From contig CAJAQL010000006.1 in assembly GCA_903944135.1 (NCBI GenBank), positions 9,425-73,424 of the forward strand: a DNA stretch of 64,000 nucleotides. Direction: 5' to 3'. The notes beneath the pieces were generated by a model. That model made no database searches. It worked only from the letters and a program-made list of their open reading frames with translations, and was not told the origin of the DNA. The DNA comes from an uncultured Parcubacteria group bacterium. Lineage in GTDB: Bacteria; Patescibacteriota; Minisyncoccia; UBA6257; 2-01-FULL-56-20. Below, one piece after another: positions 1-64,000 of this stretch; within the stretch, counting starts at the first letter, position 1, and every line of letters starts with the position of its first letter. The position numbers and the translations under genes are program-made.

Positions 1-1
1 G

Positions 2-1801
2 GTTCTGAGCGCCATCGTCATTTTTGGTTTCGGGCGTGAGTTTCATATCGGTATGATCAGGAACCTGCGGCGTCTTCGGGCGGATATGGACACGCTCGTT
101 TCGATCGGGACAATTGCCGCGTTCGCATGGAGCGTTTACGGGCTTGCGGCCGGTCGCATGGATTCGTATTTCGAAACAGGTGCGGTCGTTACGGCGCTTA
201 TCCTGCTCGGACGATATTTCGAGGCGAAGAGCCGCGGAGCCGCGGGGGAGGCAGTGGAAAAACTTATGCAGCTTGGCGCTAAATCAGCGCAGGTTCTGCG
301 TGATGGCAAGGAAAGAGAAATTCCCATCGCCGATGTCGTTGTCGGCGATATTTTGCGTATTCGGCCCGGCGAAAAGATTCCCGTAGACGGCGAAGTGGTT
401 TCCGGTGGAACAAGCATCGATGAATCGATGTTGACCGGCGAAAGCATGCCGGTCGGCAAAGGTGTTCACGATGCAGTTTTCGGCGCGACGCTGAACGTGA
501 GCGGAAGTTTCGACATGAAAGCGACGAAGATCGGGAGCGAGACAATGCTCGCGCAGATCGTGCAGATGGTATCGGACGCGCAGACGCAAAAAGCGCCGAT
601 CGAGCGGCTTGCGGATAAAATCTCATCGGTGTTCGTGCCGATTGTTCTCACGCTTGCGGCAGCGACATTCGTGATCTGGTTTTTTGTGACGCACAATATT
701 GCAGAGAGCGTGACGTCAGCCGTTGCGGTGCTCGTGGTAGCATGTCCGTGCGCTTTGGGGCTTGCAACACCAACGGCCATTATGGTCGGCACTGGCGAAG
801 GCGCACGGCGTGGCGTGCTCATTAAAAACGGTTCATCTCTCGAAAAAGGGAAGAAAATTGATGTAGTGATTTTCGATAAGACCGGTACGCTCACTGAAGG
901 AAAACCGGAGGTCACGGATATCATTGTCGCCTCTGGCATTGCGGAGGAGCATCTCCTTGCGCTCGCCGCAGGCGTAGAAAGCTTTTCCGAGCATCCGCTT
1001 GCGCGCGCCGTTATGGACGAGGCGAAGAAAAAACATTTAGCACCGCTTGCCATCAGCGGTTTCTCGAATATTGCCGGAAAAGGGATCGAAGGAATTGCCG
1101 GTGGAAAGCGAGTTGCGGTTGGAAGTATTCATTTTATTCTGGAGCAGAATATCCCGTTGGGTTCATTGGAAAAAGACATTACCCGGCTCCAATCGGAAGC
1201 GAAAACGATCCTTGCGATCATCGAGGGTGAAGATCTTATCGGCGTGCTTGCGGTTGCCGATGCGGTCAAGAGCGATGCGGCGGCGGCGATAAAAGCGCTG
1301 AAACGTATCGGCATAAAGACCATGATGATCACGGGGGATAACGAAGCCACGGCGCAAGCGGTCGCACGGACGCTTGATATCGATGACGTTATCGCGCATG
1401 TTATGCCGCAGGATAAAGCCTTAGAAATAAAGAAGCTTCAGGCGCAGGGATCGAAGGTTGCGTTCGTGGGGGATGGTATCAATGACGCACCCGCACTCGT
1501 GCAGGCGGATCTCGGCATCGCGATGGGAACCGGCACCGATATCGCCATCGAAGCAGGGGACATCGTGCTTGTAAAGGGAAGTCCCATGAAAGTTGTCGAG
1601 GCGATCACGCTCTCGCAAAGGACGTTCAGAACCATCCGACAGAACCTTTTCTGGGCGTTCTTCTATAATGTCGCGGCGATCCCGCTCGCCGCATTGGGAT
1701 TTCTTAATCCGATGATCGCGGCAACGGCGATGGCGGCGTCGAGCGTCAGCGTCGTCGGGAACAGCCTGCGGATCAGACACAAAAAGATAGTGACGACCTA
1801 A
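2..1801 (+). CDS. copA: Heavy-metal (Cu+) translocating P-type ATPase, 5'-truncated by the window edge
   Basis: The open frame runs from base 2 with no stop, and the first Met at 53 is internal. P-type ATPase motifs are present: CPC ([10 protein letters not shown]), DKTGTLT phosphorylation site, GDGINDAP hinge and MITGDN. Confidence 0.9.
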
Positions 1802-1924
1802 TGGCCCAAAAAAGGAAGTCTATGGGGTATAACCCCGTAGCTCTATTTGGGCGTATTTTACGATTACGGCCGTCTTGAATACATCGGTCCTGCAACCTGT
1901 GGATAAGTCACGATGACATGTCTA

Positions 1925-1958
1925 TAAAAACCTCTATACTATATTATATAGAGGTTTT
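1925..1958 (+). terminator. Rho-independent terminator after copA
   Basis: Hairpin cctctata-ctatatta-tatagagg followed by tttttattatt. Confidence 0.6.
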
Positions 1959-2022
1959 TATTATTGTGTGATGCGAATAAAACTGGTAAGAAAACCATTT
2001 TAATCGTCGGAAAGAAGAAAGA

Positions 2023-2694
2023 ATGTCGATTTCGCTCATGGATCACCTTATCAACAAGAGAAACATCATCGTCACGCTTTCGATCGTCGTTGTGATCATT
2101 GCAGCGCTGGTTTTTTGGTTCTCTATAAAAAAACGGTCATCTCCTCCCAATACATCTCTCCTTGAGACGACTACGGCAAATATCATTAAATCGGGAGATG
2201 CTTCAAAATGTGCGTCAGTGAACCAGATGGTGGATGGTGTGAACTATGAAACGGTCTGCAAGAACAATATTGCACAGAATAAGGCTGTGGCGAATCTTGA
2301 TATCAGCGCGTGTAATGATCTTGATGATAAGCTGATGTCTGTGGCCGGATGCCAGAGTGAGATCATTGCTATGCTTGCCGCCAAGGCGACCAGTGTTTCC
2401 TTCTGTGATCAGTGGAGTGGTGCCCAGGGAGACGGTTGCCGCATTAATTTCTGGACGGACGCGGCCATGAAAAGAGGCAACGCAAGTCCGTGTTCGAATC
2501 TTCCCGCATCGAGCACGCAGGTTGCCGCTTGCGAGACAGATTTCCTGATGTTCACGATGGCGGCCGCTCCTACGAGCACTCCCGATTGCACAACATTTAC
2601 GACAACCGCGGCAAAGCAACAATGTCAAGACATAACGAAGACCACCACGCATCCGCCTGGAAACCGCGCGTTGCCAAATCAATCCACTCCATAA
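2023..2694 (+). CDS. Hypothetical Cys-rich membrane-anchored or secreted protein
   Basis: N-terminal TM helix (IIVTLSIVVVIIAALVFWF) and many Cys in the ectodomain. Its stop abuts the start of the next gene. Confidence 0.5.
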   Translation: MSISLMDHLINKRNIIVTLSIVVVIIAALVFWFSIKKRSSPPNTSLLETTTANIIKSGDASKCASVNQMVDGVNYETVCKNNIAQNKAVANLDISACNDLDDKLMSVAGCQSEIIAMLAAKATSVSFCDQWSGAQGDGCRINFWTDAAMKRGNASPCSNLPASSTQVAACETDFLMFTMAAAPTSTPDCTTFTTTAAKQQCQDITKTTTHPPGNRALPNQSTP

Positions 2695-2695
2695 C

Positions 2696-4156
2696 ATGAA
2701 ACGGCACTTTCTTTTCAATCTCTTTCTTGGTGTAGGGTTGGTTGGTTTGGCATTGTTCCTTCCCCGTACGAGTCTCGCGGCAACCCCTGTCCAGCTGTGG
2801 AGTAAGGGTACGGGTTCTAGTCTGGTGAGCAATGCGTGGTCGCGCCTCGCCGTCGATTCGAACAAAAATGCCTACTATGCTTTCGATGGTACGGTTTATA
2901 AGTTTGGCCCCAATTCTTCGACCTCGGTCTGGGCGGTTGACCCTGGTGGAGACTATGACATCAACGGTATCGCCGTTGATGCGAGCGGGAACGTCTATAC
3001 GGTCGACGGATTTGATAACCAAAATGATACTAGCGAGATTTACAAGATCACGAGCGCGGGGAGCGCGTCGGCTTTTGCCAACGTCACTATGCTCCCGAGT
3101 AACAGCTGTTTTGGCGATGGCGTCGCCGTTGATGCGAGCGGGAACGTCTACTGGACTGGAACGTGCACCAATAGTGGATATTTTTCGAGCTATACCATCA
3201 AGTTCAATAGCGCTGGTACTCAGCTGTGGGCTTCATGGGGCCTTGGCGGTAGCACGTGCGGCGGTTCCCTTAGTGCGGGAGATCTCATTAAGATCGGCGG
3301 TCCTTCGAATAACATCTATATCGTCGGCTACGCCGAGTGTGGAGCTAGCCGGAAGAATGAATGGTTTGTTATGGAATATAATAGCGGCGGCGGCCTCATG
3401 TATGATCCCGTATATCCCCGTTCGTATACGTACAATGCCGAGAATGGCTTGGCGATTGACTCTTCGGGCAATGCCTATATCTCGGCAAATGCCAATAACA
3501 GCGTTGCCGTGGACGAATCGGGTTCCCGGGCGACCAATTATGGCAAGCTCGTGAAATTTTCCAGCGGTTCCCTTAGTGATATCTACGACACCGCCGTAGG
3601 CGGCGGTGTCTATGGTGTAAATATCGACAGTTCTGGCGACCTGTACGTCGAGATAAACGGGAATTTCAACGAATACTCAAGTCCCAGCCTTTCTACGTTG
3701 GTATGGAGCGTCGCGACCCCGTATGGAGCCTGGTCATATACTTATAATTTCTGGCAGTACGTCGAAATAGCTGTCGACGATTATGCTGTTGACAATAGTG
3801 GCGGCTTCTATGTCATGAACCCAACTTGCTCGAATTATAGCAGTTATACCTGCAGTGGGCAGGTCATGGGCAATTACTATGGTGCATATCTGTATAGATA
3901 TGGCTCCCCGTGCAACACAACCATGGACGCAGGAGGCGGAACATGGACCTTGAGCACAGTTGCCGCTACTTGCCCCGCATGGTTGGATATCACAACCGCC
4001 AACTCAGTGACGAATGGCAACCTTCTCATTGATCAACAGATGATTATCGAGAACGGTGGATCACTTGGTTACAGTTCAGGATATCATATCAGTTTTAGCG
4101 GCTCGGGTGCTATCATTTTACGAGGATCCCCGGTTGGCTACGTTCATTCTCCATAA
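2696..4156 (+). CDS. Secreted beta-propeller repeat (SBBP-like) protein
   Basis: Signal peptide, and repeated D-x-SGN-x-Y/D-SSGN-Y units (VDASGNVYTVDG, VDASGNVYWTG, IDSSGNAYIS, IDSSGDLYVE) typical of SBBP beta-propeller repeats. Confidence 0.6.
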   Translation: MKRHFLFNLFLGVGLVGLALFLPRTSLAATPVQLWSKGTGSSLVSNAWSRLAVDSNKNAYYAFDGTVYKFGPNSSTSVWAVDPGGDYDINGIAVDASGNVYTVDGFDNQNDTSEIYKITSAGSASAFANVTMLPSNSCFGDGVAVDASGNVYWTGTCTNSGYFSSYTIKFNSAGTQLWASWGLGGSTCGGSLSAGDLIKIGGPSNNIYIVGYAECGASRKNEWFVMEYNSGGGLMYDPVYPRSYTYNAENGLAIDSSGNAYISANANNSVAVDESGSRATNYGKLVKFSSGSLSDIYDTAVGGGVYGVNIDSSGDLYVEINGNFNEYSSPSLSTLVWSVATPYGAWSYTYNFWQYVEIAVDDYAVDNSGGFYVMNPTCSNYSSYTCSGQVMGNYYGAYLYRYGSPCNTTMDAGGGTWTLSTVAATCPAWLDITTANSVTNGNLLIDQQMIIENGGSLGYSSGYHISFSGSGAIILRGSPVGYVHSP

Positions 4157-4184
4157 AGAACATGATGTCTTTTAGATAGATAAG

Positions 4185-4215
4185 AAAACGGCCACGGAAA
4201 AAATCCGTGGCCGTT
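4185..4215. terminator. Bidirectional terminator between convergent genes
   Basis: Hairpin aaaacggccacgg-aaaaaat-ccgtggccgtt flanked by A and T runs. Confidence 0.6.
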
Positions 4216-4228
4216 GCCTCACGTGGTC

Positions 4229-5659
4229 TTACCAGGCCATAAGAGGTGTTCCAGTGGTGAAATTCAAAGTGCTGAGAGTTGCCCCGGTCGTTGTGTCAGC
4301 GACCTTAAGGGTATTGTTGTCCCAATATACCAGGCGAACTCCGTCGGCTGAGGGGGTCGGATGGGATACCGGACCGCCGATAAGGAGGTTTTCGCCTCCC
4401 GTACCATCGGCATTTATCCAATAAATGCCGCCGACAGTAATGTGGTAGTAAAGAATCTCATTCCCATCGGCTGACCAAACCCCTCCTCCGCTTGGGGTAT
4501 TGATGAGTTGTTCCTGATTAGTTCCGTCCGCATTCATGATCCAGACGTATTCAGCGCCCCCTTCAATGTGATGCCAGAGAATCTTCGTCCCATCGGGCGA
4601 ATAGTGTGGCCCATCACCTACGAGGCCCGTCACTGTTTCACTTTCCAGGAGTTGCTGCCCCGTGCCGTCCAATGCGGACGCGTAAATCTCTGCCTTCGAG
4701 GAATTGTCGGGTTGTGTGGCAATCGCCTGATAGACAAGATGTTTTCCGTCGGGTGAAAAACCTGCATCAATGACGGAATACAAACCCGTCTCGGCCGTGT
4801 TCGTCAGAACGGTGCCGCTTGCAGTCCCGTCGGTGGTATAGATGAAGATCTTACTCCCGAGGGTGCAAGCAAAGCTCAACCGATCAAATGAGAACGATCG
4901 AAGCACACACGTGTTGTTGTTCAATAACTGAATGGGGTTTTCAGTTCCCGTTACATCCACCAAATAGACGTCGTAGTTACCAGAGGTGGCGAGGACCCAG
5001 TCGCGCACTTTGACTGTTACGGATGACGTCTTCGACGTGTCCGCCGTTGCCGTTGCCGTAATGGTCGCCGTGCCGGTCTTCTCGATCGTAGCCATACCCG
5101 TTGTTGGATTGATGCTGACAACAGACGAATCCGAAGAGTACCACGTCATGGCGACATTGGACCCGATTGGGTTCGTTACGATCGCAGTATAGGTATACTT
5201 CACGCCTACCTGTGGAATGGTCGTGCCGGAGATGGCACTGATGCTCACTGCCGGAGCGGCCGTGATTGTGATTGTTGCGGTTGCCGTTTTTCCGCCCGCC
5301 GAAGCCGTGATGGTTGCGGTGCTGCCAGACGGTACGCTTGACGGAGCCGTATAAACGGTTCCGCTGATCGTGCCATAATTTGCGCTCAGCGCGTAAGACT
5401 GATCGCAGGTGCCGCTGCACACGACGCTAACGGTAAGCTGGGATGTCTTGCCAACCTGCACTGAAGTAGGATTGGCGCTGATGCTGATGGAAGCAACACT
5501 GCCGCCACCGATTGGATTCGTATTGCCGCCGCTACCGCATCCGGTGAGGGCGCCAATAGCGGTGACCACAAAAACGATGACAAAATTCCTGATTGCTTTT
5601 TTCATTGAAGCCCTCCTGGGTGGCATTAAGCTCCCATTTCCATGTCGTTCTGTTTTCAA
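4229..5659 (-). CDS. Lipoprotein with Ig-like (Big_2-type) domains and a TolB-like PD40 beta-propeller
   Basis: Lipoprotein signal (…ALTGCGSGG), T/S-rich Ig-like segments and WD40-like PD40 repeats (FSPDGKHLVY, YSPDGTKILW, WSADGNEILYY). Confidence 0.6.
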   Translation of the reverse strand: MKTERHGNGSLMPPRRASMKKAIRNFVIVFVVTAIGALTGCGSGGNTNPIGGGSVASISISANPTSVQVGKTSQLTVSVVCSGTCDQSYALSANYGTISGTVYTAPSSVPSGSTATITASAGGKTATATITITAAPAVSISAISGTTIPQVGVKYTYTAIVTNPIGSNVAMTWYSSDSSVVSINPTTGMATIEKTGTATITATATADTSKTSSVTVKVRDWVLATSGNYDVYLVDVTGTENPIQLLNNNTCVLRSFSFDRLSFACTLGSKIFIYTTDGTASGTVLTNTAETGLYSVIDAGFSPDGKHLVYQAIATQPDNSSKAEIYASALDGTGQQLLESETVTGLVGDGPHYSPDGTKILWHHIEGGAEYVWIMNADGTNQEQLINTPSGGGVWSADGNEILYYHITVGGIYWINADGTGGENLLIGGPVSHPTPSADGVRLVYWDNNTLKVADTTTGATLSTLNFTTGTPLMAW

Positions 5660-5771
5660 GGAACTCTTGGTTCAAGATGCCATATAGATAGAGAACTGTC
5701 AAGTTCTTATGATAACGTGCATGCACATATGAGCGAAGCATTGATCGTTGTGTGACGACTTGTATCGATTT

Positions 5772-6347
5772 CTACAGCGCGGTGCGGATGAACTCGACGC
5801 CGATCGCCATGAGGATAAGGCCCATCATTTTACCGAATACCACAACCTCTTTTTTGCCGAATACTTTCAGAATGTATGGCGCGAGGCAGAAGACGATATA
5901 GTTTATAAGGAGATTCGCAAGGATGCCCGCGAGCGTCAGGAGATATCCGTATTCTTTGGCGAGAATGATGACCAAACTGATCATGCCTGGACCCGCAATG
6001 AGCGGCGTCGCAAGCGGTATGATGCTGGGTTCTTTTTCGTTTTCAGGTTCTTCTTTCTTCGTACTGAATTCTATGCCGAAAAGTATTTTAAACCCAAGCG
6101 CCAAAAGGACCAGTCCGCCGGCAATGCGAAAACTTCCTATGGATATCTCGAAGACGTTCAAGATCGCATTCCCGAGGAGCATGAAAATGATGAGGATGAC
6201 TCCGGCATAGAGAATGGCTGATCGGGCGAATTTTTCTTTTTGTTCGCGGTTAAGCGAATGGGCAAAAGTGAGAAAGAATGGAATGTTGCCCACGGGGTCC
6301 ATGACGCCGAAGATCGCAAAAAAAACCTGAGAAAATAGAATCATCAT
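5772..6347 (-). CDS. marC: MarC family (UPF0056) integral membrane protein
   Basis: N-terminal MMILFSQVFFAIFGVMDPVGNIPFFL… is the conserved MarC start, and the protein has 6 predicted TM helices. Confidence 0.8.
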   Translation of the reverse strand: MMILFSQVFFAIFGVMDPVGNIPFFLTFAHSLNREQKEKFARSAILYAGVILIIFMLLGNAILNVFEISIGSFRIAGGLVLLALGFKILFGIEFSTKKEEPENEKEPSIIPLATPLIAGPGMISLVIILAKEYGYLLTLAGILANLLINYIVFCLAPYILKVFGKKEVVVFGKMMGLILMAIGVEFIRTAL

Positions 6348-6419
6348 CTTTTTGATTTTATCATAAGAGAAAAACGTTTCATGATAGCCGGATCTTTTCG
6401 GTGAGCGGGGATAGGCGGT

Positions 6420-6905
6420 TTATATTTCCCATAGCATATCTTTCCGGTGTCGGTATTCGTTGCCGACAAGAAAGAGCACCGCGGCATCAAGAAAGGTAAT
6501 GAGCCAAAGGAGAATTGATGGCGTCATGATCGATTGATAGAGCTGATAGACGATGAAAAACGAAAAAACGGCGATAGATGCCGGATACGACCAGGATTTA
6601 TTATACCAGAGTCCTAAAAGCAAAAATATTTTCACGATACCGTGCGAAAGGAATATAAAAGCCCATACCGCTCGCGGCGTCGAGGAGAAGTTTTGGAACG
6701 CGTGGAAGATGTATCCCCAGACAAAATCTCTCGGATTTTCCGCGAGCTCGCCGCCGAAGAACAGAAAAACAATGTTATAAAGTTTATCGTAGCTGAAGAG
6801 CGTAAAAACGATCCCGGAAGCGATTTCTCCAAGACTGATCGCTCCCTTCAGGATGATGCCCGTAAGAAATAACGCGTGATAGGTTTTTCTGGAAATAGAT
6901 TTCAT
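6420..6905 (-). CDS. Hypothetical polytopic membrane protein (DUF2127-like)
   Basis: 4 predicted TM helices; no catalytic motif recognised. Confidence 0.5.
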   Translation of the reverse strand: MKSISRKTYHALFLTGIILKGAISLGEIASGIVFTLFSYDKLYNIVFLFFGGELAENPRDFVWGYIFHAFQNFSSTPRAVWAFIFLSHGIVKIFLLLGLWYNKSWSYPASIAVFSFFIVYQLYQSIMTPSILLWLITFLDAAVLFLVGNEYRHRKDMLWEI

Positions 6906-6962
6906 GATGTCGTTCCGATTGAAGTCTAATGCATCAGCCGAGAATAAGAAAGAACAAGGTAT

Positions 6963-8219
6963 TCAGGATTTTTTTGCAGCCGCGGTTCCGGCAACAAAGC
7001 CGGTGGTCCAACAGATCTGGAGACTATAGCCGCCGGATGGGCGGTCGATGTTCAGAATATCGCCGATAAGGTAAAGGTTCGGGAACAGGCGCGATCGCAT
7101 AGATTTAAAATCCACTTCATCAAGCGCAACGCCCCCGCTCGTTATAATTGCCTTTTCCGCGCCAAGCAATTTATCTACATGGAGGGGGATATTTTTTATG
7201 ACGCCGATGAGCTTCATTCGTTTTTCCCGCGCAACATTATTGCATTGGATCTCTTTCGCAATGCCGGCAAGTTCCATGACGATCGGAACCATGGCTCTGG
7301 GGATAAGATCCGGAAGGGCGTTCTGCAATTTTTTCCTATTATTGATCTTGAACAGTTTTTGGAGTTCCGCGTCGAGGGCTCCGTGATCTTCTTTCGGCAG
7401 GAGATCAAGGGAAAGAGCAACCTCGCCATATTTCAAAAGCTCTCCGATATCCTTGCTCATATTAAGGATGGTCGGACCGCTCAAACCTGCGTGGGTAAAA
7501 AGAATTTTGCCGTTCGCGGCATCCTGCTTTTTATTATTTTGCAAAACCGTTATTTTAATATCGGAAAGTTTCACACCCGAAAGTTTTTTTATCCATACAT
7601 CTCTCAGTGCGATCGGTACAAGCGAGGGGGTCGGTGCAATAATGGTATGTCCGATATCTTTGAGCCATGCATAACCGTCACCCGTAGAGCCGGTATCTGG
7701 ATGTGAGGTTCCGCCGGTCGCAATGATTATGGAACGACCCCGCACCGCGCTTGTGTTTTTGAGTTTTACTCCAATGAGTACGTCATGATCGCGCACTATT
7801 TTCGCTACGGGAGCATGGGAGCGCACCGTGACGTGGTATTTTTTCATATAGTTCAAAAGAACGTTCCATACCGATCGCGCGGAATCTGAAACGGGAAACG
7901 TCCGCAATTCGTTCTCCACTTTCGTATCCATACCGTTCTCGTGGAAAAAATCGAGAGTTTCTTTCACGCTCCATTGCGAAAATGCCGAAAAGAGGAACTT
8001 TCCGTCGTTTTTGAATTTTGCGAGAAATTTGCGGTTATCGAACTCTGAGTTCATCACATTGCACCTGCCGCCGCCGGTGATCAGCAGTTTTTTTCCGAGC
8101 GTATCGTTCTTTTCGAGGAGAATGACCTTGGCGCCTCTTTTTGCAGCGGTTCCGGCAGCCATCATGCCCGCTGGCCCTCCGCCGACCACGATGACATCCC
8201 ACGGAATTTTATCATTCAT
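6963..8219 (-). CDS. HI0933-family NAD(P)/FAD-dependent flavoprotein (BaiN/aminoacetone oxidase-like)
   Basis: N-terminal Rossmann VIVVGGGPAGMMAAGTAAKRGAKVILLEKN followed by LITGGGRCNVMN, characteristic of the HI0933 family. Confidence 0.85.
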   Translation of the reverse strand: MNDKIPWDVIVVGGGPAGMMAAGTAAKRGAKVILLEKNDTLGKKLLITGGGRCNVMNSEFDNRKFLAKFKNDGKFLFSAFSQWSVKETLDFFHENGMDTKVENELRTFPVSDSARSVWNVLLNYMKKYHVTVRSHAPVAKIVRDHDVLIGVKLKNTSAVRGRSIIIATGGTSHPDTGSTGDGYAWLKDIGHTIIAPTPSLVPIALRDVWIKKLSGVKLSDIKITVLQNNKKQDAANGKILFTHAGLSGPTILNMSKDIGELLKYGEVALSLDLLPKEDHGALDAELQKLFKINNRKKLQNALPDLIPRAMVPIVMELAGIAKEIQCNNVAREKRMKLIGVIKNIPLHVDKLLGAEKAIITSGGVALDEVDFKSMRSRLFPNLYLIGDILNIDRPSGGYSLQICWTTGFVAGTAAAKKS

Positions 8220-8286
8220 TAGCTATATAGTATCAGAAAAGAGACGCGGAACCTATGAATATCTGCGCAAGAGCTATACTGAGAAT

Positions 8287-8541
8287 ATGGTTTATTTTGT
8301 CTATCTCCTAGAGTGCACGGATGGCAGTATCTATACGGGCATCACGACCGATCTTGAGCGAAGATTCGACGAACATAAGAATAAAAGCGGCAGTCATTAT
8401 ACGGCGTCGCATGGTGCTCGAAAAATAGTTCATGCGGAAACCTATCCAAATCGTTCCGAGGCGTCGAAACGCGAAGCCGAGATAAAAAGCTGGCGTCGGG
8501 AAAGAAAAATAGAGCTGATCCGATCGAATAGATCGAATTGA
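8287..8541 (+). CDS. GIY-YIG nuclease superfamily protein (UPF0213-like)
   Basis: VYFVYLLECTDGSIYTGITTDLERRFDEH…KREAEIKSW matches the GIY-YIG and YTG motifs. The Met at 8287 is the likely start, because the upstream part of ORF 8011-8541 overlaps the convergent gene. Confidence 0.8.
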   Translation: MVYFVYLLECTDGSIYTGITTDLERRFDEHKNKSGSHYTASHGARKIVHAETYPNRSEASKREAEIKSWRRERKIELIRSNRSN

Positions 8542-8616
8542 TCTTCTTCCTGTTCGACAAATGAAAAAAATAGGATATAATCTCTGTAGAATAACTTTTC
8601 CAAGGAGGCAATTGAC

Positions 8617-8736
8617 GTGACTAAAGGATCTGCTAGCTTCCGACTTCCGACGGGGCAGGAATGGTGTTCACTCTTGCTGTTTCTGACGTTGGTCATCATG
8701 ATGATCTGTGTATTTTCCGCACATCCTCCTCGTTAA
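8617..8736 (+). CDS. Candidate 39-aa hydrophobic micro-protein with a GTG start
   Basis: Strong SD (aaggagg) 7 nt before GTG. It encodes VTKGSASFRLPTGQEWCSLLLFLTLVIMMICVF… and is followed by a hairpin plus T-run at 8748-8790. It is below the ORF-track size cutoff. Confidence 0.3.
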   Translation: MTKGSASFRLPTGQEWCSLLLFLTLVIMMICVFSAHPPR

Positions 8737-8876
8737 CAAGGCTTCGCGTAAAAGGCTTTTGCCCGCTCGCGGAGCCTTTTATGTTTTCATCGGGAGATCT
8801 CGGTTATCGTTTACTTTTTCTAAAGGGAGCGATAGCGTAGCAAAAGATCCCGGCAAGTGCTGGAGAAGGAGGAAAA

Positions 8877-9362
8877 ATGGAGTCTCCGGAAACGTATGGC
8901 AAGCTTATGATCGGAAACCACGATGGATGGCAAACCGAGACGGTATATTATCTCGAACTTGAGAACGTGCATACGAGATCTTTCCCTGCTGTCATCAAGG
9001 GAACTGGGAGGGCTATCATCGCGCTTGATGAAATTCTGTTAAGCCACGTGCAGGATCATTTGCCGCCGCGCAGTTCAAGAATAAGTTCGAGCACTTTCAT
9101 GGTGAATCGCGAGCTTGGGATCGGATATCCGACGTGGAACGACGGAGAACCGCAAAAACTTTTCTCATGGCCCGAGTTCGACGCCGCGGTCACGCATGAT
9201 CCATGGCCATTTGAGTGGGCACGGGGGACTATCGAGGATGCGAGACGATTTGCACGGATTCTCGAGTCGCATGAACCGCGCAAAGAAACTTTTTCTTTTG
9301 CCGAAGAGGCGTTGTTCCCGCATGCGGAAACATACCCCCGCGGCATTTGCAAGCAATCATGA
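8877..9362 (+). CDS. Hypothetical protein
   Basis: Strong SD (gaaggagg) 6 nt upstream. 161 aa with no recognisable domain. Confidence 0.55.
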   Translation: MESPETYGKLMIGNHDGWQTETVYYLELENVHTRSFPAVIKGTGRAIIALDEILLSHVQDHLPPRSSRISSSTFMVNRELGIGYPTWNDGEPQKLFSWPEFDAAVTHDPWPFEWARGTIEDARRFARILESHEPRKETFSFAEEALFPHAETYPRGICKQS

Positions 9363-9376
9363 ACAGTCCTTTTGCC

Positions 9377-9408
9377 GGAACCCGTCGTAAGGCGGGTTCT
9401 TTTTTTTG
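9377..9408 (+). terminator. Rho-independent terminator
   Basis: Hairpin ggaacccgtcgtaaggcgggttc followed by tttttttt. Confidence 0.65.
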
Positions 9409-9472
9409 TTGCTTTTATCGGTGAAAAAGACTACGCTCTGAATGTCGCAGTAAAACTCATCTATCATATATT

Positions 9473-10015
9473 ATGAACAAATTCAGAAAACCTCATGGCA
9501 ATGGCGGGCATGGCGGAAGTCGATTCGGCGGGGGACGGCCAAGTCGCCCGGGTTTTGATCGCCCGCGCCCGCAGTTCGGCGGCGGACCTCGAAGAGAGGG
9601 AGTCGAACTTTTCGATGCGGTTTGCAGCAAATGCGGTAATGCCTGCCAGGTTCCGTTCCGTCCGAATGGCCAAAAGCCGGTATATTGCCGGGCTTGCTTC
9701 GGCAGTCCAACGTCGGCTCCGGCGGGCAGGGAAAATTTCATCCGAAGGGATGTTCCCACGGTTCCGATCGCGCCAAGGATCGAGGATCGAAGCATCGCCG
9801 ATCTCAAGCAGCAGATGAACGCTATGAACGCGAAAATGGACAATATTTTGCGTATCGTGGAAACGCTATCGAAGCCGAAGCCGATCGTGTCAGTTGCGCC
9901 GATTATAACACCACCGACACCAGTGTCAGTGCCAACATCAACTAAGATCGCAGCAAAAAAGATAGTTAAAAAAGATCTTCCCAAAAAGAAGATCGCAGCA
10001 AAAAAGAAAAAATAA
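9473..10015 (+). CDS. CxxC-x17-CxxC zinc-ribbon domain protein with a Gly/Arg-rich N-terminus and a Lys-rich tail
   Basis: CSKC-(17 residues)-CRAC spacing. The N-terminus is GGHGGSRFGGGRPSRPGFDRPRP (RGG-like) and the C-terminus is KKIAAKKIVKK…KKKK. Confidence 0.6.
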   Translation: MNKFRKPHGNGGHGGSRFGGGRPSRPGFDRPRPQFGGGPRREGVELFDAVCSKCGNACQVPFRPNGQKPVYCRACFGSPTSAPAGRENFIRRDVPTVPIAPRIEDRSIADLKQQMNAMNAKMDNILRIVETLSKPKPIVSVAPIITPPTPVSVPTSTKIAAKKIVKKDLPKKKIAAKKKK

Positions 10016-10030
10016 TATAATTTCTTCTAT

Positions 10031-10066
10031 AAAAAAATCCCCCGCTGATGCGAGGGGATTTTTTTG
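10031..10066. terminator. Bidirectional terminator
   Basis: aaaaaa-atcccccgctgatgcgaggggat-ttttttt. Confidence 0.65.
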
Positions 10067-10320
10067 CTACACCTGAGCCTCGGAGCTTTCGGTCGCAGGT
10101 TCGGACGGAGCAGCTTCGGTCGCCGGGGCGGCCTCAACTGTTTCCGGAGCCTTTTCGGTCACGGGAGATGCTTCCGGCTGAACTTCCGGAGTCGCTTCTA
10201 CCGGTACATTGGTATCGGTCATGAATAGGATATTTAATAATTTAGACGGCAGCGACTATCCCGCCTGCTACGAAGTAAGGATAGCATACTTCAACTTTAA
10301 TAGCGCCTATTTCTCAGGGT

Positions 10321-10926
10321 GTGAAAAAACGCTATACTTTCAACATGGAAGTAGCGAGACCGGTATCACGGCAGCCATTGCCGGATGACGCAAAGAAAGT
10401 ATTTACGGGCGTGCTTTTTGATGTCTATCAATGGGAGGTGAAAGGCTATGATGGTTCGGTCAAGACTTTCGAAAAGATCAAACGGCCGGATTCGGCAATG
10501 GTTATCCCGATCACGGAAGACGAAAAGATAATTTTAGGACTGCAGGAACAGCCGAACAAGGAACCTTTCGTCGGTTTGATCGGTGGCCGCGTCGATGAGG
10601 GGGAGGATGTTCTTGCCGCCGCAAAGCGGGAATTTCTGGAAGAAACGGGATATAAATCGGAAGATTGGTCCTTATTCGACGCCGTCCAACCCGTCGGAAA
10701 GATAGAGTGGGCGGTTTATACGTTCATTGCCAAAGGATGCAAAAAAATTGCGGAGCAGAATTTAGATGGCGCCGAAAAGATAGAGCTCAAATTCGTCGAT
10801 TTTGACGAATTCATGAACATTGCCTCACGGGAAGAATTTACCGACCAGGAATTGAAGATCAGGATACTTGAGGCAAAAGCTGATCCTCGAAAGATGGCAG
10901 AGATCAAAAAACTTATCTTAGGATAA
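10321..10926 (+). CDS. NUDIX hydrolase
   Basis: Nudix box GGRVDEGEDVLAAAKREFLEETGY (GX5EX7REUXEEXGU). Confidence 0.8.
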   Translation: MKKRYTFNMEVARPVSRQPLPDDAKKVFTGVLFDVYQWEVKGYDGSVKTFEKIKRPDSAMVIPITEDEKIILGLQEQPNKEPFVGLIGGRVDEGEDVLAAAKREFLEETGYKSEDWSLFDAVQPVGKIEWAVYTFIAKGCKKIAEQNLDGAEKIELKFVDFDEFMNIASREEFTDQELKIRILEAKADPRKMAEIKKLILG

Positions 10927-10988
10927 AAAAGAGTTCGCGCCCCAATGTATCGATTTCTTATTTTTCTCAATTAAGGTAGCATAAAGGT

Positions 10989-11996
10989 ATGCTTATTGAT
11001 GATGTAACAGCAAGAATCGCGGCAGGCGATGGCGGCAAGGGCGCCGTGGCGTTCAATCGGAATATGATGGCGCTTGGACCGGTGGGCGGTTCCGGTGGGC
11101 GTGGCGGAAATGTTGTCGCTGTCGGTGTCTCCGATATGAGTGCGCTGAACCTGTTCCGCTTTAAAAAAGAGTTCAACGCAGAAAACGGCCGCGAAGGCCG
11201 GGGCCAGTTCCGTGACGGACATGATGGTGAAGATCTTATATTAAGACTTCCCGTGGGCACGGTAGCGCATAATCTCATAACCGGCGAGGACGCGAGCATT
11301 GAACACGTGGGTGAGCGGGTGATCCTCGCCAAGGGCGGGCTCGGCGGCCGGGGAAATTTCTACTTCCGTTCGGCGCACAACACGTCGCCTAAGAACTTCC
11401 AACCGGGACTTCCCGGTGAACAGTTCATGTTCCGCTTCGAATTGAAGCTCATTGCGGATGTTGGTTTTGTGGGGCTTCCGAACGCCGGGAAATCGAGCAT
11501 GCTGAACGAACTTACGAGTGCGCACAGCAAGGTTGCGAACTACCCCTTCACGACGCTCGAACCGAGTCTCGGTGTGTATTACGATCTTATCATTGCCGAC
11601 ATTCCGGGAATCATCGAGGGATCATCGGAAGGCAAGGGGCTTGGCGTTAAATTTTTGCGGCATATCGAGCGTACGCGCATCCTTTTCCATTTCATTGCGT
11701 CAGAATCGCAGGATCTCGAAAAAGATTATAAAACGATCCGCTACGAGCTCGGCGCACATAACCCTGAACTGCTCAAAAAGAAGGAATACTTGTTTCTTTC
11801 AAAGAGCGATCTCTTTGAAAAAAAAGAACTAAAGAAGAAAGTCGACATTTTGAAGAAGCTGAATCCGACTGCCTTTGCGGTATCGATCGCGGACGAAGCG
11901 AGCATGGAGAAGATCAAAAAGATATTGAACAAGATAGAGAAGGAAAAGACAACAAAGGCGGCGAAGGCGGTAAAAGCAAAAAAGACCGGGGTTTAA
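10989..11996 (+). CDS. obg: GTPase Obg/CgtA
   Basis: Gly-rich Obg fold (AGDGGKGAVAF, GGSGGRGGNV), G1 motif GLPNAGKSS, DIPG and a Lys-rich C-terminus. Confidence 0.9.
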   Translation: MLIDDVTARIAAGDGGKGAVAFNRNMMALGPVGGSGGRGGNVVAVGVSDMSALNLFRFKKEFNAENGREGRGQFRDGHDGEDLILRLPVGTVAHNLITGEDASIEHVGERVILAKGGLGGRGNFYFRSAHNTSPKNFQPGLPGEQFMFRFELKLIADVGFVGLPNAGKSSMLNELTSAHSKVANYPFTTLEPSLGVYYDLIIADIPGIIEGSSEGKGLGVKFLRHIERTRILFHFIASESQDLEKDYKTIRYELGAHNPELLKKKEYLFLSKSDLFEKKELKKKVDILKKLNPTAFAVSIADEASMEKIKKILNKIEKEKTTKAAKAVKAKKTGV

Positions 11997-12065
11997 AATA
12001 CTGACATCGCGAATCAGAGCGAGACTGTTAAAAAATCATAAAATCGGCTATACTGCGGACGTATT

Positions 12066-12092
12066 TGCCCGAAAGGGCTTTTCTTTTGATCA
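12066..12092 (+). terminator. Hairpin plus T-run immediately upstream of the ABC-F start (obg terminator or attenuator)
   Basis: ttgcccgaaagggc followed by ttttctttt, ending 1-2 nt before the ATG at 12093. Confidence 0.4.
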
Positions 12093-13547
12093 ATGCCAAA
12101 CAACGACGTCATTTTAAGATTCAGCGGAGTTTCGTTCTCCTACGGGCGGAAAAAGATCCTCGATGAGGTCGGTTTTTCGGTGCGGCGCGGCATGAAGCTG
12201 ACGCTCATGGGACAGAACGGTGCGGGCAAAAGCACCATATTCCAGATGATCATGGGCGAGCTCCAGCCGGAAGAGGGTTCGATCATCATTGAAAAAGGAT
12301 TGAGCATTGCGATCGGAAAACAGGTCATCCCGCGTGATGAGCTCGAGATAACAGTATTGGAATTTTTCGAACGCGCGTTTCCGGGAAAAAAGATGTATGA
12401 CATCGAACCGCGCATCAAAAAAATATTGGAGGTCGTGCATCTTGCGGCGCCGCTTGAAAAGAAGCTTGGCCAGTTCTCGGGAGGCCAGCAGGCACGCTTG
12501 CTGTTGGCGCAGGCGCTCATCCAGGACCCTGACATCCTCCTGCTCGATGAACCGACCAATAATCTCGATAAGCAGGGCGTTGCGGCGCTCACGCAATTTC
12601 TGATCGATTACCAGAAGACCGTCGTCGTCATTTCCCATGACGCTGATTTCCTCAATGCGTTCACGAAAGGCGTGCTGTATCTCGATGTGTTCACGAAAAA
12701 GATAGAACAGTACGTGGGCGATTATCTGAAAGTGGTCGAGGACATCAAGGCGCGGCTCGAACGCGAACGCATGTTAAATGTCCGGCTCGCAAAGGAGATC
12801 CAGCACCGCAAGGACCAGGCGAATTTCTTCGCACAGAAAGGCGGCCACATGCGCGATGTCGCCATGAAGATGAATAAGAAGATATCCGAGCTCGAGGGCG
12901 ATGTCGTTGTGATGCGCCAGGAAGACCGGACGATCCGGAACTTCGTCATTCCGTGTCAGGAAGAGGTTGCGGGTCGTATTCTTTTGCTTACTTCCGTTTC
13001 GGTCGTGAAGGAGCATAAGCCAGTTTCAAAGAAAGTGAATATCATCTTGAAGCGGAAGGAAAAACTGCTGCTCGCCGGACCGAACGGCATCGGCAAAACG
13101 ACCCTGCTTAAAGCTTTAGCGTCTGGCAACGCCAAAGGAGAAGAGATCCAGCCCGGCATCCGCATCGGCTATTATCGCCAGGACTTTTCGACGCTCGATT
13201 TCGATAAAACGGTTTATGAGGAGCTTTCCGATGCTGCGCGCCAAGGGACGGAAGAAGAGATGCGTTCAACGGCTGCGGGATTTTTACTTGACGCGGAAAT
13301 CTTGAAGACAAAGATCGGATTACTCTCCGAGGGCCAGAAAGGACTTGTTGCTTTTGCGCGGCTTGTTCTTGAGCGCCCGGGATTGCTGCTTCTCGATGAG
13401 CCGACGAACCATATCAATTTCCGTCATATTCCCGTCATCGCAAAAGCGCTGGATCGCTATGACGGCGCGATGATCCTCGTGAGCCATGTTCCTGATTTCG
13501 TGAAACAGATCAAGATCACCCAAACGCTGGATCTGGAAGTGCTATAA
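12093..13547 (+). CDS. ABC-F family ATPase (two tandem ABC domains, no TM domain)
   Basis: Walker A GQNGAGKST and GPNGIGKTT; signatures LSGGQQARLL and LSEGQKGLVAF; a linker lies between the domains. Confidence 0.9.
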   Translation: MPNNDVILRFSGVSFSYGRKKILDEVGFSVRRGMKLTLMGQNGAGKSTIFQMIMGELQPEEGSIIIEKGLSIAIGKQVIPRDELEITVLEFFERAFPGKKMYDIEPRIKKILEVVHLAAPLEKKLGQFSGGQQARLLLAQALIQDPDILLLDEPTNNLDKQGVAALTQFLIDYQKTVVVISHDADFLNAFTKGVLYLDVFTKKIEQYVGDYLKVVEDIKARLERERMLNVRLAKEIQHRKDQANFFAQKGGHMRDVAMKMNKKISELEGDVVVMRQEDRTIRNFVIPCQEEVAGRILLLTSVSVVKEHKPVSKKVNIILKRKEKLLLAGPNGIGKTTLLKALASGNAKGEEIQPGIRIGYYRQDFSTLDFDKTVYEELSDAARQGTEEEMRSTAAGFLLDAEILKTKIGLLSEGQKGLVAFARLVLERPGLLLLDEPTNHINFRHIPVIAKALDRYDGAMILVSHVPDFVKQIKITQTLDLEVL

Positions 13548-13564
13548 ATCAGAAAGTTCTTATT

Positions 13565-13712
13565 TGTCGTTCCCGCGCATGCGGGAACCCAGCTTTATTT
13601 TTTCCTTTCTGTCATCCTCGACTTGGTCGAGGATACCTGCTTCCTTTCTCTATAATTTGAATAAAGATTGGAAGCACGGATAGTCCCGCCTTCGGGACTA
13701 TGACAGAGAAAA
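13565..13712. repeat. Cluster of 3 GC-rich palindromic repeat units (dispersed family)
   Basis: gttcccgcgcatgcgggaac, ctgtcatcctcgac-ttg-gtcgaggata and agtcccgccttcgggact followed by atgacagag. The same unit types recur at 12 or more other sites. Confidence 0.7.
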
Positions 13713-13722
13713 GGGAAGCTTT

Positions 13723-14487
13723 TTATCTTTTCTTTTTGAACAGGCTGAGCACGAAAAACGCGGCGGCGGTCACGACCACGGTCGCACCGGTGTCGAGATT
13801 ATAGTGCATGGCAATGAATGTGCCGATAAGCATCGAGAGTACGGAAACGATAACGGATGTCGTAAGAAACGTGCCGAGAGAATGAGTGAGTTGGCGTGAA
13901 ACGGCTGCCGGAATAATGATGAGCGATCCCACGAGCAGCGCCCCAAGGAAACGAAGATTGGCGAGGATCGCAAGACCGAAAAGCAGCAAATACCAAAGAT
14001 TTATCCTATCCACATTGATGCCGCTCGAAATTGCGAGCTCCGGCGAAAAAAGCGAAATAATGAGCTTGTTTCGCAAAAGCCATAATGCAACGATGATCAA
14101 AATGCTTGCTCCGGCACCAAAAGCGAATTCGGCGGGCGTGAGATTTTTGAAGCCACCGAAAAGCGCATCAACCAGCGCTTCGTCCGAATGAATGAGAAGC
14201 GCGCCAAGTGCGACCGAGCTCGCAAAGATGACCCCGATCGCGGCTTCGGCGGAAAGCTCGGTCTTTTTCTGCAATTGCCAGATAATAAGGATACCGAGAA
14301 AAAGCGTAAGTCCTCCGCCGACCAAGGGATCCCACGCGAAAAGCAGGGCAAGCCCGAGGCCGGGGATCGCGATATGCGACATCACGTCGCCCGCAAGGAT
14401 GGTCCGCTTCATCAGGGCGAATGCACCAACCAGCCCCGCAGCGGCTGCGGCAAGGATTGCAAGAATTATGGAATAAGAGGAAGCCAT
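13723..14487 (-). CDS. znuB: Metal (Zn/Mn) ABC transporter permease, ABC-3/ZnuB-like
   Basis: 8 predicted TM helices, the ABC-3 family pattern, and translational coupling to the ATPase upstream. Confidence 0.75.
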   Translation of the reverse strand: MASSYSIILAILAAAAAGLVGAFALMKRTILAGDVMSHIAIPGLGLALLFAWDPLVGGGLTLFLGILIIWQLQKKTELSAEAAIGVIFASSVALGALLIHSDEALVDALFGGFKNLTPAEFAFGAGASILIIVALWLLRNKLIISLFSPELAISSGINVDRINLWYLLLFGLAILANLRFLGALLVGSLIIIPAAVSRQLTHSLGTFLTTSVIVSVLSMLIGTFIAMHYNLDTGATVVVTAAAFFVLSLFKKKR

Positions 14488-14518
14488 TGTTTAATATCTA
14501 AAAAGTATCTTTATCTTG

Positions 14519-15259
14519 TCATTGCTGAATGTCGTGATTTTTGGTGCGATGATCATCCGAATGAGAATCGTTGAAATAATGGAAGTACTTGTGCGGTCCA
14601 TAAAGCTTTTCGAGCGCTTCCGGCGTCAAGGCGATGTCGGGTTCTCCGAAACAAACGCCGGCCCGGTTCAGGCACAGCACCTTGGTGGCATATTGGTAGA
14701 CGAAGCTTAAATCGTGCGAAACCACGATGGTCGTAATGCCTTGTGCGTCCTGCAGGCGATGAATAAGATCATATATCTGCTCTTCGCCCGCAACGTCGAT
14801 ACTTGCGGTAGGTTCATCAAAAATAAGTACGCTCGGCTTACCGAGGAGCGCGAAGGCGATCAGCCCCCGCTGGAACTCGCCGCCGGAAAGATGACCTACG
14901 GAAGTCGTAATAATGTTGTTGTTCAGACCGACTATCTCGATAACTTCTTCTATGTCGGCCGCCGGTAATTTGAGGATGCTCGCTTTTGCGGCAAAAAGAT
15001 TCTTGAAATTAACGGGTAAGTGTCGATCGGCATCGATCTTCTGAGGAACATAGCCGATCCGTGTTTTTGGCGCCCATGTTATCGTGCCGCGATAGGGGAT
15101 CATGCCGAGAAGTGCACGAAGAAAAACGGTTTTGCCTGCACCGTTCGGTCCGATGACCGCAAGACTTTCTCCTGCACCAAGTTCCATGGAAACGTCTTCG
15201 AGAACGTTCTTGCCGTCAAAAGAAACTTCAATGTTTAAAACAGTGAGTGCTGGCTGCAT
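14519..15259 (-). CDS. znuC: Metal ABC transporter ATP-binding protein, ZnuC-like
   Basis: Walker A GPNGAGKT, signature LSGGEFQR, Walker B LIFDEP and a His-rich C-terminus (HYFNDSHSDDH). Confidence 0.8.
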   Translation of the reverse strand: MQPALTVLNIEVSFDGKNVLEDVSMELGAGESLAVIGPNGAGKTVFLRALLGMIPYRGTITWAPKTRIGYVPQKIDADRHLPVNFKNLFAAKASILKLPAADIEEVIEIVGLNNNIITTSVGHLSGGEFQRGLIAFALLGKPSVLIFDEPTASIDVAGEEQIYDLIHRLQDAQGITTIVVSHDLSFVYQYATKVLCLNRAGVCFGEPDIALTPEALEKLYGPHKYFHYFNDSHSDDHRTKNHDIQQ

Positions 15260-15393
15260 AAGAAAAGTATAGCATGGATTTTATGAAGCTCCGAGCCAAG
15301 GGATCTGGGCGTTCATCTAAATGTCCCGATGAATAACGTAAAAAAGCGGCCGCCCGACGGATCGGACGGCCAAGGTTAATGGGGTGGTGGATG

Positions 15394-15750
15394 TTATCTC
15401 TTTTGAAAGAGCAGCCCGTCAAGGATCATTCGTGCCGCTTCGGAGAGACTGCACCGTTCCATCTCGGCGACAAACGCCACGACATCGCTTCCGGTGGTCG
15501 TACGTGTTGCGGCACACTGGGTTGAAAGACACCTCCATTTGAGAAGCCCATCCATGACAGGATCGACTTCCGCACGAAAAGACCTTCCTCCTGCCCGCTG
15601 ATGCCCCGGCAGGGGACAATGTCCATAAACGACATTTCCTCTCGTATTTTCGGTGAGCTGAACGCCATAATGTCGCATGGCATGCTCAAGATGAACAGCT
15701 TTCCGGGCCCGCAAAATCATGGACTCGGGGGTGGTCAAAGTACCCGCCAT
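15394..15750 (-). CDS. Standalone CHC2-type (DnaG-like) zinc-finger domain protein
   Basis: GHCPLPGHQ…SFRAEVD…WRCLSTQCAATRTTTGSDVVAFV matches the primase CHC2 zinc-finger pattern (CP-x-H…C-x2-C). At 118 aa there is no TOPRIM domain. Confidence 0.6.
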   Translation of the reverse strand: MAGTLTTPESMILRARKAVHLEHAMRHYGVQLTENTRGNVVYGHCPLPGHQRAGGRSFRAEVDPVMDGLLKWRCLSTQCAATRTTTGSDVVAFVAEMERCSLSEAARMILDGLLFQKR

Positions 15751-15862
15751 ATCTCACCTCATGCAATGAACTGGATTTTAGCTCTTACGAGCCAGAGATA
15801 AAGCATATCAAAATTACAGAGAAAAACAAGAAAAATCCCGCATATCGCGGAAGATCCGAGAT

Positions 15863-16366
15863 CTATTTTATGCCAACTATGCGATAATTCGTTGAACCGT
15901 TTTTCGTTTTTATTGTCACGCTTTCTTCGGATTTTTTTCCGATGAGCGAGGCACCGAGCGGAGATTCCTGCGAGATGCGGCCGGTGTCGGGATTCGTTTC
16001 CTTTGGTCCAACGATTTCAAATCTCTTCTCACCATTTTTCGTTTCGAGCGTAACGATGGAACCGAGTTTGATGCCACCGTCCGCATCGGGTCCCGGCGTT
16101 ATCACGACGACACGCTTCAATTCATCTTCTATCTCCAGTATTTGCCAATTCGCCCTACGAAGCGCTCCTTTGGATGCCGTATATGCCGCGTTGTCCGAAC
16201 GATCGCCCTGAGCAGCCGCCTGTGCCGTATCGGCAATGAGGTTCGGCAGGGATCGCCTGATCCGTGCCAACTTTCCTTGGAGTCGCGCGAAACCCGCCTC
16301 GGTCAGATAAACGGGCCCGGTGTCGCGCTTTTTCAACTCGTCAGATTTGCGTCGAGGGATCTGCAT
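15863..16366 (-). CDS. greA: Transcription elongation factor GreA
   Basis: N-terminal coiled coil (LTEAGFARLQGKLARIRR) and a C-terminal FKBP-like domain (…PLGASLIGKKSEESVTIKT…). Confidence 0.85.
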   Translation of the reverse strand: MQIPRRKSDELKKRDTGPVYLTEAGFARLQGKLARIRRSLPNLIADTAQAAAQGDRSDNAAYTASKGALRRANWQILEIEDELKRVVVITPGPDADGGIKLGSIVTLETKNGEKRFEIVGPKETNPDTGRISQESPLGASLIGKKSEESVTIKTKNGSTNYRIVGIK

Positions 16367-16464
16367 GATACCGTTATTCTACATTTCCTTTTATTTTTTG
16401 AACACAGCTAAGGTTGCGCATGAACAGGTAATTTGATTTACTTACTATCAAGAAGAAGCAGATC

Positions 16465-17094
16465 ATGAAAAACAGCAACAGGAATGGGATCGAACTGATC
16501 TTAGGAACGATGCGTTGCGGGAAAACCGCGGAACTTCTGCGCCGCATTGCGGTTCAACGAAACTTCGCCCATCACGACGTTCTTGTCGTCAAACCTGCCG
16601 ATGACACGAAGAGCGGAACGGGAGTGATTACGAGCCGTTATGAAAAAGGCGAGCAGCAGATGCCGGCGATCGAGATCGATTCTCAGAACCCATGGGAGAT
16701 CTATGATATTCTCGAGAGGGAAGAGCAAAGACTTAATAAAAGAGTGGACGCGATCGCGATCGACGAGGGGCAGTTCGTGAAAGATCTTTTTCCGCTTGCC
16801 GGTTCCTTGCTTGAAAACGGTTACGACCTGCTCATTGCCGGACTCGACCTCGATTTCCGGGGTCTGCCGTTCGGCGACATGCTGAAATTGCAGTGGTTCA
16901 TCTCTGCGTACGGCGGCAGCGTCACCCAGTGCGTATCATACTGTCAATGTGGCGCACAGGCGTTCTTCTCTCAGCGGCTTGATGAGAATGGTGATCCCGC
17001 GCCATATGATAGTCCGATCATCATGCCGGGAGAATCGTATCGTCCACGCTGCCGGAAGTGTTTTGTGCTTCCCGGCCGGCCGCATCTCTGGTGA
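16465..17094 (+). CDS. tdk: Thymidine kinase
   Basis: P-loop GTMRCGKTAELL, IDEGQF, and a C-terminal Zn-ribbon CQCGAQA…CRKC. Confidence 0.9.
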   Translation: MKNSNRNGIELILGTMRCGKTAELLRRIAVQRNFAHHDVLVVKPADDTKSGTGVITSRYEKGEQQMPAIEIDSQNPWEIYDILEREEQRLNKRVDAIAIDEGQFVKDLFPLAGSLLENGYDLLIAGLDLDFRGLPFGDMLKLQWFISAYGGSVTQCVSYCQCGAQAFFSQRLDENGDPAPYDSPIIMPGESYRPRCRKCFVLPGRPHLW

Positions 17095-17107
17095 TCCGTC
17101 GCTCGCA

Positions 17108-17845
17108 TTACGCTGTATTTTTCTTTTTCACGAACGTTATCGCCTTCGTGAGCGTCTTTTCGAAATCATGATATCTGAGCCATGCTTTTTCGATCACGTT
17201 ACGAAGTTCTTCGTGTCCCGGGTAGCCGATATCCCGACTGAATCGCAAATCGTCGAATTCGACGTTCAGTAAAACCGTAAAAGATTCTTTGATATCCCAT
17301 ATTTGCTGTTCTGATAATCCCTGTTCCTCGCAGGTTTTCTGGTAATAAGTATGGAACATGAAATGCATCAATTCATGCATGGCGTTATCCGTTCCTCCTG
17401 CAAACGTATTTCTGAACATGTTTGCCGCAAAGATCCGAGCCGGTACGTTGTAGCCGAACCAGTCGTCGCAAGATAAAGCGCCGCGAATCGAGGAAAACGC
17501 AAATGGCCGATCGTGCACCCTCTCGATCCTTCGAATAAAATCCTTTTCCATCTTCGCCCATGCAATGTTCATATCTTTTGCAAGCACGTTCAACATCTTT
17601 TTTCTCGATGGGGAATAACGCCAGTCGATTTCTTTGGCGATAAAGCGCCTCTGTGCGGCAGGAGAAAGTTTCAGAAGTTTCTCATAACGCTCGCTTTGCC
17701 TTGCGGTGAATGGATGATTTTTGTTCTTATAGGTCCAAAGATTGATCAGATGATTTTCGATATCCAGATCTTTATCGACCACGAATCGAACGATTTGTTT
17801 CTGCATATTTGAAATTATAGCTCTTTTTCGCCATTTTCGGTTCAA
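17108..17845 (-). CDS. Hypothetical protein with an HEXXH motif (putative Zn-metallopeptidase-like)
   Basis: AMHELMHFMFH contains HExxH; no other recognised domain. Confidence 0.45.
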   Translation of the reverse strand: MNRKWRKRAIISNMQKQIVRFVVDKDLDIENHLINLWTYKNKNHPFTARQSERYEKLLKLSPAAQRRFIAKEIDWRYSPSRKKMLNVLAKDMNIAWAKMEKDFIRRIERVHDRPFAFSSIRGALSCDDWFGYNVPARIFAANMFRNTFAGGTDNAMHELMHFMFHTYYQKTCEEQGLSEQQIWDIKESFTVLLNVEFDDLRFSRDIGYPGHEELRNVIEKAWLRYHDFEKTLTKAITFVKKKNTA

Positions 17846-17916
17846 CGATGGACGCGAAAATCAGGTAAAAAGAGGAAAACTTTCACAAAAATCTGATTTT
17901 CGGGTATGATAGCGGC

Positions 17917-18528
17917 ATGAGGAAAAGAATATGGATCGTGTTTGGCTGCGTCGTTGCCGCGGTAATTGTGGCGGCGGTGGTTTTGGATGTTAAGGCAAAA
18001 CGGTCCGTTCAGGAAAAAGTTGTTGTTCCGACGGGATGGCAAAGCTATAAGAACACGGATTATGGATTTTCACTTGCTTATCCGGCAAATTGGCAGATTT
18101 TTACGGGTTTGCTGAAAAATGATGTTCCGGAAGTGGTTTTTGGCGATCCGATCGAGGGAACGACCACTTACGCACTGGATGTGTTGATCAAAAACAATAC
18201 CAGCACGCTTTCTTCCGGGGAATACGTTGCGGATATGCTGTCAAAACTAGAAACGGAAAATCAGGCGAATGGAACAGATACGCCGTCAGCTTTTGTTCAA
18301 TTTGTAAATGCATCAGGATCGGACGTAACCGTGGCGGGGAATGACGGCTATGAGCTGAACGATGTTTTCGAGTTCGACCACAACGCGGAGCAGATCTATG
18401 TGGCGCACAACGACAAAACTCTTGTCTTTGATTTCCCTGTTGTCGATACGAATCCGAATATTTCTTCATCGACGGAAAACAATGCTATTGCACATGAGAT
18501 AGTGAATACACTGAGCTTCATGAGATAA
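17917..18528 (+). CDS. Hypothetical membrane-anchored extracytoplasmic protein
   Basis: N-terminal TM or signal anchor (IWIVFGCVVAAVIVAAVVL). Confidence 0.5.
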   Translation: MRKRIWIVFGCVVAAVIVAAVVLDVKAKRSVQEKVVVPTGWQSYKNTDYGFSLAYPANWQIFTGLLKNDVPEVVFGDPIEGTTTYALDVLIKNNTSTLSSGEYVADMLSKLETENQANGTDTPSAFVQFVNASGSDVTVAGNDGYELNDVFEFDHNAEQIYVAHNDKTLVFDFPVVDTNPNISSSTENNAIAHEIVNTLSFMR

Positions 18529-18597
18529 AGCAGAGATTCAAAGCCTGAAATACAAAGGAAAATAGCTATTATCCTGGAATCATGCTATGCTATAAGC

Positions 18598-19017
18598 ATG
18601 ACCGCTTCAGAAAAAGTCAAGTCAACCCTCGATCAAAAGCTTAAAAAGGTTCGCGAAACACCGGCTGGTTTCCCATTTTTTGTTTCACTGCATGACTTTG
18701 TGAAATATATCGAATCCACGCCGTCATTTGCCATCTTTTTCAAAGGAACGAAAAGGGGAAGCCGGGCGTCAGAGATCTCTGTGAAATATGCCCTTATGAA
18801 GCAGATCTATCAAGGGATAGAAGATATTGATATCCGCACCAAGGAAGATCTTGGGCACGACCGCTATGTGGCGATCCGCGAATTGAGGTTGATCCGCGAC
18901 GAGGAAGTTTCCGAAAACAATGCATTCTGGAAGCATCGCGAATTTCTCCGCAAGATGGCAGGGGATATTCATAAGACGCTTCAAGACTACCTCGCCGAAT
19001 CAGAAGTTAAAAATTAA
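18598..19017 (+). CDS. Hypothetical protein
   Basis: 139-aa ORF with no recognised motif. Confidence 0.4.
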   Translation: MTASEKVKSTLDQKLKKVRETPAGFPFFVSLHDFVKYIESTPSFAIFFKGTKRGSRASEISVKYALMKQIYQGIEDIDIRTKEDLGHDRYVAIRELRLIRDEEVSENNAFWKHREFLRKMAGDIHKTLQDYLAESEVKN

Positions 19018-19030
19018 ATCAAGCACGCAC

Positions 19031-20332
19031 ATGTCCGAAACAGGTTCAAGTTTTCGCGGTCTTGGCATCGCGCCGAGCATTCTTACCATTCTCGATAAGA
19101 TCCATTTTACGATACCGACGCCTATTCAGGAAAAATCCATCCCTCAGGCGATCGAAGGGAAGGATATGATCGGCATCGCAGAGACAGGCACCGGAAAAAC
19201 GCTCGCGTTCGGCGTTCCGCTTATCCAAAACATCCTGAAAGACCCTCGCCGTAAGGCGCTTGTGCTTCTTCCGACGCGCGAGCTTGCTGTACAAGCCGAC
19301 GAAATGCTGCGCAAGGTCGCCGTTCCGCTCGGTCTCAAGACCGCCGTATTGATCGGCGGCGAATCCATCCGAAAGCAATGGTACGCGCTTGATCGCAAAC
19401 CGCAGATCATTCTCGCAACGCCAGGGCGGCTCATTGATCATCTCGAACAGAAAACCGTGAGTTTGAAAGATGCGACGATCGTCGTTCTTGATGAAGCCGA
19501 TCGGATGCTCGATATGGGATTTGCGCCTCAGCTTCGGCGGATCCTCGAAGTTCTTCCCTCTGAGCGGCAAACCATGCTTTTTTCGGCGACCATGCCGCAA
19601 AGCATCGTTTCCATGGCGCGTGCTTTTCTCAAACTTCCTGTAAGCATTGAGATCGCCCATCCTGGTACGGCCGCGAAGGATGTGACCCAGGAATTGTTTT
19701 TCGTGACGCAACCGGAAAAATTACGCTTGCTCGAAAAAGTATTGCAGGAATATCGCGGCTCAGTTCTCATTTTTACGAGAACGAAGTTCGGCGCAAAAAA
19801 GATCGCGGTCCATCTCCGCTCGCTCGGACACGCGGCGGTCGAATTTCATTCCAACCGCTCACAGAACCAGCGTCAAGAGGCGCTTATGGGCTTCAAGAAC
19901 GGCAAGTATCGAGTTCTCGTCGCGACCGACATTGCGGCGCGAGGCATCGACGTAAAGAACATCGAACTGGTGTTGAATTATGATCTTCCTACCGTTACGG
20001 AAGATTATGTCCATCGCATCGGGCGTACCGGACGCGCAGGCCAGAGCGGCCACGCTATCTCATTTGCGCGGCCGGACGAAAGAAGAGACGTGCAATCCAT
20101 TGAACATTTGATGCGCATGACACTTCCTGTTTCAAAGCTGCCGGCACTTCCTCCTCCTTCGCCTCAAGATGCGCAATTGTTCGAACGCGAGCGAACGTTC
20201 CCGCCGCGCCGCTTCGGTCGCGGGCCACAGCAAGGACCGAATCGTCGCTTCGGATCCAGTAATAAGCCACAGAGTTCGGACCGTCGCCGCCCTTTTGAGC
20301 CGCATCGCCATTCCGGAGGACCACGGCGTTAG
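19031..20332 (+). CDS. DEAD-box ATP-dependent RNA helicase with an RG-rich C-terminal tail
   Basis: Q-motif region, AETGTGKT, PTRELA, DEAD, SAT, HRIGRTGRAG, and an RGG/RRFG-rich C-terminus. The start is taken at the internal Met (MSETG…). Confidence 0.9.
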   Translation: MSETGSSFRGLGIAPSILTILDKIHFTIPTPIQEKSIPQAIEGKDMIGIAETGTGKTLAFGVPLIQNILKDPRRKALVLLPTRELAVQADEMLRKVAVPLGLKTAVLIGGESIRKQWYALDRKPQIILATPGRLIDHLEQKTVSLKDATIVVLDEADRMLDMGFAPQLRRILEVLPSERQTMLFSATMPQSIVSMARAFLKLPVSIEIAHPGTAAKDVTQELFFVTQPEKLRLLEKVLQEYRGSVLIFTRTKFGAKKIAVHLRSLGHAAVEFHSNRSQNQRQEALMGFKNGKYRVLVATDIAARGIDVKNIELVLNYDLPTVTEDYVHRIGRTGRAGQSGHAISFARPDERRDVQSIEHLMRMTLPVSKLPALPPPSPQDAQLFERERTFPPRRFGRGPQQGPNRRFGSSNKPQSSDRRRPFEPHRHSGGPRR

Positions 20333-20350
20333 AATCTGGATCAAACTGGG

Positions 20351-21595
20351 CTAGACCCCGATTTTCGCCGTCTGCAGGGCGGCGGTTTTAAGTTGTCTCG
20401 AAAACAGCCAAAGCAGAATTGATGCAAGCGCCGCGATGATCGCACCGAAGCAGAAAGGATATTGAGGCCCGAACTTGTCCCAGAGAAATCCCGCGAAAAA
20501 ACTGGCGGGCAATGTGGCAAGGCCTACAGCCGTTCCGTAAATGCCGAATGCCCGACCGCGATGATCGGGACTTACGATATCGGCAAGGAAAGCTTTTGCC
20601 ACTCCAAGATTAGCCGCGTAATAAATGCCATAAAAAGCATAAAGCGGCCAGATCATGTAAGCGCGGGAGGCGAACGCAAAACCGAGGTAGACGAGCGCGT
20701 ATGCCGACCAGCCGATCAGGATCGTGGAAATGCGGCCGATCCTATCCGACAAAGATCCCAGGGGAACCGCAAACATGGCATAAATAAAATTGAACAGGGC
20801 GATGACGAGCGGAACTTCGAGGAGCGTGACGCCGAGACTTTGCGCACGAAGGATAAGAAATGCATCGGAAGAATTCCCGAACGTGAAAAGGATCACGATG
20901 CCGAGAAAAAGATAAAATGATCTCGATAGCGGCGCGCTTGTCGCCAAAATGGTTTTTTGATCGATGTCCGCTTGATTTTGCTTCGGCGTTTCTTTTACTT
21001 TAAAAACAAGAACGAGCAGCGTGACAATGAGCGGGACGGCACTGAAAAGGAGAATGAGATGATAGAGCGATGCGCTTCCTTTCAAAACATAGAGAAGTCC
21101 AAAAAGGAGAAGCGGTCCCGCGACCGATCCCAGCGTATCGAGCATCCGCGCAATACCGAAACTTTTCCCTCTGGTAGCCTCACCGGCGGAACCCGCAATC
21201 AGAACGTCCTTCGGCGGATCCTTGAGCCCCTTTCCCGTGCCGTCCATAAAACGCAATCCCAGGACCGAAGCGCTGGAGGTGAAGAGCGCAAGAAGCGGGC
21301 GGCTGACCATCGAAAAGAAATAGCCGATGAAGATGATCGGTTTTTGTTTTTTGAACTTGTCCGAAAAGAGCCCCGCGATAACGGCAAAAAGATAACTGCT
21401 TGCCGTCACGAGCCCTTCAGCAATACCAACGAACGCCTTATCGAATCCGAGGATCGTCGTGTAATAGATCGGCAAGATAGGGGAGAACGTATCCTGGCTG
21501 ATGCCGCCGAAAAAGCTCAGTAAGCCGACGTAAAAAACATTTCTGTTCTTCGGGGGATTTTTGGGCGTTTCCATGATCCTTATATCATAAACCAC
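20351..21595 (-). CDS. MFS transporter
   Basis: 12 predicted TM helices with two-halves architecture and an MFS-like loop motif GxxxDRxGRR (SDRIGRIST). Confidence 0.8.
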   Translation of the reverse strand: MVYDIRIMETPKNPPKNRNVFYVGLLSFFGGISQDTFSPILPIYYTTILGFDKAFVGIAEGLVTASSYLFAVIAGLFSDKFKKQKPIIFIGYFFSMVSRPLLALFTSSASVLGLRFMDGTGKGLKDPPKDVLIAGSAGEATRGKSFGIARMLDTLGSVAGPLLLFGLLYVLKGSASLYHLILLFSAVPLIVTLLVLVFKVKETPKQNQADIDQKTILATSAPLSRSFYLFLGIVILFTFGNSSDAFLILRAQSLGVTLLEVPLVIALFNFIYAMFAVPLGSLSDRIGRISTILIGWSAYALVYLGFAFASRAYMIWPLYAFYGIYYAANLGVAKAFLADIVSPDHRGRAFGIYGTAVGLATLPASFFAGFLWDKFGPQYPFCFGAIIAALASILLWLFSRQLKTAALQTAKIGV

Positions 21596-21639
21596 TCCGG
21601 CAATTTAAAAAATCATGGTTCAGCTATAAGGGTCCGCCG

Positions 21640-22296
21640 TCAGATGACATATTGCAGGATCAGGAAAAAATGGAATATGCTTCCGCCGAGAACGAACAGG
21701 TGCCAGATGGAATGGAAATAACGGATATCATCGAAGCCGAAAAAGATCATGCCCACGGTATACGAAACCCCGCCGGCGATCAGCAGTTCTATCGCGCGCG
21801 GAGGCAGGGCATGCCAAAGCGGAACGATGAAAAAAACGATGAGCCAGCCCATTGCAAGATACAGCACGGCCGAAGCAACGTTATGCTTGTCTATGGCAAG
21901 GCTTTTATAGACGATCCCCGCGATCGCCAGCACCCAGACGAGGGCGAAGATGGTCCATCCCAATTTTCCTCCTATGGTTATCAAGACAAGCGGCGTATAG
22001 GTTCCTGCGATCAGAAGATAGATCATGCAATGATCGAGAATATGGAATACATGCCTTGCTTTCGTTCTTGCAAGCGCGTGATAGAGCGTTGACGAGAAAT
22101 AGGAAAGCATCATGGACAGGCAAAAAATAAGCACACTGACGTTTACGATCGTGCTCTTCATGCTTTCCGCTTTGACGAACAGGATTATCGTTCCGAAGAT
22201 CGACAGTAAAAGACCTATATTATGAGTGATCGCCCCGGCGATCATATCGCTCAGCCGGTACGGATAAACATCCTTTGGACAATCCATTGTTCTCAC
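21640..22296 (-). CDS. Hemolysin III / PAQR family channel protein
   Basis: 7 predicted TM helices, conserved HALARTKARHVFHILDH and HSIWHLFV motifs. Confidence 0.85.
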   Translation of the reverse strand: MRTMDCPKDVYPYRLSDMIAGAITHNIGLLLSIFGTIILFVKAESMKSTIVNVSVLIFCLSMMLSYFSSTLYHALARTKARHVFHILDHCMIYLLIAGTYTPLVLITIGGKLGWTIFALVWVLAIAGIVYKSLAIDKHNVASAVLYLAMGWLIVFFIVPLWHALPPRAIELLIAGGVSYTVGMIFFGFDDIRYFHSIWHLFVLGGSIFHFFLILQYVI

Positions 22297-22464
22297 TTTA
22301 TTCTTAAACTAAGGAAGTGTCGAGATGGATTCTCATTGAAATATCGGGTTTCCCTGCATTTATGATCACTTTTTATGGACGAACCATTGCTGTTTCTGTT
22401 AATATGAAAATATTCCCTTTTATAGAGACATCTTCGGACATTATTTCTTCATTTTATCGATCCA

Positions 22465-23280
22465 ATGGAACCACGCAATGCATCATCAATCGTAGAGATC
22501 GCTCATCTCACGAAGCGATTCAAAGATTTCACCGCGGTGAATGATATATCTTTCGGCGTCGAACCGGGAGAGATCTTTGCGTGCCTGGGGCCGAACGGTG
22601 CCGGAAAAAGCACGCTCATCAAGATGCTTATCACCTTGCTCGCGCCAACGAGCGGCAATGCCGTCATCAACGGACATGATATCGTGCATCATGCTGCGGA
22701 TGTGCGAAATACGATAGGCTACGTTCCTCAGTCAATCTCGGTGGATGGAACTCTTACGGCATACGAAAATTTGATGCTTTTTGCCCGCCTCTATGATATT
22801 CCACGGTCAGAATGCAAAGAACGCATACGGAAAACGCTCGCTTTTTTGCATCTCGAAAACCACGCGAACGCGCTTGTCAGAACTTTTTCCGGAGGCATGG
22901 TCAGAAAAATGGAGATCGGACAGGCGATGCTCAACCGGCCGAAAGTATTGTTCCTGGATGAGCCGACAACGGGACTTGATCCGATCGCACAGCAGAGCGT
23001 ATGGGAACATCTCGCGGATCTGCGCAAGACGATGGGAACGACCATCTTCTTTTCAACCCACAATATGGAAGAAGCCGATGGCGTGAGCGATCGGGTCGCC
23101 ATTATGAACCAGGGGAAGGTTGCCGTCATCGGAACCGTACCCGAATTGAAAGCAAAAACGAACAAACCGAACGCCACCCTTGAGGATGCTTTTATTTTCT
23201 TCGCAGGAAGCGATCTGGAAGAAACCGGTAACTTTCGCGACATTCGCAGAATGCGCCAAACCGAAAAAAGGTTGGGGTAA
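22465..23280 (+). CDS. ABC transporter ATP-binding protein (ABC-2 exporter type)
   Basis: Walker A GPNGAGKST, signature FSGGMVRK, Walker B LFLDEPT. Confidence 0.85.
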   Translation: MEPRNASSIVEIAHLTKRFKDFTAVNDISFGVEPGEIFACLGPNGAGKSTLIKMLITLLAPTSGNAVINGHDIVHHAADVRNTIGYVPQSISVDGTLTAYENLMLFARLYDIPRSECKERIRKTLAFLHLENHANALVRTFSGGMVRKMEIGQAMLNRPKVLFLDEPTTGLDPIAQQSVWEHLADLRKTMGTTIFFSTHNMEEADGVSDRVAIMNQGKVAVIGTVPELKAKTNKPNATLEDAFIFFAGSDLEETGNFRDIRRMRQTEKRLG

Positions 23281-23294
23281 TATTTTAAACACCG

Positions 23295-24071
23295 ATGTTC
23301 CATTATCTTTTTGAGACGATCAAAAAATCATGGGTGATGGCCGAAATGGAGGCCCGGAAGCTCATGCACGATCCGACCGAGCTCATTTCCCGTGCCGTCC
23401 AGCCGATCTTGTGGCTCGGTATTTTTGGTGAAGCGTTAAGCAAAGTGCACGCAATCCCGACAGGTGGCTACACGTATTTGCAGTTCATCACGCCGGGCAT
23501 CCTTACGCAGTCGGTTGTTTTTGTCGCGATCTTCTACGGCCTCTATATCATTATGGATCGCGACACGGGCATCCTGCAGAAACTGCTCGTGACGCCTACG
23601 CCACGCATGGCATTGGTCTGGGGCAAAATGCTTGCCGCGGGTCTGAGGGGATTGACCCAGGCGCTCGTCGTTTTCATTTTTGCTCTCATGCTCGGCGTCC
23701 AATTGCATATATCGTTCTGGTCCATCATCGGGGTCATTGTGATCGTCCTTTTGGGTGCGGCGGTCTTCACGGGAATTTCGATGATCATAGCTTCCATCGT
23801 AAAAACGCGCGAACGGTTCATGGGCATCGGGCAGGTCATCACGCTTCCTCTTTTCTTCGCTTCGAACGCGATCTATCCGATCTCGATCATGCCCGGTTGG
23901 CTCCAAGTGGCGGCAACCGTCAATCCGTTGAGCTATATGGTGGACGGATTGCGCACGCTCATGCTCACGAACACCAGCACCGGAGTGGGACTTGATATCC
24001 TTATCCTTGCGGCGGTCGCCCTCGTCATTTCCGTAATCAGCGCATGGATGTATCCGAAGGTCGTGATATGA
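23295..24071 (+). CDS. ABC-2 family transporter permease
   Basis: 6 predicted TM helices, immediately downstream of the ATPase. Confidence 0.8.
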   Translation: MFHYLFETIKKSWVMAEMEARKLMHDPTELISRAVQPILWLGIFGEALSKVHAIPTGGYTYLQFITPGILTQSVVFVAIFYGLYIIMDRDTGILQKLLVTPTPRMALVWGKMLAAGLRGLTQALVVFIFALMLGVQLHISFWSIIGVIVIVLLGAAVFTGISMIIASIVKTRERFMGIGQVITLPLFFASNAIYPISIMPGWLQVAATVNPLSYMVDGLRTLMLTNTSTGVGLDILILAAVALVISVISAWMYPKVVI

Positions 24072-24649
24072 CAAACATGAACACGTTATCTATCGATAAA
24101 GCAAAAACAGCATTGGTTGTCATAGATCTTCAGAAGGGCATCGTTAAGAGACCATTGGCTCCCTATGCATCCGATGTCGTGGTAAAAAATGCGGCGGCGA
24201 TCGCGGATTTTTTCAGAAAGAACGGCATGCCGGTATTTTTGGTGCACGTGACTCCGTCTCCGGACGGGAAAGATGCCCTGCATCCGATTGCCGATGCGGA
24301 ACCATGGACGCAGACGTCGCAGCCGGACTGGGCGGAGATCGTCCCCGCGATGGGACCGAAACAGGGCGATCTCGTGATCACGAAACACCAATGGGGTGCG
24401 TTCTACGGTACGGAGCTTGATCTGGAACTGCGAAGACGGGGGATGACGACCATCGTTCTCTGCGGCATCTCGACGAACATCGGCGTGGAGAGCACGGCAC
24501 GATTTGCGTATGAATATGGCTATCACCAGATCTTTGCGGAAGACGCGATGGCCGCCGTTTCAGCCGAAGAACACGCGTTCACGGTCACAAAAATATTTCC
24601 GCGGATCGGACTCGTAAGAAAGACCGAAGAAATATTGGCCGATCTATAA
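24068..24649 (+). CDS. Isochorismatase-family cysteine hydrolase
   Basis: ALVVIDLQKG…, catalytic Cys in VLCGISTNIGV, and Lys in ITKHQW. The start at 24068 avoids overlap with the permease. Confidence 0.8.
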   Translation: MTNMNTLSIDKAKTALVVIDLQKGIVKRPLAPYASDVVVKNAAAIADFFRKNGMPVFLVHVTPSPDGKDALHPIADAEPWTQTSQPDWAEIVPAMGPKQGDLVITKHQWGAFYGTELDLELRRRGMTTIVLCGISTNIGVESTARFAYEYGYHQIFAEDAMAAVSAEEHAFTVTKIFPRIGLVRKTEEILADL

Positions 24650-24861
24650 CCCGCATTCTTGATCCGATCCCCAAGAATAGCATCGGAGAAAACTGTTCAG
24701 GCTAAACTCGCGTTTTATTGTTTTTCTGGCGATGCTAAACAAACCAACACCTGAAATTTTCAATTTCCGCGACATGCTCATCGCGCCAAATTCTTTGAAA
24801 TTCCGCCGGTGCTTCTTTCGATAACCTCATACCTCAAGCTCAAATCTTTTTCCGGCTATAC

Positions 24862-26541
24862 CTAGGGTAGATTATGCGCCTGTGAAAATCGCGCCAAATA
24901 GTCTTGTATATTAAGAACGTCCGGAAAACGCGCAACAAGGACTTTCAATTCAGCTTCCGTTTGACTAAGATTGGCCGTTACGCTTTCCGGCTGGACGAAC
25001 GGATCAACGTAAGTGGTCCCATATTTTTGTATCAAGCTTGCGTTTGCTGGCGTGTTTTTCATCATAATTACGGAATGGCCATCCCAATAGATCATTCGAA
25101 AATTGTCATGATAAAGAGCCGTAAAGAGAGGATTGTCGTCGATAACGATAAATTGTTCCCAGTAGGGCAATATTACATAATTGATTTTATATTTTTGATC
25201 GATAATCTGTTGCCAGTTGCTGTTGAGGTCTATCACCGAAAGATAATCCTGCACGGGCTGACCCCTGAAAACCTCCGAGCGGCCGTCGATCGCGACTTTT
25301 TCTTGCGGCCATAACGCCCAGATCAAATAGCCTCCATCGCTATAATCGTTAAAGAGAGGCCCCTGGATGCCATTGTGCTTAATGAAATTGACGGCATCGA
25401 CGGGAAGCGTGATGTTGCTGACGGGGCTGTCCGGCAACATCATGATTGCTTTTACGAGGAAAAGAACGCCAAATATGGATAATAAAATCGGGAGCAGTTT
25501 TGGAGAAAGTTTCTCCACTGTTCCGCTGAACGCGGACGAGATTGCTACGGCAAGCGGCACAATAACTACGAACGGCCAAAAGATGATATAACGGGCGGAA
25601 AGAAATGGAAGAATAGAAACGCCAAGAAATAGACCGAGCGTTCCGAGGTCGCGGCTTTCCTTTCTGACGCAAAAATACCAAACAAGAAGCGCGCCAAAAA
25701 CGATGAACTCCACCAAGAAGGCCTGTACGATCGGACTACTTAATGCCGAAAGCGCGGGGCGATATTGGGTTATGTTGAAAATTTTCGCAAGCTCCCGTAC
25801 ATAGAAAGCGTAAAGAAAAATGCGGTAGGTATTTGGATTCAGGAAAGACAATCCGAGAGACAATAACGTCGCTCCGGCAAGATAGTTCGTTTGCTTGATG
25901 GTCAGGATGGTTCTTCCGAAATAACGGGGAAATTTCAGTTGAATCTTCAATGCGATCGTATAAAAAATCAAAACAACTAAACCAAGAAGAAAACTTGCAT
26001 GTATATTCGCCCAAAGCCATACGATAAAAAGAGTCGGGACGAGATAAAGAACGCGAGGATGTTCCCGATATTTTTCCAGGCAATAGATCAAAAGCACAAG
26101 GAGAAAGGTTGCAATGACTTCGGGGCGAGTCTGCCAGAAAGAGATGCTCGAATAGGCTATGATAAAACCTACGAGAAGCGTGACATAAACATTCGCCCCT
26201 TTTTTGATTGCTAACCGCACGATAAAGAAATAGCTCAGGGATGCAAGCAGGGCAGCGAATCCGATCAATGCCCAAAATCCGAAACTCGAACTAACGAGAT
26301 AGAAAACAATCTCCGCAAGCCATTCATGCGTGACCCACATCGCTCCTGGTGCGGTATATGAAAAAATATCCGCAGTGGGCACGTGTCCGCTTTCAATAAT
26401 TACCTGGCCGGTTTTGATGTGATAAAACGTATCCGAATCCTTTATTTGGTGAAATGAAAAAAGGAAGATAAGCAATAAAAAAAGAACGAAGAGCATTTTT
26501 CCCCACCATGTTGTTTTAAAGGAAACAAAAGATGGTTTCAT
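24862..26541 (-). CDS. Large polytopic membrane protein (possible GT-C-type glycosyltransferase; function uncertain)
   Basis: 559 aa with about 12-14 predicted TM helices and a first periplasmic loop carrying D/E residues (DSDTFYH…HEWLAE). Confidence 0.45.
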   Translation of the reverse strand: MKPSFVSFKTTWWGKMLFVLFLLLIFLFSFHQIKDSDTFYHIKTGQVIIESGHVPTADIFSYTAPGAMWVTHEWLAEIVFYLVSSSFGFWALIGFAALLASLSYFFIVRLAIKKGANVYVTLLVGFIIAYSSISFWQTRPEVIATFLLVLLIYCLEKYREHPRVLYLVPTLFIVWLWANIHASFLLGLVVLIFYTIALKIQLKFPRYFGRTILTIKQTNYLAGATLLSLGLSFLNPNTYRIFLYAFYVRELAKIFNITQYRPALSALSSPIVQAFLVEFIVFGALLVWYFCVRKESRDLGTLGLFLGVSILPFLSARYIIFWPFVVIVPLAVAISSAFSGTVEKLSPKLLPILLSIFGVLFLVKAIMMLPDSPVSNITLPVDAVNFIKHNGIQGPLFNDYSDGGYLIWALWPQEKVAIDGRSEVFRGQPVQDYLSVIDLNSNWQQIIDQKYKINYVILPYWEQFIVIDDNPLFTALYHDNFRMIYWDGHSVIMMKNTPANASLIQKYGTTYVDPFVQPESVTANLSQTEAELKVLVARFPDVLNIQDYLARFSQAHNLP

Positions 26542-26771
26542 CTTAAATTAAGCTATATAAATGATGCACATTACCGTTATGAGTACGAGAAAGACATATA
26601 AATCCGAGGTCTGCTACAGTTAAAATTATGCCATATTTTAATATAATTTCAAAACTTAAATACCCAAAAATGCGTGAATTCTTACGCATTGTCCATAAAC
26701 GGTCATTACAGTACAAAACGCCATTCGATGTCATCGCAAAAGCACCCAAAAATGGCAATTTGAACACAATG

Positions 26772-26842
26772 CTGGGAGGCTTGGAATCGGACCAAGATTG
26801 AGGGCTTCAAAGGCCCCTGTCCTACCATTAGACGACCTCCCA
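26772..26842 (-). tRNA. tRNA-Gln (anticodon UUG), slightly non-canonical T-loop
   Basis: Minus-strand sequence TGGGAGG-TC-GTC-TAATGGTAG-GAC-A-GGGGC-CTTTGAA-GCCCT-CAAT-CTTGG-TCCGATT-CCAAG-CCTCCCA-G. It has a U1-A72 pair and G73 (Gln identity elements), GG in the D-loop and anticodon loop cuUUGaa. The T-loop has C at position 55. Confidence 0.6.
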
Positions 26843-26916
26843 AAATGAAATGCGCTGATTGCTTGCTTCTTTGGTATAATAAATAAGAAGTCGTAAAAAA
26901 ACAAATTAAAAATCAT

Positions 26917-26945
26917 GGATTCCCGCTTTCGCGGGAACGACAGAT
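26917..26945. repeat. GC-rich palindromic repeat unit
   Basis: ttcccgctttcgcgggaa followed by cgacag. Confidence 0.7.
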
Positions 26946-26954
26946 AATAAAACT

Positions 26955-27560
26955 ATGAAATACGAATTACCGCAGTTGCCCTATGCGTACGATGCGCTCG
27001 AGCCGTACATTGACGCAAAGACGATGGAAGTCCACCACACAAAGCATCATCAAACATATACGAACAATCTGAATGCCGCCCTTGAGAAGCATCCGGAGGT
27101 CGCAGATGTGCCACTCGAGAAAATGCTCGCTGATCTCACGATCGTGCCGGAGGATATCCGGTCGGCGATCCGCAATTCCGGCGGGGGATACTGGAACCAT
27201 GATTTCTTCTGGAAAGTGATGGGTCCGCAAGCCGGAGGCGAACCGCAGGGAAAAATTGCCGGAGCAATCACGGCATCCTTCGGAGGATTCGCGCCATTTA
27301 AAGAAGCGTTCACGAAAGCGGCAGCTGGCGTGTTCGGTTCGGGGTGGGCATGGCTCGTGGCGGGGGAAGACGGAAAGTTGTCCGTGATCTCAACGCCGAA
27401 TCAGGACAGTCCGCTTGCGCTGGGCAAGAGACCGATCCTTACGCTCGATGTCTGGGAACATGCCTACTATCTCAAGTACCAGAACAGAAGGCCCGAATAC
27501 ATCGACGCATGGTGGAATGTGGTGAACTGGAATGCCGTCGAAAATAATTTTGAAAAATAA
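26955..27560 (+). CDS. sodA: Fe/Mn superoxide dismutase
   Basis: [18 protein letters not shown] and WNVVNW motifs. Confidence 0.9.
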
Positions 27561-27653
27561 AGATACTGAACGATCGATCAGATAATTGTCTTTGTTTTTT
27601 CTGTTGGTTATAAAATTGCAGGGGTCGACCTAAGTCGACCCCTTTTGCAAAAC

Positions 27654-27992
27654 CTAAAAGCCTTGCGGCGAATTTTGTCCTCTCCAAAATGTTTCCGCCG
27701 GAAAATCGCCTACGTACTCGCTGGCACCGCAACGATGGCATCGCTGTTCAACGTGCACCGTGTCCAGAAGCGGATCGGTATCGTTCGGAACATATTTCTC
27801 GGTGTTTTCCGTCCACCAACTGTCACAGAAGCGGCAGCGGGCAAGGTGGCACCATGAGATGATCAAACCTCCCAGCAGGACGATCAAGACCGCGATGCTG
27901 ATAAGCTTGGTTGTAATGGCGGCGATTGCAGCTATCACCAGAACGATGAGGGCCGCAATAAGAACCTTCTTGGTGTATTTTGACATGCGCAC
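27654..27992 (-). CDS. Hypothetical membrane protein with a C4 zinc-ribbon
   Basis: Two TM helices followed by CHLARCRFC…CHRCG. Confidence 0.45.
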   Translation of the reverse strand: MRMSKYTKKVLIAALIVLVIAAIAAITTKLISIAVLIVLLGGLIISWCHLARCRFCDSWWTENTEKYVPNDTDPLLDTVHVEQRCHRCGASEYVGDFPAETFWRGQNSPQGF

Positions 27993-28038
27993 TGCCCCCT
28001 TTCCTCTTGGAATAGAATAAAACTAATTATTTTTTGCG

Positions 28039-28884
28039 TCAAATTTTTTTAGGCTTCTCGCCCTCTCGCTGGGTCACCGTAAGCCGCAATGCATCGTTTT
28101 CGATTTTCGCCTCAAGCAATTTCAGGCGTTTCCCGTCGCGCATGGTCCATACGCCCGGCTCAGGATTCAAGGCACGGATCTTGCGATTCAAATAAACAGC
28201 CCGCTCGACATTGCCGTTTTCCGCCATGGCAAGATCATCTGGTTCGACGAATCCATCCTCTGTTTTGAATTTTTTCGTGAACGTGGCATCGGCTTCGTTT
28301 TGAGGTATCGGCGTCATCTTCCCTTCATAAAATAGGGATAATGTCCTGAGAAGCAGCTCTCCTCCGACGTCTGAAAGCTTTTTTGCAAGAGAATCGAAGG
28401 TATCCGTATCTGTGATGGCGACAGGTTCTGATCTTGCGATAACTGGTCCAGAATCTATGCCTTCGTCCAGCAAATAAAGCGTGACGCCCGTTTTTATCTC
28501 GCCATTCAAAAGCGCCGTCTGGAAAGGCGACGATCCGCGGTACTTCGGCAAGAGCGACGGATGCACGCCGACCGTGCCAAGACGGGGGATATCAAGCGTC
28601 TTTTTTCTGAAAATCTTGTTATAGGCGAAAACTATAAAAAGATCCGCATGAAAGGATTTCAGTTTTTCCTGAAATTCCGCATCCAACTTTTCCGGCTGAA
28701 GGATGGGGATGGACAATCCGCGGCCCACGATCAACTGCTTCACGGGCGGCGGCGTGATGATGTGTTTTCGGCCGACGGGACGATCAGGATTGCAGACGAC
28801 CGCCAAGGGCATCATGCCATGGTCCAAAAGCATTCCAAGGCATCGGGCCGAAAAACTCGGCGTTCCAAAAAAAATATAGTTCAT
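28039..28884 (-). CDS. fmt: Methionyl-tRNA formyltransferase
   Basis: MNYIFFGTPSFS…, HPSLLPKYRG and the fmt C-terminal domain. The annotated ORF (to 29052) runs through an intergenic repeat and overlaps def, so the start is placed at the Met at 28884. Confidence 0.85.
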   Translation of the reverse strand: MNYIFFGTPSFSARCLGMLLDHGMMPLAVVCNPDRPVGRKHIITPPPVKQLIVGRGLSIPILQPEKLDAEFQEKLKSFHADLFIVFAYNKIFRKKTLDIPRLGTVGVHPSLLPKYRGSSPFQTALLNGEIKTGVTLYLLDEGIDSGPVIARSEPVAITDTDTFDSLAKKLSDVGGELLLRTLSLFYEGKMTPIPQNEADATFTKKFKTEDGFVEPDDLAMAENGNVERAVYLNRKIRALNPEPGVWTMRDGKRLKLLEAKIENDALRLTVTQREGEKPKKI

Positions 28885-28887
28885 AAT

Positions 28888-28960
28888 GAGTGCGTCATTC
28901 CGAGCTTTGCGCGGAATCTCTCTTTTTTTGAGATTTCTCGCAAGGTTCGGAATAACATGC
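28888..28960. repeat. GC-rich palindromic repeat unit between def and fmt
   Basis: gtcattccgagctttgcgcggaatctctc. Confidence 0.65.
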
Positions 28961-28969
28961 TTTCCATTC

Positions 28970-29467
28970 TTATTTTTCGTGCTCAAATATCTTTTTTGTC
29001 CGGTCAATGAAAAGTTTCCCCTGAAGATGGTCTGTCTCATGCTGGAAAACATGCGCCAGAAGCCCCCACGCTTTGATCTTGATCGGCTTGCCGTTTTTAT
29101 CGAAGCCCGTCAAGGTCACGCGTTCGGCGCGGGGGACATAGCCCCATTTTCCCGGAATGCTCAAGCATCCTTCTTCGAGGATCGCCGTATCCTCGCTTTT
29201 TTTCTCGATCTTCGGATTGAAGATCGCGTAGAATTTCATGCCGCCATCATCAACATCGGGCACTTCCGCAACAAACATATTGAGGTTCAGGCCGATCTGG
29301 TTCGCCGATAAACCGACGCCATTCGCGACACGCATGATGCGGCGCATGCGGGAAACCAGTTCAGTGATCTCTTTTTTTGTGAAATCCTTAAAATCAAAAT
29401 CGGCGGTTTTCTTCCGCAGGAATTTTTCTTCTTTTTTATCGCCCACCATCCAAATATCATTGATCAT
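28970..29467 (-). CDS. def: Peptide deformylase
   Basis: GxGxAAxQ-like GVGLSANQIG, EGCLSIPG and HETDHLQG. Confidence 0.9.
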   Translation of the reverse strand: MINDIWMVGDKKEEKFLRKKTADFDFKDFTKKEITELVSRMRRIMRVANGVGLSANQIGLNLNMFVAEVPDVDDGGMKFYAIFNPKIEKKSEDTAILEEGCLSIPGKWGYVPRAERVTLTGFDKNGKPIKIKAWGLLAHVFQHETDHLQGKLFIDRTKKIFEHEK

Positions 29468-29772
29468 GAGATAACTTTGATGTTTGTATCCTTTTCTTTG
29501 CGTTTTTCCATGACGACCCTCATAAAATATGCTCCTTTGTTTTTCACCTCTCTCCGTTCGGCAACATCTTTTGCGACGGCGCGGAGACGGCGCGAGTCAT
29601 TTTCTTTCGCAAGCTTGATATAAAGCGCTTTGTGCGCCCGATCTCCAAGGATATCGGCGATTTCGAGACCGGTTAGCTGATAATCCCGATAAACATGGGA
29701 TTCTTTCGCCCGGCGCTTAAGCTCGGCCATATACTTTTCGCGCGCGTTCGGCATGATTCTATGGTACGACAT
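29464..29772 (-). CDS. Hypothetical small basic protein
   Basis: 102 aa from the Met at 29772. The longer ORF (to 29874) runs through a repeat element, and the 3' end overlaps the def start by 4 nt. Confidence 0.4.
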   Translation of the reverse strand: MSYHRIMPNAREKYMAELKRRAKESHVYRDYQLTGLEIADILGDRAHKALYIKLAKENDSRRLRAVAKDVAERREVKNKGAYFMRVVMEKRKEKDTNIKVIS

Positions 29773-29779
29773 CTCTTTT

Positions 29780-29858
29780 TTTCTGTCACCCCCCAATTTT
29801 TCCGTCATCCTCCGGCGCCTGCTCCGCAGGTGCGGGCCTGACCGAAGGACCCATGCTC
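29780..29858. repeat. GC-rich palindromic repeat unit
   Basis: ctgtcacc…cgtcatcctccggcgcctgctccgcaggtgcgggcctgaccgaagg. Confidence 0.6.
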
Positions 29859-29926
29859 TTAGAAAAGAAAGCATAATGTTGCCGCTTTTGGAGGACGATG
29901 ATGATAGGTTGTGTTAAAATAATCGC

Positions 29927-30223
29927 ATGGCGAGGCGATTCGAGCGCACCAAAGAAGATTTTATTTGCGGCCATTGCGGGCGAATGGTTCGAGGCAATGG
30001 CTATACGAACCATTGTCCGGCGTGCCTATGGAGCCGGCACGTGGACGTAAATCCCGGAGATCGCGCAGCGACGTGCGGGGGACTCATGGAACCCGTCGGC
30101 GTGGAGCTTAAAAATGGCGAATGGGTCATTCTGCATCGCTGCGTTTGCTGCGGTTTTGAGCGAAAAAACAGGGCTGCACAGGAAGATAACTTTGAGGTCC
30201 TGCTTAAAATTTCCGCAACCTGA
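29927..30223 (+). CDS. RNHCP domain zinc-ribbon protein
   Basis: FICGHCG…YTNHCPACLWSRHVD…HRCVCCG contains the RNHCP signature. Confidence 0.7.
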   Translation: MARRFERTKEDFICGHCGRMVRGNGYTNHCPACLWSRHVDVNPGDRAATCGGLMEPVGVELKNGEWVILHRCVCCGFERKNRAAQEDNFEVLLKISAT

Positions 30224-30236
30224 GGTCATATTTCAT

Positions 30237-30812
30237 ATGAAACGAAGATTATTCATTGCCATCGATATTGACGCCAACGTACGCCGCGCAGTCGCGCGCA
30301 TTGAAAAAGATATGGAGAATGTCCTCGGGAACGGCCAGGATGGACTCGTTCGTTTCGTGCCGGAAGAAAATTGGCATATCACCATTTCTTTTCTTGGCAC
30401 CCAGGATGACGCGAGCCTTACGGCGATCATGGCAGCTGCACGCAAAGCGGCGGAAAATTTTTCCGCACCCGAAATATCCTTCACGGAGATCGTCTACGCG
30501 CCTCAGAAAAAGAATCCACGCATGATATGGCTCAAAACATCGCAGGCGTCGAGTAAGGAGCTCGGAGCAATCAAAAACTATCTGGAAGATCTTTTGGCCG
30601 AAGAGGGTGTTCGTTTCGAGCAGGAATCCCGAATGTTTTCAGGCCATGTCACACTCGCGCGATTCCCGAGCAGCATGCCGAACGATACCTTACCGGCCAT
30701 CGAGCGGACGCTTTCCCTGCATTGCACCGGAAAGTCGCTCGACATTATGGAATCAGAGCTGGATCGCAACGGCGCGAAATATTCCATCCTTCAGCGATTC
30801 TCATTTTCTTAA
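30237..30812 (+). CDS. thpR: RNA 2',3'-cyclic phosphodiesterase / 2'-5' RNA ligase (2H phosphoesterase, ThpR/LigT)
   Basis: Two H-x-T/S-x motifs (WHITISFLG and GHVTLARF). The start is at MKRRLFIAIDI, and the upstream part of ORF 30114-30812 overlaps the RNHCP gene. Confidence 0.8.
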   Translation: MKRRLFIAIDIDANVRRAVARIEKDMENVLGNGQDGLVRFVPEENWHITISFLGTQDDASLTAIMAAARKAAENFSAPEISFTEIVYAPQKKNPRMIWLKTSQASSKELGAIKNYLEDLLAEEGVRFEQESRMFSGHVTLARFPSSMPNDTLPAIERTLSLHCTGKSLDIMESELDRNGAKYSILQRFSFS

Positions 30813-30913
30813 AGCTATAAGAACGAGGGGCCAAAGAAAATTGAGCCTATTTCAAGATGACGTTCGTATTATGAATGCAAGACTTTTTGAAAAAATTCTG
30901 GTATTATTAACGC

Positions 30914-32152
30914 ATGAAAATCGATAAAAAGCGTACCGTTGAGACTGTGGTCGCGGTTATTGCAGGCATTGCACTTTTGGGAAGCGGTTTTTGGCTCGGC
31001 TGGGTGGAAGGAGCGCAACATCCGAAGAACATTCTCGTCGAACAGGCGACGAACATAACGCCACCCCAAGGCGCTTCGACTTCGCTTGCCGATTTCGGTA
31101 CCTTCTGGGAAGCGTGGCAGGATATCAACAATCTTTACCTCCGCAATCCTGATGTTTCAAGCACGGCAAAAGTATACGGCGCCATTAACGGCCTCGTACA
31201 ATCGCTCGGCGATCCCTATACCGAATTTTTCAGCCCATCGGACAATCAGCAGTTCCAGCAGGATATTTCCGGCAATTTCGGCGGTATCGGAGCGGAACTG
31301 GGTACGGACGCCAAAAATGAGATCGTGATCATCGCTCCGCTTAAAGGAACACCGGCCGAAAGCGCGGGTCTCAAGGCGCAGGATATCGTTACAGGCATCA
31401 ACAGCAGTTCGACGGACCAGATGACCGTCGATCAGGCCGTAAATCTCATACGCGGCCAGATCGGCACCAGTGTAAAGCTCACCATCATGCGGAACGGCTG
31501 GGATAAACCGAAGGATTTCAGCATTACCAGGGAGAATATCCAGGTTCCGATCGTCGATTTCGAAATGAAAGGGGATATTGCCCATATTTCGCTTCACCAA
31601 TTCGATCAGACAGCGGATCAGCTCGTTTATAACGCGCTCGTGAAAGCCATGAACCAGAACGCTCAGGGTATCGTGTTCGACCTGCGCGACGATCCAGGCG
31701 GTTATCTCGATGCTGCCGTCGACATTGCCGGTTATTTCCTGAAACCGGGGTCGCTCGTGGTTTCTGAGGTCGGTCGCACGGTCGCGACGACGACCTATAC
31801 CGCGGCCGGCAATGGCGCGCTCGACAACTTCCCGATGGTCGTTCTCGTGAATGGCGGTTCTGCATCGGCTTCGGAGATCCTTGCAGGCGCCCTTCATGAC
31901 GACCGCGGCATCAAACTGATCGGCGATAAAACGTTCGGCAAGGGGACCGTGCAGGAGCTCGAGAACCTTTCGGATGGATCGTCGCTCAAAATAACCGTGG
32001 CACACTGGGTGCTTCCCTCAGGAAAGATCATCGACCATGAAGGCATTGAACCGGATTACGAAGTGCCGCTTACCGCAACCGATACCGCAAACAAGCAGGA
32101 CCCGCAGCTCGATAAGGCGATCCAGGTGCTGCAGTCGGAGATAACGAAATAA
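30914..32152 (+). CDS. ctpA: Carboxyl-terminal processing protease (S41, Ctp/Prc)
   Basis: TM anchor, PDZ domain (GGIGAELG…GLKAQDIV), catalytic Ser in GGSASASEI, and Lys in GDKTFGKGTVQ. Confidence 0.85.
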   Translation: MKIDKKRTVETVVAVIAGIALLGSGFWLGWVEGAQHPKNILVEQATNITPPQGASTSLADFGTFWEAWQDINNLYLRNPDVSSTAKVYGAINGLVQSLGDPYTEFFSPSDNQQFQQDISGNFGGIGAELGTDAKNEIVIIAPLKGTPAESAGLKAQDIVTGINSSSTDQMTVDQAVNLIRGQIGTSVKLTIMRNGWDKPKDFSITRENIQVPIVDFEMKGDIAHISLHQFDQTADQLVYNALVKAMNQNAQGIVFDLRDDPGGYLDAAVDIAGYFLKPGSLVVSEVGRTVATTTYTAAGNGALDNFPMVVLVNGGSASASEILAGALHDDRGIKLIGDKTFGKGTVQELENLSDGSSLKITVAHWVLPSGKIIDHEGIEPDYEVPLTATDTANKQDPQLDKAIQVLQSEITK

Positions 32153-32208
32153 TTCCACAGAACGGTCATCCCGTGCGCCGGAACGGGATTCATTAAAAAA
32201 TAAACAAA

Positions 32209-32667
32209 ATGAAAATCATCCTCATCGAAGATCTTCGCAGTCTCGGAAAAAAATTCGACGTAAAGGAAGTGAGCGATGGCTATGCGCGGAACTTTTTATT
32301 CCCCAATAAATTAGCCGAACCGGCAACGCCGGGCGCATTGAAGAAACTCGAATCCCTGAAAGCGGAACGTGATAAGAACGAAAACCTCATTATCGCCCAT
32401 CTTCGCGAGGTCGCGAAGAACATGGAGAAGAACAAGCTTGAATTTCTCGTAAAAACCGATAAATCAGGCGTCGTTTTTGGGTCCGTCAACAAGGAATCGA
32501 TCCTGAAAGCGCTGCGCGAACATGAGTTCGTCGGGAAAGAACGCGTCGATATCGATCTGAAATATCCACTGAAAGAACTCGGCGAATATTCCGTGCCGGT
32601 CGACCTCAAGAAAGGGGTAACCGCAACGCTCAAGGTGGTCATCTCGAAAGAAGAAGAAAAAAAGTAA
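32209..32667 (+). CDS. rplI: 50S ribosomal protein L9
   Basis: MKIILIEDLRSLGKKFDVKEVSDGYARNFLFP… is the canonical L9 N-domain. Confidence 0.9.
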   Translation: MKIILIEDLRSLGKKFDVKEVSDGYARNFLFPNKLAEPATPGALKKLESLKAERDKNENLIIAHLREVAKNMEKNKLEFLVKTDKSGVVFGSVNKESILKALREHEFVGKERVDIDLKYPLKELGEYSVPVDLKKGVTATLKVVISKEEEKK

Positions 32668-32670
32668 GAA

Positions 32671-33372
32671 ATGTCGCCGCAGCATATCGCCATCATTCCT
32701 GACGGGAATCGCAGATGGGGAAAAGATCGCGGTGGCGCAAGCATCGGACATAAGAGAGGAACGGAAAATTTCAAAAAGATATTCCGGGCGGCATTTCAGG
32801 ATAAGGTTCCCTATGTGACGTTCTGGGCAGCTTCCGAAGATAACCTCAAACGACGCTCGCGCAAAGAGGTTATGTTTCTCGTTGATCTGCTCGCGCGTAC
32901 CATAGCTTCGAAAACATTCGAGGATGAAATGATCGAAAATAAAATTTCGGTCAGATTTATCGGTTCGTGGAATGTCATTCTGCGCGATGCAAAACTTGAT
33001 CGCGTCATCCATGCCATCGAAAAAAGAACAGCTAATTTCAAAGACTTCCATCTGACGATCCTTTTTGGCTATGATGGAAAACAAGAAATGCTGGAAGCGA
33101 TAAAAGATATCGCACGACAACCCGGAAGAAAAATAGATCTAGAAACCATTCAGCATGCCATTTGGACGGGCGTGCTTCCGCCAGTCGATCTGGTGATCAG
33201 AACCGGCGAAGAAGATCCGGGCTGGTGTCATTGGAGCGCAGGATTCATGATGTGGCAGACGGCACAATCAGAATTCTATGCCACCAAAACCCTTTGGCCT
33301 GATTTTTCCATCACTGAATTTGAACGCACGCTCGATGAATATTCCCGGCGTGAACGACGCTTCGGAAAATAA
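32671..33372 (+). CDS. uppS: Undecaprenyl-diphosphate synthase (cis-isoprenyl transferase)
   Basis: HIAIIPDGNRRWGK and the FGYDGKQE/ RTGEE motifs. Confidence 0.9.
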   Translation: MSPQHIAIIPDGNRRWGKDRGGASIGHKRGTENFKKIFRAAFQDKVPYVTFWAASEDNLKRRSRKEVMFLVDLLARTIASKTFEDEMIENKISVRFIGSWNVILRDAKLDRVIHAIEKRTANFKDFHLTILFGYDGKQEMLEAIKDIARQPGRKIDLETIQHAIWTGVLPPVDLVIRTGEEDPGWCHWSAGFMMWQTAQSEFYATKTLWPDFSITEFERTLDEYSRRERRFGK

Positions 33373-33416
33373 AGCTCCGCATCAACGCGCTTTTTGGGAA
33401 TTTTTCCATGCTCAAC

Positions 33417-33445
33417 AAAACACCCCGTTGTGATGGGGTGTTTTT
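33417..33445. terminator. Bidirectional terminator between uppS and rpmA
   Basis: aaaacaccccgttgtgatggggtgttttt. Confidence 0.65.
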
Positions 33446-33458
33446 ACGAATCAACTTC

Positions 33459-33731
33459 CTATTCAACGCTTACCATTTTCGCGTAGCGACGATTTCCGTC
33501 GAACTTCATCTTGGTCGTTGCCTTGAACTTCACGACGCCGGGCTTTCCGGCATAAAGCGTATCATCACCTGCGCGGACAACGCCCTTTCCGGGAAGATAT
33601 TTCGTACCGCGCTGGCGGATGATGATCTGGCCAAGATTCACTTTCTGGCCATGGTTGATCTTAATACCCAAACGTTGTGCGGCGGATTCGCGGCCGAGTT
33701 TTGTTGAGCCTAAAGCTTTGGTATGTGCCAT
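33459..33731 (-). CDS. rpmA: 50S ribosomal protein L27
   Basis: MAHTKALGSTKLGRESAAQRLGIK…IIIRQRGTKYLPG…AGDDTLYA. Confidence 0.9.
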   Translation of the reverse strand: MAHTKALGSTKLGRESAAQRLGIKINHGQKVNLGQIIIRQRGTKYLPGKGVVRAGDDTLYAGKPGVVKFKATTKMKFDGNRRYAKMVSVE

Positions 33732-33855
33732 AGAATAAAATGTTCAATTTGCAAATCCTCAATTTTTCAATGGAATAGTCGACGGAAAATTCATTAAAAA
33801 ATGATAAAACAATATTTGAAAATTGTTCCTGTCATTCTATGCTATACTGATGATA

Positions 33856-34578
33856 ATGTCAAACCAGACCAACAAACTTGTCATTGATATCGAGACCATC
33901 GGAGAAGATTTCGATCAGTTGGATCATGCGACCCAGGAAAACCTGACCCGCTGGATCAAGCGCGATTCCGAGAGCGATGAGGAATACAAGATCGCGCTTG
34001 AAGACCTGAAGAATGGCCTCGGCTTTTCGCCGCTTACCGGCGAGATCGTCGCCATTGGCCTGCTCGATTATTATAAGAACGAAGGTGCGGTTTATTATCA
34101 GGCGCCAGGCCAGAAAAACAAGGAAACCAAGGAAGATGGCGTTTCATTCAAGCAGATGACCGAGGAGGAAATGCTCAAAAAATTCTGGGAGCTTGCCACG
34201 CGATATCAGGTATTCATCACATTCAACGGCCGCGCATTCGATATTCCGTTCATAGCCATCAGGTCGGCGATCAAGGGCATCCGGCCGACAAAAGACCTCA
34301 TGCGAGGCCGGTATCTTTATCAGAATAATCCCGATTCGCTCCATATCGACCTCGCCGAACAATTGAGTTTCTACGGCGCAACGCGCCGAAAAGGAAGCTT
34401 GCATCTTTTTTGCCGCGCATTCGGCATCCAAAGTCCGAAATCCGAAGGCGTGACAGGTGATGACGTAGGACCGCTTTTCAAAAAGAAAAAATTCCTTGAT
34501 ATCGCAAAATATAACGTCCGCGATATCCGCGCCACTCGCGAGCTCTATGCCAAGTGGGAGGAATATCTGCAGTTCTAG
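33856..34578 (+). CDS. RNase H-fold 3'-5' exonuclease related to the PolB exonuclease domain (COG3298-like)
   Basis: VIDIETIGEDF (Exo I DxE), ITFNGRAFDIPF (Exo II) and YNVRDIRATRELY (Exo III Y-x3-D). Confidence 0.6.
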   Translation: MSNQTNKLVIDIETIGEDFDQLDHATQENLTRWIKRDSESDEEYKIALEDLKNGLGFSPLTGEIVAIGLLDYYKNEGAVYYQAPGQKNKETKEDGVSFKQMTEEEMLKKFWELATRYQVFITFNGRAFDIPFIAIRSAIKGIRPTKDLMRGRYLYQNNPDSLHIDLAEQLSFYGATRRKGSLHLFCRAFGIQSPKSEGVTGDDVGPLFKKKKFLDIAKYNVRDIRATRELYAKWEEYLQF

Positions 34579-34795
34579 CGGTCTATCATTCCGAGCGGAT
34601 CCTGTCCCGATGCTTTGCGGGGAACGAGGGGATCTCTCTTTTTATCGTTCCCGCGAAAGCGGGGATTCAGAAACCCTCCTTTTTTCTTTGGCTCCGCGTC
34701 AGGAAACGGAACAATAGAAGAAACGAGGCAGAAGCACGGATCCTCCGCCGGAGTTTATCCTGAGGGCTCCCGAAGGGCTGAGGACGACGGAATAT
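34572..34795. repeat. Cluster of GC-rich palindromic repeat units
   Basis: tcattccgagcggatcctgtcccgatgctttgcggggaac…cgttcccgcgaaagcggggattc…ggctcccgaagggctgagga. Confidence 0.65.
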
Positions 34796-34997
34796 TTTAA
34801 CCTAATTTTAATCTTCCTTATGATATGGTAGGAAAATGGAACTCCTTAAGAATTGGATTATTTTCTATAAAAAAGAAATATTATTGGTTCTTGCCGTTTC
34901 CCTCGTCGGTTCGACAAGTTTCGCTCTGGGCTATCTCACGAACCGCGAGTTCAACCATGCGCCGATCATCATCGAAAAATGTTCGGGTGAAGCGAGT

Positions 34998-35471
34998 TCA
35001 ACTATGCTGTAGATCCTTGAGATCCGCCAGTACCTCTGCCGCATGCGTCACGGGATTCACGTCCTCATATATCTTTGCGATCTTACCTGCGGGATCAATG
35101 AGAAACGAGGTGCGAAGCGTCCCTTCGTACTCATGTCCCATGAGTTTCTTTTTGCCCCAGACGCCATACTTCTTGACCACTTCTTTCTTGTGGTCGGAGA
35201 GCAGCGTGAACGGCAATTCGTATTTCTCCTCGAATTTCTTGTGACTGTCCACGCTGTCGATACTTACACCGAACACGACGATCTTCAGTTTTTTGAAGTC
35301 CGGAAAGCTGTCGCGGATCGCGCACGCTTCCTTGGTGCATCCCGGCGTATCATCTTTGGGATAGAAATAGAGAAGGACCCATTTGCCTTTATGATCAGCC
35401 AACGAATGCTCCTTACCGTTCTGGTCGGGTAAAGCGAACAATGGAGCCGATGAATGGAGTTTCGGAGTCAT
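34998..35471 (-). CDS. bcp: Peroxiredoxin (Bcp / AhpC-TSA family)
   Basis: FYPKDDTPGCTKEAC with the CxxxxC peroxidatic and resolving pair. The start is at MTPKLHS, and the longer ORF runs through a repeat unit. Confidence 0.85.
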   Translation of the reverse strand: MTPKLHSSAPLFALPDQNGKEHSLADHKGKWVLLYFYPKDDTPGCTKEACAIRDSFPDFKKLKIVVFGVSIDSVDSHKKFEEKYELPFTLLSDHKKEVVKKYGVWGKKKLMGHEYEGTLRTSFLIDPAGKIAKIYEDVNPVTHAAEVLADLKDLQHS

Positions 35472-35705
35472 GATTGATTCTGATAAAATCATTATAGCAT
35501 GATACATCTTGAGGCGGGAAGACGATTTTATGGCACGAGACGAAGACCGCTGGATCGGAGAATGTACAGGTCCTGACCGGATCGAAATTTCAAAAAAGGC
35601 AGTTGAGGGTGCCTTCAATGAATCAAGGCTGCGCGTTAAACGTCGCCCCTTTTCTTTTTCAAACTTTTCTGCTATAATCTCATTTCGGCTGGAAGAGTCG
35701 AGGAG

Positions 35706-35747
35706 GATGGATCCCCGCATGCGCGGGGATGACAATTATTGTCATCA
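35706..35747. repeat. GC-rich palindromic repeat unit
   Basis: ggatccccgcatgcgcggggatgacaattattgtcatc. Confidence 0.7.
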
Positions 35748-35767
35748 AGATAACCCACATTAATATC

Positions 35768-37579
35768 ATGGAGATTCGCAACATCGCTATTATCGCTCAC
35801 GTCGATCACGGAAAGACGACGCTCGTTGACGCCCTGCTTAAACAGTCGGTGGGATTCAAGCTGAAAACCGGCGCTGACAGCGACCTTATTATGGATTCGA
35901 ACGAACTCGAGCGCGAGCGCGGCATCACTATTTTTTCAAAGAACGCATCAGTGATGTACAAAGGCATCAAGATCAATATCGTGGATACCCCGGGCCACGC
36001 GGATTTCGGTGGCGAAGTCGAACGTATCATGCGCATGGTGGATGGCATTCTGCTTTTGGTTGACGCAAAGGAGGGTCCGATGCCGCAGACGAAGTTCGTT
36101 CTGCGGAAAGCGATCCAGGCAGGACACAAGATCATCGTGGTCATTAATAAGATCGACAAAGAAGGTGCGCGTCCGGAATGGGCGCTCAACGAAACTTTTG
36201 ATCTCTTTTTCGAGCTCGGCGCAACCGAAGAACAGATCGATTTCCCGGTCATCTATGCCTCTGCCGTTCAGGGAAAAGCCGGGCTCACGCCGAATCTTGA
36301 AGAAATGACCGATATCGAGCCGATTTTCGCGACCATTGTGAAATATATCGCGCCGCCGGAAAAAGGCGAGCTCGATACGACGCAGATGCTCACCGTGAAC
36401 CTCATGCACGACAATTACAAAGGCAAGGTCGCCATCGGGCGTCTGTATTCCGGCACGCTCAAGAAAGGCTCGACCGTCGCACATATTACGCGCAGCGGCG
36501 AAGTGAAGCTTGAAAAGCTGACCTCAGTCATGCTGTTCGATGGTCTGAATCGCGTCGATGTCGATGAAGCCACGGCGGGCGATATCGTGGCCATCGCCGG
36601 CATTCCGGACGTTTCGATCGGTGAAACGATCGCGGATCCGGAGTATCCTGTCGCGCTTCCGACGATCGATATCGATGAACCGACCATCAAGATGACGTTC
36701 GGCGTGAACACGTCGCCATTCCGCGGCAAAGAAGGTACCTTCACGACGTCACGCAACCTGAAGGACCGGCTCGAAAAGGAGCTGGAAACCGATGTAGCAT
36801 TGTCGGTAACACCCACCGGAACATCCGACCGTTGGGTCGTTGCCGGCCGCGGCGAACTGCATCTCGCGATCCTCATCGAAAAGATGCGCCGCGAAGGATT
36901 TGAGATCGAAGTTTCGAAACCGCAGGTCATTTTCAAAGAGAAAGACGGGAAAAAACTCGAGCCAATGGAGCTTGCGACAATTGAGGTGCCCGATGAATTT
37001 GCCGGCACGGTCATTGAGATGTTCGGTAAGCGGCTCGGCGTTATGAAGGACATGCGCGCAGATGACAATCATATTTCCCATATTGATTTTGCGATTCCGA
37101 CACGCGGCCTCATCGGCATCCGAAACAAGTTCATCACCGCAACGAAAGGCATGGGCATCATGAATACGCTTTTTACGGGCTATGAACCGTATAAAGGCGA
37201 CATCACTTCCATCCCGCATGGCTCGATCGTTGCGACCCAGGCCGGCGTTTCGAACAATTATGGACTGATCACGGCGCAGGGGAGAGGCAAACTCTTCATT
37301 TCTGCTGGCGTAGCGGTCTATGAAGGCATGGTGGTCGGTGAAAACGCGAAAGAAGGCGATGTCATGGTGCATGTCGCGCGTGAGAAACAGCTTACGAACT
37401 TCCGCGCCAAGAACGAAGGTCTTCTTGACCAGCTTGAAGTTCCTATCACGCTCACGCTTGAGGATGCGCTCGATTATATCGACGACGAAGAAATGGTGGA
37501 GATCACACCGAAGAATGTCCGCATCCGGAAAAAATATCTGAACGAAAGCGACCGGAAAAAGGCAACAAGAGAAGATTAA
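35768..37579 (+). CDS. typA: Translational GTPase TypA/BipA
   Basis: MEIRNIAIIAHVDHGKTTLVD, DTPGHADFGGEV and NKID; 604 aa with the BipA C-terminal domain. Confidence 0.9.
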   Translation: MEIRNIAIIAHVDHGKTTLVDALLKQSVGFKLKTGADSDLIMDSNELERERGITIFSKNASVMYKGIKINIVDTPGHADFGGEVERIMRMVDGILLLVDAKEGPMPQTKFVLRKAIQAGHKIIVVINKIDKEGARPEWALNETFDLFFELGATEEQIDFPVIYASAVQGKAGLTPNLEEMTDIEPIFATIVKYIAPPEKGELDTTQMLTVNLMHDNYKGKVAIGRLYSGTLKKGSTVAHITRSGEVKLEKLTSVMLFDGLNRVDVDEATAGDIVAIAGIPDVSIGETIADPEYPVALPTIDIDEPTIKMTFGVNTSPFRGKEGTFTTSRNLKDRLEKELETDVALSVTPTGTSDRWVVAGRGELHLAILIEKMRREGFEIEVSKPQVIFKEKDGKKLEPMELATIEVPDEFAGTVIEMFGKRLGVMKDMRADDNHISHIDFAIPTRGLIGIRNKFITATKGMGIMNTLFTGYEPYKGDITSIPHGSIVATQAGVSNNYGLITAQGRGKLFISAGVAVYEGMVVGENAKEGDVMVHVAREKQLTNFRAKNEGLLDQLEVPITLTLEDALDYIDDEEMVEITPKNVRIRKKYLNESDRKKATRED

Positions 37580-37656
37580 TCCTCATTGCACGCCAATATC
37601 GAACCCCGCCATCAGGGTTCGATATTGATCAAAAACCGCATCGTCTCATTTGGCGA

Positions 37657-37712
37657 AGCGGTTTTTCATATGGAAAGAGGCTGTCCCGTAATGGAACAGC
37701 CTCCGTTTTTTG
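37657..37712. terminator. Terminator hairpin after typA (copy 1 of a duplicated 45-nt element)
   Basis: catatggaaagaggctgtcccgtaatggaacagcctccgttttttgttttt. Confidence 0.65.
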
Positions 37713-37729
37713 TTTTTGTCCGGAGAGGA

Positions 37730-37987
37730 TCAGGCCAATTTGACCAGCTTCTCCTCAAGGGAAGAGACATCCTCGCTCCGGGTCTTGATGAGTGTTTTGA
37801 GCTCTGCGATCCGATCGCGATCCACGCTGTCAAAATGCCCGTCATTAAGGAGAAGTATAGATCCCAGGTTTTCCCTGAGACTGGCTAATCCAGCCTGAGC
37901 CTCCGCGAGCTTCTCCTGGATGATCTTCTTCTGCTTCTTGTCGGCATAATACTGCCGCACTTTTCTGAACAAACTGATCAAACCCAT
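37730..37987 (-). CDS. Hypothetical 85-aa coiled-coil protein (cassette 1)
   Basis: The ORF lies between a consensus sigma70-like promoter (minus strand) and a hairpin. Confidence 0.45.
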   Translation of the reverse strand: MGLISLFRKVRQYYADKKQKKIIQEKLAEAQAGLASLRENLGSILLLNDGHFDSVDRDRIAELKTLIKTRSEDVSSLEEKLVKLA

Positions 37988-38031
37988 GACATCCTCCGGA
38001 AAACAAAAAAATAACTACGTAACCCTATTAC

Positions 38032-38063
38032 CTTTATAGCATGTTATATAATATTTGTCAATA
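38032..38063 (-). promoter_or_regulatory. Sigma70-like promoter TTGACA-17-TATAAA (copy 1 of a 32-nt conserved element)
   Basis: Minus-strand reading tattgacaaatattatataacatgctataaag. Confidence 0.55.
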
Positions 38064-38075
38064 TAGCATCATATT

Positions 38076-38122
38076 CATATGGAAAGAGGCTGCCCCGTAA
38101 TGGAACAGCCTCCGTTTTTGCC
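38076..38122. repeat. Copy 2 of the 45-nt hairpin element
   Basis: catatggaaagaggctgccccgtaatggaacagcctccgttttt, which is 44 of 45 nt identical to 37657-37701. Confidence 0.7.
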
Positions 38123-38132
38123 CGGCAAGTCG

Positions 38133-38348
38133 TCAGGCGAAGTTGGTGTCCAGCCCTTCTGCGAGCGCAGAGAGATGATCTTCGCCGGGATCGTGAAACT
38201 GCTCATCATCGTCGCATTGTTCATCCGCCTCGTTCAGTACACTGTTTGCTTCCTGGACAAGCCGCTTTTCAGCAACTGATCGGAATGCTTTTCTTGCATC
38301 CGGATTGAGCTCGTGCCGCGCATCGCTAACGTACCTTGCCGTACTCAT
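38133..38348 (-). CDS. Hypothetical 71-aa acidic protein (cassette 2)
   Basis: The ORF lies between promoter copy 2 and hairpin copy 2. Confidence 0.4.
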   Translation of the reverse strand: MSTARYVSDARHELNPDARKAFRSVAEKRLVQEANSVLNEADEQCDDDEQFHDPGEDHLSALAEGLDTNFA

Positions 38349-38387
38349 TTCTTATGTCCCTCCTCAGAGACCATGAAAACCTGGAAT

Positions 38388-38419
38388 CTTTATAGCATGT
38401 TATATAATATTCGTCAATA
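38388..38419 (-). promoter_or_regulatory. Sigma70-like promoter TTGACG-17-TATAAA (copy 2)
   Basis: Minus-strand reading tattgacgaatattatataacatgctataaag. Confidence 0.55.
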
Positions 38420-38505
38420 CCTCGTCGCAATGCTGAAAAAGATCGGCTCTTGACGACTATGGTATACTGAACGAGTCGATCTTAAATTAAATTCACATCA
38501 TCAAA

Positions 38506-39138
38506 ATGGAGGAATATCTCAATAATCTCACGTGGCGTTATGCCACGAAAAAGTTCGATGCCCAGCAAAAATTGTCGAGCACGGAAACGGATATGCTTGA
38601 AGAGGCCTTGCGCCTCTCGCCGAGCTCGTTCGGATTCCAGTTATGGAAATTCTATCGGGTCGACGATCCGGCCATCCGTACCGCAGTGAAAGATGCCGGC
38701 TACGGACAAACACAGCTTACCGATGCATCGCATCTTTACGCATTGGCATCGAAATTTGCGCCGACCGAGCAGGATGTTGTGGACTTTATAGAGTCCATCA
38801 AAACGGCGCGCGGTGTAACGGATGAATCGCTCGCAGGATATAAAAAAGCTCTCGAAAGCGCGGTCATCGGAAAACCGGCGGGGGATATCGCGGCATGGAC
38901 CGCGAAACAAGTCTATATCGCGCTTGGATTCCTGCTTGATGCGGCAGCTCAACACAAAATCGATGCCTGTCCCATGGAAGGATTCGATTCGGTAAAAGTC
39001 AGCGAAATCATCGGCGCGACAAAGGAAGGATATACCGTACAGGTTCTTTGCCCTGTTGGCTATCGCGCCACGGATGATAAATATGCCGCTGAAAAGAAAG
39101 TCCGATATCCGAAAGAGCGGATCATAAAGATAATTTAG
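38506..39138 (+). CDS. NAD(P)H nitroreductase family protein
   Basis: RYATKKFD, LSPSSFGFQLWKF and CPMEGFD are nitroreductase-fold motifs. Confidence 0.8.
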   Translation: MEEYLNNLTWRYATKKFDAQQKLSSTETDMLEEALRLSPSSFGFQLWKFYRVDDPAIRTAVKDAGYGQTQLTDASHLYALASKFAPTEQDVVDFIESIKTARGVTDESLAGYKKALESAVIGKPAGDIAAWTAKQVYIALGFLLDAAAQHKIDACPMEGFDSVKVSEIIGATKEGYTVQVLCPVGYRATDDKYAAEKKVRYPKERIIKII

Positions 39139-39157
39139 TTTTTGCTTAGTGCGAATT

Positions 39158-39197
39158 TGATATGAAAGATCCGCCAGAAGGCGGATCTTTCATATCA
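39158..39197. terminator. Bidirectional terminator (perfect palindrome)
   Basis: tgatatgaaagatccgcc-agaa-ggcggatctttcatatca. Confidence 0.7.
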
Positions 39198-39232
39198 AGA
39201 ACAATCAATCAATATCGATCGTTCTTGGATCT

Positions 39233-40609
39233 TTAGAGCGGCGGCAGAGCGTCCACGGCGGAATAGCGCTTGTCGATGGTCTTGAAGGTGGCTCGTTCGG
39301 CATCGAATTTGAGATCAATCGTACCAAGAGCGCCGTTCCGATGTTTCGCAACGATGATTTGAGTTGTACCCTGTTCTTCTTCGCCATAGCTTGCGTTCTG
39401 ATCGCGATCCTTACGATAAATGAACATAACGACATCCGCATCCTGTTCAATGGAACCTGATTCCCGGAGATCGGACAGCCGCGGCATGCCACCACGCTGC
39501 TCAATGCCGCGCGAGAGCTGGGACAGCGCCAGGACCGGCACCTTGAGCTCACGGGCAAGCGCCTTGAGACCGCGCGAGATCTCCGTGACCTGGGAAACGA
39601 CGTTATCGCTCGAGGTGCGCGGCCGAATAAGCTGGAGATAATCAACGATCAAGAGATCAAGTCCGTGCTCGACCTGAAGCCGCCGCGCCATAGAGCGCAT
39701 CTGGATGACATTAAGGGAAGGGGAATCGTCGACGAATATTTTTGCATTCGAAAGCTTCTCGAGCCCGCTCTGTATCATGGCGAATTCCGAATCATCCTCG
39801 ATACGCCCCGTCAAAATATGCCACAATGGCACCTGGGATGTCGCCGAAATGACGCGATCGACGATCTGTTCGCGCGACATTTCGAGGGAAAAGAGACCAA
39901 CCGTAGCGCCGGTGAACGCCGCCTGACGCGCAATGTCGAGCGCCAAGGATGTCTTACCCACCGACGGCCGCGCGCCGAGCACGACGAGTTCCGATTTTTG
40001 AAGGCCTGAAAGAATCGTGTCGAGCTCCGCAAAACCGGTCGGCACGCCGCGCAGCTTGTTGCCGCCCGCGTGGAGCTTTGCAATGCGATCCGCCGCAGTC
40101 GCGAGTTCATCTTTCACGGCCACGAAGTTCTGGGGAAGCGAATGTTCCGAGATCGAAAGTATCTTCTGCTCGATCTCATCCATCAGATCTTCCATGTTCC
40201 GCTTCGGCACGAACGCCATTTCGGTGATCTCCGCCGCAGCCCTGATCAGATCGCGCAGAGTCTTTTTCTCCTTCACGATGGTCGCGTAATGCGCAACATG
40301 CGATGCGGTCGTCACCTGATTCGTAAGTTCCGCAAGATAGCTCGATCCGCCGACCTCAGAAAGCGCGTCCTTTTCTTTGAGATAGGTCGTGAGCGTCATC
40401 ACGTCGATCGGTTGGCGTTTTTCATAGAGCGAAAGGATGGCTTCGAATATCTTCTCGTGCTGGGGCGAATAAAAATCGATTGGCGTCAAAATATCGGCGA
40501 CATGAAAGATCGCATTCTTATCGATCAAAATACTGCCCAAGACCGCGGCTTCGGCGTCGAGATTCTGCGGCGGAATTTTAAGCTGGGATTTTTTGGATGG
40601 AATGGACAT
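39233..40609 (-). CDS. dnaB: Replicative DNA helicase DnaB
   Basis: N-terminal DnaB domain, Walker A GARPSVGKTSLAL, Walker B LLIVDYLQL; no intein. Confidence 0.9.
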   Translation of the reverse strand: MSIPSKKSQLKIPPQNLDAEAAVLGSILIDKNAIFHVADILTPIDFYSPQHEKIFEAILSLYEKRQPIDVMTLTTYLKEKDALSEVGGSSYLAELTNQVTTASHVAHYATIVKEKKTLRDLIRAAAEITEMAFVPKRNMEDLMDEIEQKILSISEHSLPQNFVAVKDELATAADRIAKLHAGGNKLRGVPTGFAELDTILSGLQKSELVVLGARPSVGKTSLALDIARQAAFTGATVGLFSLEMSREQIVDRVISATSQVPLWHILTGRIEDDSEFAMIQSGLEKLSNAKIFVDDSPSLNVIQMRSMARRLQVEHGLDLLIVDYLQLIRPRTSSDNVVSQVTEISRGLKALARELKVPVLALSQLSRGIEQRGGMPRLSDLRESGSIEQDADVVMFIYRKDRDQNASYGEEEQGTTQIIVAKHRNGALGTIDLKFDAERATFKTIDKRYSAVDALPPL

Positions 40610-40629
40610 ATTCTTTCGTTATTATAATT

Positions 40630-40700
40630 TTGTCATGGTCCGCGGAGGCGGACCATCCATGCTAGAAGCACGGGTCATCCGCCTACGCGGCCGATGACAA
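40630..40700. repeat. GC-rich palindromic repeat units
   Basis: atggtccgcggaggcggaccat and gtcatccgcctacgcggccgatgac. Confidence 0.65.
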
Positions 40701-40702
40701 AT

Positions 40703-42070
40703 CTAAAACATTTTCTTCACAAGGTGCGAACCGTTTTCCGTATCCCGTACTTCGTATCCTAAGTCTTCCAGTTCTTTCCACAAGCCGTCGGACTGCATAA
40801 ACTGTTTATTAGCTCTGCATTCGTTATATTGAGCCAATTTTTCAACGATAAAAGGTGGTAGTTCCTCATTTTTTCTTACCATGTCCAGACCGAGCGTCTG
40901 ACTGAACGAATCAAGCAAAACCCGTTTTTCTTTTGCGGACAGGTCTTTATCCTTGATCACGTCGAACATGGTCGCAAGCGCCACGGGCGTGTTCAGATCG
41001 TCGGAGAGCGCCGCATCGAATTTTTCTTTCCATACCGATAACGTACCCTGATCTTTTCGTTTTTCCTCTTTGCGGTCTTCCTCCCGCAGTTCGAGATAGC
41101 GATTGGAAAGATTCTCGAGCGCCGCTGCCGCCTGCAGGGCGAGCTCGTCGGAAAAATCGACAGGGGAGCGGTAATGGTTCGCAAGCGCGATCCAGTGCAG
41201 AACTTCGGGGGGATATTTTTTGAGAAAATCCCTGATCGTGATGAAATTACCCAAGCTCTTCGACATCTTTTGTCCTTTGACCGTGAGAAATCCGGTATGC
41301 ATCCAGAATCGTACAAAGGGTTTCAATCCGGACGCGGATTCCTGTTGGGCAAGTTCGGCTTCGTGATGGGGGAATTTCAGATCGAGCCCCCCGCCATGGA
41401 TATCATATTGCGGACCGAAATAATATTCGGAAATTGCCGTGTCCTCGATATGCCATCCAGGACGGCCGTCGCCGATCGCCGTCTTCCAGACGGGCTCTCC
41501 CGGTTTCGAAAATTTCCACAAACAAAAATCTCCTTTGTTCCGCTTGGCGCCAGCATCATCGATCCGCGAAACTCCATCTTCGGCCTGCGCAACGGTCCGG
41601 CCGGATAATTTTCCATAGTCTTCATCTTTGGAAATATCAAAATACCATCCATCGCCGCCGATTTTATATGCAAAACCTTTATCGATCAGCCGTTCCACCT
41701 GAGCGACGATCTGGGAGATGAAGTCCGTCGCCGGAGCATAGCGGCTCACCGCATCAACGCCAAGTGCCTGCATATCCTCCAGATATGCCCGAGAAAACTC
41801 TTTTGCGAGCGCTTCGGGCTTTATGCTGCGTTCAGCCGCACGTGCAATGATCTTATCGTCAAGATCGGTGACGTTCTGAAGATAGGTGACTTCATAGCCC
41901 TGCGAGCGCAGATATTTCACGAAAAAATCAAAAAAGATATAGGTACGCGCGTGGCCGATGTGCGCATAATCATAAACGGTCGGTCCGCAGACGAACAAAC
42001 GGATCTTTTGCTGTTCTTCCGGCGCGGGAAACGCTTCTTTCTTCCGTGAAAGAGTATTATAAAGTTCCAT
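40703..42070 (-). CDS. cysS: Cysteine--tRNA ligase
   Basis: HIGHARTY (HIGH), KMSKSLGN (KMSKS) and Zn-binding Cys residues. Confidence 0.9.
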   Translation of the reverse strand: MELYNTLSRKKEAFPAPEEQQKIRLFVCGPTVYDYAHIGHARTYIFFDFFVKYLRSQGYEVTYLQNVTDLDDKIIARAAERSIKPEALAKEFSRAYLEDMQALGVDAVSRYAPATDFISQIVAQVERLIDKGFAYKIGGDGWYFDISKDEDYGKLSGRTVAQAEDGVSRIDDAGAKRNKGDFCLWKFSKPGEPVWKTAIGDGRPGWHIEDTAISEYYFGPQYDIHGGGLDLKFPHHEAELAQQESASGLKPFVRFWMHTGFLTVKGQKMSKSLGNFITIRDFLKKYPPEVLHWIALANHYRSPVDFSDELALQAAAALENLSNRYLELREEDRKEEKRKDQGTLSVWKEKFDAALSDDLNTPVALATMFDVIKDKDLSAKEKRVLLDSFSQTLGLDMVRKNEELPPFIVEKLAQYNECRANKQFMQSDGLWKELEDLGYEVRDTENGSHLVKKMF

Positions 42071-42094
42071 ATATAAGTTATAATATCATTACCC

Positions 42095-42901
42095 ATGAAA
42101 AAACGGAAAAAGCTCGGTCTGGCGCTCGGAAGCGGCGGACCGCGCGGCCTCTATCATATCGGCGTCTTAAAGACGCTCGCAAAACATAATATCCCCGTTG
42201 ATTACATCGCGGGATCGAGCGTCGGCGCCTGGGTCGGCGCATATTATGCGTTGCATCAGGATATCGCACAGCTTGAAGAACTGACCAGCGGAAACAAGAC
42301 CGAAAAATTCATCAGTATGTTCGAATTTTCCTTGTCCGGCGGGCTCATTAAAGGAGAAAAATTGGAGCGTCTTTTGAATGAATGGCTGAAAGGTGCAAAA
42401 TTCAGCGATACGAAAATCCCGTATCGTGCGGTTGCAACCGATCTTAAAGCCGGCATTCCTTTTGTATTTGAAACCGGAAAGCTCGCACCGGCGCTTCGCG
42501 CAAGCATGGCGATTCCGGGAGCATTCAAACCGGTCGCATATAAGAACAAAATACTGATCGATGGCGGTGTTTCAAACCCCGTACCGGACGATATTGTGCG
42601 ACAGATGGGTGCCGATGTCGTTCTCGCGGTCGATCTTAATGGCGTCCCACAGGGCAAGGACATGAAAAATGTAAAGATCAAAACCATCAGCGAAACCCTG
42701 AAAACGGCGATCAATATCCTGTGCTATCATCTGGCGATCGCAACAACACGGGACGCCGATATCGTCCTGCGGCCATATCTCGAGAAATACGCAAGCTGGA
42801 CCGATTATTTTCTCACGAACAATGGCTATGAGGCGATCGTCCTTGGCGAACAAGACACCGAAAAGATAATTCCGACCCTGCGCAGAAAATTGAAAGGATA
42901 G
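42095..42901 (+). CDS. Patatin-like phospholipase
   Basis: GSGGPRG oxyanion hole, GSSVGA (GxSxG) and DGG. Confidence 0.85.
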   Translation: MKKRKKLGLALGSGGPRGLYHIGVLKTLAKHNIPVDYIAGSSVGAWVGAYYALHQDIAQLEELTSGNKTEKFISMFEFSLSGGLIKGEKLERLLNEWLKGAKFSDTKIPYRAVATDLKAGIPFVFETGKLAPALRASMAIPGAFKPVAYKNKILIDGGVSNPVPDDIVRQMGADVVLAVDLNGVPQGKDMKNVKIKTISETLKTAINILCYHLAIATTRDADIVLRPYLEKYASWTDYFLTNNGYEAIVLGEQDTEKIIPTLRRKLKG

Positions 42902-43183
42902 AAGAATTAAAGAAAATGGAGATCTTCGATAGGCTCAGAAGACAGAATGACAGGAAGAATAAAAAATCGAGGAAAGATAGCTCATTTTGCGGCTGATATA
43001 TCAAATCTACGAAGTCTTAGTTAATAGGATATCTGTTGTAAGATGAGCGCATAGTTGGTTTTATATACATACGTCGTAAAACATATATTGTGCGACAGAT
43101 AGTATATATAAAGAAACATCAAAAACGACCATTCCCTACCGTTCTAAGTCGACTTTTTTCTCTTGAACCATTAGGATAGAACG

Positions 43184-43801
43184 ATGAAAAAAGGGCTTGG
43201 CTTTATCTTTTTATTTTTCTGCGTCGTAATTCTCCTGAACTATCTTGTTTTATCGATGCGTTCGCTCCATTTTCCATCCCTATTTACCACCACATCGAAC
43301 AATACGGTTTATGATGGACTTCCATATGTTGATGTTAACTTCTTCAGCCCGGATGGCGAAGGCAGGAGCTATATCACCCAAGGCTACGGTGTCACACCCT
43401 ATGCCTATCTTTACGTAAACCATTGGCATGACGGGATCGACATTGCTGCGAACTATGGAGAAAAGATCTATTCACCGGTGGACGGAACCGTTTTTGCGAC
43501 CGGCGATCAGGACAATTACTGCTATCATCTTGGATTTGGAAAATATGTCGCCGTGAAGGATGATGCAAAAGATACCGTGTTCTGGTACGCTCACCTCGGC
43601 ACGATCGCGGTATCACCGGGAATGAAGATTAAAAAAGGCACAGCGATCGGAACGGTCGGCACAACCGGATATGAGTTCGGTGTCCATCTTCATCTTTCAA
43701 TATTCGACGAAAACGGATTTTCGATGCAAAATAGAAATGGATGCGGTCCGGATCCTACCGGAAAAGATATCGACCCAATCCCCTTTTTAAAAACACTATA
43801 A
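43184..43801 (+). CDS. M23 family metallopeptidase (membrane-anchored)
   Basis: N-terminal TM; HDGIDIAA (HxxxD) and GVHLHLSI (HxH). Confidence 0.8.
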   Translation: MKKGLGFIFLFFCVVILLNYLVLSMRSLHFPSLFTTTSNNTVYDGLPYVDVNFFSPDGEGRSYITQGYGVTPYAYLYVNHWHDGIDIAANYGEKIYSPVDGTVFATGDQDNYCYHLGFGKYVAVKDDAKDTVFWYAHLGTIAVSPGMKIKKGTAIGTVGTTGYEFGVHLHLSIFDENGFSMQNRNGCGPDPTGKDIDPIPFLKTL

Positions 43802-43804
43802 AAA

Positions 43805-45151
43805 ATGAAAAACAACGATAATCAGAGGTTTATTTATTTCATCGGTATCGGCGGTATCGGTATCAGTGCTCTTGCGCGGCTTTATCATGCAAAAGGCTGG
43901 CGCGTCGCAGGCTCTGACACGACGCCGAGCGAGCTGATCGCAGCGCTCCGCAAAGAAGGGATCCAGGTGACCATTGGCCATAAAAAAGAAAACATAAAAC
44001 CCAATTTCGATCTCGTGATTTATAATCGGGCCATCCATCAGGATAATCCGGAAATTCTTGCCGCAAAAAAACTCCGCATCAAAACGCTCACCTATGCGGA
44101 GATCATGGGAAAATTAACGGAAGAATATGCTACGATCGCGATCACGGGCTCGCACGGCAAAAGCACGACCACGGCGCTTGCGGCGCTTGCGCTTATGAAA
44201 GGAAAATGCGACCCGACCGTGCTCATCGGTACGACGCTTAAAGAATTCGGAGGAAAGAATATCCGTATCGGCGGGAGCGACTATCTCGTGATCGAGGCAG
44301 ATGATTTCGGCGCGGCGTTCACCGCCTATTCCCCTACCGTCGCGATCGTCACGAACATCGACAAGGAACATCTCGATTTCTACAAAAATTTCAATAACGT
44401 GAAAGTGGCATTCCTGAAATTCCTGTCGCGTGTGAAACCGGGCGGTCTCATGATCTTAAATCGCGAAAATGCCGTATTGTGGAGCCTGCACGATCGCATT
44501 GCCACGACCGCAAAGAAAAATGAAGTGACGGTCGCCTGGTATGCCGCGACCGGCGCGGCGGCTAAAAAAATAAAGGAAGTCATTTCTCTTCCTGGCGCGC
44601 ATAATATCTCGAACGCTACCGCCATCTATGAGCTCGGCAGGTTCCTCGAAATTCCAGAAAAGGATGTTCTTTCGGCTATTCACGGCTATCGCGGGGCATA
44701 TCGCCGCATGGAGCTTCGCGGAAAGTTCAAAGGTGCACCAGTCTTCGACGATTACGCGCATCACCCGACCGAGATCGCGGCGACGCTTCAGGCATTTCGC
44801 GAAAAATTCCCAAAGAAAAAGATACTCTGCGTCTTCCAGCCGCATCAAGTCCAGCGGACGGCACTCCTCTTTAAAGAGTTTCAGACCGCCTTCAATGGCG
44901 CCGACGAAACGCTCATCTTGCCGATCTACCATGTTGTCGGCCGTGATACGGTCATCCCGAATCGCGATTCCGCGGCGCTCGTGCGCGCAATCCAGAAAAA
45001 ACAGCCGCGCAAACCGATTTTTTATCTTGCAGATCCCAAAAAATTGAGAGAGGCCGTTCTGGCACTTGATGGCACTCCCCTCTCGAATAAAGTGATCATC
45101 ATGATGGGTGCCGGCGACATCGTAAAAATGACGGATAAGCTGATAAGATAA
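43805..45151 (+). CDS. murC: UDP-N-acetylmuramate--L-alanine ligase
   Basis: FIGIGGIGISALA…, ITGSHGKSTTTA and the Mur ligase central and C-terminal domains. Confidence 0.9.
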   Translation: MKNNDNQRFIYFIGIGGIGISALARLYHAKGWRVAGSDTTPSELIAALRKEGIQVTIGHKKENIKPNFDLVIYNRAIHQDNPEILAAKKLRIKTLTYAEIMGKLTEEYATIAITGSHGKSTTTALAALALMKGKCDPTVLIGTTLKEFGGKNIRIGGSDYLVIEADDFGAAFTAYSPTVAIVTNIDKEHLDFYKNFNNVKVAFLKFLSRVKPGGLMILNRENAVLWSLHDRIATTAKKNEVTVAWYAATGAAAKKIKEVISLPGAHNISNATAIYELGRFLEIPEKDVLSAIHGYRGAYRRMELRGKFKGAPVFDDYAHHPTEIAATLQAFREKFPKKKILCVFQPHQVQRTALLFKEFQTAFNGADETLILPIYHVVGRDTVIPNRDSAALVRAIQKKQPRKPIFYLADPKKLREAVLALDGTPLSNKVIIMMGAGDIVKMTDKLIR

Positions 45152-45154
45152 ATC

Positions 45155-45232
45155 ATCTGTCATGTCGAGCCGCGCGAGACATCTCCGAGGCACTTGCTAA
45201 GCCAGATTTCTTGCAAAACTCGGAATGACATT
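45155..45232. repeat. GC-rich palindromic repeat unit
   Basis: ctgtcatgtcgagccgcgcgagacat…actcggaatgaca. Confidence 0.6.
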
Positions 45233-45270
45233 TTTATTGCAAAGAAACGTGTTATCATATCTTAACTATT

Positions 45271-46041
45271 ATGGCATTCAGCGAATATCAGGACATTGAA
45301 GATTTCAAGGAACAATGCGGCTATACGATCGAGGACGTATGGTATCCGCGCGTCACGAAGATCGTGGGTATCAAAGCGAAGCCGGCGCTCTACCGGTATT
45401 ACGGCGCAGCACCGAGCTTCAAAGCGGCGCAGGAGGCCACTGAGCAATCGGCAAAAGAAGGCACGCTGGTCCACGAGACCGTCGAAGCGGCGCTTCTCGG
45501 AAAAGATCCCGAAATACCGGAATCGGTCGCGCCTGCCGTGAACGCCGCACTATCGTTCATTGAAGCCAATCGCATCGAGGTATTACCGGAAAATATCGAG
45601 CGGCGGATCGTAAACCATGATGAACGCTACGCGGGCACCATTGACGCGCTCGCACGGATCGACGGACGGCTTGGCGTTTTGGATATCAAAACATCGCAAT
45701 CGATCTATCGCGATTACGGCCTCCAAACATCGGCCTATGTAGATGCATTGAAAAACGATTTCGATGATCTCGAAGCACGCTGGATCCTTCGCATCGATCA
45801 GATCCAAAAATGCCTCCGTTGCGGCGCGCGGCGGCGGGTAAAAGGCGGCAATGAGAAGATCGCCATCGTCTGGGGTAATCCCACGCAACGGGGCTGTTCA
45901 CACTCATGGAGCGAGCTTGTAGGTGAGATCGAACTCAAAGAATTTCCCGCCTGGCGGCATGATTTCGAAGCATTCCTTGCGGCAAAGAAACTCTGGGAAT
46001 GGGAAAACGAGGATTGGCTGAAGAAGATAGGATATTTGTGA
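45271..46041 (+). CDS. PD-(D/E)XK nuclease, RecB/Cas4-like, with 4 conserved Cys
   Basis: GTIDAL (motif II D), VLDIKTS (motif III D-x-K), YGLQTSAY (QxxxY), plus one N-terminal Cys and C-terminal CLRC…GCSH. Confidence 0.55.
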   Translation: MAFSEYQDIEDFKEQCGYTIEDVWYPRVTKIVGIKAKPALYRYYGAAPSFKAAQEATEQSAKEGTLVHETVEAALLGKDPEIPESVAPAVNAALSFIEANRIEVLPENIERRIVNHDERYAGTIDALARIDGRLGVLDIKTSQSIYRDYGLQTSAYVDALKNDFDDLEARWILRIDQIQKCLRCGARRRVKGGNEKIAIVWGNPTQRGCSHSWSELVGEIELKEFPAWRHDFEAFLAAKKLWEWENEDWLKKIGYL

Positions 46042-46170
46042 TCCTTCCGCAGAATCGCCTCAGGAGAAGATCTCGGCTCCGCGATCGCAAATGAAGAGAA
46101 AAATATTCCCTCCATATTTTTCGCGTTCTGAACGCAACGATCGGGAGTAGCCAAATTTTAAAACTAAACC

Positions 46171-46446
46171 TTATTTCAGATGAACGAAGAGATTGATGAT
46201 CGCCGCCAAGGCAATCATCATCCAAATGAGGTTAAGCCAGAATGGCTGATAGTCTTTCCGATAGTAAGTTTCTATCGTAACACCCAATGCACCCGTAAGA
46301 TTAAGCGCTTGATACGGAAGACTTGTCGGAGAAAGAACAGAAAAGCTCACAAAAAGATAAGCTCCGAGCGTCGCAATGACCCCGTACCACCCAAGAATAC
46401 CTGAAACCTTTCTCATCTTTTTATTATAACTTATCCGCAACAGCAC
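46171..46446 (-). CDS. Hypothetical small membrane protein (2 TM helices)
   Basis: 91 aa with two hydrophobic helices. Confidence 0.45.
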   Translation of the reverse strand: MLLRISYNKKMRKVSGILGWYGVIATLGAYLFVSFSVLSPTSLPYQALNLTGALGVTIETYYRKDYQPFWLNLIWMMIALAAIINLFVHLK

Positions 46447-46501
46447 ATGACCTCCGAACCATATCAGGGAACAGCATTCAAATAGTTATATTCCCCGGAA
46501 G

Positions 46502-46530
46502 TTGACAAATATATAATAAATATGTTATAT
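46502..46530 (+). promoter_or_regulatory. Third copy of the conserved extended promoter (TTGACA-17-TTATAT)
   Basis: ttgacaaatatataataaatatgttatat closely resembles the minus-strand promoters at 38032 and 38388. Confidence 0.5.
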
Positions 46531-46632
46531 TTGTTCCAGCATCCGGTTGACTAAGCCGGTTTGTAAATCTGCCTTTCGGGGAGGCTATCCCCGAAGAATC
46601 CGGGTCGGCTAGGCCTGGACAGGAGAAGCGTC

Positions 46633-47166
46633 ATGTTGGATGAGAGATCTGACTTTTTCAAAAAATGCACGACCGTATTGCTCGTGCTTGCCATGATCGC
46701 CACAGGGATCGTCGAGTTGAATAACTTCTTCTTCCCCCTTCCCTCGAATTTCATGGCTGTAACAGGGGTACTGCTTCCCCTCTTTCCGTGTGCAGCGATC
46801 ATTTCCCTGTTCCGCCTGCACCGTTGGAGCAAACTGGAAAAGCAGTTCCTGGAATTCGTCGGTGTGACCGCACCCGGCTCTCGGGACAGAGAAGCCATCG
46901 AGATGATGCAGCCGTTGGTTGACGCCAAGATGGACGAGATCTTTGAAACCATCATGGAACTCAAGGATAAGATCGAGAACCTTGGCGTAAACGAATTCGC
47001 TACCTGCACCGAAGCTTCCGGTCTCGTCGTAAAATTCAACGGCTTGAGGGCCGATATCCGAGACGAGAGAGATCGCTACGAAGACATGAGGGATCTCGTT
47101 TGCCATTTCGGATTCACGGCGAGGTCTGAGCGCAAGCGCTCCAAGGCTCTCGCAAAGAACAAATAG
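46633..47166 (+). CDS. Hypothetical membrane protein with a cytoplasmic coiled-coil domain
   Basis: 2 TM helices then a charged, helical C-terminus, preceded by a ~100-nt structured leader. Confidence 0.5.
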   Translation: MLDERSDFFKKCTTVLLVLAMIATGIVELNNFFFPLPSNFMAVTGVLLPLFPCAAIISLFRLHRWSKLEKQFLEFVGVTAPGSRDREAIEMMQPLVDAKMDEIFETIMELKDKIENLGVNEFATCTEASGLVVKFNGLRADIRDERDRYEDMRDLVCHFGFTARSERKRSKALAKNK

Positions 47167-47221
47167 TTAGGATAAACAATGGGGACCAGTCATGCTGGTC
47201 CCCTATTTCTTTATCAAAATT

Positions 47222-48289
47222 TTACAACAATCCCCTGACGTCTCGAACGGTAAGCAGTATCATGAGCAACAAGAGAAACGCAAAACCGAGGCCGTTGATC
47301 CACGCTTCCACTTTTTCAGGTATCGGCGATCCTTTTATCTTTTCAATGATGATCATGAGAAATCTGCCGCCATCAAGCGCCGGAAACGGAATGAGATTCA
47401 CGACCGCGAGATTCAGCGAAATGATGCCGAGCAATTGAACAAGATAGATAGCGCCGATGCTTCCCGTTTCTTCGGCAACTCCGAAAATACCGACCGGGCC
47501 GACGACGCCCGTGAGAAGCGACGCATGTACGAAAAGATTTTTGATCAGCTGCCAGAGCGTCTGGAATATCATCCCGGCGAGAATGAATGACGTCCTGAGC
47601 CCGTCCCACAATGCCTGAAAGAACGGCTCACGCGCCGTCCCGCCCTCGGAAAGCGCAACGCCGATCGGACCTTCATTCGGTCCGACGTTCATGCGCGGCG
47701 TGACCGTCACGTCCACTTCCTTGCCATTCCTGAGCAAAGCAATCTCTGTCGGCTGTCCGCGATGCGCATCGACGTAATTGATGAAGCTCTGCGAATCAGT
47801 GAAATTCTTTACGATATCGCCCTGCGCGATCTTTGCCATGGCCGCCGGCGAACCAGGTTCGGTCGCGGTTATGACCAGCGCCTTCGGCGTCCCGACCATA
47901 AGAACAGCAGAGACCAGGATCCATCCAAAGATGAAGTTGAAGACGATACCCGCAAGAATAATGATGCTTTTCTTCCATGCAGGCTGCGCAAAAAACAACC
48001 GCTCATGGTCAACTGGCTCCTTTTTTTCTCCGCCCGCGATCAGGGTCGGATCGTCCTCCACCATGGCAAATTCGCCGCGCTCACCCGAAATGCGTACGAA
48101 TCCGCCGAATGGCAGCCAATTCACGCTGTATTCCGTATCCCCTTTTTTCTTCGCCCAGATCCGCGGCGGAAATCCAATACCGAATTCATCCACCTTCAGC
48201 CCGAAAAGTTTTGCGCACAAAAAATGCCCGGCCTCATGGCCGAGAATCAATATCGATAGACCAACAAGAACAAGAATAAAAATGATCAT
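47222..48289 (-). CDS. rseP: RIP site-2 metalloprotease RseP (M50)
   Basis: HEAGHFLCAKLFG (HExxH), PDZ domain and the LDGG motif. Confidence 0.85.
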   Translation of the reverse strand: MIIFILVLVGLSILILGHEAGHFLCAKLFGLKVDEFGIGFPPRIWAKKKGDTEYSVNWLPFGGFVRISGERGEFAMVEDDPTLIAGGEKKEPVDHERLFFAQPAWKKSIIILAGIVFNFIFGWILVSAVLMVGTPKALVITATEPGSPAAMAKIAQGDIVKNFTDSQSFINYVDAHRGQPTEIALLRNGKEVDVTVTPRMNVGPNEGPIGVALSEGGTAREPFFQALWDGLRTSFILAGMIFQTLWQLIKNLFVHASLLTGVVGPVGIFGVAEETGSIGAIYLVQLLGIISLNLAVVNLIPFPALDGGRFLMIIIEKIKGSPIPEKVEAWINGLGFAFLLLLMILLTVRDVRGLL

Positions 48290-48457
48290 AAAAAAGTTAT
48301 CATTCCGGCAAAATTTTCCTTACGGAAACGAAAAACCAGGATCCAAAGTTTCAGTAAGACAATCATACCAAACTCTCCGTCTCTGCGATACTTGACGATC
48401 ATAGAATAACGTGCCTAAAATAAATCGGTAAGAGTAGGCGAGAAATAGGAGGCGTCT

Positions 48458-48604
48458 ATGATCTGGATGGTGGTAGTAGGTGTTCTGCTTGTGATCGTAC
48501 CGCTCGTGAGCGCACTCATTCCGAGACCTCACCCCGTCAGTGCCTTTGGTGGAGCTTGTGTTCTGTTAGGGATCATCCTGCTCATTCTCTCCATCGGCGC
48601 ATAG
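48458..48604 (+). CDS. Candidate 48-aa hydrophobic micro-protein
   Basis: Perfect SD aggagg 6 nt before the ATG. It encodes MIWMVVVGVLLVIVPLVSALIPRPHPVSAFGGACVLLGIILLILSIGA and is followed by a GC hairpin at 48609-48645. It is below the ORF-track cutoff. Confidence 0.35.
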   Translation: MIWMVVVGVLLVIVPLVSALIPRPHPVSAFGGACVLLGIILLILSIGA

Positions 48605-48714
48605 TTCTAAAAAATGGGCGCGCAACCGCAAGGAAGCGCGCCCAAATTATTCTGAGCACCGAATCCCCGCCGGAACGCAGGCGAATGCCGGGATGAAAGG
48701 ATCAAGAATGGTGA

Positions 48715-49275
48715 CTATTCCCCTAATTCGTTCAATTTTTCATCAACCATCTTTTCGATCTCGGCATTCACCCGATCCATCACTTTCTGGATCTTTTCCT
48801 TCCCCTTGAAAACGTCGTCCTTCGTCAGTTCCTTCGCCGCCTCGCCGTCTTTCACGCGCTTCATGATATCGTCGCGCCGCGCGCGAAGCTGAATGCGTGC
48901 GGTCTCCGCTGTTCTCTTTACCAGTTTTGTGAGCTCATCCCGACGCTCATCGCCCAACGCCGAAACCGTCGCCCGGATAGTCGTACCATCATTCGACGCC
49001 GTAAGCCCCATATGCGCCGCCTCGATCGCCTTCATGATCGGATTTACCGCATCCTTGTCCCAAACCGTTATCTGGATGCTCCGCGGCGGAAGTATCGAGA
49101 TCGATCCAAGTTCACGGATACTGAGCGTCCGGTCGTATAAACTGAGCGTGATGTTCTGGATCGCATCCGCGGATGGCCGATTGCCGCGAATGCCGCCGAT
49201 ATCCGTTTTTAATTTTGCGACAACGACCGAGAGGTCCGCTTCAAGATCTTTGATGATTTGTTCCATAGCTGTCAT
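48715..49275 (-). CDS. frr: Ribosome recycling factor
   Basis: Full-length RRF with conserved DRTLSIRELG…ILPP and RDEL motifs. Confidence 0.9.
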   Translation of the reverse strand: MTAMEQIIKDLEADLSVVVAKLKTDIGGIRGNRPSADAIQNITLSLYDRTLSIRELGSISILPPRSIQITVWDKDAVNPIMKAIEAAHMGLTASNDGTTIRATVSALGDERRDELTKLVKRTAETARIQLRARRDDIMKRVKDGEAAKELTKDDVFKGKEKIQKVMDRVNAEIEKMVDEKLNELGE

Positions 49276-49339
49276 TTTTTAATGATACCAAAAAATCAGT
49301 TGATAGGAAATTGCGAGGATGGCCTCGCTTTTTGTTTTG

Positions 49340-49412
49340 AGCCGTTGGCCGGATTTGAACCGGCGACCTACTCCTTACCATGGAGTTGCTCTACCAGCTG
49401 AGCTACAACGGC
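49340..49412 (-). tRNA. tRNA-Thr (anticodon GGU)
   Basis: GCCGTTG-TA-GCTC-AGCTGGTA-GAGC-A-ACTCC-ATGGTAA-GGAGT-AGGTC-GCCGG-TTCAAAT-CCGGC-CAACGGC-T gives a canonical cloverleaf; CCA is not encoded. Confidence 0.9.
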
Positions 49413-49474
49413 AGTACTGATTTTTCCGCCTGCTCAGATTACCGCAATACCGGAGAATCGGCAATACCGATGTC

Positions 49475-50524
49475 CTATTTTTCAGCCCTATCCGTGATAA
49501 GTGTCGGATAGATTTCAAACAGCGTGAGCGAAAAGCTCAGCACCAATGGACCGAGGAACAGGCCTATCGGACCGAAGAACGAAAGACCGCCAAGCACGCT
49601 TAAAAGAAGAAGCAAGGGATGGATATGCGTACCGCGCCCTATGAAAAGCGGATGCAAAATATTCTCCATAAGCATGGAAACGATGAATGCGATGACCGCA
49701 AAGATGATCGCCTTCACAATTCCCGCGACGAGGGCCACATAGAGGATACCGGGAATGACGATCAGTGAGACTCCAATGACCGGAATGAAAGCGATCGGCA
49801 CCGAAAGAGCGCCCCACAGAACAGGATTCGGAACGCCGAATATCAGAAATTCGATGCCGACCACAACGCCCCATACGATTGCCATGAGAAGCGACCCGCG
49901 GACAACGGATGTTGTCGTATCCACCATCTTTTGCACGATCTCGTTCGCGCGCTCATCCGTCAGCGGCACACCGCGCACGATAAGCTTGCGCAATTTTCCA
50001 CCATCCTTCAATAAATAAAAGAATGCGAAGAACGCCAGGAAAAACGTCCACGCGACCATGCCCATGCTCGAGAGGAAATTACCGGCGTTCGCCACGATCG
50101 TTCCCATGGCCTGCGTCGCATATTGGCTCACGTTAAAATTCGCAAACGCGAACGTGCCGCTGGATTGATGGAAAATTTCCATCAGACTTCCTAGTTTTGC
50201 AGTGACGAGACTTTCAAGCGAAGAAATCCCCCCGGCAGCAAGATGGGCATACAATCCCTGTGCCTCGGAGAACAATGCGTAACCGAACATGGTAAGCGGC
50301 ACCACGATCACGATCGCCGCAAGGAGGATCGTGAGAAATGCCGCAAGACCGTCATGGTTCGGCATGCCGCGCTGGATGCGGAGATAGATCGGATGGAAAA
50401 ATATCGCGAATGCCGCACCGAGGACGATCACGTTCAGCTCGGGAAGAAAAACGAACGCCGCGAGCACGATCGCACAAATGAGCATCACGATAAAAAACGG
50501 TTTTTCCAATCGTTCGGAATTCAT
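49475..50524 (-). CDS. AI-2E family transporter (UPF0118/PerM-like)
   Basis: 8 predicted TM helices with the AI-2E topology. Confidence 0.8.
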   Translation of the reverse strand: MNSERLEKPFFIVMLICAIVLAAFVFLPELNVIVLGAAFAIFFHPIYLRIQRGMPNHDGLAAFLTILLAAIVIVVPLTMFGYALFSEAQGLYAHLAAGGISSLESLVTAKLGSLMEIFHQSSGTFAFANFNVSQYATQAMGTIVANAGNFLSSMGMVAWTFFLAFFAFFYLLKDGGKLRKLIVRGVPLTDERANEIVQKMVDTTTSVVRGSLLMAIVWGVVVGIEFLIFGVPNPVLWGALSVPIAFIPVIGVSLIVIPGILYVALVAGIVKAIIFAVIAFIVSMLMENILHPLFIGRGTHIHPLLLLLSVLGGLSFFGPIGLFLGPLVLSFSLTLFEIYPTLITDRAEK

Positions 50525-50540
50525 GATATAAGTATAGCAT

Positions 50541-51101
50541 ATGATTATCATCGGCATCACGGGAACCTTGGGCGCCGGAAAAGGAACGGTCGTCGATTAT
50601 CTTACGACCAAAGGATTTGTTCACTATTCTGCGCGCGATTTCATCATCCGTGAGATCGAACGGCGCGGTCTTCCGGTAGATCGCGACAGCATGACCATGA
50701 TCGCAAACGATATGCGTTCGACCCACTCACCAAGCTACATCGCCGAGATGCTTTATAACGAAGCAAAAAGCGCGGGGCAGGATGCCGTCATTGAATCGCT
50801 CCGCACCGAGGGCGAGATCTTATCGCTTCGACAAAACGGAAATTTCCACCTCCTTGCCGTGGATGCCGATCCAAAGCTCCGTTATGAACGCATTACCCTG
50901 CGCGCAAGCGAAACCGACAAAATACCTTTCGAAAAATTCATCGCCGATGAAGCGCGCGAAATGCATGCAACCGATCCGAACAAGCAGAATCTTGCACGCT
51001 GCATCGAGCTTGCCGATGCACGCCTCGTAAACAACGGCACCGTGAATGACCTATACGTTCAGGTTGATAGTATCCTCAAGAGGATCGACATTGCCCAATA
51101 A
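50541..51101 (+). CDS. P-loop nucleotide/nucleoside kinase-like protein (CoaE/Adk-like fold; substrate unknown)
   Basis: Only the N-terminal P-loop IIIGITGTLGAGKGT was recognised. Confidence 0.5.
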   Translation: MIIIGITGTLGAGKGTVVDYLTTKGFVHYSARDFIIREIERRGLPVDRDSMTMIANDMRSTHSPSYIAEMLYNEAKSAGQDAVIESLRTEGEILSLRQNGNFHLLAVDADPKLRYERITLRASETDKIPFEKFIADEAREMHATDPNKQNLARCIELADARLVNNGTVNDLYVQVDSILKRIDIAQ

Positions 51102-51202
51102 AAACCTCATATTTTGCCGATTTTTCCCCTGTGGATAACTGCCCTTTTGACGAAGCGGCGGTATGCTTGTTATAGTTAAGTAGTCGAAAATAAATCGAAA
51201 GT

Positions 51203-51305
51203 GTGTCATTCCGAATTTCTCTGTCGTTCCCGCAAAAGCGGGAACCCAGAAAAAACTGGATCCCCGCATGCGCGGGGACGACAGAAACAAAGCTCGGAAT
51301 GACAA
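51203..51305. repeat. Cluster of GC-rich palindromic repeat units upstream of lexA
   Basis: gtcattccgaa…cgttcccgcaaaagcgggaac…ggatccccgcatgcgcggggacgacag…ctcggaatgaca. Confidence 0.7.
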
Positions 51306-51932
51306 ATGACACATAAATCTATGACCAACATAACAAAACGCCAGAAAGAAACGCTCGATTTCATCAAGGCCTATCAGGCGAAAAATGGGTATGCGCCTTC
51401 GCTTGAAGAGATCAAGACCTATCTCAAGCTCTCCTCGGTTTCCACGGCGCATCATCATGTGAAAGCGCTCGAGGAGCAAGGTTATCTTCAGAAAGACGAT
51501 AACCAGCCGCGCGGGATCAGCGTGAACACCGCGGAGCAGATGGTACAGATCCCGCTCAAGGGTCTCATTGCAGCTGGAACTCCGATCATGGCGCTCGAAC
51601 AGCAGGAGATCATCGCCGTGCCGCGTAACCGCCTGCCCCGGGAAGTGAAGAATATCTACGCCCTGAAGGTCGTCGGTCAAAGTATGATCGACGAGAACAT
51701 CAATGACGGCGACATCGTGCTCGTACGTCATCAGGCGACCGCAAATAACGGCGAGAAGGTGGTCGCGCTCATCGACAACAATGACGTGACGCTCAAAACG
51801 TTCTTCGCCGAAAACGGCCAGATCCGTCTCCAGCCCGCCAACAAGAAGATGCAGCCCATCATCGTCCGCAAAGGCAATACTGGTTTCGCGATCCAGGGCA
51901 TCGTCCTCGATGTGATCAAAAATTTCGCATAA
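51306..51932 (+). CDS. lexA: LexA repressor (S24 peptidase)
   Basis: N-terminal wHTH, Ala-Gly cleavage site (LIAAGTP), Ser in VVGQSM and Lys in VTLKTF. Confidence 0.85.
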   Translation: MTHKSMTNITKRQKETLDFIKAYQAKNGYAPSLEEIKTYLKLSSVSTAHHHVKALEEQGYLQKDDNQPRGISVNTAEQMVQIPLKGLIAAGTPIMALEQQEIIAVPRNRLPREVKNIYALKVVGQSMIDENINDGDIVLVRHQATANNGEKVVALIDNNDVTLKTFFAENGQIRLQPANKKMQPIIVRKGNTGFAIQGIVLDVIKNFA

Positions 51933-51966
51933 AACCGCTTTTAGTATTCCCTTTTTATAGTCATGA

Positions 51967-52000
51967 AAAAGGCGGACTTCCCTCGGAAAGTCCGCCTTGC
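51967..52000. terminator. Bidirectional terminator hairpin
   Basis: aaggcggactt-ccctcgga-aagtccgcctt. Confidence 0.6.
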
Positions 52001-52024
52001 TTATATGCTATCCACCGCAGAATC

Positions 52025-52219
52025 CTACATCGGATTCCAGCGCGGGCCGAAGAGAAACACAAGGACAAAGAGCAGGATCGCCATGACGAAGAAAATGATC
52101 TTCCTCGCCCGCTTCGAACGAACGATCTCGCGCAGCATCAGAAACAGGACGCCTGCGCCGCCGATCATGAGAATCGCTCCCATGAAACCAGCTCTAACGA
52201 ACAAACTCCACCAACCCAT
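52025..52219 (-). CDS. Possible 64-aa small membrane protein
   Basis: Two hydrophobic helices; no clear RBS. Confidence 0.3.
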   Translation of the reverse strand: MGWWSLFVRAGFMGAILMIGGAGVLFLMLREIVRSKRARKIIFFVMAILLFVLVFLFGPRWNPM

Positions 52220-52325
52220 AATCCCCTCCTCTCGGATCTTTTTGATCCGCTAAAAACCTATCTGCGAATTGAATTATGGCATGATATAAAATATTGTCAA
52301 ACGCCAGGCAGAGGCCTCTCGTAGA

Positions 52326-52362
52326 AAAAGAAACCCCGCCTCATGGAAGCGCGGGGTTTCCT
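52326..52362 (-). terminator. Strong rho-independent terminator (minus strand)
   Basis: Minus-strand reading ggaaaccccgcgcttccatgaggcggggtttc followed by ttttt. Confidence 0.7.
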
Positions 52363-52657
52363 GAACGCGGGGGTTTATGGCATTTGGCATTGCCGCTAGA
52401 ACCAACAAATTCGCTGGCCCCAGAAGGAATCATGAACGATGATCATGGTGGAATGACGACGGTGACGTCGACGGAACGAAGCTATGCAATACCAGCTTCG
52501 TGAGACGTACCGAAACCGCATCTGCTGTGGAGGCGGCAAACGCCGCTTGTGCTGACCATCACGGCCCCTCATCTCTTGTACCATAGGGCTGCTCCTTTCT
52601 CTGAAGAAAATTCAAACACATATCTGAATTTAAAGCAAGAACCGCGAAAGAAGGAAT

Positions 52658-53182
52658 TTACCGCGACGTATTGCTGCGATGTTTTTCAAGATTATCACGA
52701 TGCGTCTCTATGGCATCCAACTTACGTAAGAAGTCTTTTATAAGATCCGGCATGTCATAGAGCGAGATCTCGGGTCCTATCTTTGCATATCGCCCAATAA
52801 TCTCCAGAGCATTTCGCGTCGCTTCGGGCAGTATCGCCGAATTCTCCTCGAGTTCCCCGAATGTAACATGTTGAGGATCCCTGAAAAGTTCCGGCACGGG
52901 TTCGACCGTCAAACCGTCGATCAAAATCTTTCTTGCATCTTTTAATTTTTCGATCGCTTCCGAAAGTTCGCCATCGGGAATATCGGTTTTAAAAAGCGAT
53001 CCTTCAGGATAATTTACGGCGCCCACCTCATGGTCCGACGCTTTCGTATCGAATTCAAAATCGGTCTTTTCGCCTTGTGCGAGCTCCTGCCGCGCCGCGC
53101 CCGCAACCGCAGGATCGATCGGTTTCCCTTCATTTGCCGCCAAGTATTCCAAAAATTCCTTCCCTGGATTTTCTGTTTTCAT
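52658..53182 (-). CDS. Hypothetical acidic protein
   Basis: 174-aa ORF with no motif recognised. Confidence 0.5.
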   Translation of the reverse strand: MKTENPGKEFLEYLAANEGKPIDPAVAGAARQELAQGEKTDFEFDTKASDHEVGAVNYPEGSLFKTDIPDGELSEAIEKLKDARKILIDGLTVEPVPELFRDPQHVTFGELEENSAILPEATRNALEIIGRYAKIGPEISLYDMPDLIKDFLRKLDAIETHRDNLEKHRSNTSR

Positions 53183-53239
53183 ACTTACATCATATCAAAA
53201 TAACCGCACAAACAACACTTACATGAAGCCATCAATTGA

Positions 53240-53842
53240 TTATATGGATTTCAATATCCTCAGAATGGCCTTCTGATATTCCGGATACCTGATATCATGG
53301 GGTGCGTCCTTCACCACAACCAGCTTCGAACGTTTCGCCAAGCTTGCCGTCTCTTCGCACCGTATTCTGAGCGAAGGGAATTTTTTCCCTTCGAATCCTC
53401 CATAAAATACAACCGAGGGGATCTGCAGATTTTGAGCCGCTTCCCTGCCGCTGCGTTGCTTGATTTCAGCCAGTCTCCTCTTGCCGACGAACCGGTCGAT
53501 CCAAGATTTCATTTCGGGAGACTTCATCATCGGAAGATCCTCCTTGAAATCGGGACTCAGCGAACAAAGATAGACTTTTTTAGGATGAAGATCGTTCGCC
53601 GACAAGAGGGCGATCACCGCACCATAAGAAAAACCAAGCAGATAATTTTCTTCCGATCTGTTTTTCTTGTAAAAACCCTTGAACTCGGCGACATAATCGT
53701 TCATCGTCCGATAATTCCATGTGATAGGCGCGATCGATACCCTAAAACCTTTTTGCTCCAAAAATCTTCGAAGCCAAAAAAACGAACGGCTCGTAGATGA
53801 CATCTTGAAACCGGGGACGATAAAGAAAGTTTTACGAGTCAT
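53240..53842 (-). CDS. Putative alpha/beta-hydrolase fold protein
   Basis: GFSYGA fits the GxSxG nucleophile elbow; otherwise unassigned. Confidence 0.45.
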   Translation of the reverse strand: MTRKTFFIVPGFKMSSTSRSFFWLRRFLEQKGFRVSIAPITWNYRTMNDYVAEFKGFYKKNRSEENYLLGFSYGAVIALLSANDLHPKKVYLCSLSPDFKEDLPMMKSPEMKSWIDRFVGKRRLAEIKQRSGREAAQNLQIPSVVFYGGFEGKKFPSLRIRCEETASLAKRSKLVVVKDAPHDIRYPEYQKAILRILKSI

Positions 53843-54161
53843 GGATTCCGAAGTATACCTATATGAACATTGAAAATCTCAAGTGGAGATGGTTGAGGAA
53901 AGTTGGAACCAGCTGGAAAGCTTCATTTTGAAATGGGGTGAGGTGATAAAAGATCGAGAAATGACGAGAATTAGCTAGAAATCCTCCTCCGCTAATACAC
54001 ATGATTAAGATTGAACCTAGTAAGAAGGAATGCAGGATAAGGCGGCCTCATAAAAAGAAATCTATCGCCAAAGCCTCACTATTAGAGAAATTAAGGGGTT
54101 GATCGCTTTAAGCTCTTAGAGATCAGCTAGTAATTCCGTACGTCCCCCTGAATCAAAAACA

Positions 54162-54635
54162 ATGTTTCAAAACACATACGAACAACGCAAGGGAGCTATC
54201 CGAGCCCGCATACATATCAACGATTACATGCGTCGCTATGCGTGGGAACTATTCAAGGGTAATCGACGACCCGTGATGAGAACGCTCTCGGACGCAGACT
54301 ATTATAAAAAGCTTTTCAGCGACCCTCTACACTCACCCATACGCTCAATGCTCGGCATCCCTTCCGGTGAGCTTTATAAATACTGCCAAGAGCTTGATTA
54401 TATCTCCTCAAACCTCGGTAGGGGTTTTATCTTCTATTTCATCTGCACTTGGTGCACTCGGAGGGTGAAATGCCTCTATGTTGACGAGAGTCTTGAGGCA
54501 ATGCTCTGCCGAAAATGTATCAAGCTTCCTTATCGACAGTCATCACGACCCGAACGGTACGCTTCGCGTTATATTCGGAGGCATCCAGAGCTGGTAAAAC
54601 GCTTAATTGATTCTGGCGAAATTCCTATTTATTGA
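54162..54635 (+). CDS. Hypothetical basic protein with a zinc-ribbon-like Cys cluster (island cargo)
   Basis: CTWCTRRVKC…CRKC; low GC. Confidence 0.5.
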   Translation: MFQNTYEQRKGAIRARIHINDYMRRYAWELFKGNRRPVMRTLSDADYYKKLFSDPLHSPIRSMLGIPSGELYKYCQELDYISSNLGRGFIFYFICTWCTRRVKCLYVDESLEAMLCRKCIKLPYRQSSRPERYASRYIRRHPELVKRLIDSGEIPIY

Positions 54636-54711
54636 ATACCTGCGCTCGGGTAGATGCATTTCAAGGGAATTATATACTTTGTAATATCGAACCTGTATAA
54701 TAAAAATATAA

Positions 54712-55560
54712 ATGGAGAAAGTTGAAATTGAAATAGAGTACGATGGTAAAGACGTAGAAGACGGAACTATGTCCTTAGAGGATATGATTCCAGCTCTACA
54801 AGGGCTGTCCAGCGCATATGGGAAGATTGCGATACTTCAAAATCCTGAGGCGCGTCATAATTTGCGAGTTACGGGAGTTGGAAAAGGAACATTCCATATT
54901 CTTATAGAAGCATGGAATCTAGCCGTTCAGAATAAGGATGGAATAATGCTTGCGGCGGCGATGACGGGAATAGCAGAGCCTTCCTTTAAGGTTGTGAAAG
55001 CGATAATTGGCGTAGCTACGACGACAAAGCACGTACAAAATAAGCCTTATACGGAAAAGATAAACGGAGTACAGCAGAGTATTACGATAACCAACTGTGA
55101 AAATGTCACCCTAGAAGTACCGTTGGAAATCTATCAGATTTATAAAGACGGCATGATAAAACAAGACTTGAATAAAATTACTGGATCGCTCGCGGAAGGG
55201 AAAATTGATAGTACCACTCTTAAAGCGAAATCAGAAAAAGAAAGCATAGAGGAAAAAATAACCTTGTCGGAGAAAAAGTTTTTTGAGGTAGAGGAAATCG
55301 TTACTACGGTTACAAAGGAAATGTGGCTTACGGGAGTTTTGAACTCTCTCGCAAAATCTACTAACCGAGGCAGCTTTTATCTCAACGACGGAACACGAGT
55401 ATCTTATCATTTGGGAGGCGATAATCCAGAAAAATTGTATCAGTTCTTTATTTATAAAGGGATAGTGCGAGTGAAATGTACGGCTTCCTTGGACGAGAAT
55501 CTAAAGCCAATACAAATCGAGATTTTGGAGATAAATCAGGTTGAACAACCACTTTTGTAG
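54712..55560 (+). CDS. Hypothetical 282-aa protein (island cargo)
   Basis: Co-directional 76 nt downstream of the previous gene; no recognised motif. Confidence 0.5.
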   Translation: MEKVEIEIEYDGKDVEDGTMSLEDMIPALQGLSSAYGKIAILQNPEARHNLRVTGVGKGTFHILIEAWNLAVQNKDGIMLAAAMTGIAEPSFKVVKAIIGVATTTKHVQNKPYTEKINGVQQSITITNCENVTLEVPLEIYQIYKDGMIKQDLNKITGSLAEGKIDSTTLKAKSEKESIEEKITLSEKKFFEVEEIVTTVTKEMWLTGVLNSLAKSTNRGSFYLNDGTRVSYHLGGDNPEKLYQFFIYKGIVRVKCTASLDENLKPIQIEILEINQVEQPLL

Positions 55561-55593
55561 TTATCCGCATTTCGTATTCACTTGCATGATAAA

Positions 55594-56967
55594 TTAATTC
55601 GTTGATTGAGCGGCCAAGGTATAGGCTTGGATATATCCAATCCCCGCCGTGAGTCCAGATTCTCCGAGCGTCGGGATACCTAAAATACATGGCCCCTTGT
55701 TCAAGATAGCAACACCACCAGAATTGCCATGGTCGATTGCTGCGTTGGTTTTATAGATTGGGCCGGGAAGAATCCCGCTTATGATTCCTTGGGTTACGGT
55801 TTCTGAAATACCGAGAAGATTGCCGGAGCTAGGATAGCCAAATATGGTAACAGTGTCTCCAACATTTACATTAGAACATCCTGAATGTGGAAATTCTGGC
55901 AGATTGTTAATGGCGGGAATAGGACTCAATGTAACTGACGACGGAAGCGGCGTATCGAGAGCAAAAATAGCAGCGTCCTCGTATGTATTTGGGTTATAAT
56001 GAGAATCGATTAAAGCTAACTTATAGTCTCCATAGCCTTCGTTATAACCAAAGTTTGGAGGCTCAGGATATACGGCGTAACAAGCAGGCAATGGCCCACC
56101 TTGGCTTGCCAATTCTGCTTCTGCAAGAACGTGAAAATTCGTTTCAATATCTATATTAGTTGAAGCAATGTTCTTGGTATTCGAACGAAATGAAACACCC
56201 GATCCACTGACCACAACGCTTGAATTAGATGCGTAGCAATTTATTTCAACGATAGTTGGCTCGATTTGATTAATAAGAGATGGCGTAAGGCCCTCGCTTG
56301 CGTTCAGTGAAGTATTTTGAGGCTGCTGAACGGTTGGCGACGAGTTCTGTTGTGATTGCGGTGCGCTATTGTTGCTGGACGTTGTAAAACTTAATGAAGA
56401 TAAAAATGTGTTCTCTAACTGCTGATCTTCTTGTCCTTCCCAATAAAAATAATCAAGCATGTATAAATCATTTCCCTTCAATACATCCATTCCTGATTGA
56501 TATAGAATCGGCTGTGATTGATCAACCTGATTGGAGCTAATATATTTTATGGCCGGGTAGCCCTTAAAGGTTGTTAAACTCGAAGAAACAACTTTGGAAC
56601 CGCCGGAAGTCCCGGTGTATTGAAGCTCGGCTTCAAGATCGGCATCGGCGGACGCGGCTGAACCAGCGAATGCGGATGCAATGTGAGTCGCCTCAAGAGA
56701 GGGATTATTTATACCGTTACCAATACTCCCCCAAGAATAATTGTCATCAGATACGCTATTCCCCTTTGTAAGCTCTTGAGAGGCTGAGGAGTAAGTCGGC
56801 TGATCGGGGAAATAAACGGAGAAGCTGCCATGCTCCAAATTATAACCTTGACCTCCGTTAGCGCTACTGGAAGAATTTTCGGAGATAATAACAACGCCCC
56901 AAATAATAAATGCTACTATTCCTAGACCTATCCAAACTCCTTTGTACGATTCTTTTGCTTCCGGCAT
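55594..56967 (-). CDS. Membrane-anchored trypsin-like serine protease (S1/S1C-like)
   Basis: N-terminal TM, S/N/Q-rich linker, catalytic-triad context NFHVLAEAE (His), AIFALD (Asp), and TNAAIDHGNSGGVAIL (GNSGG Ser motif, as in HtrA TDAAINPGNSGGPL). Confidence 0.7.
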   Translation of the reverse strand: MPEAKESYKGVWIGLGIVAFIIWGVVIISENSSSSANGGQGYNLEHGSFSVYFPDQPTYSSASQELTKGNSVSDDNYSWGSIGNGINNPSLEATHIASAFAGSAASADADLEAELQYTGTSGGSKVVSSSLTTFKGYPAIKYISSNQVDQSQPILYQSGMDVLKGNDLYMLDYFYWEGQEDQQLENTFLSSLSFTTSSNNSAPQSQQNSSPTVQQPQNTSLNASEGLTPSLINQIEPTIVEINCYASNSSVVVSGSGVSFRSNTKNIASTNIDIETNFHVLAEAELASQGGPLPACYAVYPEPPNFGYNEGYGDYKLALIDSHYNPNTYEDAAIFALDTPLPSSVTLSPIPAINNLPEFPHSGCSNVNVGDTVTIFGYPSSGNLLGISETVTQGIISGILPGPIYKTNAAIDHGNSGGVAILNKGPCILGIPTLGESGLTAGIGYIQAYTLAAQSTN

Positions 56968-56981
56968 GGGTGATGTGTGGG

Positions 56982-57704
56982 CTATTCGCTTTGAATATCA
57001 TTCGCCTCTTTTTCTGCGGAAGCGACGCACTCATTCGCCTTCTCTTGCGCTTGGAGACCTTGTACTCCACCCGCTTCGCTTAGATTGGAAGAAGAAGAAC
57101 ATTCTTCATTTTGTGATTGTTCATATTCAATCTGGGATTCGATGCTCGCACCAACAGAGCGGGCTTGATCAATCTTCTGTTGCGCCTCTGCATTTTGCAA
57201 AGTGATTTGAGCAGCTTGCAATAAGGGATTGTAAAGCGCACTCAATAGATTTTGCTCTCCCGTATATTCACTCATACCAGTTCCCGCCCCAACTGTTGCT
57301 CGGAGTTGAGCATAGCGCGTTTGCAGACTATATAGATTTTGTGTTGAGTTATTTATCGCCTCACTGTCAAAGCTGAGATAGCTCTCGTTTGCGAATTGCG
57401 TTTGCTGATCCAAAATAGTAGGCGTTGGACATCCTGCCGGAACTAATGATAATTGGCTCGCGTTGATAATTTCTGAGGGGCAGTTGGAGGGCGTAGAAAC
57501 GATTGTGTTTGGTTGGGATGTGGATTGAGACGTTGAGCTCGATGAATTAACTGAGGGTGAAGTATTTGATTGTAGCGCTTGAGTAGCCATACTGATCGCT
57601 TGGGTGGCAAGGGTCTGTGCCTGCGCACTATTGGCCGTACTGGGGTTTGAAAGCAGCGTCAAAACAAGTTGGAGAAGAACAACTATTGAAGATAAATTTG
57701 CCAT
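56982..57704 (-). CDS. Secreted low-complexity S/T/Q/N-rich protein
   Basis: Signal peptide MANLSSIVVLLQLVLTLLSNPSTANSA, then an S/T/Q-rich region and a Q-rich coiled C-terminus. The start is at the Met at 57704. Confidence 0.55.
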   Translation of the reverse strand: MANLSSIVVLLQLVLTLLSNPSTANSAQAQTLATQAISMATQALQSNTSPSVNSSSSTSQSTSQPNTIVSTPSNCPSEIINASQLSLVPAGCPTPTILDQQTQFANESYLSFDSEAINNSTQNLYSLQTRYAQLRATVGAGTGMSEYTGEQNLLSALYNPLLQAAQITLQNAEAQQKIDQARSVGASIESQIEYEQSQNEECSSSSNLSEAGGVQGLQAQEKANECVASAEKEANDIQSE

Positions 57705-57949
57705 GATATTTTTATTAAAATTTTTATTCCATGGCGTGGAGATCGGCCTCAATAACACAAAACTCCACGCTGTGCCTGAGCCTTGCGGCTCCATAGCCCT
57801 TTCGAGCCATGACCCTAGACGAGTGGCCAAACGTGGAGTTTGGTATCGTCTAGGGTGTTTCGCGCCATGCCCTGATTGCTCAAAGATTTAGGCGACTTAT
57901 ATTAAGTTGTGCTTTCAATGTAACATCGTTCCGACGACTTGTTAAGTCG

Positions 57950-58789
57950 ATGGAAAAATGTCGAAAAATGTCGGATAATAAAGTAACTACGGTGGACTAT
58001 AAAAAAATCGGCCTGCGATATAGAGAACGTTTAGCAACGCTTCGCGCTACGCCAGATTTTGATGAATTTTTGATCGAAACGATAAGACTCGATATGGAGT
58101 TGGAGCAATCGAGGAGAACCGACGGGTATAATTTCGAACCAGCAATTAAAATTCATATCGAGAAAATGCGCCTCATTGAAGGCCTGATTAAAAAATTCCA
58201 TTTGCCGCCACCTTTCCGCAACATCCTTGAAAACCCTTTTTATCCAGAAGCTAATGGCCTATACTTTGCACCTTATCGAATCGATCCGCAGGTTATCCCC
58301 GTTGCCAAAGGTGAATTTGAGCATCCACGCATTTCTGGCGAACCCCTCGATTCGTTAACGGTCACGATTTACGGCAGGCTTTCTACGGAAGATTGGGCTT
58401 CTCTAAAAGAACGTATTGAACGTTTGCAGGACGTAGCTTTCGATACCGAGGCGATTCATCCATTCCGACGTAGTAAAAATATCGATGAGAAGGTTAGAAT
58501 TGTTAAAGAAATGGCTACTCGAAAACCAAGGAGAGTCCGTAAAGAAAATGTCGAGCATAATTATATCGACATTCTTGAGAAATCAATGGGAAAATTATCC
58601 ATCTCAAAAAAGCGAGAGTTTTCTAAACTACATCCTTGGAGCGTGCGAAAGGTTATCGAGAATGGCAGGAGCAGTGCAGATGTGGCCTCACAACTCGGTC
58701 GGCGTAGCAAATCAAAAGATAAGGGCGCTGCTGTCCGAAAGACGCTTTCGCGCTTCAAGAATGCAAAAAAGCGGACAAAAGCACCATAG
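57950..58789 (+). CDS. Hypothetical 279-aa protein with a basic C-terminus (island cargo)
   Basis: No motif recognised; Lys/Arg-rich tail. Confidence 0.5.
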   Translation: MEKCRKMSDNKVTTVDYKKIGLRYRERLATLRATPDFDEFLIETIRLDMELEQSRRTDGYNFEPAIKIHIEKMRLIEGLIKKFHLPPPFRNILENPFYPEANGLYFAPYRIDPQVIPVAKGEFEHPRISGEPLDSLTVTIYGRLSTEDWASLKERIERLQDVAFDTEAIHPFRRSKNIDEKVRIVKEMATRKPRRVRKENVEHNYIDILEKSMGKLSISKKREFSKLHPWSVRKVIENGRSSADVASQLGRRSKSKDKGAAVRKTLSRFKNAKKRTKAP

Positions 58790-58934
58790 CGTTTATTTTT
58801 AAATAAACGTCACAATAGAAATTAATGTCGGGTTTATGATGGCCGTAATGAAATGATTACGGTCATTTTCATTGCACGGTGGCAAAGAAATCGTCATTAG
58901 CCCTCCACCGTGCTAGTGACGATTTCTTTATCTC

Positions 58935-59093
58935 ATGATCGGCACCGAACCCACTATGCTTTCTCTTGGACAATTAAGAGCTATTGATACAGAAAACGAA
59001 CTCTCGGATGAGGAGCTTCTTGAGCTACGCGACGCACTCGACCCTATTCTCGAAAGAATCCTTAATCGCTATTTCAATAGCATATTAGAATAG
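58935..59093 (+). CDS. Candidate 52-aa acidic helical micro-protein
   Basis: MIGTEPTMLSLGQLRAIDTENELSDEELLELRDALDPILERILNRYFNSILE; below the ORF-track cutoff. Confidence 0.3.
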   Translation: MIGTEPTMLSLGQLRAIDTENELSDEELLELRDALDPILERILNRYFNSILE

Positions 59094-59133
59094 GCCTCTT
59101 GCTATGGTATAACTAAGCGGTTAGAATAAAGAC

Positions 59134-59286
59134 ATGGACAAAGAGACGATCAGTAAGGTTATGCGGGAAATGGGGCGGCGCGGAGGGCTTGCGTCCGTAA
59201 ATGCTCGTAAGAAAAGCGGGAAGATGAAGGAGTGGTCTCAAAACGCTATAAAAGCTCGCCGCCGAAAAAAGAATAAAAAAGCATGA
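59134..59286 (+). CDS. Candidate 50-aa basic micro-protein translationally coupled to the recombinase
   Basis: MDKETISKVMREMGRRGGLASVNARKKSGKMKEWSQNAIKARRRKKNKKA. Its TGA stop overlaps the recombinase ATG (ATGA at 59283-59286). Confidence 0.4.
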   Translation: MDKETISKVMREMGRRGGLASVNARKKSGKMKEWSQNAIKARRRKKNKKA

Positions 59287-60863
59287 GCGAACTCAACGCC
59301 ATAATTTACTGCCGCGTCTCGTCGGAACGACAAAAGAACGAGGGTCACGGTCTCGACGGCCAAGAGCAACGTTGCCGTCTCTATTGCGGGCAAAAGCAAT
59401 ACAAAGTTGAGCGGGTCTTTAAGGACAGCTTCACAGGAGGCGGAGATTTTATGGAACGTCCGGCGATGGGAGACCTACTCGCCTACCTCGACAAGCATCC
59501 GCATCGGGATAATTACGTCGTCGTTTTTGATGACCTCAAGCGATTTGCCCGCGACACCGTTTTCCATTTGAAGCTCCGCCGCGAATTTAAGGCGCGGGGC
59601 GTTAAAGTGGAATGCCTTAATTACAAATTCGATGAATCCGAGGAAGGCGAGTTCATCGAAACCGTTTTAGCCGCACAGGGCGAGCTTGAGCGGAAGCAGA
59701 ATCGCCGCCAAGTAATTCAGAAGCAGAAAGCGCGTCTTGAGGCGGGCTATTGGCCTTTTTGCCCGCCGCCAGGCTATCGTCAGCCCAAAACAATGGCCCA
59801 TGGGAAGCTACTTACACCACACGAGCCAGAAGCGACGATGATAAGAATGGCCCTCGAAGGATTTGCGACAGATCGCTTCGAGACACAGGCGGATATGGCT
59901 CACTATTTGGGAGAACAAAATTTCGTCGGCAAAAGCAGAGTTCCCTTCCAGTTGGCGAATCGCTTATTGGCACGAGTTTGGATATATGCCGGATTTATCC
60001 AATATGAACCATGGGAAGTAATGAGGCGAGAAGGTCATCATCAGCCCCTCATTGACTTAGCGACCTATCACAAGATTTTGCGAAAACTCGAAGGTCGTAG
60101 CCCCATAAGGACAAGGGCGGATATGCGTGAGGATTTTCCTTTGCGCCACACCCGTATCGTCTGTAGTAACGGCCATCCTCTTACAGCCTCGTACACGACC
60201 AAAAAGAAGGGCTATAGGAAGCCTTATTATCGTTGTTCTAATAGGACTTGCCCCGAACATACCAAAAGCATCCCTGCTGAGCTTATATTGGCGCAATTCA
60301 AGGCTATGTTGCAGGAAATTCGCCCAAAGCCCCTTATTCTTAAAATCAGCGAAGCGATGCTCTATGAAAAATGGGAACGGCGCGTGGCCGAACGAGCCAA
60401 TAACGAAAAAAGGGAGGTTGGTGAAATTATAGGGATTCAAACGGAGATACGCGACCTCTCAAAGCTTGCACGAAAGGCAAGTAGTGAGCGCGTCCGGCGA
60501 GAGTATGAAAAGCAGATTGAGGAGCTTGCGGCGAAAGAGGAAAAATTAACAGAGAAAAACGATCCGGTGAAGAAGCCGAAAATCGAGTTTAGAACCGCTC
60601 TACAAATGGTGTTTGATTATCTAAAAGACCCATATACCAAGTGGGTTGAGGGCGATTTGAGCGAAAAAAATCTAGTGCTAAACCTCGTTTTTGAGGGTCT
60701 CGTTTTCTATGACCGAGGATTTGGATTTAGAACCGCTCCTTTGTGCCTTCCCTTAAGGGTTTTTGAGCATTTTACTACCTCTAAATTACAGGGTGTGGAG
60801 ACGGGCGGAATCGAACCGCCGTCTAGTAATGAAGCCAATGAGCCGTCTACGGGTGTAGTTTAA
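59283..60863 (+). CDS. Large serine recombinase (resolvase catalytic domain, recombinase domain, zinc ribbon)
   Basis: IYCRVSSERQ places the catalytic Ser in the resolvase N-domain. Long recombinase domain, Cys-containing zinc-ribbon segment (CSNGH…CSNRTCPEH) and coiled coil; 526 aa. Confidence 0.85.
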   Translation: MSELNAIIYCRVSSERQKNEGHGLDGQEQRCRLYCGQKQYKVERVFKDSFTGGGDFMERPAMGDLLAYLDKHPHRDNYVVVFDDLKRFARDTVFHLKLRREFKARGVKVECLNYKFDESEEGEFIETVLAAQGELERKQNRRQVIQKQKARLEAGYWPFCPPPGYRQPKTMAHGKLLTPHEPEATMIRMALEGFATDRFETQADMAHYLGEQNFVGKSRVPFQLANRLLARVWIYAGFIQYEPWEVMRREGHHQPLIDLATYHKILRKLEGRSPIRTRADMREDFPLRHTRIVCSNGHPLTASYTTKKKGYRKPYYRCSNRTCPEHTKSIPAELILAQFKAMLQEIRPKPLILKISEAMLYEKWERRVAERANNEKREVGEIIGIQTEIRDLSKLARKASSERVRREYEKQIEELAAKEEKLTEKNDPVKKPKIEFRTALQMVFDYLKDPYTKWVEGDLSEKNLVLNLVFEGLVFYDRGFGFRTAPLCLPLRVFEHFTTSKLQGVETGGIEPPSSNEANEPSTGVV

Positions 60864-61122
60864 CGAAAGTTAGACAGGTTTTGATCCGTAAGTGTCGCGC
60901 CAACCACAGGATCGTCGAATGGCGTTAAGTTCCCTTATATAAGACCGGCGATGGACCCAAGGAACCCGGATCCGCCGATCCCGACGTCGGTCAGCCGATT
61001 AGGCAAACGCGAACGCCGGAAGCTGCAACTTTTGTGTTGGCAGTTTAAATGATGCGACAAGTACGTCGTCGCCCACGACCCGCAAGCTCATGGAACATCA
61101 CTATCGAAGCCAGTGCGTCCCC
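60796..61122 (-). ncRNA. ssrA: tmRNA (ssrA)
   Basis: Minus-strand 5' GGGGACGCACUGGCUUCGAUAG… matches the tmRNA 5' consensus. Acceptor stem with G3·U70, T-arm GGCGG-UUCGAUU-CCGCC and 3' end CGUCUCCA (identical to B. subtilis ssrA). The tag reading frame is …CAG CUU CCG GCG UUC GCG UUU GCC UAA, giving …QLPAFAFA-stop; CCA is not encoded. Confidence 0.8.
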
Positions 61123-61213
61123 AAATTGCGCTTTCGCGCCGAATATAGAATAACATAAAAATACAAGAAAAGCAATATTCCTGTTGTTCCGTTGCAAAAC
61201 AGAATCTAAAAAG

Positions 61214-61285
61214 CCTGGATCCCCGCTTTCGCGGGGATGACAGAGGGAAAATAATAAAGCAAAAATTATTTTCCCTCTGTCACTT
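61214..61285. repeat. GC-rich palindromic repeat unit plus inverted repeat
   Basis: ggatccccgctttcgcggggatgacagagggaaaataa…ttattttccctctgtcac. Confidence 0.7.
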
Positions 61286-61826
61286 TCTCCACATCCGCGC
61301 GCTTCAAAAGCTCGGTCTGCAAGGATTCGGCAAGTTCGCGATCGATGGCCGGGAAGATGCCTTCCGAGGTATCCTCTTCACCTTCTTTTGCTTCTTCATG
61401 GCCGGCTGTAAGGATCGCGAGGCGCGCTACGCCCCAGATGCGATCCGAAATACCCTGTTCAATGTCCACATCCTGGATCTGCCGATACGGTATGGAGATC
61501 TCTTCTTTACTGAGGATCCCCCGCCGGATCTTCAATGCGTCGTCACTGAGCATGAATACATAGTTCACATAGGTAAGATAGGTGATGAAAAACGTAAGAA
61601 CAAACGTAAGAACAAATAAAGCCCATACTCCGAAAACGATAAAAATGCTCCATGGGGCGAAGGGTGTTTTCGCAAAAATCCCGCTCCCCTGCGCGATGGC
61701 GAGAAAAACAGCTCCGATGAAGATAATAATGCTCGGCGCGATCTGTTGGGAGATAAAAAGCAGGAACGTCTTATGTCCAAGTTTCTGATAAACGGAAGAA
61801 GGCGCGACGGCCAGCGTTGTTTCCAT
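61266..61826 (-). CDS. Membrane protein with a bacterial PH (bPH_2/YdbS-like) domain
   Basis: Two TM helices flanking LSDDALKIRRGILSKEEISIPYRQIQDVDIEQG… matches the bPH_2 pattern. Confidence 0.6.
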   Translation of the reverse strand: METTLAVAPSSVYQKLGHKTFLLFISQQIAPSIIIFIGAVFLAIAQGSGIFAKTPFAPWSIFIVFGVWALFVLTFVLTFFITYLTYVNYVFMLSDDALKIRRGILSKEEISIPYRQIQDVDIEQGISDRIWGVARLAILTAGHEEAKEGEEDTSEGIFPAIDRELAESLQTELLKRADVEKVTEGK

Positions 61827-61850
61827 GGATTCAGTATAACATAAAAGATA

Positions 61851-61965
61851 TCCCCTCTGTCATTCTGAGCAATAACGAAGAATCCTGCATTCGTCCGAAA
61901 AAATGATCTCTCGCGATATTCCCATCTTCGCTGAAACTACGATGGGCAGGCGGAATGACAGACCT
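61851..61965. repeat. GC-rich palindromic repeat units
   Basis: ctctgtcattctgagcaataacgaagaatc…ggcggaatgacagacc. Confidence 0.65.
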
Positions 61966-62557
61966 ATATTCTTCATGCTATAATGGCCTCATGCCCCCCA
62001 TGAACAACAATCGATTTCAGCGTCGGCCGATGCCGATCTTACCGCCGCGGCCGCTCATGAACCATCAGATCACCGCACTGGAACTTCGCGTGGTCGGTGA
62101 GAACGGCGAAAATCTCGGCGTCATTAGCCGCGATCAGGCGATCGCTTTAACAAGGCCCGAAGAAGGTATTGATCTTATCCTGATCGCTCCCGCGGCGAAA
62201 CCGCCGGTTGCGCGCATCATGAGCTATGACAAGTTCCGGTACGAAGAAGCGAAGCGCGAGAAGAAAGAAAAGGCAGCCCAGAAGAGCGCCGAAATGAAGC
62301 ATGTGCAGATCACGGTTCGTGCCGCACAGAACGATCTCATGGTGAAAGTCCGCCAGGCGGAAAAGTTTTTTGCCGAAGGGCATCCGATCGAAGTGGTGCT
62401 CCGGCTCCGCGGCCGCGAAAAACGGAACAAGGACTTAGCGATGGAGAAGCTGAAAGAATTCCTGAAAATGCTTCCCACAGAACACCGCGAGCTCCATCCC
62501 CCGCGCTTCGGACAGAACGGCCCGAGCGTCCAGATCGCCAAGATCATAAAAAGCTAA
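61955..62557 (+). CDS. infC: Translation initiation factor IF-3
   Basis: ALELRVVGENGENLGVISRDQAIALTRPEEGIDLILI… and a C-domain (VQITVRAAQNDLMVKVRQAEKFF…). The true start is uncertain, since infC often uses a non-ATG start. Confidence 0.8.
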   Translation: MTDLYSSCYNGLMPPMNNNRFQRRPMPILPPRPLMNHQITALELRVVGENGENLGVISRDQAIALTRPEEGIDLILIAPAAKPPVARIMSYDKFRYEEAKREKKEKAAQKSAEMKHVQITVRAAQNDLMVKVRQAEKFFAEGHPIEVVLRLRGREKRNKDLAMEKLKEFLKMLPTEHRELHPPRFGQNGPSVQIAKIIKS

Positions 62558-62583
62558 GACGGATTCCAGAACCAGAAAAAGAA

Positions 62584-62618
62584 ACCCGGGTCCCTGCTTC
62601 CGCGGGACGACAATAAAC
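62584..62618. repeat. GC-rich palindromic repeat unit
   Basis: cccgggtccctgcttccgcgggacgacaataaa. Confidence 0.6.
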
Positions 62619-62682
62619 CCATTGCAAAAAAAGCGGCTATCCTGTATACTCAACTTCGTTATTTAAACCATCATTTCTTATC

Positions 62683-62856
62683 ATGTCTTTTTCGAAAGCT
62701 TTGGCGAAACGCGTGAAGATCACGAAGAACGGTAAAGTCGTCCGCCGCCCCATGGCCGTGGACCATTTCCGCACGCGCAAGAACGCACGAAAGATCCAGA
62801 GCAAGCGCAAAACGCTTTCGCTCGACTATCCGATGAAAAAGATAATCAACTACTAA
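62683..62856 (+). CDS. rpmI: 50S ribosomal protein L35
   Basis: 57-aa basic protein MSFSKALAKRVKITKNGKVVRRPMAVDHF… in the canonical infC-rpmI-rplT order; below the ORF-track cutoff. Confidence 0.75.
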   Translation: MSFSKALAKRVKITKNGKVVRRPMAVDHFRTRKNARKIQSKRKTLSLDYPMKKIINY

Positions 62857-62857
62857 C

Positions 62858-63202
62858 ATGCCGAGAGTAAAACGAGGAGTCAATGCTTTAAAGCATCGCA
62901 ATAAAACATTAAAGTACGCGAAGGGTTTTTCTTGGGGCCGCAGTACGAAAGAACGAGCCGCCAAGGAAGCTCTGCTTCATGCATGGAGCCACGCCTTCCG
63001 CGGACGCAAGGAGAAAAAGCGGACTGCCCGCCGCGTCTGGAGCGTAAAGATCAATGCCGCAGCAAGAGAAGAAAGCATCTCTTACAGCAAATTGATCGCC
63101 GCACTTAAGAAGAAAAAAGTAACGCTCGACCGAAAGATCCTCGCAGATCTCGCCGAGAACGAACCGAAAGTGTTCAAAAAAGTTCTCGAAGCCGTAAAAT
63201 AA
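62858..63202 (+). CDS. rplT: 50S ribosomal protein L20
   Basis: MPRVKRGVNALKHRNKTLKYAKGF…. Confidence 0.9.
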   Translation: MPRVKRGVNALKHRNKTLKYAKGFSWGRSTKERAAKEALLHAWSHAFRGRKEKKRTARRVWSVKINAAAREESISYSKLIAALKKKKVTLDRKILADLAENEPKVFKKVLEAVK

Positions 63203-63216
63203 GAATCTATCAGATT

Positions 63217-63246
63217 AAAAAATCCGCAGAAATGCGGATTTTTTAA
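63217..63246. terminator. Bidirectional terminator after rplT
   Basis: aaaaaatccgcagaaatgcggatttttt. Confidence 0.7.
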
Positions 63247-63286
63247 TGTCGCCTGACTGCGCTAAAAAAATAAGCTTTTGTCGAAA

Positions 63287-63832
63287 CTATTGCGGATTTT
63301 TTATTTTCTCTTCCTTCTCGGAATGTTCCTGCTCTTTTCTTTCTAAGGGACGATGCTGATACCGTTTGCGGCGTTCAGCAAGGAACAGATTTGCCTGTCG
63401 CAACACTTTGCGCGTATCCTCATACTTCTTTCCGATAACATTCGACGCGTCGCGCGGCAAAAACCAGCCATAGCCGCTGTGTTCGCGCGGTTCGATCCGT
63501 ATCTCCGCCTTGCGCGTCTCGGCAAGGAACAAAATGACCGTATCGAATATCCTTTCGTCTCCGACCTGAAAATGAAACCGTTCATAAGCGCGGAAATTCG
63601 GGACGATATGAAGTTCGGACTTTTTGATGCCGGTCTCTTCCTCGAGTTCCCGGAGCGCCGTATCGATCGTCCGTTCACCGGGTTCGAAATGACCCTTCGG
63701 AAAATTCCAGTAGCTCCCGCGGCGATACAGCAGAAGAAACTTCACACCCTCGGTCGTACGGCGGTAGATCACAAAACCGGCAACGACCTGCTTTTTCATG
63801 GATAGTTTCTCGCGCGGAGCTTCATCTTTCAT
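63287..63832 (-). CDS. NUDIX hydrolase
   Basis: Nudix box GHFEPGERTIDTALRELEEETGI. The start is at an internal Met, and the longer ORF runs through the repeat at 63905-63962. Confidence 0.8.
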   Translation of the reverse strand: MKDEAPREKLSMKKQVVAGFVIYRRTTEGVKFLLLYRRGSYWNFPKGHFEPGERTIDTALRELEEETGIKKSELHIVPNFRAYERFHFQVGDERIFDTVILFLAETRKAEIRIEPREHSGYGWFLPRDASNVIGKKYEDTRKVLRQANLFLAERRKRYQHRPLERKEQEHSEKEEKIKNPQ

Positions 63833-63904
63833 TGGTCTTATTGTAACATGCCGCCCCTGGCCCGGTCGAGGAAGCCTATTTTCAAGGAAAATAACAAAGC
63901 ACGA

Positions 63905-63962
63905 ATGGTCCGTCTTCACGGACCACGACAATAAAGCTCGGCAGGGAGCTTTATTGTCGTTT
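63905..63962. repeat. GC-rich palindromic repeat units
   Basis: tggtccgtcttcacggacca followed by cgacaataaagctcggcagggagctttattgtcg. Confidence 0.65.
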
Positions 63963-64000
63963 CTTCAAAAACTTCAACATTTTCTCGAGCGGCCACGCAT

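Follow-up and report, generated by a model that had tools for sequence, protein, structure and literature searches.

Intergenic hairpin repeats of probable NTS/dRS3 or Ssn-related kind in a CPR bacterial genome

The closest described counterpart of the repeats considered here is the Neisseria NTS/dRS3 element, CGTCATTCCCGCGMAVGCGGGAATCYRG (PMC11893778), which is bound as an ssDNA hairpin by SsnA, a 94-aa GIY-YIG nuclease that cuts just upstream of it (Chenal et al., Nat Commun 2025, PMC11893778). SsnA is reported to read the sequence of the stem besides its shape; in NTS, cutting depends critically on the 3 nt that precede the palindrome, and binding on the C that follows it (PMC11893778). We analyzed a 64-kb stretch of DNA (hereafter the window) from an uncultured Parcubacteria group bacterium, a Paceibacteria-like member of the CPR. 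At least 13 intergenic sites of the window had been predicted to share types of palindromic repeat units; the described content was found at all 13 that were listed. Their sequences suggest, with a probability that we put at about 0.7, that these repeats are members of the hairpin class known as NTS/dRS3 or "Ssn-related motif" (SRM). Across all unit classes of the window, these critical positions, the triplet ahead of the palindrome and the C behind it, are the best conserved, and the differences between unit A, the commonest, and the published NTS are limited to the first base and the R/Y positions, with two copies lying within 3 mismatches of NTS. The strict SRM expression matches 2 of the 25 curated units (0.17 per shuffle) and none of the others, among which many carry G at a position that must be W and several have long loops. 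Against a reading centered on Ssn, it is not obvious how a single enzyme would serve five stem classes.

Frame, sites, and arrangement of the repeat units

Curation yielded 25 units or half-units, distributed over 14 intergenic sites of the window, and all of them align to a single frame: (T/C)GTC + R-T + 6-10 bp stem + loop + stem complement + A-Y + C. Each unit is an oriented module with a 5' (T/C)GTC, an imperfect palindrome of the form R-T...A-Y, and a 3' C, usually as CC(A/G)(T/G). At least five stem "dialects" (TCCCGC, TCCGAGC, GGTCCGC, CCTCGAC, and AGTCCCG) are present side by side, in addition to long-loop variants. Unit A, TGTCRTYCCCGC-N4-GCGGGRAYCCA, has 7 copies versus 0 in shuffles; written as TGTCRTYCCCGCNNNNGCGGGRAYCCA, it is represented by six exact copies and one with 2 mismatches, versus 0 in 100 dinucleotide shuffles. 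A class-independent scan required GTC followed by [AG]T, a hairpin of at least 7 bp directly adjoining the GTC on its 3' side, and a C behind the stem; it returned 11 matches, whereas 200 shuffles gave 0.33 on average and never more than 3. Nine fall at the originally listed sites, and the other two (36668 and 62737) are intragenic and look like chance occurrences. Intergenic DNA makes up 14.8% of the window and accommodates all 25 curated units, none of which lies inside a confirmed gene, while the density of TGTCRT/AYGACA is 2.86 per kb in intergenic versus 0.86 per kb in genic DNA. Within the 64 kb, no units were seen before 13.5 kb or in an island spanning 53.9-60.8 kb. This unit-free island carries a serine recombinase (59283-60863), the sole recombinase of the window.

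The first cluster (13565-13705; z = -9.0 for single-stranded folding relative to shuffles) begins directly after the stop codon of an ABC-F gene with a unit A on the + strand (13565..13592; TGTC GTTCCCGC gcat GCGGGAAC CCAG), of which the relative L258 has an orthologous copy, continues with a unit C (13610..13640, +; TGTC ATCCTCGAC ttg GTCGAGGAT ACCTGC), and ends, TGTC outward, with a unit D (13671..13705, -; TGTC ATAGTCCCG aagg CGGGACTAT CCGTGCTTC). A single unit A (26916..26942, -) precedes the sodA start codon by 12 nt. The def-fmt spacer, within an operon, holds a B doublet (28893..28958; z = -4.6): the + copy reads CGTC ATTCCGAGC ttt GCGCGGAAT CTCTC, the - copy is degenerate, and the doublet is the source of an over-long fmt ORF. 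A weakly folding long-loop unit (29803..29856, +), composed of CGTC ATCCTCCGG, a 26-nt loop with an inner hairpin, and CCGAAGGAC CCATGC, falls within the spurious N-terminal part of the ORF at 29464-29874. The ctpA-rplI spacer contains an A-like unit missed originally (32164..32192, +; GGTC ATCCCGTGC gccg GAACGGGAT T). A further possible degenerate unit, likewise absent from the original list, is situated near 48643-48700.

In a partly decayed three-unit cluster (34584..34789), a B unit whose loop is expanded (34584-34638, +) comes first, then the unit A copy carrying 2 mismatches (34643-34670, +), and last a D unit that has a long loop and a CCGTGCTTC tail (34731-34789, -). In the bipA leader, downstream of a TATAAT box, a unit A (35708-35734) is followed by an inverted TTGTCAT remnant (site 35708..35746, -), and the site overlaps over-long ORF calls for both bcp and bipA. 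The cysS-dnaB spacer accommodates a doublet (40631..40699; z = -6.5) of unit E (+; TGTC ATGGTCCGC ggag GCGGACCAT CCATGC) and unit D (-) with a CCGTGCTTC tail, and the murC-PDDEXK spacer a weakly folding B-type doublet (45158..45230). A nested composite (51204..51304; z = -10.5), in the order B half (+), A (+), A (-), B half (-), separates the predicted lexA promoter/operator from the lexA ATG; the gene that follows it is lexA, not bcp. Between the tmRNA and bPH_2 genes, a unit A (61215-61242) is joined to a 19-bp flank palindrome, TGACAGAGGG...CCCTCTGTCA (site 61215..61282, -; z = -9.3). The bPH_2-infC spacer has an old B-type element, TGTCATTCTGAGC...GGCGGAATGACA (61858..61960), kept in the relative L129, whose right end provides a -35-like ATGACA for infC, and the infC-rpmI spacer has an A-like unit (62586..62612, -; TGTC GTCCCGCG gaag CAGGGACC C). 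Upstream of the NUDIX gene, a unit E (63899-63930) with a flank palindrome, GACAATAAAGCTC...GAGCTTTATTGTC (63925-63960), makes up the last site (63899..63960, -; z = -9.9), the source of an over-long NUDIX ORF. The spurious ORF extensions anticipated for fmt, bcp, the NUDIX gene, and the ORF at 29464 were thus all borne out.

As ssDNA, six clusters (13563, 28892, 40629, 51203, 61214, and 63903) have z scores of -4.6 to -10.5, folding much better than their shuffled counterparts. The folds at 45156, 61854, 34581, 34725, and 29780 are not significantly better; these five sites look like decayed or long-loop copies and are identifiable solely via the frame GTC-RT...AY-CC(A/G)TGC. In all seven clusters, every + copy stands ahead of the - copies, so that GTC faces outward. 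The earlier view that units sit mostly at gene ends is too narrow: convergent spacers account for 2 sites, divergent ones for 4, and co-directional ones, including the operon-internal def-fmt and cysS-dnaB spacers, for at least 6, and some units lie in predicted 5' UTRs (lexA, bipA, and sodA).

Turnover among relatives and association with ssn genes

Comparison with related loci shows that the units spread and decay in intergenic DNA by insertion, deletion, and replacement, being gained, lost, or replaced at orthologous spacers. The cysS-dnaB doublet is missing in L125 and L136, where cysS and dnaB abut, and so is the lexA composite, which is common to the window and L129; its A(+) stem shows two paired changes relative to L129, with base pairing preserved. 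The tmRNA spacer has an A unit in the window versus an E-type unit, at a different position, in L129, and the ABC-F spacer has A+C+D in the window versus A+A in L258, while the L129 orthologue of the infC-rpmI unit has 24 extra nucleotides in its loop. No target-site duplications are visible at three filled/empty comparisons. Dispersed, intergenic, clustered palindromes with such turnover are REP/BIME-like in kind, as originally proposed.

The exact A pattern recurs at at least 120 loci in genome_contigs, from more than 20 phyla and including 9 CPR MAG loci, and at at least 120 loci in the viral contigs of IMG/VR; the B pattern recurs at at least 120 loci in metagenome_contigs. Among the matches listed, 2.7 Mb of unit-bearing DNA contains 14 (7 + 6 + 1) canonical ssn ORFs with an NPxWxDL C terminus, one of them 58% identical to gonococcal SsnA, and most of these genes are bracketed by inverted units. 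An ssn gene between inverted units with GTC outward is seen at seven genome_contigs loci (A-type, with a unit counted on each flank that falls within the locus), at L209 (B units), and in N. gonorrhoeae. Because the GTC-outward order of the clusters in the window is the arrangement that brackets ssn elsewhere, they look like gene-less derivatives of ssn cassettes, analogous to REPINs or MITEs. A canonical ssn (cd10448-like, with NPxWxDL) is absent from the 64-kb window, and 235 kb from the same clade has no intact version, only a 22-residue remnant (E = 0.008). In the relatives L129-L132 (~89% nucleotide identity), a C-type unit is followed by 35 nt and then by MEKQYFIYISANKPGGTLYNGK, a truncated ssn that aligns to positions 1-22 of the Ssn profile; the same site is empty in the window.

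By extension from SsnA (PMC11893778), a unit would fold when its DNA becomes single-stranded during replication, transformation, or repair; an Ssn-type GIY-YIG nuclease would bind the stem and the 3' C and nick the same strand just 5' of the GTC-hairpin. In this CPR lineage, the gene for the autonomous partner would either lie beyond the window or have been lost already. The majority of copies probably reside passively, and some appear to have landed in 5' UTRs or to now provide -35-like hexamers.

Alternative explanations

The sole GIY-YIG gene of the window (8288..8542, +) encodes an 84-aa protein of the UPF0213/YhbQ type, which, judging from its sequence, is a possible partner enzyme of the units. 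It matches the Ssn profile (E = 3e-16) and gonococcal SsnA (32% identity; E = 5e-15), roughly satisfying the loose tblastn criterion of PMC11893778, in a clade whose 235 kb lacks an intact canonical ssn. That it, rather than canonical Ssn, recognizes the units in this CPR lineage is nevertheless improbable: its best structural relatives are the UPF0213 proteins BH0048 and EF2693, it has no NPxWxDL tail, its gene has no flanking units in the window or in L258 and shows housekeeping-like conservation across many Paceibacteria lineages, and the unit-bracketed GIY-YIG genes elsewhere, among the matches listed, are all of the canonical type.

We likewise think it quite unlikely that the units are REPs or REPINs mobilized and maintained by a RAYT (Y1 HUH), as proposed for the Neisseria ATTCCCGCGCAGGCGGGAATC repeat. 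The two share intergenic hairpins, inverted doublets, and BIME-like clusters; moreover, Bertels and Rainey assign the same Neisseria repeat to a Group-2 RAYT as its REPIN, and upstream of the gonococcal RAYT, at a distance of 140-240 nt, there is an NTS doublet. However, the direct flanks of that gene are GTAG-type hairpins, GTAGGTCGGAT...ATCCGACCTAC, not NTS, and the unit head is (T)GTC as opposed to the GTAG/GTGG of REPs. Furthermore, no RayT homologue was found in the window, in the 235 kb of clade loci, or, among the matches listed, in the 2.7 Mb of unit-bearing loci, with an E. coli RayT probe that is able to detect the gonococcal RAYT (49% identity). Thus, the original comparison to REP/BIME or MITE-like elements stands as to kind, whereas assignment to the REP/RAYT or classical MITE families does not, there being no GTAG head on the units and no Y1 transposase in the window or, among the matches listed, in the 2.7 Mb of unit-bearing loci.

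Equally doubtful, or slightly more so, is the idea that each unit serves as a functional signal in RNA or transcription, for instance an intrinsic terminator or an mRNA-stabilizing 3' hairpin, selected gene by gene and neither mobile nor linked to a nuclease. Stop codons precede some units (13565 and 34584), two to three score as terminator-like (26938, 51279, and 34749), and the paired changes in the lexA stem would suit it. Yet terminator-like sites are not enriched (27 versus 24.9 and 29 versus 22.4 in shuffles), a T-run follows the stem directly in just two or three units, several units are operon-internal or in 5' UTRs, and separate classical A/T-flanked terminators exist (e.g., 63212-63249, 27620-27643, and 47181-47203), so the terminator role once suggested was not upheld. 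A search of Rfam gave no family match, and an identical 27-mer across more than 20 phyla and viral contigs, among the matches listed, is unlike gene-specific signals. Finally, an origin as MITEs from a conventional DDE insertion sequence, whose terminal inverted repeats would be GTCATTCCGAG, is a very remote prospect, for although 51204-51304, 61858-61960, and similar elements end in inverted GTCATTCCGAG / CTCGGAATGAC, the supposed repeat is the 5' half of the B-type hairpin unit and is also found alone, the three filled/empty comparisons lack target-site duplications, and the window has no transposase, only the serine recombinase of the unit-free island.

Comparison with known systems

The NTS/dRS3 or SRM reading can be set beside several other systems of hairpin repeats. 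REP/BIME elements and REPINs with their RAYTs (Nunvar 2010; Ton-Hoang 2012; Bertels and Rainey) resemble the units in being short hairpins between genes whose 5' tetranucleotide is conserved; both kinds assemble into inverted doublets and mosaics, differ from strain to strain, and are associated with a partner gene that carries copies of the repeat on its flanks. For the present units, however, the head is GTC rather than GTAG, and the partner seen beside such units elsewhere is a GIY-YIG nuclease rather than a HUH/Y1 enzyme. The "peel-and-paste" ssDNA transposons of the IS200/IS605 type and PATEs, which are their gene-less derivatives, also have subterminal hairpins read as ssDNA, preceded on the 5' side by a short fixed sequence, and the empty site retains GTC(A/G) at two filled/empty comparisons, as expected for insertion 3' of a fixed target, a likeness that comprises these two cases only; they differ in that no TnpA/TnpB is present here and that GIY-YIG enzymes act without a covalent intermediate. 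The palindromic elements of Rickettsia and Wolbachia are likewise hairpin repeats that occur in abundance in host-associated bacteria with small genomes. Those of Rickettsia have a greater length (about 100-150 bp) and are often found in frame within genes, whereas the units of the window are never inside a confirmed gene. Both genera are counted among the SRM-rich genomes (PMC11893778), and our genome scan for units also matched a Rickettsia endosymbiont (L089).

The likeness to NTS/SRM and SsnA (PMC11893778) extends from a unit A that is approximately the same 28-mer, through the oriented frame of GTC head, hairpin, and C after the palindrome, to the almost exclusively intergenic location, the wide distribution across many phyla, and the inverted doublets with GTC outward, as around ssn genes. 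The differences are that many copies in the window have TGTCGT, which the published SRM expression rejects, that the window, known from sequence alone, has no canonical ssn and its relatives only a truncated one, that at least five stem classes and long-loop variants coexist within 64 kb, and that the host belongs to CPR/Patescibacteria, a group not mentioned in PMC11893778. A known kind of repeat would thus be found in a CPR genome, a setting that is new and, with its five or more hairpin dialects, unusually varied.

One hairpin architecture in intergenic DNA

The repeats scattered through the window had been predicted to form a single family at 13 or more sites. Reading of these sites, together with repeat and hairpin scans, bears this out: they share one common architecture rather than representing several unrelated motifs. 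Our curated set comprises 25 units or half-units over 14 intergenic sites; the unit at 32164-32192 is absent from the original list. Read 5' to 3' on its own strand, a unit consists of (T/C)GTC, a palindrome starting with R-T and ending with A-Y, and then a C, which usually lies within CCAG, CCATGC, CCGTGCTTC, or CTCTC. The stems measure 8-10 bp and the loops 3-5 nt, occasionally 25-40 nt with an inner hairpin. By their stems, the units divide into class A (RTYCCCGC-N4-GCGGGRAY; seven copies and two A-like ones), class B (ATTCCGAGC...GCGmGGAAT; about eight copies, several of them decayed), class C (ATCCTCGAC; one copy), class D (a variable stem with an CCGTGCTTC tail; three copies), and class E (RTGGTCCGY; two copies). 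The motifs originally picked out all map onto this scheme: GTCATTCCGAG is the class B head, TCCCGC-n-GCGGGA the class A stem, tggtccg-n-cggacca the class E stem, and the "trailing" GACAG/GACAA the GTC head seen from the opposite strand. A MAFFT alignment over all classes aligned only the 5' half, in which GTC is the best-conserved block; the heads among the 25 curated units are TGTC (19), CGTC (three), GGTC (one), and degenerate versions (two TATC and one TGTT). A C directly follows the palindrome in 17 of the 21 units with complete hairpins (classes A, D, E, and B plus long-loop units), the exceptions being those at 13610 (A) and at 32164, 34643, and 63899 (T in each).

Unit A occurs in six exact copies and one with two mismatches, versus none in 100 shuffles. 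Counting hairpin feet by the three or four nucleotides in front of them gave too much noise for GTC to stand out, since sub-stems of these units raise the counts of other words; a class-independent scan was therefore used, which required GTC with [AG]T next, a hairpin of 7 bp or more beginning directly behind GTC, and then C. This yielded 11 matches against a shuffle mean of 0.33 and a maximum of 3 over 200 runs; nine of them lie at the predicted sites, and the two within genes are probably due to chance. The intergenic location had been anticipated, and all 25 units indeed fall within the 14.8% of the window that is intergenic, where the density of TGTCRT is 3.3 times that in genic DNA. Six clusters form much more stable single-stranded DNA folds than their shuffles do (z of -4.6 to -10.5). 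At five sites (45156, 61854, 34581, 34725, and 29780), folding is not significantly better than in shuffles, and these look like decayed or long-loop copies.

A literature search by sequence string led to the work of Chenal et al. 2025 (PMC11893778), in which the Neisseria dRS3 repeat is the core of an oriented 28-nt element, NTS (CGTCATTCCCGCGMAVGCGGGAATCYRG), and more degenerate "Ssn-related motifs" (SRM) are found in many bacteria. The partner of NTS is SsnA, a 94-aa single-domain GIY-YIG protein (cd10448) that binds it exclusively in single-stranded DNA form, cutting a few nucleotides upstream of it; cutting is governed by the three bases before the palindrome and binding by the C after it, the loop is dispensable, and the motif typically flanks ssn genes (PMC11893778). 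The positions conserved across all our unit classes are exactly those found to be functionally critical in that study (PMC11893778), and, judged by its sequence, unit A is an NTS element. In all seven multi-unit clusters of the window, GTC faces outward, with plus-strand copies preceding minus-strand ones, which is the ssn-bracketing arrangement minus the gene. The published consensus expressions recover two NTS matches (up to three mismatches allowed) and, with the SRM expression HGTCWYN(0-2)YYVSBRHN(0-5)WNVSBRGN(0-2)RNCYNB, two true matches plus one within a gene, versus 0.17 per shuffle. These strict expressions catch just two copies each because many copies carry TGTCGT (a G where W is called for), have a different stem, or contain a long loop. 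We assign the repeats to the NTS/SRM type of hairpin, a class that was defined in 2025 and has been known from Neisseria since 2000; the earlier likening to REP/BIME or MITE-like elements was right as to the kind of repeat but not as to its family.

Gene context and turnover among relatives

On a gene map built from Pfam scans and the gene calls of an almost identical contig, units lie between convergent genes (13.6 and 34.6 kb), between divergent genes (29.8, 35.7, and 61.9 kb, and also 26.9 kb between tRNA-Gln and sodA), and between codirectional genes, some of them within operons (def-fmt, ctpA-rplI, cysS-dnaB, murC-PDDEXK, infC-rpmI, and AAA18-lexA). The lexA composite is placed between the predicted promoter/operator and the ATG, and the A unit at 35.7 kb is in the bipA leader, downstream of a TATAAT box. 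The predicted distortion of ORF calls by the hairpins is real: Bcp is 156 aa in a relative versus 240 aa as called here, the NUDIX protein 181 aa versus 214 aa for its ORF, the N-terminus of Fmt (MNYIFFGTP) begins at 28885, downstream of a unit doublet, and a fake 136-aa "gene" at 29464 is among the calls that the hairpins produce. The gene following the 51.3-kb site is lexA, not bcp. Our literature search found no mention of the spurious peptides encoded by these repeats.

The lexA upstream region has further features of its own. [quoted passage not shown] It probably serves as the LexA operator in this clade, and the insertion point of the repeat composite is immediately downstream. Some 10 nt 5' of the predicted -35 hexamer is CCTGTGGATAA (51128-51138), the reverse complement of the DnaA-box-like TTATCCACA, conserved in all of these relatives; a second copy occurs at 1896-1906, upstream of the gene at 2038, and the count of two, reached in nine of 100 shuffles, is not significant alone. 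Elsewhere, the unit ends ATGACA (61955-61984) and TTGTCA (35739-35766) act as -35-like hexamers, suitably spaced from TATAAT-like boxes; the site at infC reaches 11/12, includes an extended -10, and is conserved in L129, and the bipA site stands at 9/12. It may be that repeat ends were co-opted as parts of promoters.

Presence, class, and position of individual copies differ at orthologous spacers among relatives, the comparison by which the original prediction proposed to judge their mobility. Of these loci, L129-L132 are about 89% identical to and syntenic with the window over 46.9-63.8 kb. The cysS-dnaB spacer holds an E+D doublet in the window; in L125 and L136 the doublet is absent and the genes abut, and L128 has a different GTC-hairpin. 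Upstream of lexA, the 100-nt nested composite recurs in L129, where its left end has decayed and the stem shows two paired changes, and is absent from L125 and L136. The A unit of the tmRNA-bPH_2 spacer is replaced in L129 by an E unit at another position, with none in L125; the ABC-F/ABC-3 spacer has A+C+D in the window and A+A in the related locus L258; and the A-like unit between infC and rpmI has 24 extra loop nucleotides in L129. Other hairpin classes following GTC or CTC heads, such as CGAGGTTGAACCTCG and CTCATTCCGGCgaagGTCGGAATCTAGG, are seen in the more distant relatives L125 (951-1249) and L128 (9939-10000); thus, hairpin "dialects" differ between lineages of the same clade. At the rplT terminator (63212-63249 in the window; about 10350-10390 in L129), the stem is identical and the 4-nt loop is reverse-complemented (gaaa versus tttc), consistent with loop inversion within the palindrome.

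The window also carries other elements. A 6.9-kb island of low GC (42-47%) at 53888-60793, in place of which L129-L132 have 0.87 kb, ends in the gene for a large serine recombinase of 526 aa (59283-60863); the 3' ends of this gene and of the tmRNA gene (60793-61122, minus strand) overlap. The island resembles an integrative element at ssrA and contains no GTC-hairpin units. Between two hypothetical genes of the island lies a full-length LOOT RNA (Rfam RF03000; 57778-57894, minus strand; 73 bits versus a gathering threshold of 46), which locates this motif to a mobile element in the genome of a member of the Patescibacteria. The tmRNA tag peptide predicted by ARAGORN (60795-61122), ANTKVAASGVRVCLIG, is unusual in being without the usual LAA-like end; either an incorrectly placed frame or a genuine trait of CPR bacteria could account for this. 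At 37665-38419, two direct repeats, one of 46 nt (37665-37710 and 38074-38119; 98% identical) and one of 50 nt (38014-38063 and 38370-38419; 82%), surround two small ORFs (37730-37987 and 38133-38348). The arrangement resembles tandem duplication of an approximately 409-bp segment comprising a small gene and its terminator.

The ssn nuclease gene as probable partner of the units

The exact A pattern occurs in at least 120 stretches of contigs representing one genome per species, with more than 20 phyla among the matches listed, including nine CPR MAG loci and one Nanoarchaeota MAG locus; at least 120 stretches were likewise found in IMG/VR, and the B pattern in at least 120 stretches of JGI metagenomes. 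Within the 2.7 Mb of unit-bearing loci gathered from these collections, we found seven, six, and one canonical Ssn-type ORFs with the NPxWxDL C-terminus, one of which is 58% identical to the gonococcal protein. In the seven ssn loci from the genome contigs, the gene has an A-type unit immediately next to it on every flank that the locus covers. Four to five of them (including L014, L072, L111, and L115) have A units on both sides with GTC outward, and L053, L074, and L112 have an A-type variant or a unit just on the side within the locus. Four of the six IMG/VR ORFs adjoin an A-unit match by coordinates, the ssn gene of locus L209 is bracketed by B units, and ssnA of N. gonorrhoeae is bracketed by NTS (in a chromosomal sequence filed among plasmids), GTC again pointing outward in these last two cases. 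Closer to the window, the rplT-NUDIX spacer of L129-L132 contains an insertion of about 215 nt that consists of a C-type unit, 35 nt, and then MEKQYFIYISANKPGGTLYNGK; the last of these can be aligned with Ssn profile positions 1-22, beyond which the frame decays (a weak score, with E = 0.008 over the 235 kb of clade loci). This putative remnant has the position and orientation of ssn in every intact cassette, and a database search with it gave no match. The unit and the ssn-like remnant together indicate that an ssn cassette has existed in this genus.

The window itself has no canonical ssn or ssn remnant, even among ORFs down to 12 aa, and the annotation of 10 kb beyond each end (on a 167-kb contig) lists no further GIY-YIG gene. 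A weak match at 48323-48565 in the partner-gene search was noise, and the GIY-YIG genes of loci L134 and L113 are of another subtype and not flanked by units. The sole GIY-YIG gene of the window (8288-8542), whose best solved relatives are UPF0213 proteins, might be proposed to serve the units instead. It is 32% identical to SsnA, conserved across the class, and not flanked by units in the window or in one relative, a profile that does not mark it as a canonical Ssn; such a partnership is possible but unsupported. The named homologues of DnaB and of this protein are from Patescibacteria (Paceibacterota, Minisyncoccia, Liptonbacteria, Taylorbacteria, and Giovannonibacteria).

Another reading would make the units REP/REPIN elements mobilized by a RAYT, the Y1 transposase associated with REPs. 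A frameshifted gonococcal RAYT gene (L260; NZ_CP119140.1 1074775-1075947) has an NTS doublet 140-240 nt upstream and is directly flanked by GTAG-type REP hairpins (GTAGGTCGGAT...ATCCGACCTAC), which bears on the question of which repeat is RAYT's own. The unit head is (T)GTC, not the GTAG/GTGG of REPs, and phmmer with E. coli RayT, a probe that finds the gonococcal RAYT at 49% identity, gave no match in the window, the 235 kb of clade loci, or the 2.7 Mb of unit-bearing loci. Given the bracketing of ssn by units elsewhere and the lack of a RayT match in these sequences, the partner of this repeat type is a GIY-YIG nuclease and not a Y1 transposase.

Against a classical MITE stand the lack of target duplication at the filled/empty junctions and the absence of a DDE transposase from the window. 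The originally suggested role as intrinsic terminators is not supported: two to three units are flagged as terminator-like, but such sites are not enriched over shuffles, several units lie within operons or 5' UTRs, and the window has separate classical terminators. As for a structured RNA family, Rfam searches at gathering and E-value thresholds found none at any unit, and a mir-670 match (E = 0.1) on the hairpin at 51213-51295 is spurious. CRISPR arrays, integron attC sites, and tandem repeats were dismissed, as the copies are dispersed, with no regular spacing and no R''/R' cores.

Proposed gene-less derivatives of ssn cassettes

We propose that the clusters are gene-less derivatives of ssn cassettes. 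An Ssn nuclease would recognize the hairpin on single-stranded DNA and cut 5' of it, as described for SsnA (PMC11893778); the clusters may spread or decay via single-stranded intermediates, and most copies would now be passive. The findings extend the NTS/Ssn repeat system, so far seen in Neisseria and a few Pseudomonadati, to a genome that is streamlined and of episymbiont type. In this one CPR genome, at least five stem classes exist side by side and at high density, about 0.4 units per kb in the window, which by extrapolation would amount to several hundred per genome if the window is typical. As the hairpins lengthen ORF calls and create fake peptides (fmt, bcp, NUDIX, and 29464), they should be masked in the annotation of CPR and other MAGs. 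The relatives, for their part, supply a natural series in which sites are filled, empty, or replaced, along with a decaying ssn cassette, which could be used to test the mobility and insertion mode of these repeats, both left open by the earlier study (PMC11893778).

A lead on the insertion mode comes from two clean filled/empty pairs, in which the empty site keeps GTC(A/G) at the left junction: TTTTGTCG|AAAC in the window versus the unit and ssn remnant in L129, and AAAGTCAT|CC-ATG in L136 versus the lexA composite of the window. The junction of a doublet in L134 (tRNA-Thr/AI-2E spacer) is too diverged to read. In addition, three units adjoin palindromes in which the distant arm terminates with an unoccupied TGTC. 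Together with the lack of target duplication at the two pairs, these observations would fit insertion 3' of a GTC target, much as IS200/IS605 elements use their tetranucleotide, which we offer as a lead rather than a result. The full scenario strikes us as improbable: the units would descend from a mobile ssn cassette whose insertion into single-stranded DNA takes place immediately 3' of (T)GTC(R), with GTC belonging to the target and not to the element and with Ssn as the nuclease, and competing dialects would persist with the enzyme possibly lost or its role taken by the UPF0213 GIY-YIG protein. If true, several hairpin dialects would be competing within one tiny CPR genome, and Ssn would be the nuclease of a new class of GIY-YIG-driven hairpin transposons, analogous to the IS200/IS605 elements with their Y1 enzymes.

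Follow-up and report, generated by a model that had tools for sequence, protein, structure and literature searches.

Integron cassettes lie next to an intI gene with its attI site and Pc promoter, are mostly promoterless and vary in content and number, and their attC sites are imperfect palindromes of 57-141 nt with R''/L''-L'/R' boxes and extrahelical bases. WXG100/Esx-type proteins, encoded by tandem genes, are helix-turn-helix proteins of ~100 aa with a W-x-G in the turn. In tandem paralogues with their own signals, coding sequence is usually better kept than the non-coding ends. Composite terminator/promoter motifs flanking ORFans, named promoter-early stem-loops (PeSLs), have been described in T4-like phages (PMC2839356; PMC4122927). 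They number ~50 per phage genome, are located in hyperplastic regions and mark places where close relatives differ by insertion, deletion or replacement (Arbiol et al. 2010, PMC2839356; Comeau et al. 2014, PMC4122927). Between phage morons, signals in common are not expected (PMC2839356).

We analyzed a 64-kb window (the whole stretch of DNA studied here), in which the genes run patatin, cysS, dnaB, nitroreductase, ORF71, ORF85, typA, redoxin, exonuclease, L27, uppS, L9 and others. The initial annotation had described the two small ORFs and their flanking signals as a duplicated promoter-ORF-hairpin module, laid out like a cassette array with conserved ends and varying payload. Two tandem modules are indeed present, and the ORFs have the annotated lengths (85 and 71 aa) and strand (minus); the payload, however, does not vary, as the same ORFs recur in the same order in five lineages. 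This is a fixed two-gene locus rather than a mobile cassette array. What sets it apart is a much stronger conservation of the regulatory ends than of the coding sequence between them. The coordinates of all features are collected in Table 1.

Table 1 Features of the two-module locus, in window coordinates
Feature	Position	Strand	Description
typA/bipA	35768..37579	+	Convergent with the modules
Bidirectional intrinsic terminator (A5-stem-U5)	37631..37666	both	-19.3 kcal/mol, z -5.2; outside the repeat
Hairpin unit B	37665..37710	-	Stem-loop 37676-37704; putative ORF85 terminator
ORF85	37730..37987	-	85-aa orphan protein, predicted antiparallel helical hairpin
5'UTR of ORF85	37988..38031	-	Shine-Dalgarno GGAGGA
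Promoter B (predicted), upstream of ORF85	38032..38063	-	-35 TTGACA 38056-38061; -10 TATAAA 38033-38038
Hairpin unit A	38074..38119	-	Stem-loop 38085-38113; putative ORF71 terminator and two-way insulator
ORF71	38133..38348	-	Acidic 71-aa orphan protein, predicted helix-loop-helix
5'UTR of ORF71	38349..38387	-	Shine-Dalgarno GAGGAGGG
Promoter A (predicted), upstream of ORF71	38388..38419	-	-35 TTGACG 38412-38417; -10 TATAAA 38389-38394
Nitroreductase-family gene	38506..39138	+	Divergent from promoter A

Two elements are repeated. The promoter-like unit of 32 nt, CTTTATAGCATGTTATATAATATT(T/C)GTCAATA on the plus strand, is present in two copies that agree at 31 of 32 positions, and weaker likeness widens this repeat to 50 nt at 82% identity (38014-38063 and 38370-38419). 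The hairpin repeat is 46 nt long, with 45 positions identical. Coordinates given at the outset for the promoter units are exact; for the hairpins, copy 2 (38076-38120) had been placed correctly to within 2 nt, and the coordinates of copy 1 (37657-37701) need a shift of ~9-10 nt. With as many as 11 of 32 mismatches tolerated for the promoter unit and 17 of 46 for the hairpin unit, the 64-kb window still yielded no third copy of either. A hairpin pattern scan of 185,579 species-representative genomes and a promoter pattern scan of metagenome contigs each returned this locus only, and neither element was found in viral contigs scanned with both patterns. The sole species-representative genome with the hairpin is a metagenome-assembled genome of an uncultured Candidatus Saccharibacteria member. 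Rfam searches of the whole region gave sub-threshold chance matches only. A dispersed REP-like repeat and a CRISPR-like array were both rejected, since copy number and architecture do not fit and partner genes are absent.

The region was then compared across ~25 contigs representing five lineages (the window, L001-, L003- and L008-type contigs and L013). All have the order nitroreductase, ORF71, ORF85, typA, and all carry both promoter copies and both hairpin copies. For divergence in these same genomes, typA and dnaB served as a yardstick, with dS up to 0.87, along with ordinary intergenic DNA, which is 63-74% identical. Across the lineages, both ORFs are free of indels and the UTRs contain them. 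Variable sites at first, second and third codon positions number 7/8/16 in ORF71 and 9/13/28 in ORF85, and dN/dS values of 0.16-0.41 for both ORFs show purifying selection. Third-position bias, dN/dS and intact frames together indicate that both ORFs are protein-coding on the minus strand. Plus-strand ORFs starting inside the hairpins (MERGCPVMEQPPF...) were considered and rejected, as the codon-position bias fits the minus frames and their ATG is not conserved in L001 and L008.

Both proteins are orphans. Close homologues are very few and 82-89% identical, and an exhaustive HMMER profile search with ORF85 against 1.84 billion representatives returned its own cluster plus one spurious coiled-coil protein. 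Family and structure searches with both proteins gave nothing significant in Pfam, NCBIfam, PHROGs, PADLOC or PDB sequence profiles. AlphaFold2, run on three-sequence alignments, predicted helices at residues 3-47 and 54-84 for ORF85 (pLDDT 87) and at 3-12, 16-47 and 54-70 for ORF71 (pLDDT 74), with a loop at residues 48-53 in both; the length difference of 14 aa corresponds to a shorter predicted second helix of ORF71. Foldseek searches of the PDB with these models retrieved generic coiled-coil hairpins only, none of them at E<=0.001 for ORF85. A helical hairpin is a common default prediction for small charged proteins. Net charges counted from sequence are about -10 for ORF71 and about +3 for ORF85. 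Two types of gene pair were examined and set aside. Type II toxin-antitoxin systems are bicistronic operons of recognisable toxin and antitoxin families; neither protein has a significant Pfam, NCBIfam or PADLOC match, and each gene has its own promoter and hairpin. A WXG100/Esx-type pair was rejected because neither protein contains tryptophan or matches Pfam; the predicted tandem helical-hairpin layout alone is in common.

The initial annotation had held that the two ORFs are unrelated and share no similarity. At the level of whole proteins the second statement stands: BLASTP produced no alignment at E<=100, and hhalign gave a probability of 0.2%. It does not extend to the 3' coding ends. 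When the whole modules were aligned, similarity continued upstream of the hairpin through the stop-to-hairpin spacer (equalled in 13 of 5,000 shuffles) and on through the final 48-54 nt of the coding sequences, where 34 of 48 positions match with two gaps of exactly one codon (0 of 5,000 shuffles). The encoded C-terminal peptides are GEDHLSALAEGLDTNFA and SED-VSSLEEKL-VKLA (p ~0.001). Over the first two thirds of the ORFs, DNA similarity is marginal (p ~0.04). The in-frame likeness of the last ~16 codons, the coincident predicted loops at 48-53 of two helical hairpins and a length gap matching helix 2 favour the view that ORF71 and ORF85 are diverged paralogues and tell against unrelated cargo. 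The C-terminal likeness could also have arisen in unrelated ORFs, through old conversion tracts spreading out of the hairpin.

Read on the minus strand, the 32-mer consists of TA-TTGAC(A/G), a 17-nt AT-rich spacer ending in TGC (extended -10) and TATAAA-G. It thereby combines the -35 and -10 hexamers, 17-nt spacing and TGn motif of sigma-70 promoters, whose consensus is TTGACA at -35 and TATAAT at -10 with 17 +-1 nt between them and TGn as an option. An ATG, with a Shine-Dalgarno sequence at a suitable distance from it, follows 39-44 nt on. Its assignment as a near-consensus promoter, already proposed in the initial annotation, is plausible; the type would be sigma-70 with extended -10, with activity predicted from the motif. 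Transcription would start near 38382 for ORF71 and near 38026 for ORF85. The two 5'UTRs are alike over the first ~18 nt past the -10, and homology beyond that point is not significant in a shuffle test.

Comparison across lineages shows that the promoter copies group by position. Lineage-specific changes are not common to both copies, and the single -35 difference is tied to position in every lineage, with TTGACG before ORF71 and TTGACA before ORF85. This grouping suggests that the duplication is older than the sampled lineages. Promoter A is conserved at 32 of 32 positions in four of the five lineages and at 30 of 32 in L008. With the promoters near-identical over a span in which typA/dnaB synonymous sites and ordinary intergenic DNA have diverged, the comparison indicates that purifying selection maintains the likeness of the two copies.

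The best fold of the hairpin unit is obtained for the minus-strand RNA, with a 12-bp stem and the loop AUUAC (copy B, about -23 kcal/mol, z -4.6). The one difference between the copies turns a U-A pair into U-G on the minus strand and breaks a pair on the plus strand. In rho-independent terminators, a GC-rich stem-loop close behind a stop codon leads straight into a U-tract. Stems begin 19 and 25 nt past the stop codons of the ORFs. After them, the minus strand has a weak U-tract (UUUCC or UUUCA; UUUCCAUAU), and a consensus terminator scan did not list the hairpins; for hairpin A, the minus-strand RNA has an A-tract 5' and UUUCC 3'. On the plus strand, a run of T5-T6 follows the hairpins, hairpin B being followed by T6GT5. 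Flanked in this way, each stem looks like a two-way terminator of the A-tract/stem/T-tract kind. The stem-loop of hairpin A lies 24 nt from the -35 of promoter B, and some contigs have an 11-nt tandem duplication in the spacer between the two elements.

Hairpin B had also been credited with terminating typA. Between the typA stop and hairpin B, however, lie two further hairpins, namely an 11-bp stem at 37596-37625 and the canonical A5-stem-U5 terminator. The latter, which in relative L008 carries compensatory substitutions, is the first proper terminator past typA and the second behind ORF85. Since this terminator of its own comes first after typA, hairpin B would be at most a backup for typA termination.

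The hairpins evolve differently from the promoters, as their copies group by lineage and not by position. In the window, both copies read CGGAGG...TTTCCATAT, with CCATAT in both; in L001 and L003 both read CAGAGG...TTTCACTAT, with CACTAT in both L001 copies; and in L008 an A of the loop is missing from both. The 27-nt core is otherwise invariant across lineages, and the adjacent typA terminator has drifted by covariation. The hairpins thus evolve in concert, with at least three changes common to both copies within lineages, which suggests gene conversion between the 46-nt copies. Co-evolution with a common partner is an alternative reading of these changes.

Considering all data, we think it probable that the locus arose long ago, when one complete expression unit was duplicated in tandem. 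In the ancestral unit, an ORF for a helical-hairpin protein would have been preceded by a short 5'UTR, driven by a strong sigma-70-type promoter with extended -10 and closed by a stem-loop terminator. This unit would have been duplicated before the five sampled Candidatus Saccharibacteria lineages split. The coding bodies would then have diverged beyond recognition, save for the last ~16 codons and the helix-loop-helix design. Purifying selection would have kept the promoter copies near-identical, and selection together with repeated short-tract gene conversion would have kept the hairpin copies alike. The predicted products are two monocistronic mRNAs of ~305 nt (ORF71) and ~360 nt (ORF85); with equivalent promoters and 3' hairpins, the acidic ORF71 and the mildly basic ORF85 would be made under the same control and at similar levels. 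With an A-tract and a T-tract on opposite sides of the stem, the hairpins should also stop plus-strand transcripts reading through from typA, which, if unchecked, would be antisense to both ORFs and continue into the nitroreductase gene.

The lasting identity of the ends might have a further cause, which is compatible with duplication and refines it without being exclusive. The ends could be sequence-specific targets of trans-acting factors: a repressor or an activator would bind to a 14-bp near-palindrome, ATATTATATAACAT, within the promoter spacer, and an RNA-binding protein or an RNA would recognize the loop and stem of the hairpin. ORF71 and ORF85 would then make up a small regulon with products that work together, for instance in a heterodimeric helical bundle. 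The spacer of a sigma-70 promoter can normally vary freely; here it is conserved with the rest of the 32-mer in most lineages. Similarly, the 27-nt hairpin core has remained invariant at the same divergence at which the neighbouring typA terminator changed by compensatory substitutions, the loop deletion of L008 affects both copies, and the two predicted helical hairpins have complementary net charges. Nonetheless, we rate this possibility as unlikely. Chance readily produces palindromes in AT-rich DNA, the concerted changes of the hairpins need no explanation beyond gene conversion, and no candidate regulator was identified nearby. Neither motif was found at any other site in the window or the collections scanned, so any regulon would be limited to ORF71 and ORF85.

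A second alternative is that the ends are portable recombination and expression signals and that two unrelated ORFs were captured by homologous recombination within them. It would account for ends that are 97-98% identical around bodies lacking detectable similarity, and the hairpin copies do exchange sequence. Hairpin A, closely followed by promoter B, gives a composite terminator-promoter junction as in PeSLs (PMC2839356). More distant relatives also differ in the region after typA, and both genes are orphans. In outgroups whose TypA shows 85-94% identity, typA is followed by other genes and not by the modules; tblastn searches with both proteins against four outgroup loci gave one weak match only. 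The absence of the modules after typA in the outgroups indicates that the gene pair is confined to one narrow clade of Candidatus Saccharibacteria and that its site is a rearranged junction. The outgroups lack both genes, and no single-copy ancestral state, which the duplication reading calls for, is seen among them.

Several observations run against capture and make it improbable. There is no variation in presence, absence or content among the ~25 contigs of five lineages. Two copies of each element at one locus are all that was found across the window, the 185,579 genomes, the metagenome collection and the viral contigs. Blastn searches with the modules gave no match in phage and plasmid collections, and precomputed Pfam calls within +-10 kb comprise housekeeping families only, with no integrase, transposase or other recombinase. 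Similarity does not end at a sharp junction but tails off little by little within the 3' coding ends, staying in frame, and the promoter copies do not exchange sequence. The more specific idea of PeSL-like, recombination-competent chromosomal cassettes in CPR/Saccharibacteria, which would occasionally swap, duplicate or excise small orphan genes at this rearrangement-prone site after typA and leave the concerted evolution of the hairpins as their footprint, we judge to be more doubtful still.

AT-rich chance similarity or an assembly artefact, to which nothing points beyond the AT-richness of the promoter unit, is excluded as the source of the repeats, as none of 100 shuffles contained two matches to the promoter unit or to the hairpin unit, the GC-rich hairpin is identical at 45 of 46 positions and independent assemblies of many metagenomes (JGI, ENA, NCBI, Logan) show this layout too.

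If correct, an old duplication would make this locus a small, clean case of regulatory signals outliving the coding sequence they served, with bearing on the origin and co-expression of lineage-restricted small genes in reduced CPR genomes. To our knowledge, almost no expression signals have been characterized in Saccharibacteria, and the locus would supply two natural parts for them, a strong promoter and a compact hairpin, both of predicted activity. It does not reveal a new class of mobile element.

Among the known systems, an integron cassette array resembles the locus superficially, in that short ORFs are parted by a repeated hairpin-forming element. Here, however, no IntI integrase or Phage_integrase family member is encoded within +-10 kb. 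The hairpin is a 27-29-nt element with a perfect 12-bp stem and a 5-nt loop that, by inspection, has no attC-like architecture, and each ORF has its own promoter and the same content is found in five lineages. An integron array was therefore rejected on the integrase, on attC and on promoterless, variable content. Phage morons are likewise self-contained promoter-ORF-terminator units between unrelated genes, but the present units are chromosomal, not part of a prophage, and share signals with each other. Bidirectional terminators between convergent genes also combine a GC-rich stem with an A-tract and a T-tract, and hairpin B does lie between ORF85 and typA. Unlike in such terminators, no gene converges on hairpin A, the core keeps its sequence unchanged instead of covarying, and the ORF85-typA gap already holds a separate canonical terminator.

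PeSLs share more with the locus. A sigma-70-like promoter and a stem-loop lie in one intergenic spacer beside orphan ORFs (hairpin A-promoter B), the repeated motif exchanges sequence between its copies and each ORF is, as predicted, transcriptionally self-contained. In contrast to PeSLs, the copies number two, both at a single chromosomal site that is surrounded by housekeeping genes and lacks a phage context, and the flanked ORFs show no indel or replacement in any related contig. Like tandem paralogues with their own promoter and terminator, the locus has two head-to-tail units whose 5' and 3' signals are homologous; the homology reaches into the 3' coding end, both proteins belong to one predicted fold class and the pair is fixed in all relatives. 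Yet the usual pattern of such paralogues is inverted here, with non-coding ends 97-98% identical around coding bodies that are unrecognisable save for ~16 codons, and the terminator copies have been homogenised in concert, whereas the promoter copies have not.

Synonymous divergence between the window and the related contig L008 was 0.2-0.3 for ORF71 and ORF85, the two small orphan genes (37730-38348) between typA and the nitroreductase-family gene, far below the ~0.87 obtained for the flanking typA and dnaB. Identity along the locus was mosaic; for example, the 3' half of typA is 92-97% identical between L008 and another related contig, L001. Together, the low synonymous divergence and the mosaic identity suggest recombination between lineages or an additional nucleotide-level constraint at this locus. 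Variation also occurs in the short spacer between hairpin A, belonging to the ORF71 module, and promoter B, belonging to that of ORF85. An 11-nt tandem duplication (TATTATGATGG) is present there in contigs L001 (L001:4893-4925), L002 and L015, in contrast to L003-L007, indicating that this spacer is free to vary in length.

Two additional hairpins occupy the interval between the typA stop and hairpin B of the ORF85 module in the window, both within 37596-37666, and are kept in L008 with altered but compensating sequence. The convergent nitroreductase and dnaB genes are separated by a perfect palindrome at 39157-39198 (19 bp, 4-nt loop), likely a bidirectional terminator, whose outer arm (ATATGAAAGA) is similar to the sequence flanking the module hairpins (CATATGGAAAGA).

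We also noted a 17-nt inverted repeat in the window (15/17 positions) that connects 38226-38242, inside ORF71, with 38462-38478 in the nitroreductase promoter region, where it overlaps the extended -10 (TGGTATACT). At the pair 38230:38474, the window has T-A and L001 has C-G, with T.G in both L008 and L013. The repeat could have arisen by chance, mark a protein-binding site common to both places, or form a long-range helix in plus-strand RNA.

Elsewhere in the window, two near-consensus promoters have AT-rich spacers (for example, TTGACAAATATATAATAAATATGTTATATT) similar to those of the module promoters, which may be a sign of a strong-promoter style common in this genome. An orphan gene encoding 162 aa lies ~150 nt downstream of the plus-strand promoter.

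Further hairpins, promoters and RNA genes in the window (LOOT RNA and tmRNA are Rfam matches at gathering level).
Feature	Position	Strand	Remarks
11-bp stem hairpin	37596-37625		between typA stop and hairpin B
Canonical bidirectional terminator	37631-37666		A5-stem-U5, -19.3 kcal/mol
Near-consensus promoter	46502-46531	+	AT-rich spacer
Near-consensus promoter	52272-52303	-	AT-rich spacer
LOOT RNA	57778-57894		Rfam, 73 bits
tmRNA	60793-61122		Rfam, 106 bits
tRNA-Gln	26771-26842		
tRNA-Thr	49339-49412		

The gene neighbourhood around typA appears to be variable. L008 is missing the redoxin gene upstream of typA, and the outgroup loci L018-L021, from Saccharibacteria with TypA at 85-94% identity, have a different gene order after typA, with a 256-aa gene, a Mur ligase and a peptidase M23 coming directly next. 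In L020, the stretch after typA (L020:5858-7112) carries three different small orphan ORFs of 109, 112 and 130 aa. ORF71 weakly resembled L018:193-339 (28% across 53 aa; E of 1e-4 in a single comparison and about 0.01 in a small tblastn search), a segment of a partial hypothetical ORF of 164 aa on this outgroup contig, which may represent a distant relative or a chance similarity.

Follow-up and report, generated by a model that had tools for sequence, protein, structure and literature searches.

Does the GC-poor block beside the tmRNA gene (ssrA) in this 64,000-nt stretch of DNA (the window) constitute a mobile element and, if so, how might a large serine recombinase (LSR) have placed it there? 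Islands and prophages of the Islander type, which reside in tRNA and tmRNA genes, use tyrosine integrases (Williams 2002; Hudson 2015), and reviews state that phages with serine integrases (Int-S) do not target such genes. The original prediction had called an LSR at ssrA unusual, an assessment in agreement with a survey (Mageeney 2020, PMC7192596) in which TIGER placed 14 of 297 serine-integrase elements in t(m)RNA genes, and in which the use of these genes by S-Int is described as having 'not been reported previously' and as needing proof.

Comparison with related genomes bears directly on this question. The closest relative, L002 (IF3 98% identical), shares both flanks with the window at 87-88% nucleotide identity and lacks the island: it aligns to positions 52493-53887 and 60794-62761, leaving the intervening 6.9 kb unaligned. 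Alignment with a relative lacking the insertion, as had been proposed, thus defines both breakpoints, with homology stopping at 53887 and restarting at 60794, right at the last bases of ssrA. L003-L005 are likewise without the island. Between the same two points, L002 has 871 bp of other sequence containing an ORF of 251 aa (by inspection, probably a coiled coil and a PAS domain); strictly speaking, the window therefore differs from L002 by a replacement, and L002 does not offer a clean empty site. No empty site was found in the element's own population, nor any excised or circular copy of the element itself, the nearest free form being 62% identical. The dip in composition first described is real (island GC 0.445, with 0.433 for the cargo at 53888-59282 and 0.487 for the LSR gene, against 0.496 in the remaining window, a deficit of 5-6 points), but the flanks lie at about 50% rather than the 55% originally given. 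GC values just as low are found over 2-kb stretches elsewhere in the window (0.426 at 25-27 kb), so that composition alone is no proof of an island.

The target gene and the two attachment sites are laid out as follows.

60793/60795-61122, minus strand: tmRNA gene ssrA, the integration target (ARAGORN; Rfam RF00023 full-length, 106 bits)
53858-53912, plus strand: attL, with the host B arm to 53882, the core GTGGAGA at 53883-53889 and the element P' arm from 53890
60765-60825, plus strand: attR, with the element P arm to 60794, the core GTGGAGA at 60795-60801 and then the host B' arm

The B' arm of attR corresponds to the acceptor 3' strand and T-arm of the tmRNA, and GTGGA is the reverse complement of its terminal UCCAC. 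The mature ssrA sequence is preserved through the discriminator base, the 3' trailer alone being replaced. On the element side, the P' arm, GTGGA(C/G)ATGGTTGA..AAAGTTGGAAC, is kept in L012 (two copies), L024, L026, L027, L011 and the circular L043, and is found once in the window, where none is expected by chance. The P arm, ...CTCTAAATYACAGGGT ending directly at GTGGA, also occurs a single time in the window; it is kept in every LSR-bearing locus and missing from unoccupied sites. Both sets of arms are conserved in six independent elements, with breakpoints precisely at GTGGA, and 28 of 30 bases agree between the attB reconstructed for L012 and the empty site observed in L007. Conservation of the attB B arm from host to host is poor, which LSR sites do not usually show. 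Near 53.88 kb, the 3' end of ssrA had been anticipated to recur as a direct repeat; the 7-bp core is present at both ends, but it is the only direct repeat there, and a search for anything longer between the two ends found none. A core of 5-7 bp (GTGGA/GTGGAGA) without a long tRNA-type repeat is as expected for an LSR. The comparison shows that the LSR recombined the element attP with an attB comprising the trailer and the final ~25 bp of the tmRNA gene (T-arm, acceptor 3' strand and discriminator), the exchange lying within the 5-bp core (7 bp in the window's copy). Exchange inside this complement of the terminal UCCAC leaves the mature tmRNA intact and makes no long repeat.

LSR homologues with 65-90% identity adjoin ssrA in six further genomes (L012, L013, L021, L024, L026 and L027), with variable cargo. 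Relative to the window, IF3 is 64-70% identical in these genomes, the adjacent bPH protein 42-57%, and core genes overall 40-75%; the LSR reaches 87-90% identity where the core proteins next to it share 43-72%. That the LSRs are much more alike than the core genes across the six genomes points to horizontal spread. L011 and L012 have elements in tandem or as remnants at ssrA, which makes the site a hotspot, and two circular forms of related elements have been assembled, L043 (8,509 nt, 30-nt terminal overlap) and L045 (12,376 nt, 55-nt overlap), both with attP intact within an uninterrupted LSR gene and without t(m)RNA. Among 55 metagenomic LSR relatives, 32 have a convergent tRNA (22) or tmRNA (10) gene at the end of the ORF, and the window LSR is part of a large clade with many members abutting such genes. 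The prediction of an LSR-mobilised integrative island at the 3' end of ssrA is hence supported by an unoccupied relative, conserved arms and circular forms, and this comparative sequence evidence confirms positions 53888-60793 as a true insertion, a small 6.9-kb integrative mobile element.

The attachment site also divides the recombinase gene.

59283-60863, plus strand: LSR, integrated form, 526 aa (Pfam Resolvase 1.4e-24, Zn_ribbon_recom; PHROG 95 'integrase' 6.6e-59)
53883-53978, plus strand: orphaned LSR 3' end of 31 codons and a stop (translation VEMVEESWNQLESFILKWGEVIKDREMTRIS), in frame with LSR codon 504 when circular

The catalytic motif YCRVSS is present in the LSR and invariant in the family alignment. 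The element encodes residues 1-504, residues 505-506 (VE) fall across the core, and ssrA read in antisense supplies 507-526 (TGGIEPPSSNEANEPSTGVV); the overlap of about 22 C-terminal codons described originally is thereby borne out, the last 69 nt being 22 codons plus stop. The native tail, encoded in frame at the left end of the island, is a conserved C-terminal segment of 29-31 residues, predicted to form a helix. Its frame is open in all eight copies, with stops in both alternative frames; variation across these copies is highest at the third codon position (233/178/343), and serine codons change family (AGY to TCN) with the residue unchanged. In ~15 database proteins, as in the circular L043, this tail is continuous with the LSR body, and database LSRs fall into two C-terminal classes, with t(m)RNA-antisense tails in ~82 of 120 and native tails in ~15-19. 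The AF2 model of a native-form homologue (P0011) has as its best matches the full-length serine integrases 9dxh, 9iu2 (Bxb1), 9tep (PhiC31) and 4kis (LI), and places the core codons in a linker (residues 507-510, pLDDT below 50) followed by a single helix (509-539). The attP thus sits within the ORF of the LSR, where the protein is predicted to form a flexible linker ahead of the conserved C-terminal helix. In circular form the element encodes an LSR of ~535 aa with the native tail. As the gene spans the attachment site, integration swaps the tail of the enzyme: the native codons are left behind at attL, 6.9 kb from the rest of the gene, the resident LSR ends in 20 antisense-ssrA residues, and excision would rebuild the full gene. 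Tails of integrated-form LSRs range from 2 to more than 40 residues, which fits either a tail that is lost or one that is irrelevant.

Between the two attachment sites, the element carries the following features.

54162-54635, plus strand: 157-aa Cys-cluster (CxxC...CxxC) protein, backbone gene, first after attL
54712-55560, plus strand: 282-aa protein, variable cargo (PADLOC PDC-S42 9.6e-20; NCBIfam LAPAL_fam; phrog_3243)
55594-56967, minus strand: 457-aa membrane-anchored trypsin-like serine protease, variable cargo (Pfam Trypsin_2 2.2e-7, Trypsin 5.5e-5)
56982-57704, minus strand: 240-aa secreted S/T/Q-rich protein, backbone family (start taken at the ATG at 57704)
57778-57894, minus strand: LOOT RNA (Rfam RF03000), a four-hairpin structured RNA (full-length, 73.4 bits versus a gathering score of 46.4)
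57950-58789, plus strand: 279-aa basic protein (homologue in the L027 element, 71% identical)
58935-59093, plus strand: 52-aa acidic protein, conserved upstream partner of the LSR (homologues upstream of the LSR in L012, L013, L024, L026 and the circular L043)
59134-59286, plus strand: 50-aa very basic protein (69-97% identical in L012, L013, L024, L026 and L027, in each case immediately before the LSR)

The backbone shared by these elements may be read as the P' tail, the Cys-cluster gene, a variable cargo slot, the secreted-protein gene preceded by LOOT, and a diverging operon of small ORF(s) and LSR. The ORF listing agrees with the cargo layout first described, and the portrayal of this cargo as wholly uncharacterised mostly stands: the 157-, 240-, 279-, 52- and 50-aa proteins have no family match in Pfam, PHROGs, PADLOC or NCBIfam, nor does the 279-aa protein match PDB sequences. 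One exception is the 282-aa protein, which belongs to named, if uncharacterised, families (PDC-S42, LAPAL_fam and phrog_3243); it scores 75.5 bits against an NCBIfam LAPAL_fam cutoff of 60, its C-terminus resembles an OB-fold barrel, and NCBIfam labels the family a putative phage structural protein. The Cys-cluster gene is also the first after attL in L012 (70% identical), L027 (76%) and L024 (44%), and its product falls in only 5 clusters among 5.8 billion proteins; its pairing with the 282-aa gene is not conserved, leaving the functional pair once envisaged unsupported. The protease has weak DegP/HtrA-type matches far under curated cutoffs and no counterpart in the other elements compared, and the secreted protein has positionally equivalent homologues in L012, L024 and L027, while L013 has an ORF resembling it at the N-terminus. 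The suggestion of a defence-type module remains weak, resting solely on the PDC-S42 match, a weak PADLOC candidate, with nothing validated. Searches of the window's copy with Pfam, PHROGs, PADLOC and NCBIfam recognised no genes for transfer, replication or packaging. An inovirus was excluded at the search sensitivity used, with no Zot/pI ATPase found with Pfam. The stop codon of the 50-aa gene overlaps the LSR start (ATGA), and its product is inferred to be a candidate accessory or directionality factor.

LOOT, an orphan Rfam motif, lies 73 nt upstream of the secreted-protein gene on the same strand, and 16-76 nt upstream of it across elements. It is present in all nine elements examined (the window, L012, L013, L024, L026, L027, L017, the circular L043 and L045), each time as a full-length match that exceeds the gathering score, and a covariance model built in this analysis did not find it in 33 LSR-free infC loci or the remaining window. 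A promoter-like TTAACA-17-TACATT lies nearby at 57945-57917, and LOOT could either serve the secreted-protein gene as its leader or be an sRNA in its own right. The motif is not discussed in the main text of the paper that we take to be its source (Weinberg 2017). Its Rfam entry (RF03000), to which the window's RNA conforms over its full length, classes it only as 'Gene; sRNA'; both its association with LSR elements and the position before the secreted-protein gene were observed in the present analysis.

An LSR element with an ORF-embedded attP and tail exchange at 53888-60793, hosted by a CPR/Patescibacteria (Paceibacteria-type) bacterium, is the best explanation of the whole, and we hold it with high confidence. 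The same element might nonetheless exchange its tail to no effect, a reading that we take seriously but consider somewhat short of probable: attP would overlap a dispensable ORF end because the element is compact, and both LSR forms would act alike. Integrated tails are indeed arbitrary in sequence and length (...SEMVL before the stop at a tRNA-Thr gene, 40 or more residues elsewhere), and the AF2 model shows the tail as a helix of its own on a low-confidence linker, belonging to no globular domain. Against this stand the motif W-N-x-L-E-x-[FWY]-I-[LF], conserved in the native tail across LSRs only 45-62% identical, the excess of third-codon-position variation and the stop codon at a constant place; half-site binding could explain constraint only on the first ~20-25 bp.

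The nature of the element may also be questioned. It is conceivable, if on the unlikely side, that it is an integrated plasmid-like episome that replicates when free, with the 279-aa basic protein, the Cys-cluster protein or both providing replication functions. Distant native-tail LSR relatives do reside on circular or partial contigs with replication or partition genes (Prim-Pol/AAA_25 and ParB_N in L045, a DnaG-type zinc ribbon in L044), and the free circles L043 and L045 were assembled at all, but neither the window's element nor L043, a circle of 8.5 kb, yielded any domain for replication or partition or any relaxase. More doubtful still is a phage satellite or defective prophage transferred by a helper phage; two Terminase_2 (small terminase N-terminal) genes in the L026 element, the inclusion of the 282-aa family in PHROGs together with its NCBIfam name, and the PHROG 95 classification of the LSR as a phage integrase speak for it, yet capsid, portal, large terminase, tail and lysis genes are absent from all seven elements, and IMG/VR holds almost no relatives. 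That no insertion took place, an ancestral block having been deleted or replaced in L002 and others and the LSR-ssrA overlap being fortuitous, finds some support in the 871-bp segment, and not nothing, at the L002 site. This reading is already contradicted by the excess of LSR over core-protein identity, by arms conserved up to GTGGA in six elements, by the L012/L007 occupied/empty pair, and by the circular forms and low GC of the island, and we give it hardly any credence.

The element favored here, an LSR element with exchanged tail, shares with PhiC31, Bxb1, A118/LI, TP901-1 and CcrAB the order of its domains (catalytic resolvase domain, recombinase domain, then a zinc ribbon with embedded coiled coil), and its predicted fold matches full-length integrase structures of the PhiC31/Bxb1/A118/LI type; a very short common core, the lack of long repeats and an integrase gene beside the att site are further points of likeness to large serine integrases. 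Unlike these, its clade targets the tmRNA 3' end (tRNA genes in relatives), has an extra C-terminal domain and terminal helix in the AF2 model, and is found in a CPR host, with an attP inside the integrase ORF and a C-terminus that changes on integration. The ssrA 3'-end sublocation, the ssrA-proximal integrase gene, the preserved target and the hotspot character of the site, seen in the tandem or remnant copies of L011 and L012, recall Islander-type islands, but the recombinase is of the serine family, no t(m)RNA 3' fragment is displaced, and just 5-7 bp are shared instead of a repeat of tens of bp; the tmRNA is preserved by crossover at its last bases, whereas the Islander-type attP carries a replacement copy. 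In archaeal viruses of the SSV1 type, the tyrosine integrase gene spans attP, is split well inside int into two non-functional parts when the virus integrates at a tRNA gene, and becomes whole again on excision. The window's LSR gene likewise spans attP, is split by integration and would be restored by excision, but exchanges only its last ~30 codons, with catalytic and DNA-binding domains intact. The S-Int elements of Mageeney 2020 (PMC7192596) were also placed computationally in t(m)RNA genes, although that paper, unlike the present analysis, describes no dedicated clade, ORF-embedded attP or CPR hosts. In the mycobacteriophages BPs and Brujita (Broussard 2013; Hatfull 2022, PMC9262239), attP lies inside the repressor ORF, and tRNA-gene integration by a tyrosine integrase alters the C-terminus of the repressor and hence its stability, the removed tail being an ssrA-like degron and no separate RDF being needed (PMC9262239). 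Both systems have attP within an element ORF whose C-terminus is changed by integration, but the gene affected here is the serine integrase itself, not a repressor, and its tail has no assigned role.

The ORF-embedded attP and the LOOT RNA, neither of which formed part of the original prediction, are in our view the most interesting features of this element. We infer, without demonstration, that LOOT may regulate the secreted-protein operon and that the 50-aa and 52-aa proteins may assist or direct recombination. By the same kind of inference, the tail swap would tie the activity or stability of the LSR to its integration state, acting as a built-in switch.

The insertion in the window is a genuine and precisely delimited mobile element of 6.9 kb, located at the 3' end of the tmRNA gene (ssrA), and in this respect the core of the original prediction, an integrated island, is right. 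The features that bear on this reading are listed here by window position.

53888-60793, the inserted element
54162-54635, gene for a Cys-cluster protein of 157 aa
54712-55560, gene for a 282-aa protein
57778-57894, minus strand, LOOT RNA (Rfam RF03000)
59283-60863, plus strand, large serine recombinase (LSR), 526 aa in its integrated form
60793/60795-61122, minus strand, ssrA

A full-length tmRNA is present according to both ARAGORN and Rfam, and the LSR gene does run antisense across its 3' end, with the last 69 nt overlapping. The relatives identified through infC are all Patescibacteria/CPR MAGs (Paceibacterota, Parcubacteria, Minisyncoccia), several of them with complete chromosomes of about 0.8-0.9 Mb, and the order tmRNA(-), bPH_2 protein(-), infC, rpmI, rplT, NUDIX(-) is kept in about 40 genomes. 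Almost every genome compared has its own sequence past the 3' end of ssrA, which makes this a variable hotspot. Relatives without the insertion, which had been put forward as a check, were found. In the closest one (L002, with an IF3 98% identical), window positions 52493-53887 and 60794-62761 align at 87-88% identity and the 6.9 kb between them do not; the island is also absent from three other relatives (L003-L005). L002 is not a perfectly empty site. At the position of the island it carries an 871-bp segment (1404-2274) with a 251-aa ORF that, by inspection, probably combines a coiled coil and a PAS domain. This segment is bordered by GTGGA on either side (left GTGGAAAG, right GTGGAGAC), shows no evident similarity to the P and P' arms of the element, and may be what is left of a different insertion there. 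A cleaner occupied/empty pair is provided by L012 and L007: the B arm next to the left end (attL) of the L012 element and the sequence adjoining the L007 tmRNA, where the site is unoccupied, match at 28 of 30 positions. The right border of the window element falls in the last tmRNA bases: the plus strand there reads GTGGA (60795-60799), complementary to the UCCAC that ends the tmRNA (three bases of the acceptor stem, the discriminator A and a single C), and the heptamer GTGGAGA that begins there recurs at the left border (53883-53889). Comparison thus shows a site-specific insertion at the end of ssrA.

The proposed compositional distinctness was upheld only in part. The low-GC dip is real (0.433 for 53888-59282 and 0.487 for the LSR gene, against 0.496 for the remaining window), with flanks at about 50% GC rather than the 55% first estimated and equally low patches elsewhere in the window. 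A strong low-GC patch at 25-27 kb (GC 0.426) holds the gene for a 559-aa polytopic membrane protein (24862-26541, minus strand) beside tRNA-Gln. We considered this patch as a second island and rejected it, for it contains no recombinase and has sodA-like and isochorismatase-like neighbours; low GC alone is therefore no marker of islands in this genome. The tmRNA itself (60793-61122, minus strand) shows a 1-nt insertion in the tag frame (an extra T at alignment column 110) with respect to L002, L003 and L004, and the predicted tag therefore reads ANTKVAASGVRVCLIG before the stop in place of ANTKVAAPAFAFA. The same T is found in an independent assembly of the same organism (L001), so that the change in the degron end of the tag is either genuine for this lineage or an error common to both assemblies.

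Islands in t(m)RNA genes are classically associated with a tyrosine integrase and a displaced gene fragment, and the window element satisfies the Islander criterion of an integrase gene adjoining a t(m)RNA gene at one island end. The remaining Islander criteria are unmet: the distal border lacks any displaced fragment or direct repeat, tens of bp long, of the t(m)RNA 3' end, and there is no tyrosine integrase. The direct repeat that had been anticipated there did not materialize, with repeat and fuzzy searches recovering only the 7 bp of GTGGAGA; in the absence of any long repeat the tyrosine-type model was therefore rejected. No Phage_integrase match was obtained among the island ORFs with Pfam, PHROGs and NCBIfam, and the sole recombinase is of the serine type. 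The LSR matches Pfam Resolvase (PF00239, 1.4e-24, residues 6-155) and has a YCRVSS motif, meeting the criterion for an N-terminal catalytic domain with its nucleophilic serine, and it matches the PHROG 95 integrase (6.6e-59) together with more distant CcrB/XisF-type proteins. R11, S13, R88 and R91, in the numbering of its relative P0011, are invariant in 56 family members. The criterion of a large C-terminal region with recombinase domain, zinc ribbon and embedded coiled coil is also met: Zn_ribbon_recom falls slightly under its cutoff (3.9e-5; 24.4 vs 25.3 bits), the PF07508 Recombinase domain is precomputed in many LSR homologues, and the AF2 model of P0011 has long helices (354-430) past the zinc ribbon and finds full-length serine integrases as its best Foldseek matches (E = 2.6e-17).

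The prophage criterion is unmet, with no capsid, portal, terminase, tail or pI/Zot gene detected in the island by Pfam, PHROGs and NCBIfam at E <= 0.1, in agreement with the earlier statement that phage structural genes are missing; distant or novel proteins are not excluded by these searches. A phage origin was rejected on the lack of structural genes and on the finding of only 6 weak LSR relatives in IMG/VR, and an inovirus on the lack of a pI/Zot ATPase. In a related element (L026, 4215-5142) two tandem Terminase_2 genes encode the N-terminal part of the small terminase subunit (2e-11 and 7e-15), which hints at phage-satellite-like packaging in some members of the family. The ICE/IME criterion is also unmet, for domain searches, which do not cover oriT, revealed no relaxase, coupling protein or T4SS domains. 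Overall, no replication, transfer or virion genes were recognised in the window copy, and we retain the reading of a serine-integrase element.

The attachment sites can be read from its relatives. LSRs 65-90% identical to that of the window adjoin ssrA in six genomes (L012, L013, L021, L024, L026, L027) whereas IF3 is only 64-70% and the neighbouring bPH protein only 42-57% identical to those of the window, a disparity that indicates horizontal spread; the horizontal distribution is shown by comparison. All LSR-bearing relatives share a P arm at the tmRNA junction (ATTTTRCTACCTCTAAATCACAGGGT abutting GTGGA), absent at unoccupied sites, and a P' arm at the distal junction (GTGGA(C/G)ATGGTTGA..AAAGTTGGAAC..). 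Each arm occurs once in the window, and the junctions define islands of 4.9-7.4 kb. The predicted attP junction of the window element contains ...CTCTAAATTACAGGGTGTGGAGATGGTTGAGGAAAGTTGG... and the predicted attB junction of its site ...GAAAATCTCAAGTGGAGACGGGCGGAATCG...; they have a common core of 5-7 bp and no long direct repeats, meeting the short-att-site criterion for serine integrases; sequence alone does not fix the precise dinucleotide of crossover. In the family of large serine recombinases, strand exchange takes place at a central dinucleotide of att sites some 40-50 bp long, and excision depends on an accessory factor. The occupied/empty pairs and circular forms are consistent with attP x attB integration by the LSR, as inferred from sequence.

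Several observations concern the history of the site. L012 has two attL-type ends and an attB-like copy, in which B arm and GTGGA are joined by 16 nt from the 3' end of the tmRNA (224-348, 1210-1342, 2294-2330), and L011 has an LSR fragment and an orphan tail in a remnant attL only 440 bp from the tmRNA (5998-6369, 7060-7190, 8209-8300); att sites occur here in tandem and as remnants, and remnants of this kind typify a hotspot in repeated use. Downstream of the tmRNA is a conserved trailer of 120 nt (L007 1998-2109, L012 1210-1320, L011 7071-7189), which holds a terminator-like hairpin (on the tmRNA strand, AAATCGAYCTC-CAAAA-GAGGTCGATTT and then a T run). Where the site is occupied, this trailer sits at attL, several kb from ssrA, and integration therefore parts ssrA from its native terminator; an equivalent hairpin is not obvious in the window B arm. 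In all copies a motif (G)TACACAT is found some 10-20 nt past the stop of the orphan tail (53990-54000 in the window; L012, L026, L027, L011, L043), which might serve the Cys-cluster gene as a promoter or operator element.

A main result of this analysis is that the LSR ORF spans attP, as shown by comparing the two ends of the element with each other and with uninterrupted relatives on predicted reading frames. Translation of the distal arm across the core, in frame with the LSR, gives V(E/D)MVE.SWN.LES.I(L/F).WGE.....R.M... and reaches a stop at the same place in 8/8 copies. The substitutions in this tail are of coding type, with the third codon position most variable (233/178/343); serine codons change family with the residue kept, and the other two frames contain stops. 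The reconstructed attP-form protein (535 aa, a 504-aa body plus the tail) retrieved 1,627 homologues at E <= 1e-20, and past the conserved ...LPLRVFE....S.SQGV(E/D) their C-termini fall into two classes. Among the best 120, about 82 continue as antisense T-arm translations (GGIEPP, AGIEPA, TGLEPATPSLQMRCSTR) and about 15-19 with the native tail. The closest native-tail protein (P0011, 62% identical) is encoded by an 8,509-nt contig (L043) that is taken to be circular because its 30-nt terminal overlap is the signature of a k=31 assembly circle. It carries no tRNA or tmRNA, and its attP is uninterrupted, with arms nearly identical to those of the reconstructed window attP. A second circle (L045; 12,376 nt, 55-nt overlap) has the same arrangement and carries Prim-Pol/AAA_25 and ParB_N. 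In P0011 as modelled by AlphaFold (mean pLDDT 86.7), the linker that connects the C-terminal domain to a single terminal helix (509-539) holds the core codons, at residues 507-510 (pLDDT < 50). In the integrated LSR this conserved helix is exchanged for 20 residues dictated by ssrA, and the replacement tails of relatives range from 2 to >40 arbitrary residues. The in-frame tail past the core, the native-tail circles and the position of the linker thus imply that integration replaces the helix and excision restores it. With attP inside an ORF whose product is altered by integration, the element meets the positional criterion for split integrases and integration-dependent switches, a feature likewise present in SSV1-type and BPs-type systems. 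The excised form of the window element itself was not detected, the attP-form LSR query returning only the integrated form at 100% identity, and its attP junction pattern had no match in IMG/VR.

The clade is broad. A metagenome scan with the LSR family alignment yielded 80 loci, 55 of them with the LSR 3' end on the contig. In 32 of these 55 a convergent tRNA (22) or tmRNA (10) overlaps or adjoins the ORF end, the tRNA targets comprising Ala, Thr, Arg, Leu, Ile, Val, Lys, Ser, Tyr and Met; most of the remaining 23 have a contig break within about 100 nt of the ORF end. The orphan-tail motif was matched in only one of the 80 loci (L087). Distant members probably escape so strict a pattern, and the case for a general split ORF beyond about 45% identity therefore relies on protein C-termini. 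A far more divergent LSR (L017, 7141-8694; 23% identical) also adjoins a tmRNA 3' end, with a LOOT RNA 3 kb upstream on the LSR strand, and the combination of LOOT and t(m)RNA targeting therefore reaches beyond the close family. Textbook statements hold that serine integrases avoid tRNA-type targets. TIGER listed 14 of 297 S-Int cases in t(m)RNA genes, terming them previously unreported and in need of proof (PMC7192596), and our literature search found no paper joining CPR/Patescibacteria with serine-recombinase elements of this kind.

The LOOT RNA of the window scores 73.4 bits against a gathering threshold of 46.4 and covers model positions 1-121 with its four-hairpin consensus, fulfilling the Rfam criterion. 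Its counterparts in relatives are as follows.

L012, 6214-6350
L013, 6494-6614
L024, 6513-6626
L026, 6818-6933
L027, 5825-5940
L043 (circle), 510-627
L045 (circle), 4858-4978
L017, 4272-4388

A covariance model of our own, built from the LOOT copies of the elements, matched 8 of the 80 LSR loci from metagenomes. Control sequence amounting to 812 kb gave matches only in LSR-bearing loci, with none in the 33 infC loci that lack an LSR and no further one in the window. In 7/7 elements a gene for a signal-peptide or membrane protein follows LOOT on the same strand, 16-76 nt downstream, and a promoter-like site precedes the window copy by 22 nt. We infer that LOOT is the leader of a secreted/membrane-protein operon, or an sRNA processed from it, and that it regulates the leftward operon. 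We take the source paper for LOOT to be Weinberg 2017. Its main text does not mention this RNA. An orphan RNA thus gains a genomic home, as a constant component of these serine-recombinase elements that is absent from the LSR-free loci compared.

The weakest part of the original prediction was that of a novel defence module. The backbone of the elements consists of the 157-aa Cys-cluster gene, the secreted-protein gene, ORFs of 52 and 50 aa and the LSR; between the Cys-cluster and secreted-protein genes lies a variable slot with the following contents.

Window: PDC-S42/LAPAL/phrog_3243 protein (282 aa) and membrane-anchored trypsin-like protease
L013: IS1595 transposase and Dam methylase
L024: Schlafen-AlbA_2/HATPase_c_4 protein
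L026: two small-terminase-like proteins and a peptidoglycan-binding protein
L012: XRE regulator
L043: DUF3800 and a weak TIR match

The assortment is reminiscent of accessory or defence cargo, none of it validated. As a recognisable defence system the window cargo was rejected, PADLOC returning only PDC-S42, a candidate single-gene defence system, and noise-level matches. The 282-aa protein matches PDC-S42 at 9.6e-20 (residues 1-206, on a 302-position profile, with the C-terminus uncovered) and meets the family-profile criterion of NCBIfam LAPAL_fam (NF053583, 75.5 bits vs a cutoff of 60); PADLOC and NCBIfam assign contradictory putative roles to this family, and a literature search found no mention of PDC-S42. 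Its structural model (pLDDT 88) has relatives only for the C-terminal OB-fold, with structure searches returning just generic OB-folds and uncharacterised phage proteins, and its homologues are sporadic stand-alone genes in CPR genomes. The supposed pairing of this gene with the Cys-cluster gene does not hold, as homologues of either gene occur without the other. For the 279-aa protein, a PDB sequence search gave only noise.

The attP-straddling LSR gene might amount to a built-in integration-state switch, with LOOT as regulator, in an undescribed class of t(m)RNA-targeting serine-integrase elements widespread in CPR; we advance this reading tentatively and regard it as possible rather than probable. 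Full-length LSR with its conserved helix would be made only from the circular element and would be the integration-competent form. Once integrated, the LSR would have lost the helix, and the 3' end of its mRNA, stop codon included, would be perfectly complementary to 69 nt of the abundant tmRNA, so that the recombinase could be locked or silenced. Excision would then be permitted by another factor of the element, either one of the two small proteins (50 aa and 52 aa) or the tail peptide left stranded at attL, and LOOT would act as a dedicated regulator. That the tail swap changes LSR activity or stability, and in this way controls the life cycle, is inference only. By inference too, a small ORF might be the directionality factor, the 50-aa and 52-aa ORFs being no more than candidates, and convergent LSR transcription into ssrA may matter.

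What is new here is a serine-integrase element whose class of target is unusual, whose attP lies within an ORF and which is accompanied by an orphan RNA. For the insertion of large DNA cargoes serine integrases are the principal enzymes, and a large natural clade directed at universally conserved t(m)RNA 3' ends, with attP/attB pairs that can be read off, would bring new specificities and perhaps broad-host landing sites. An integrase C-terminus rewritten by integration is, moreover, a simple and testable candidate for directionality control without a classical RDF. More generally, our analysis documents active-looking mobile elements that move between divergent lineages in CPR bacteria, a group whose mobilome is barely known.
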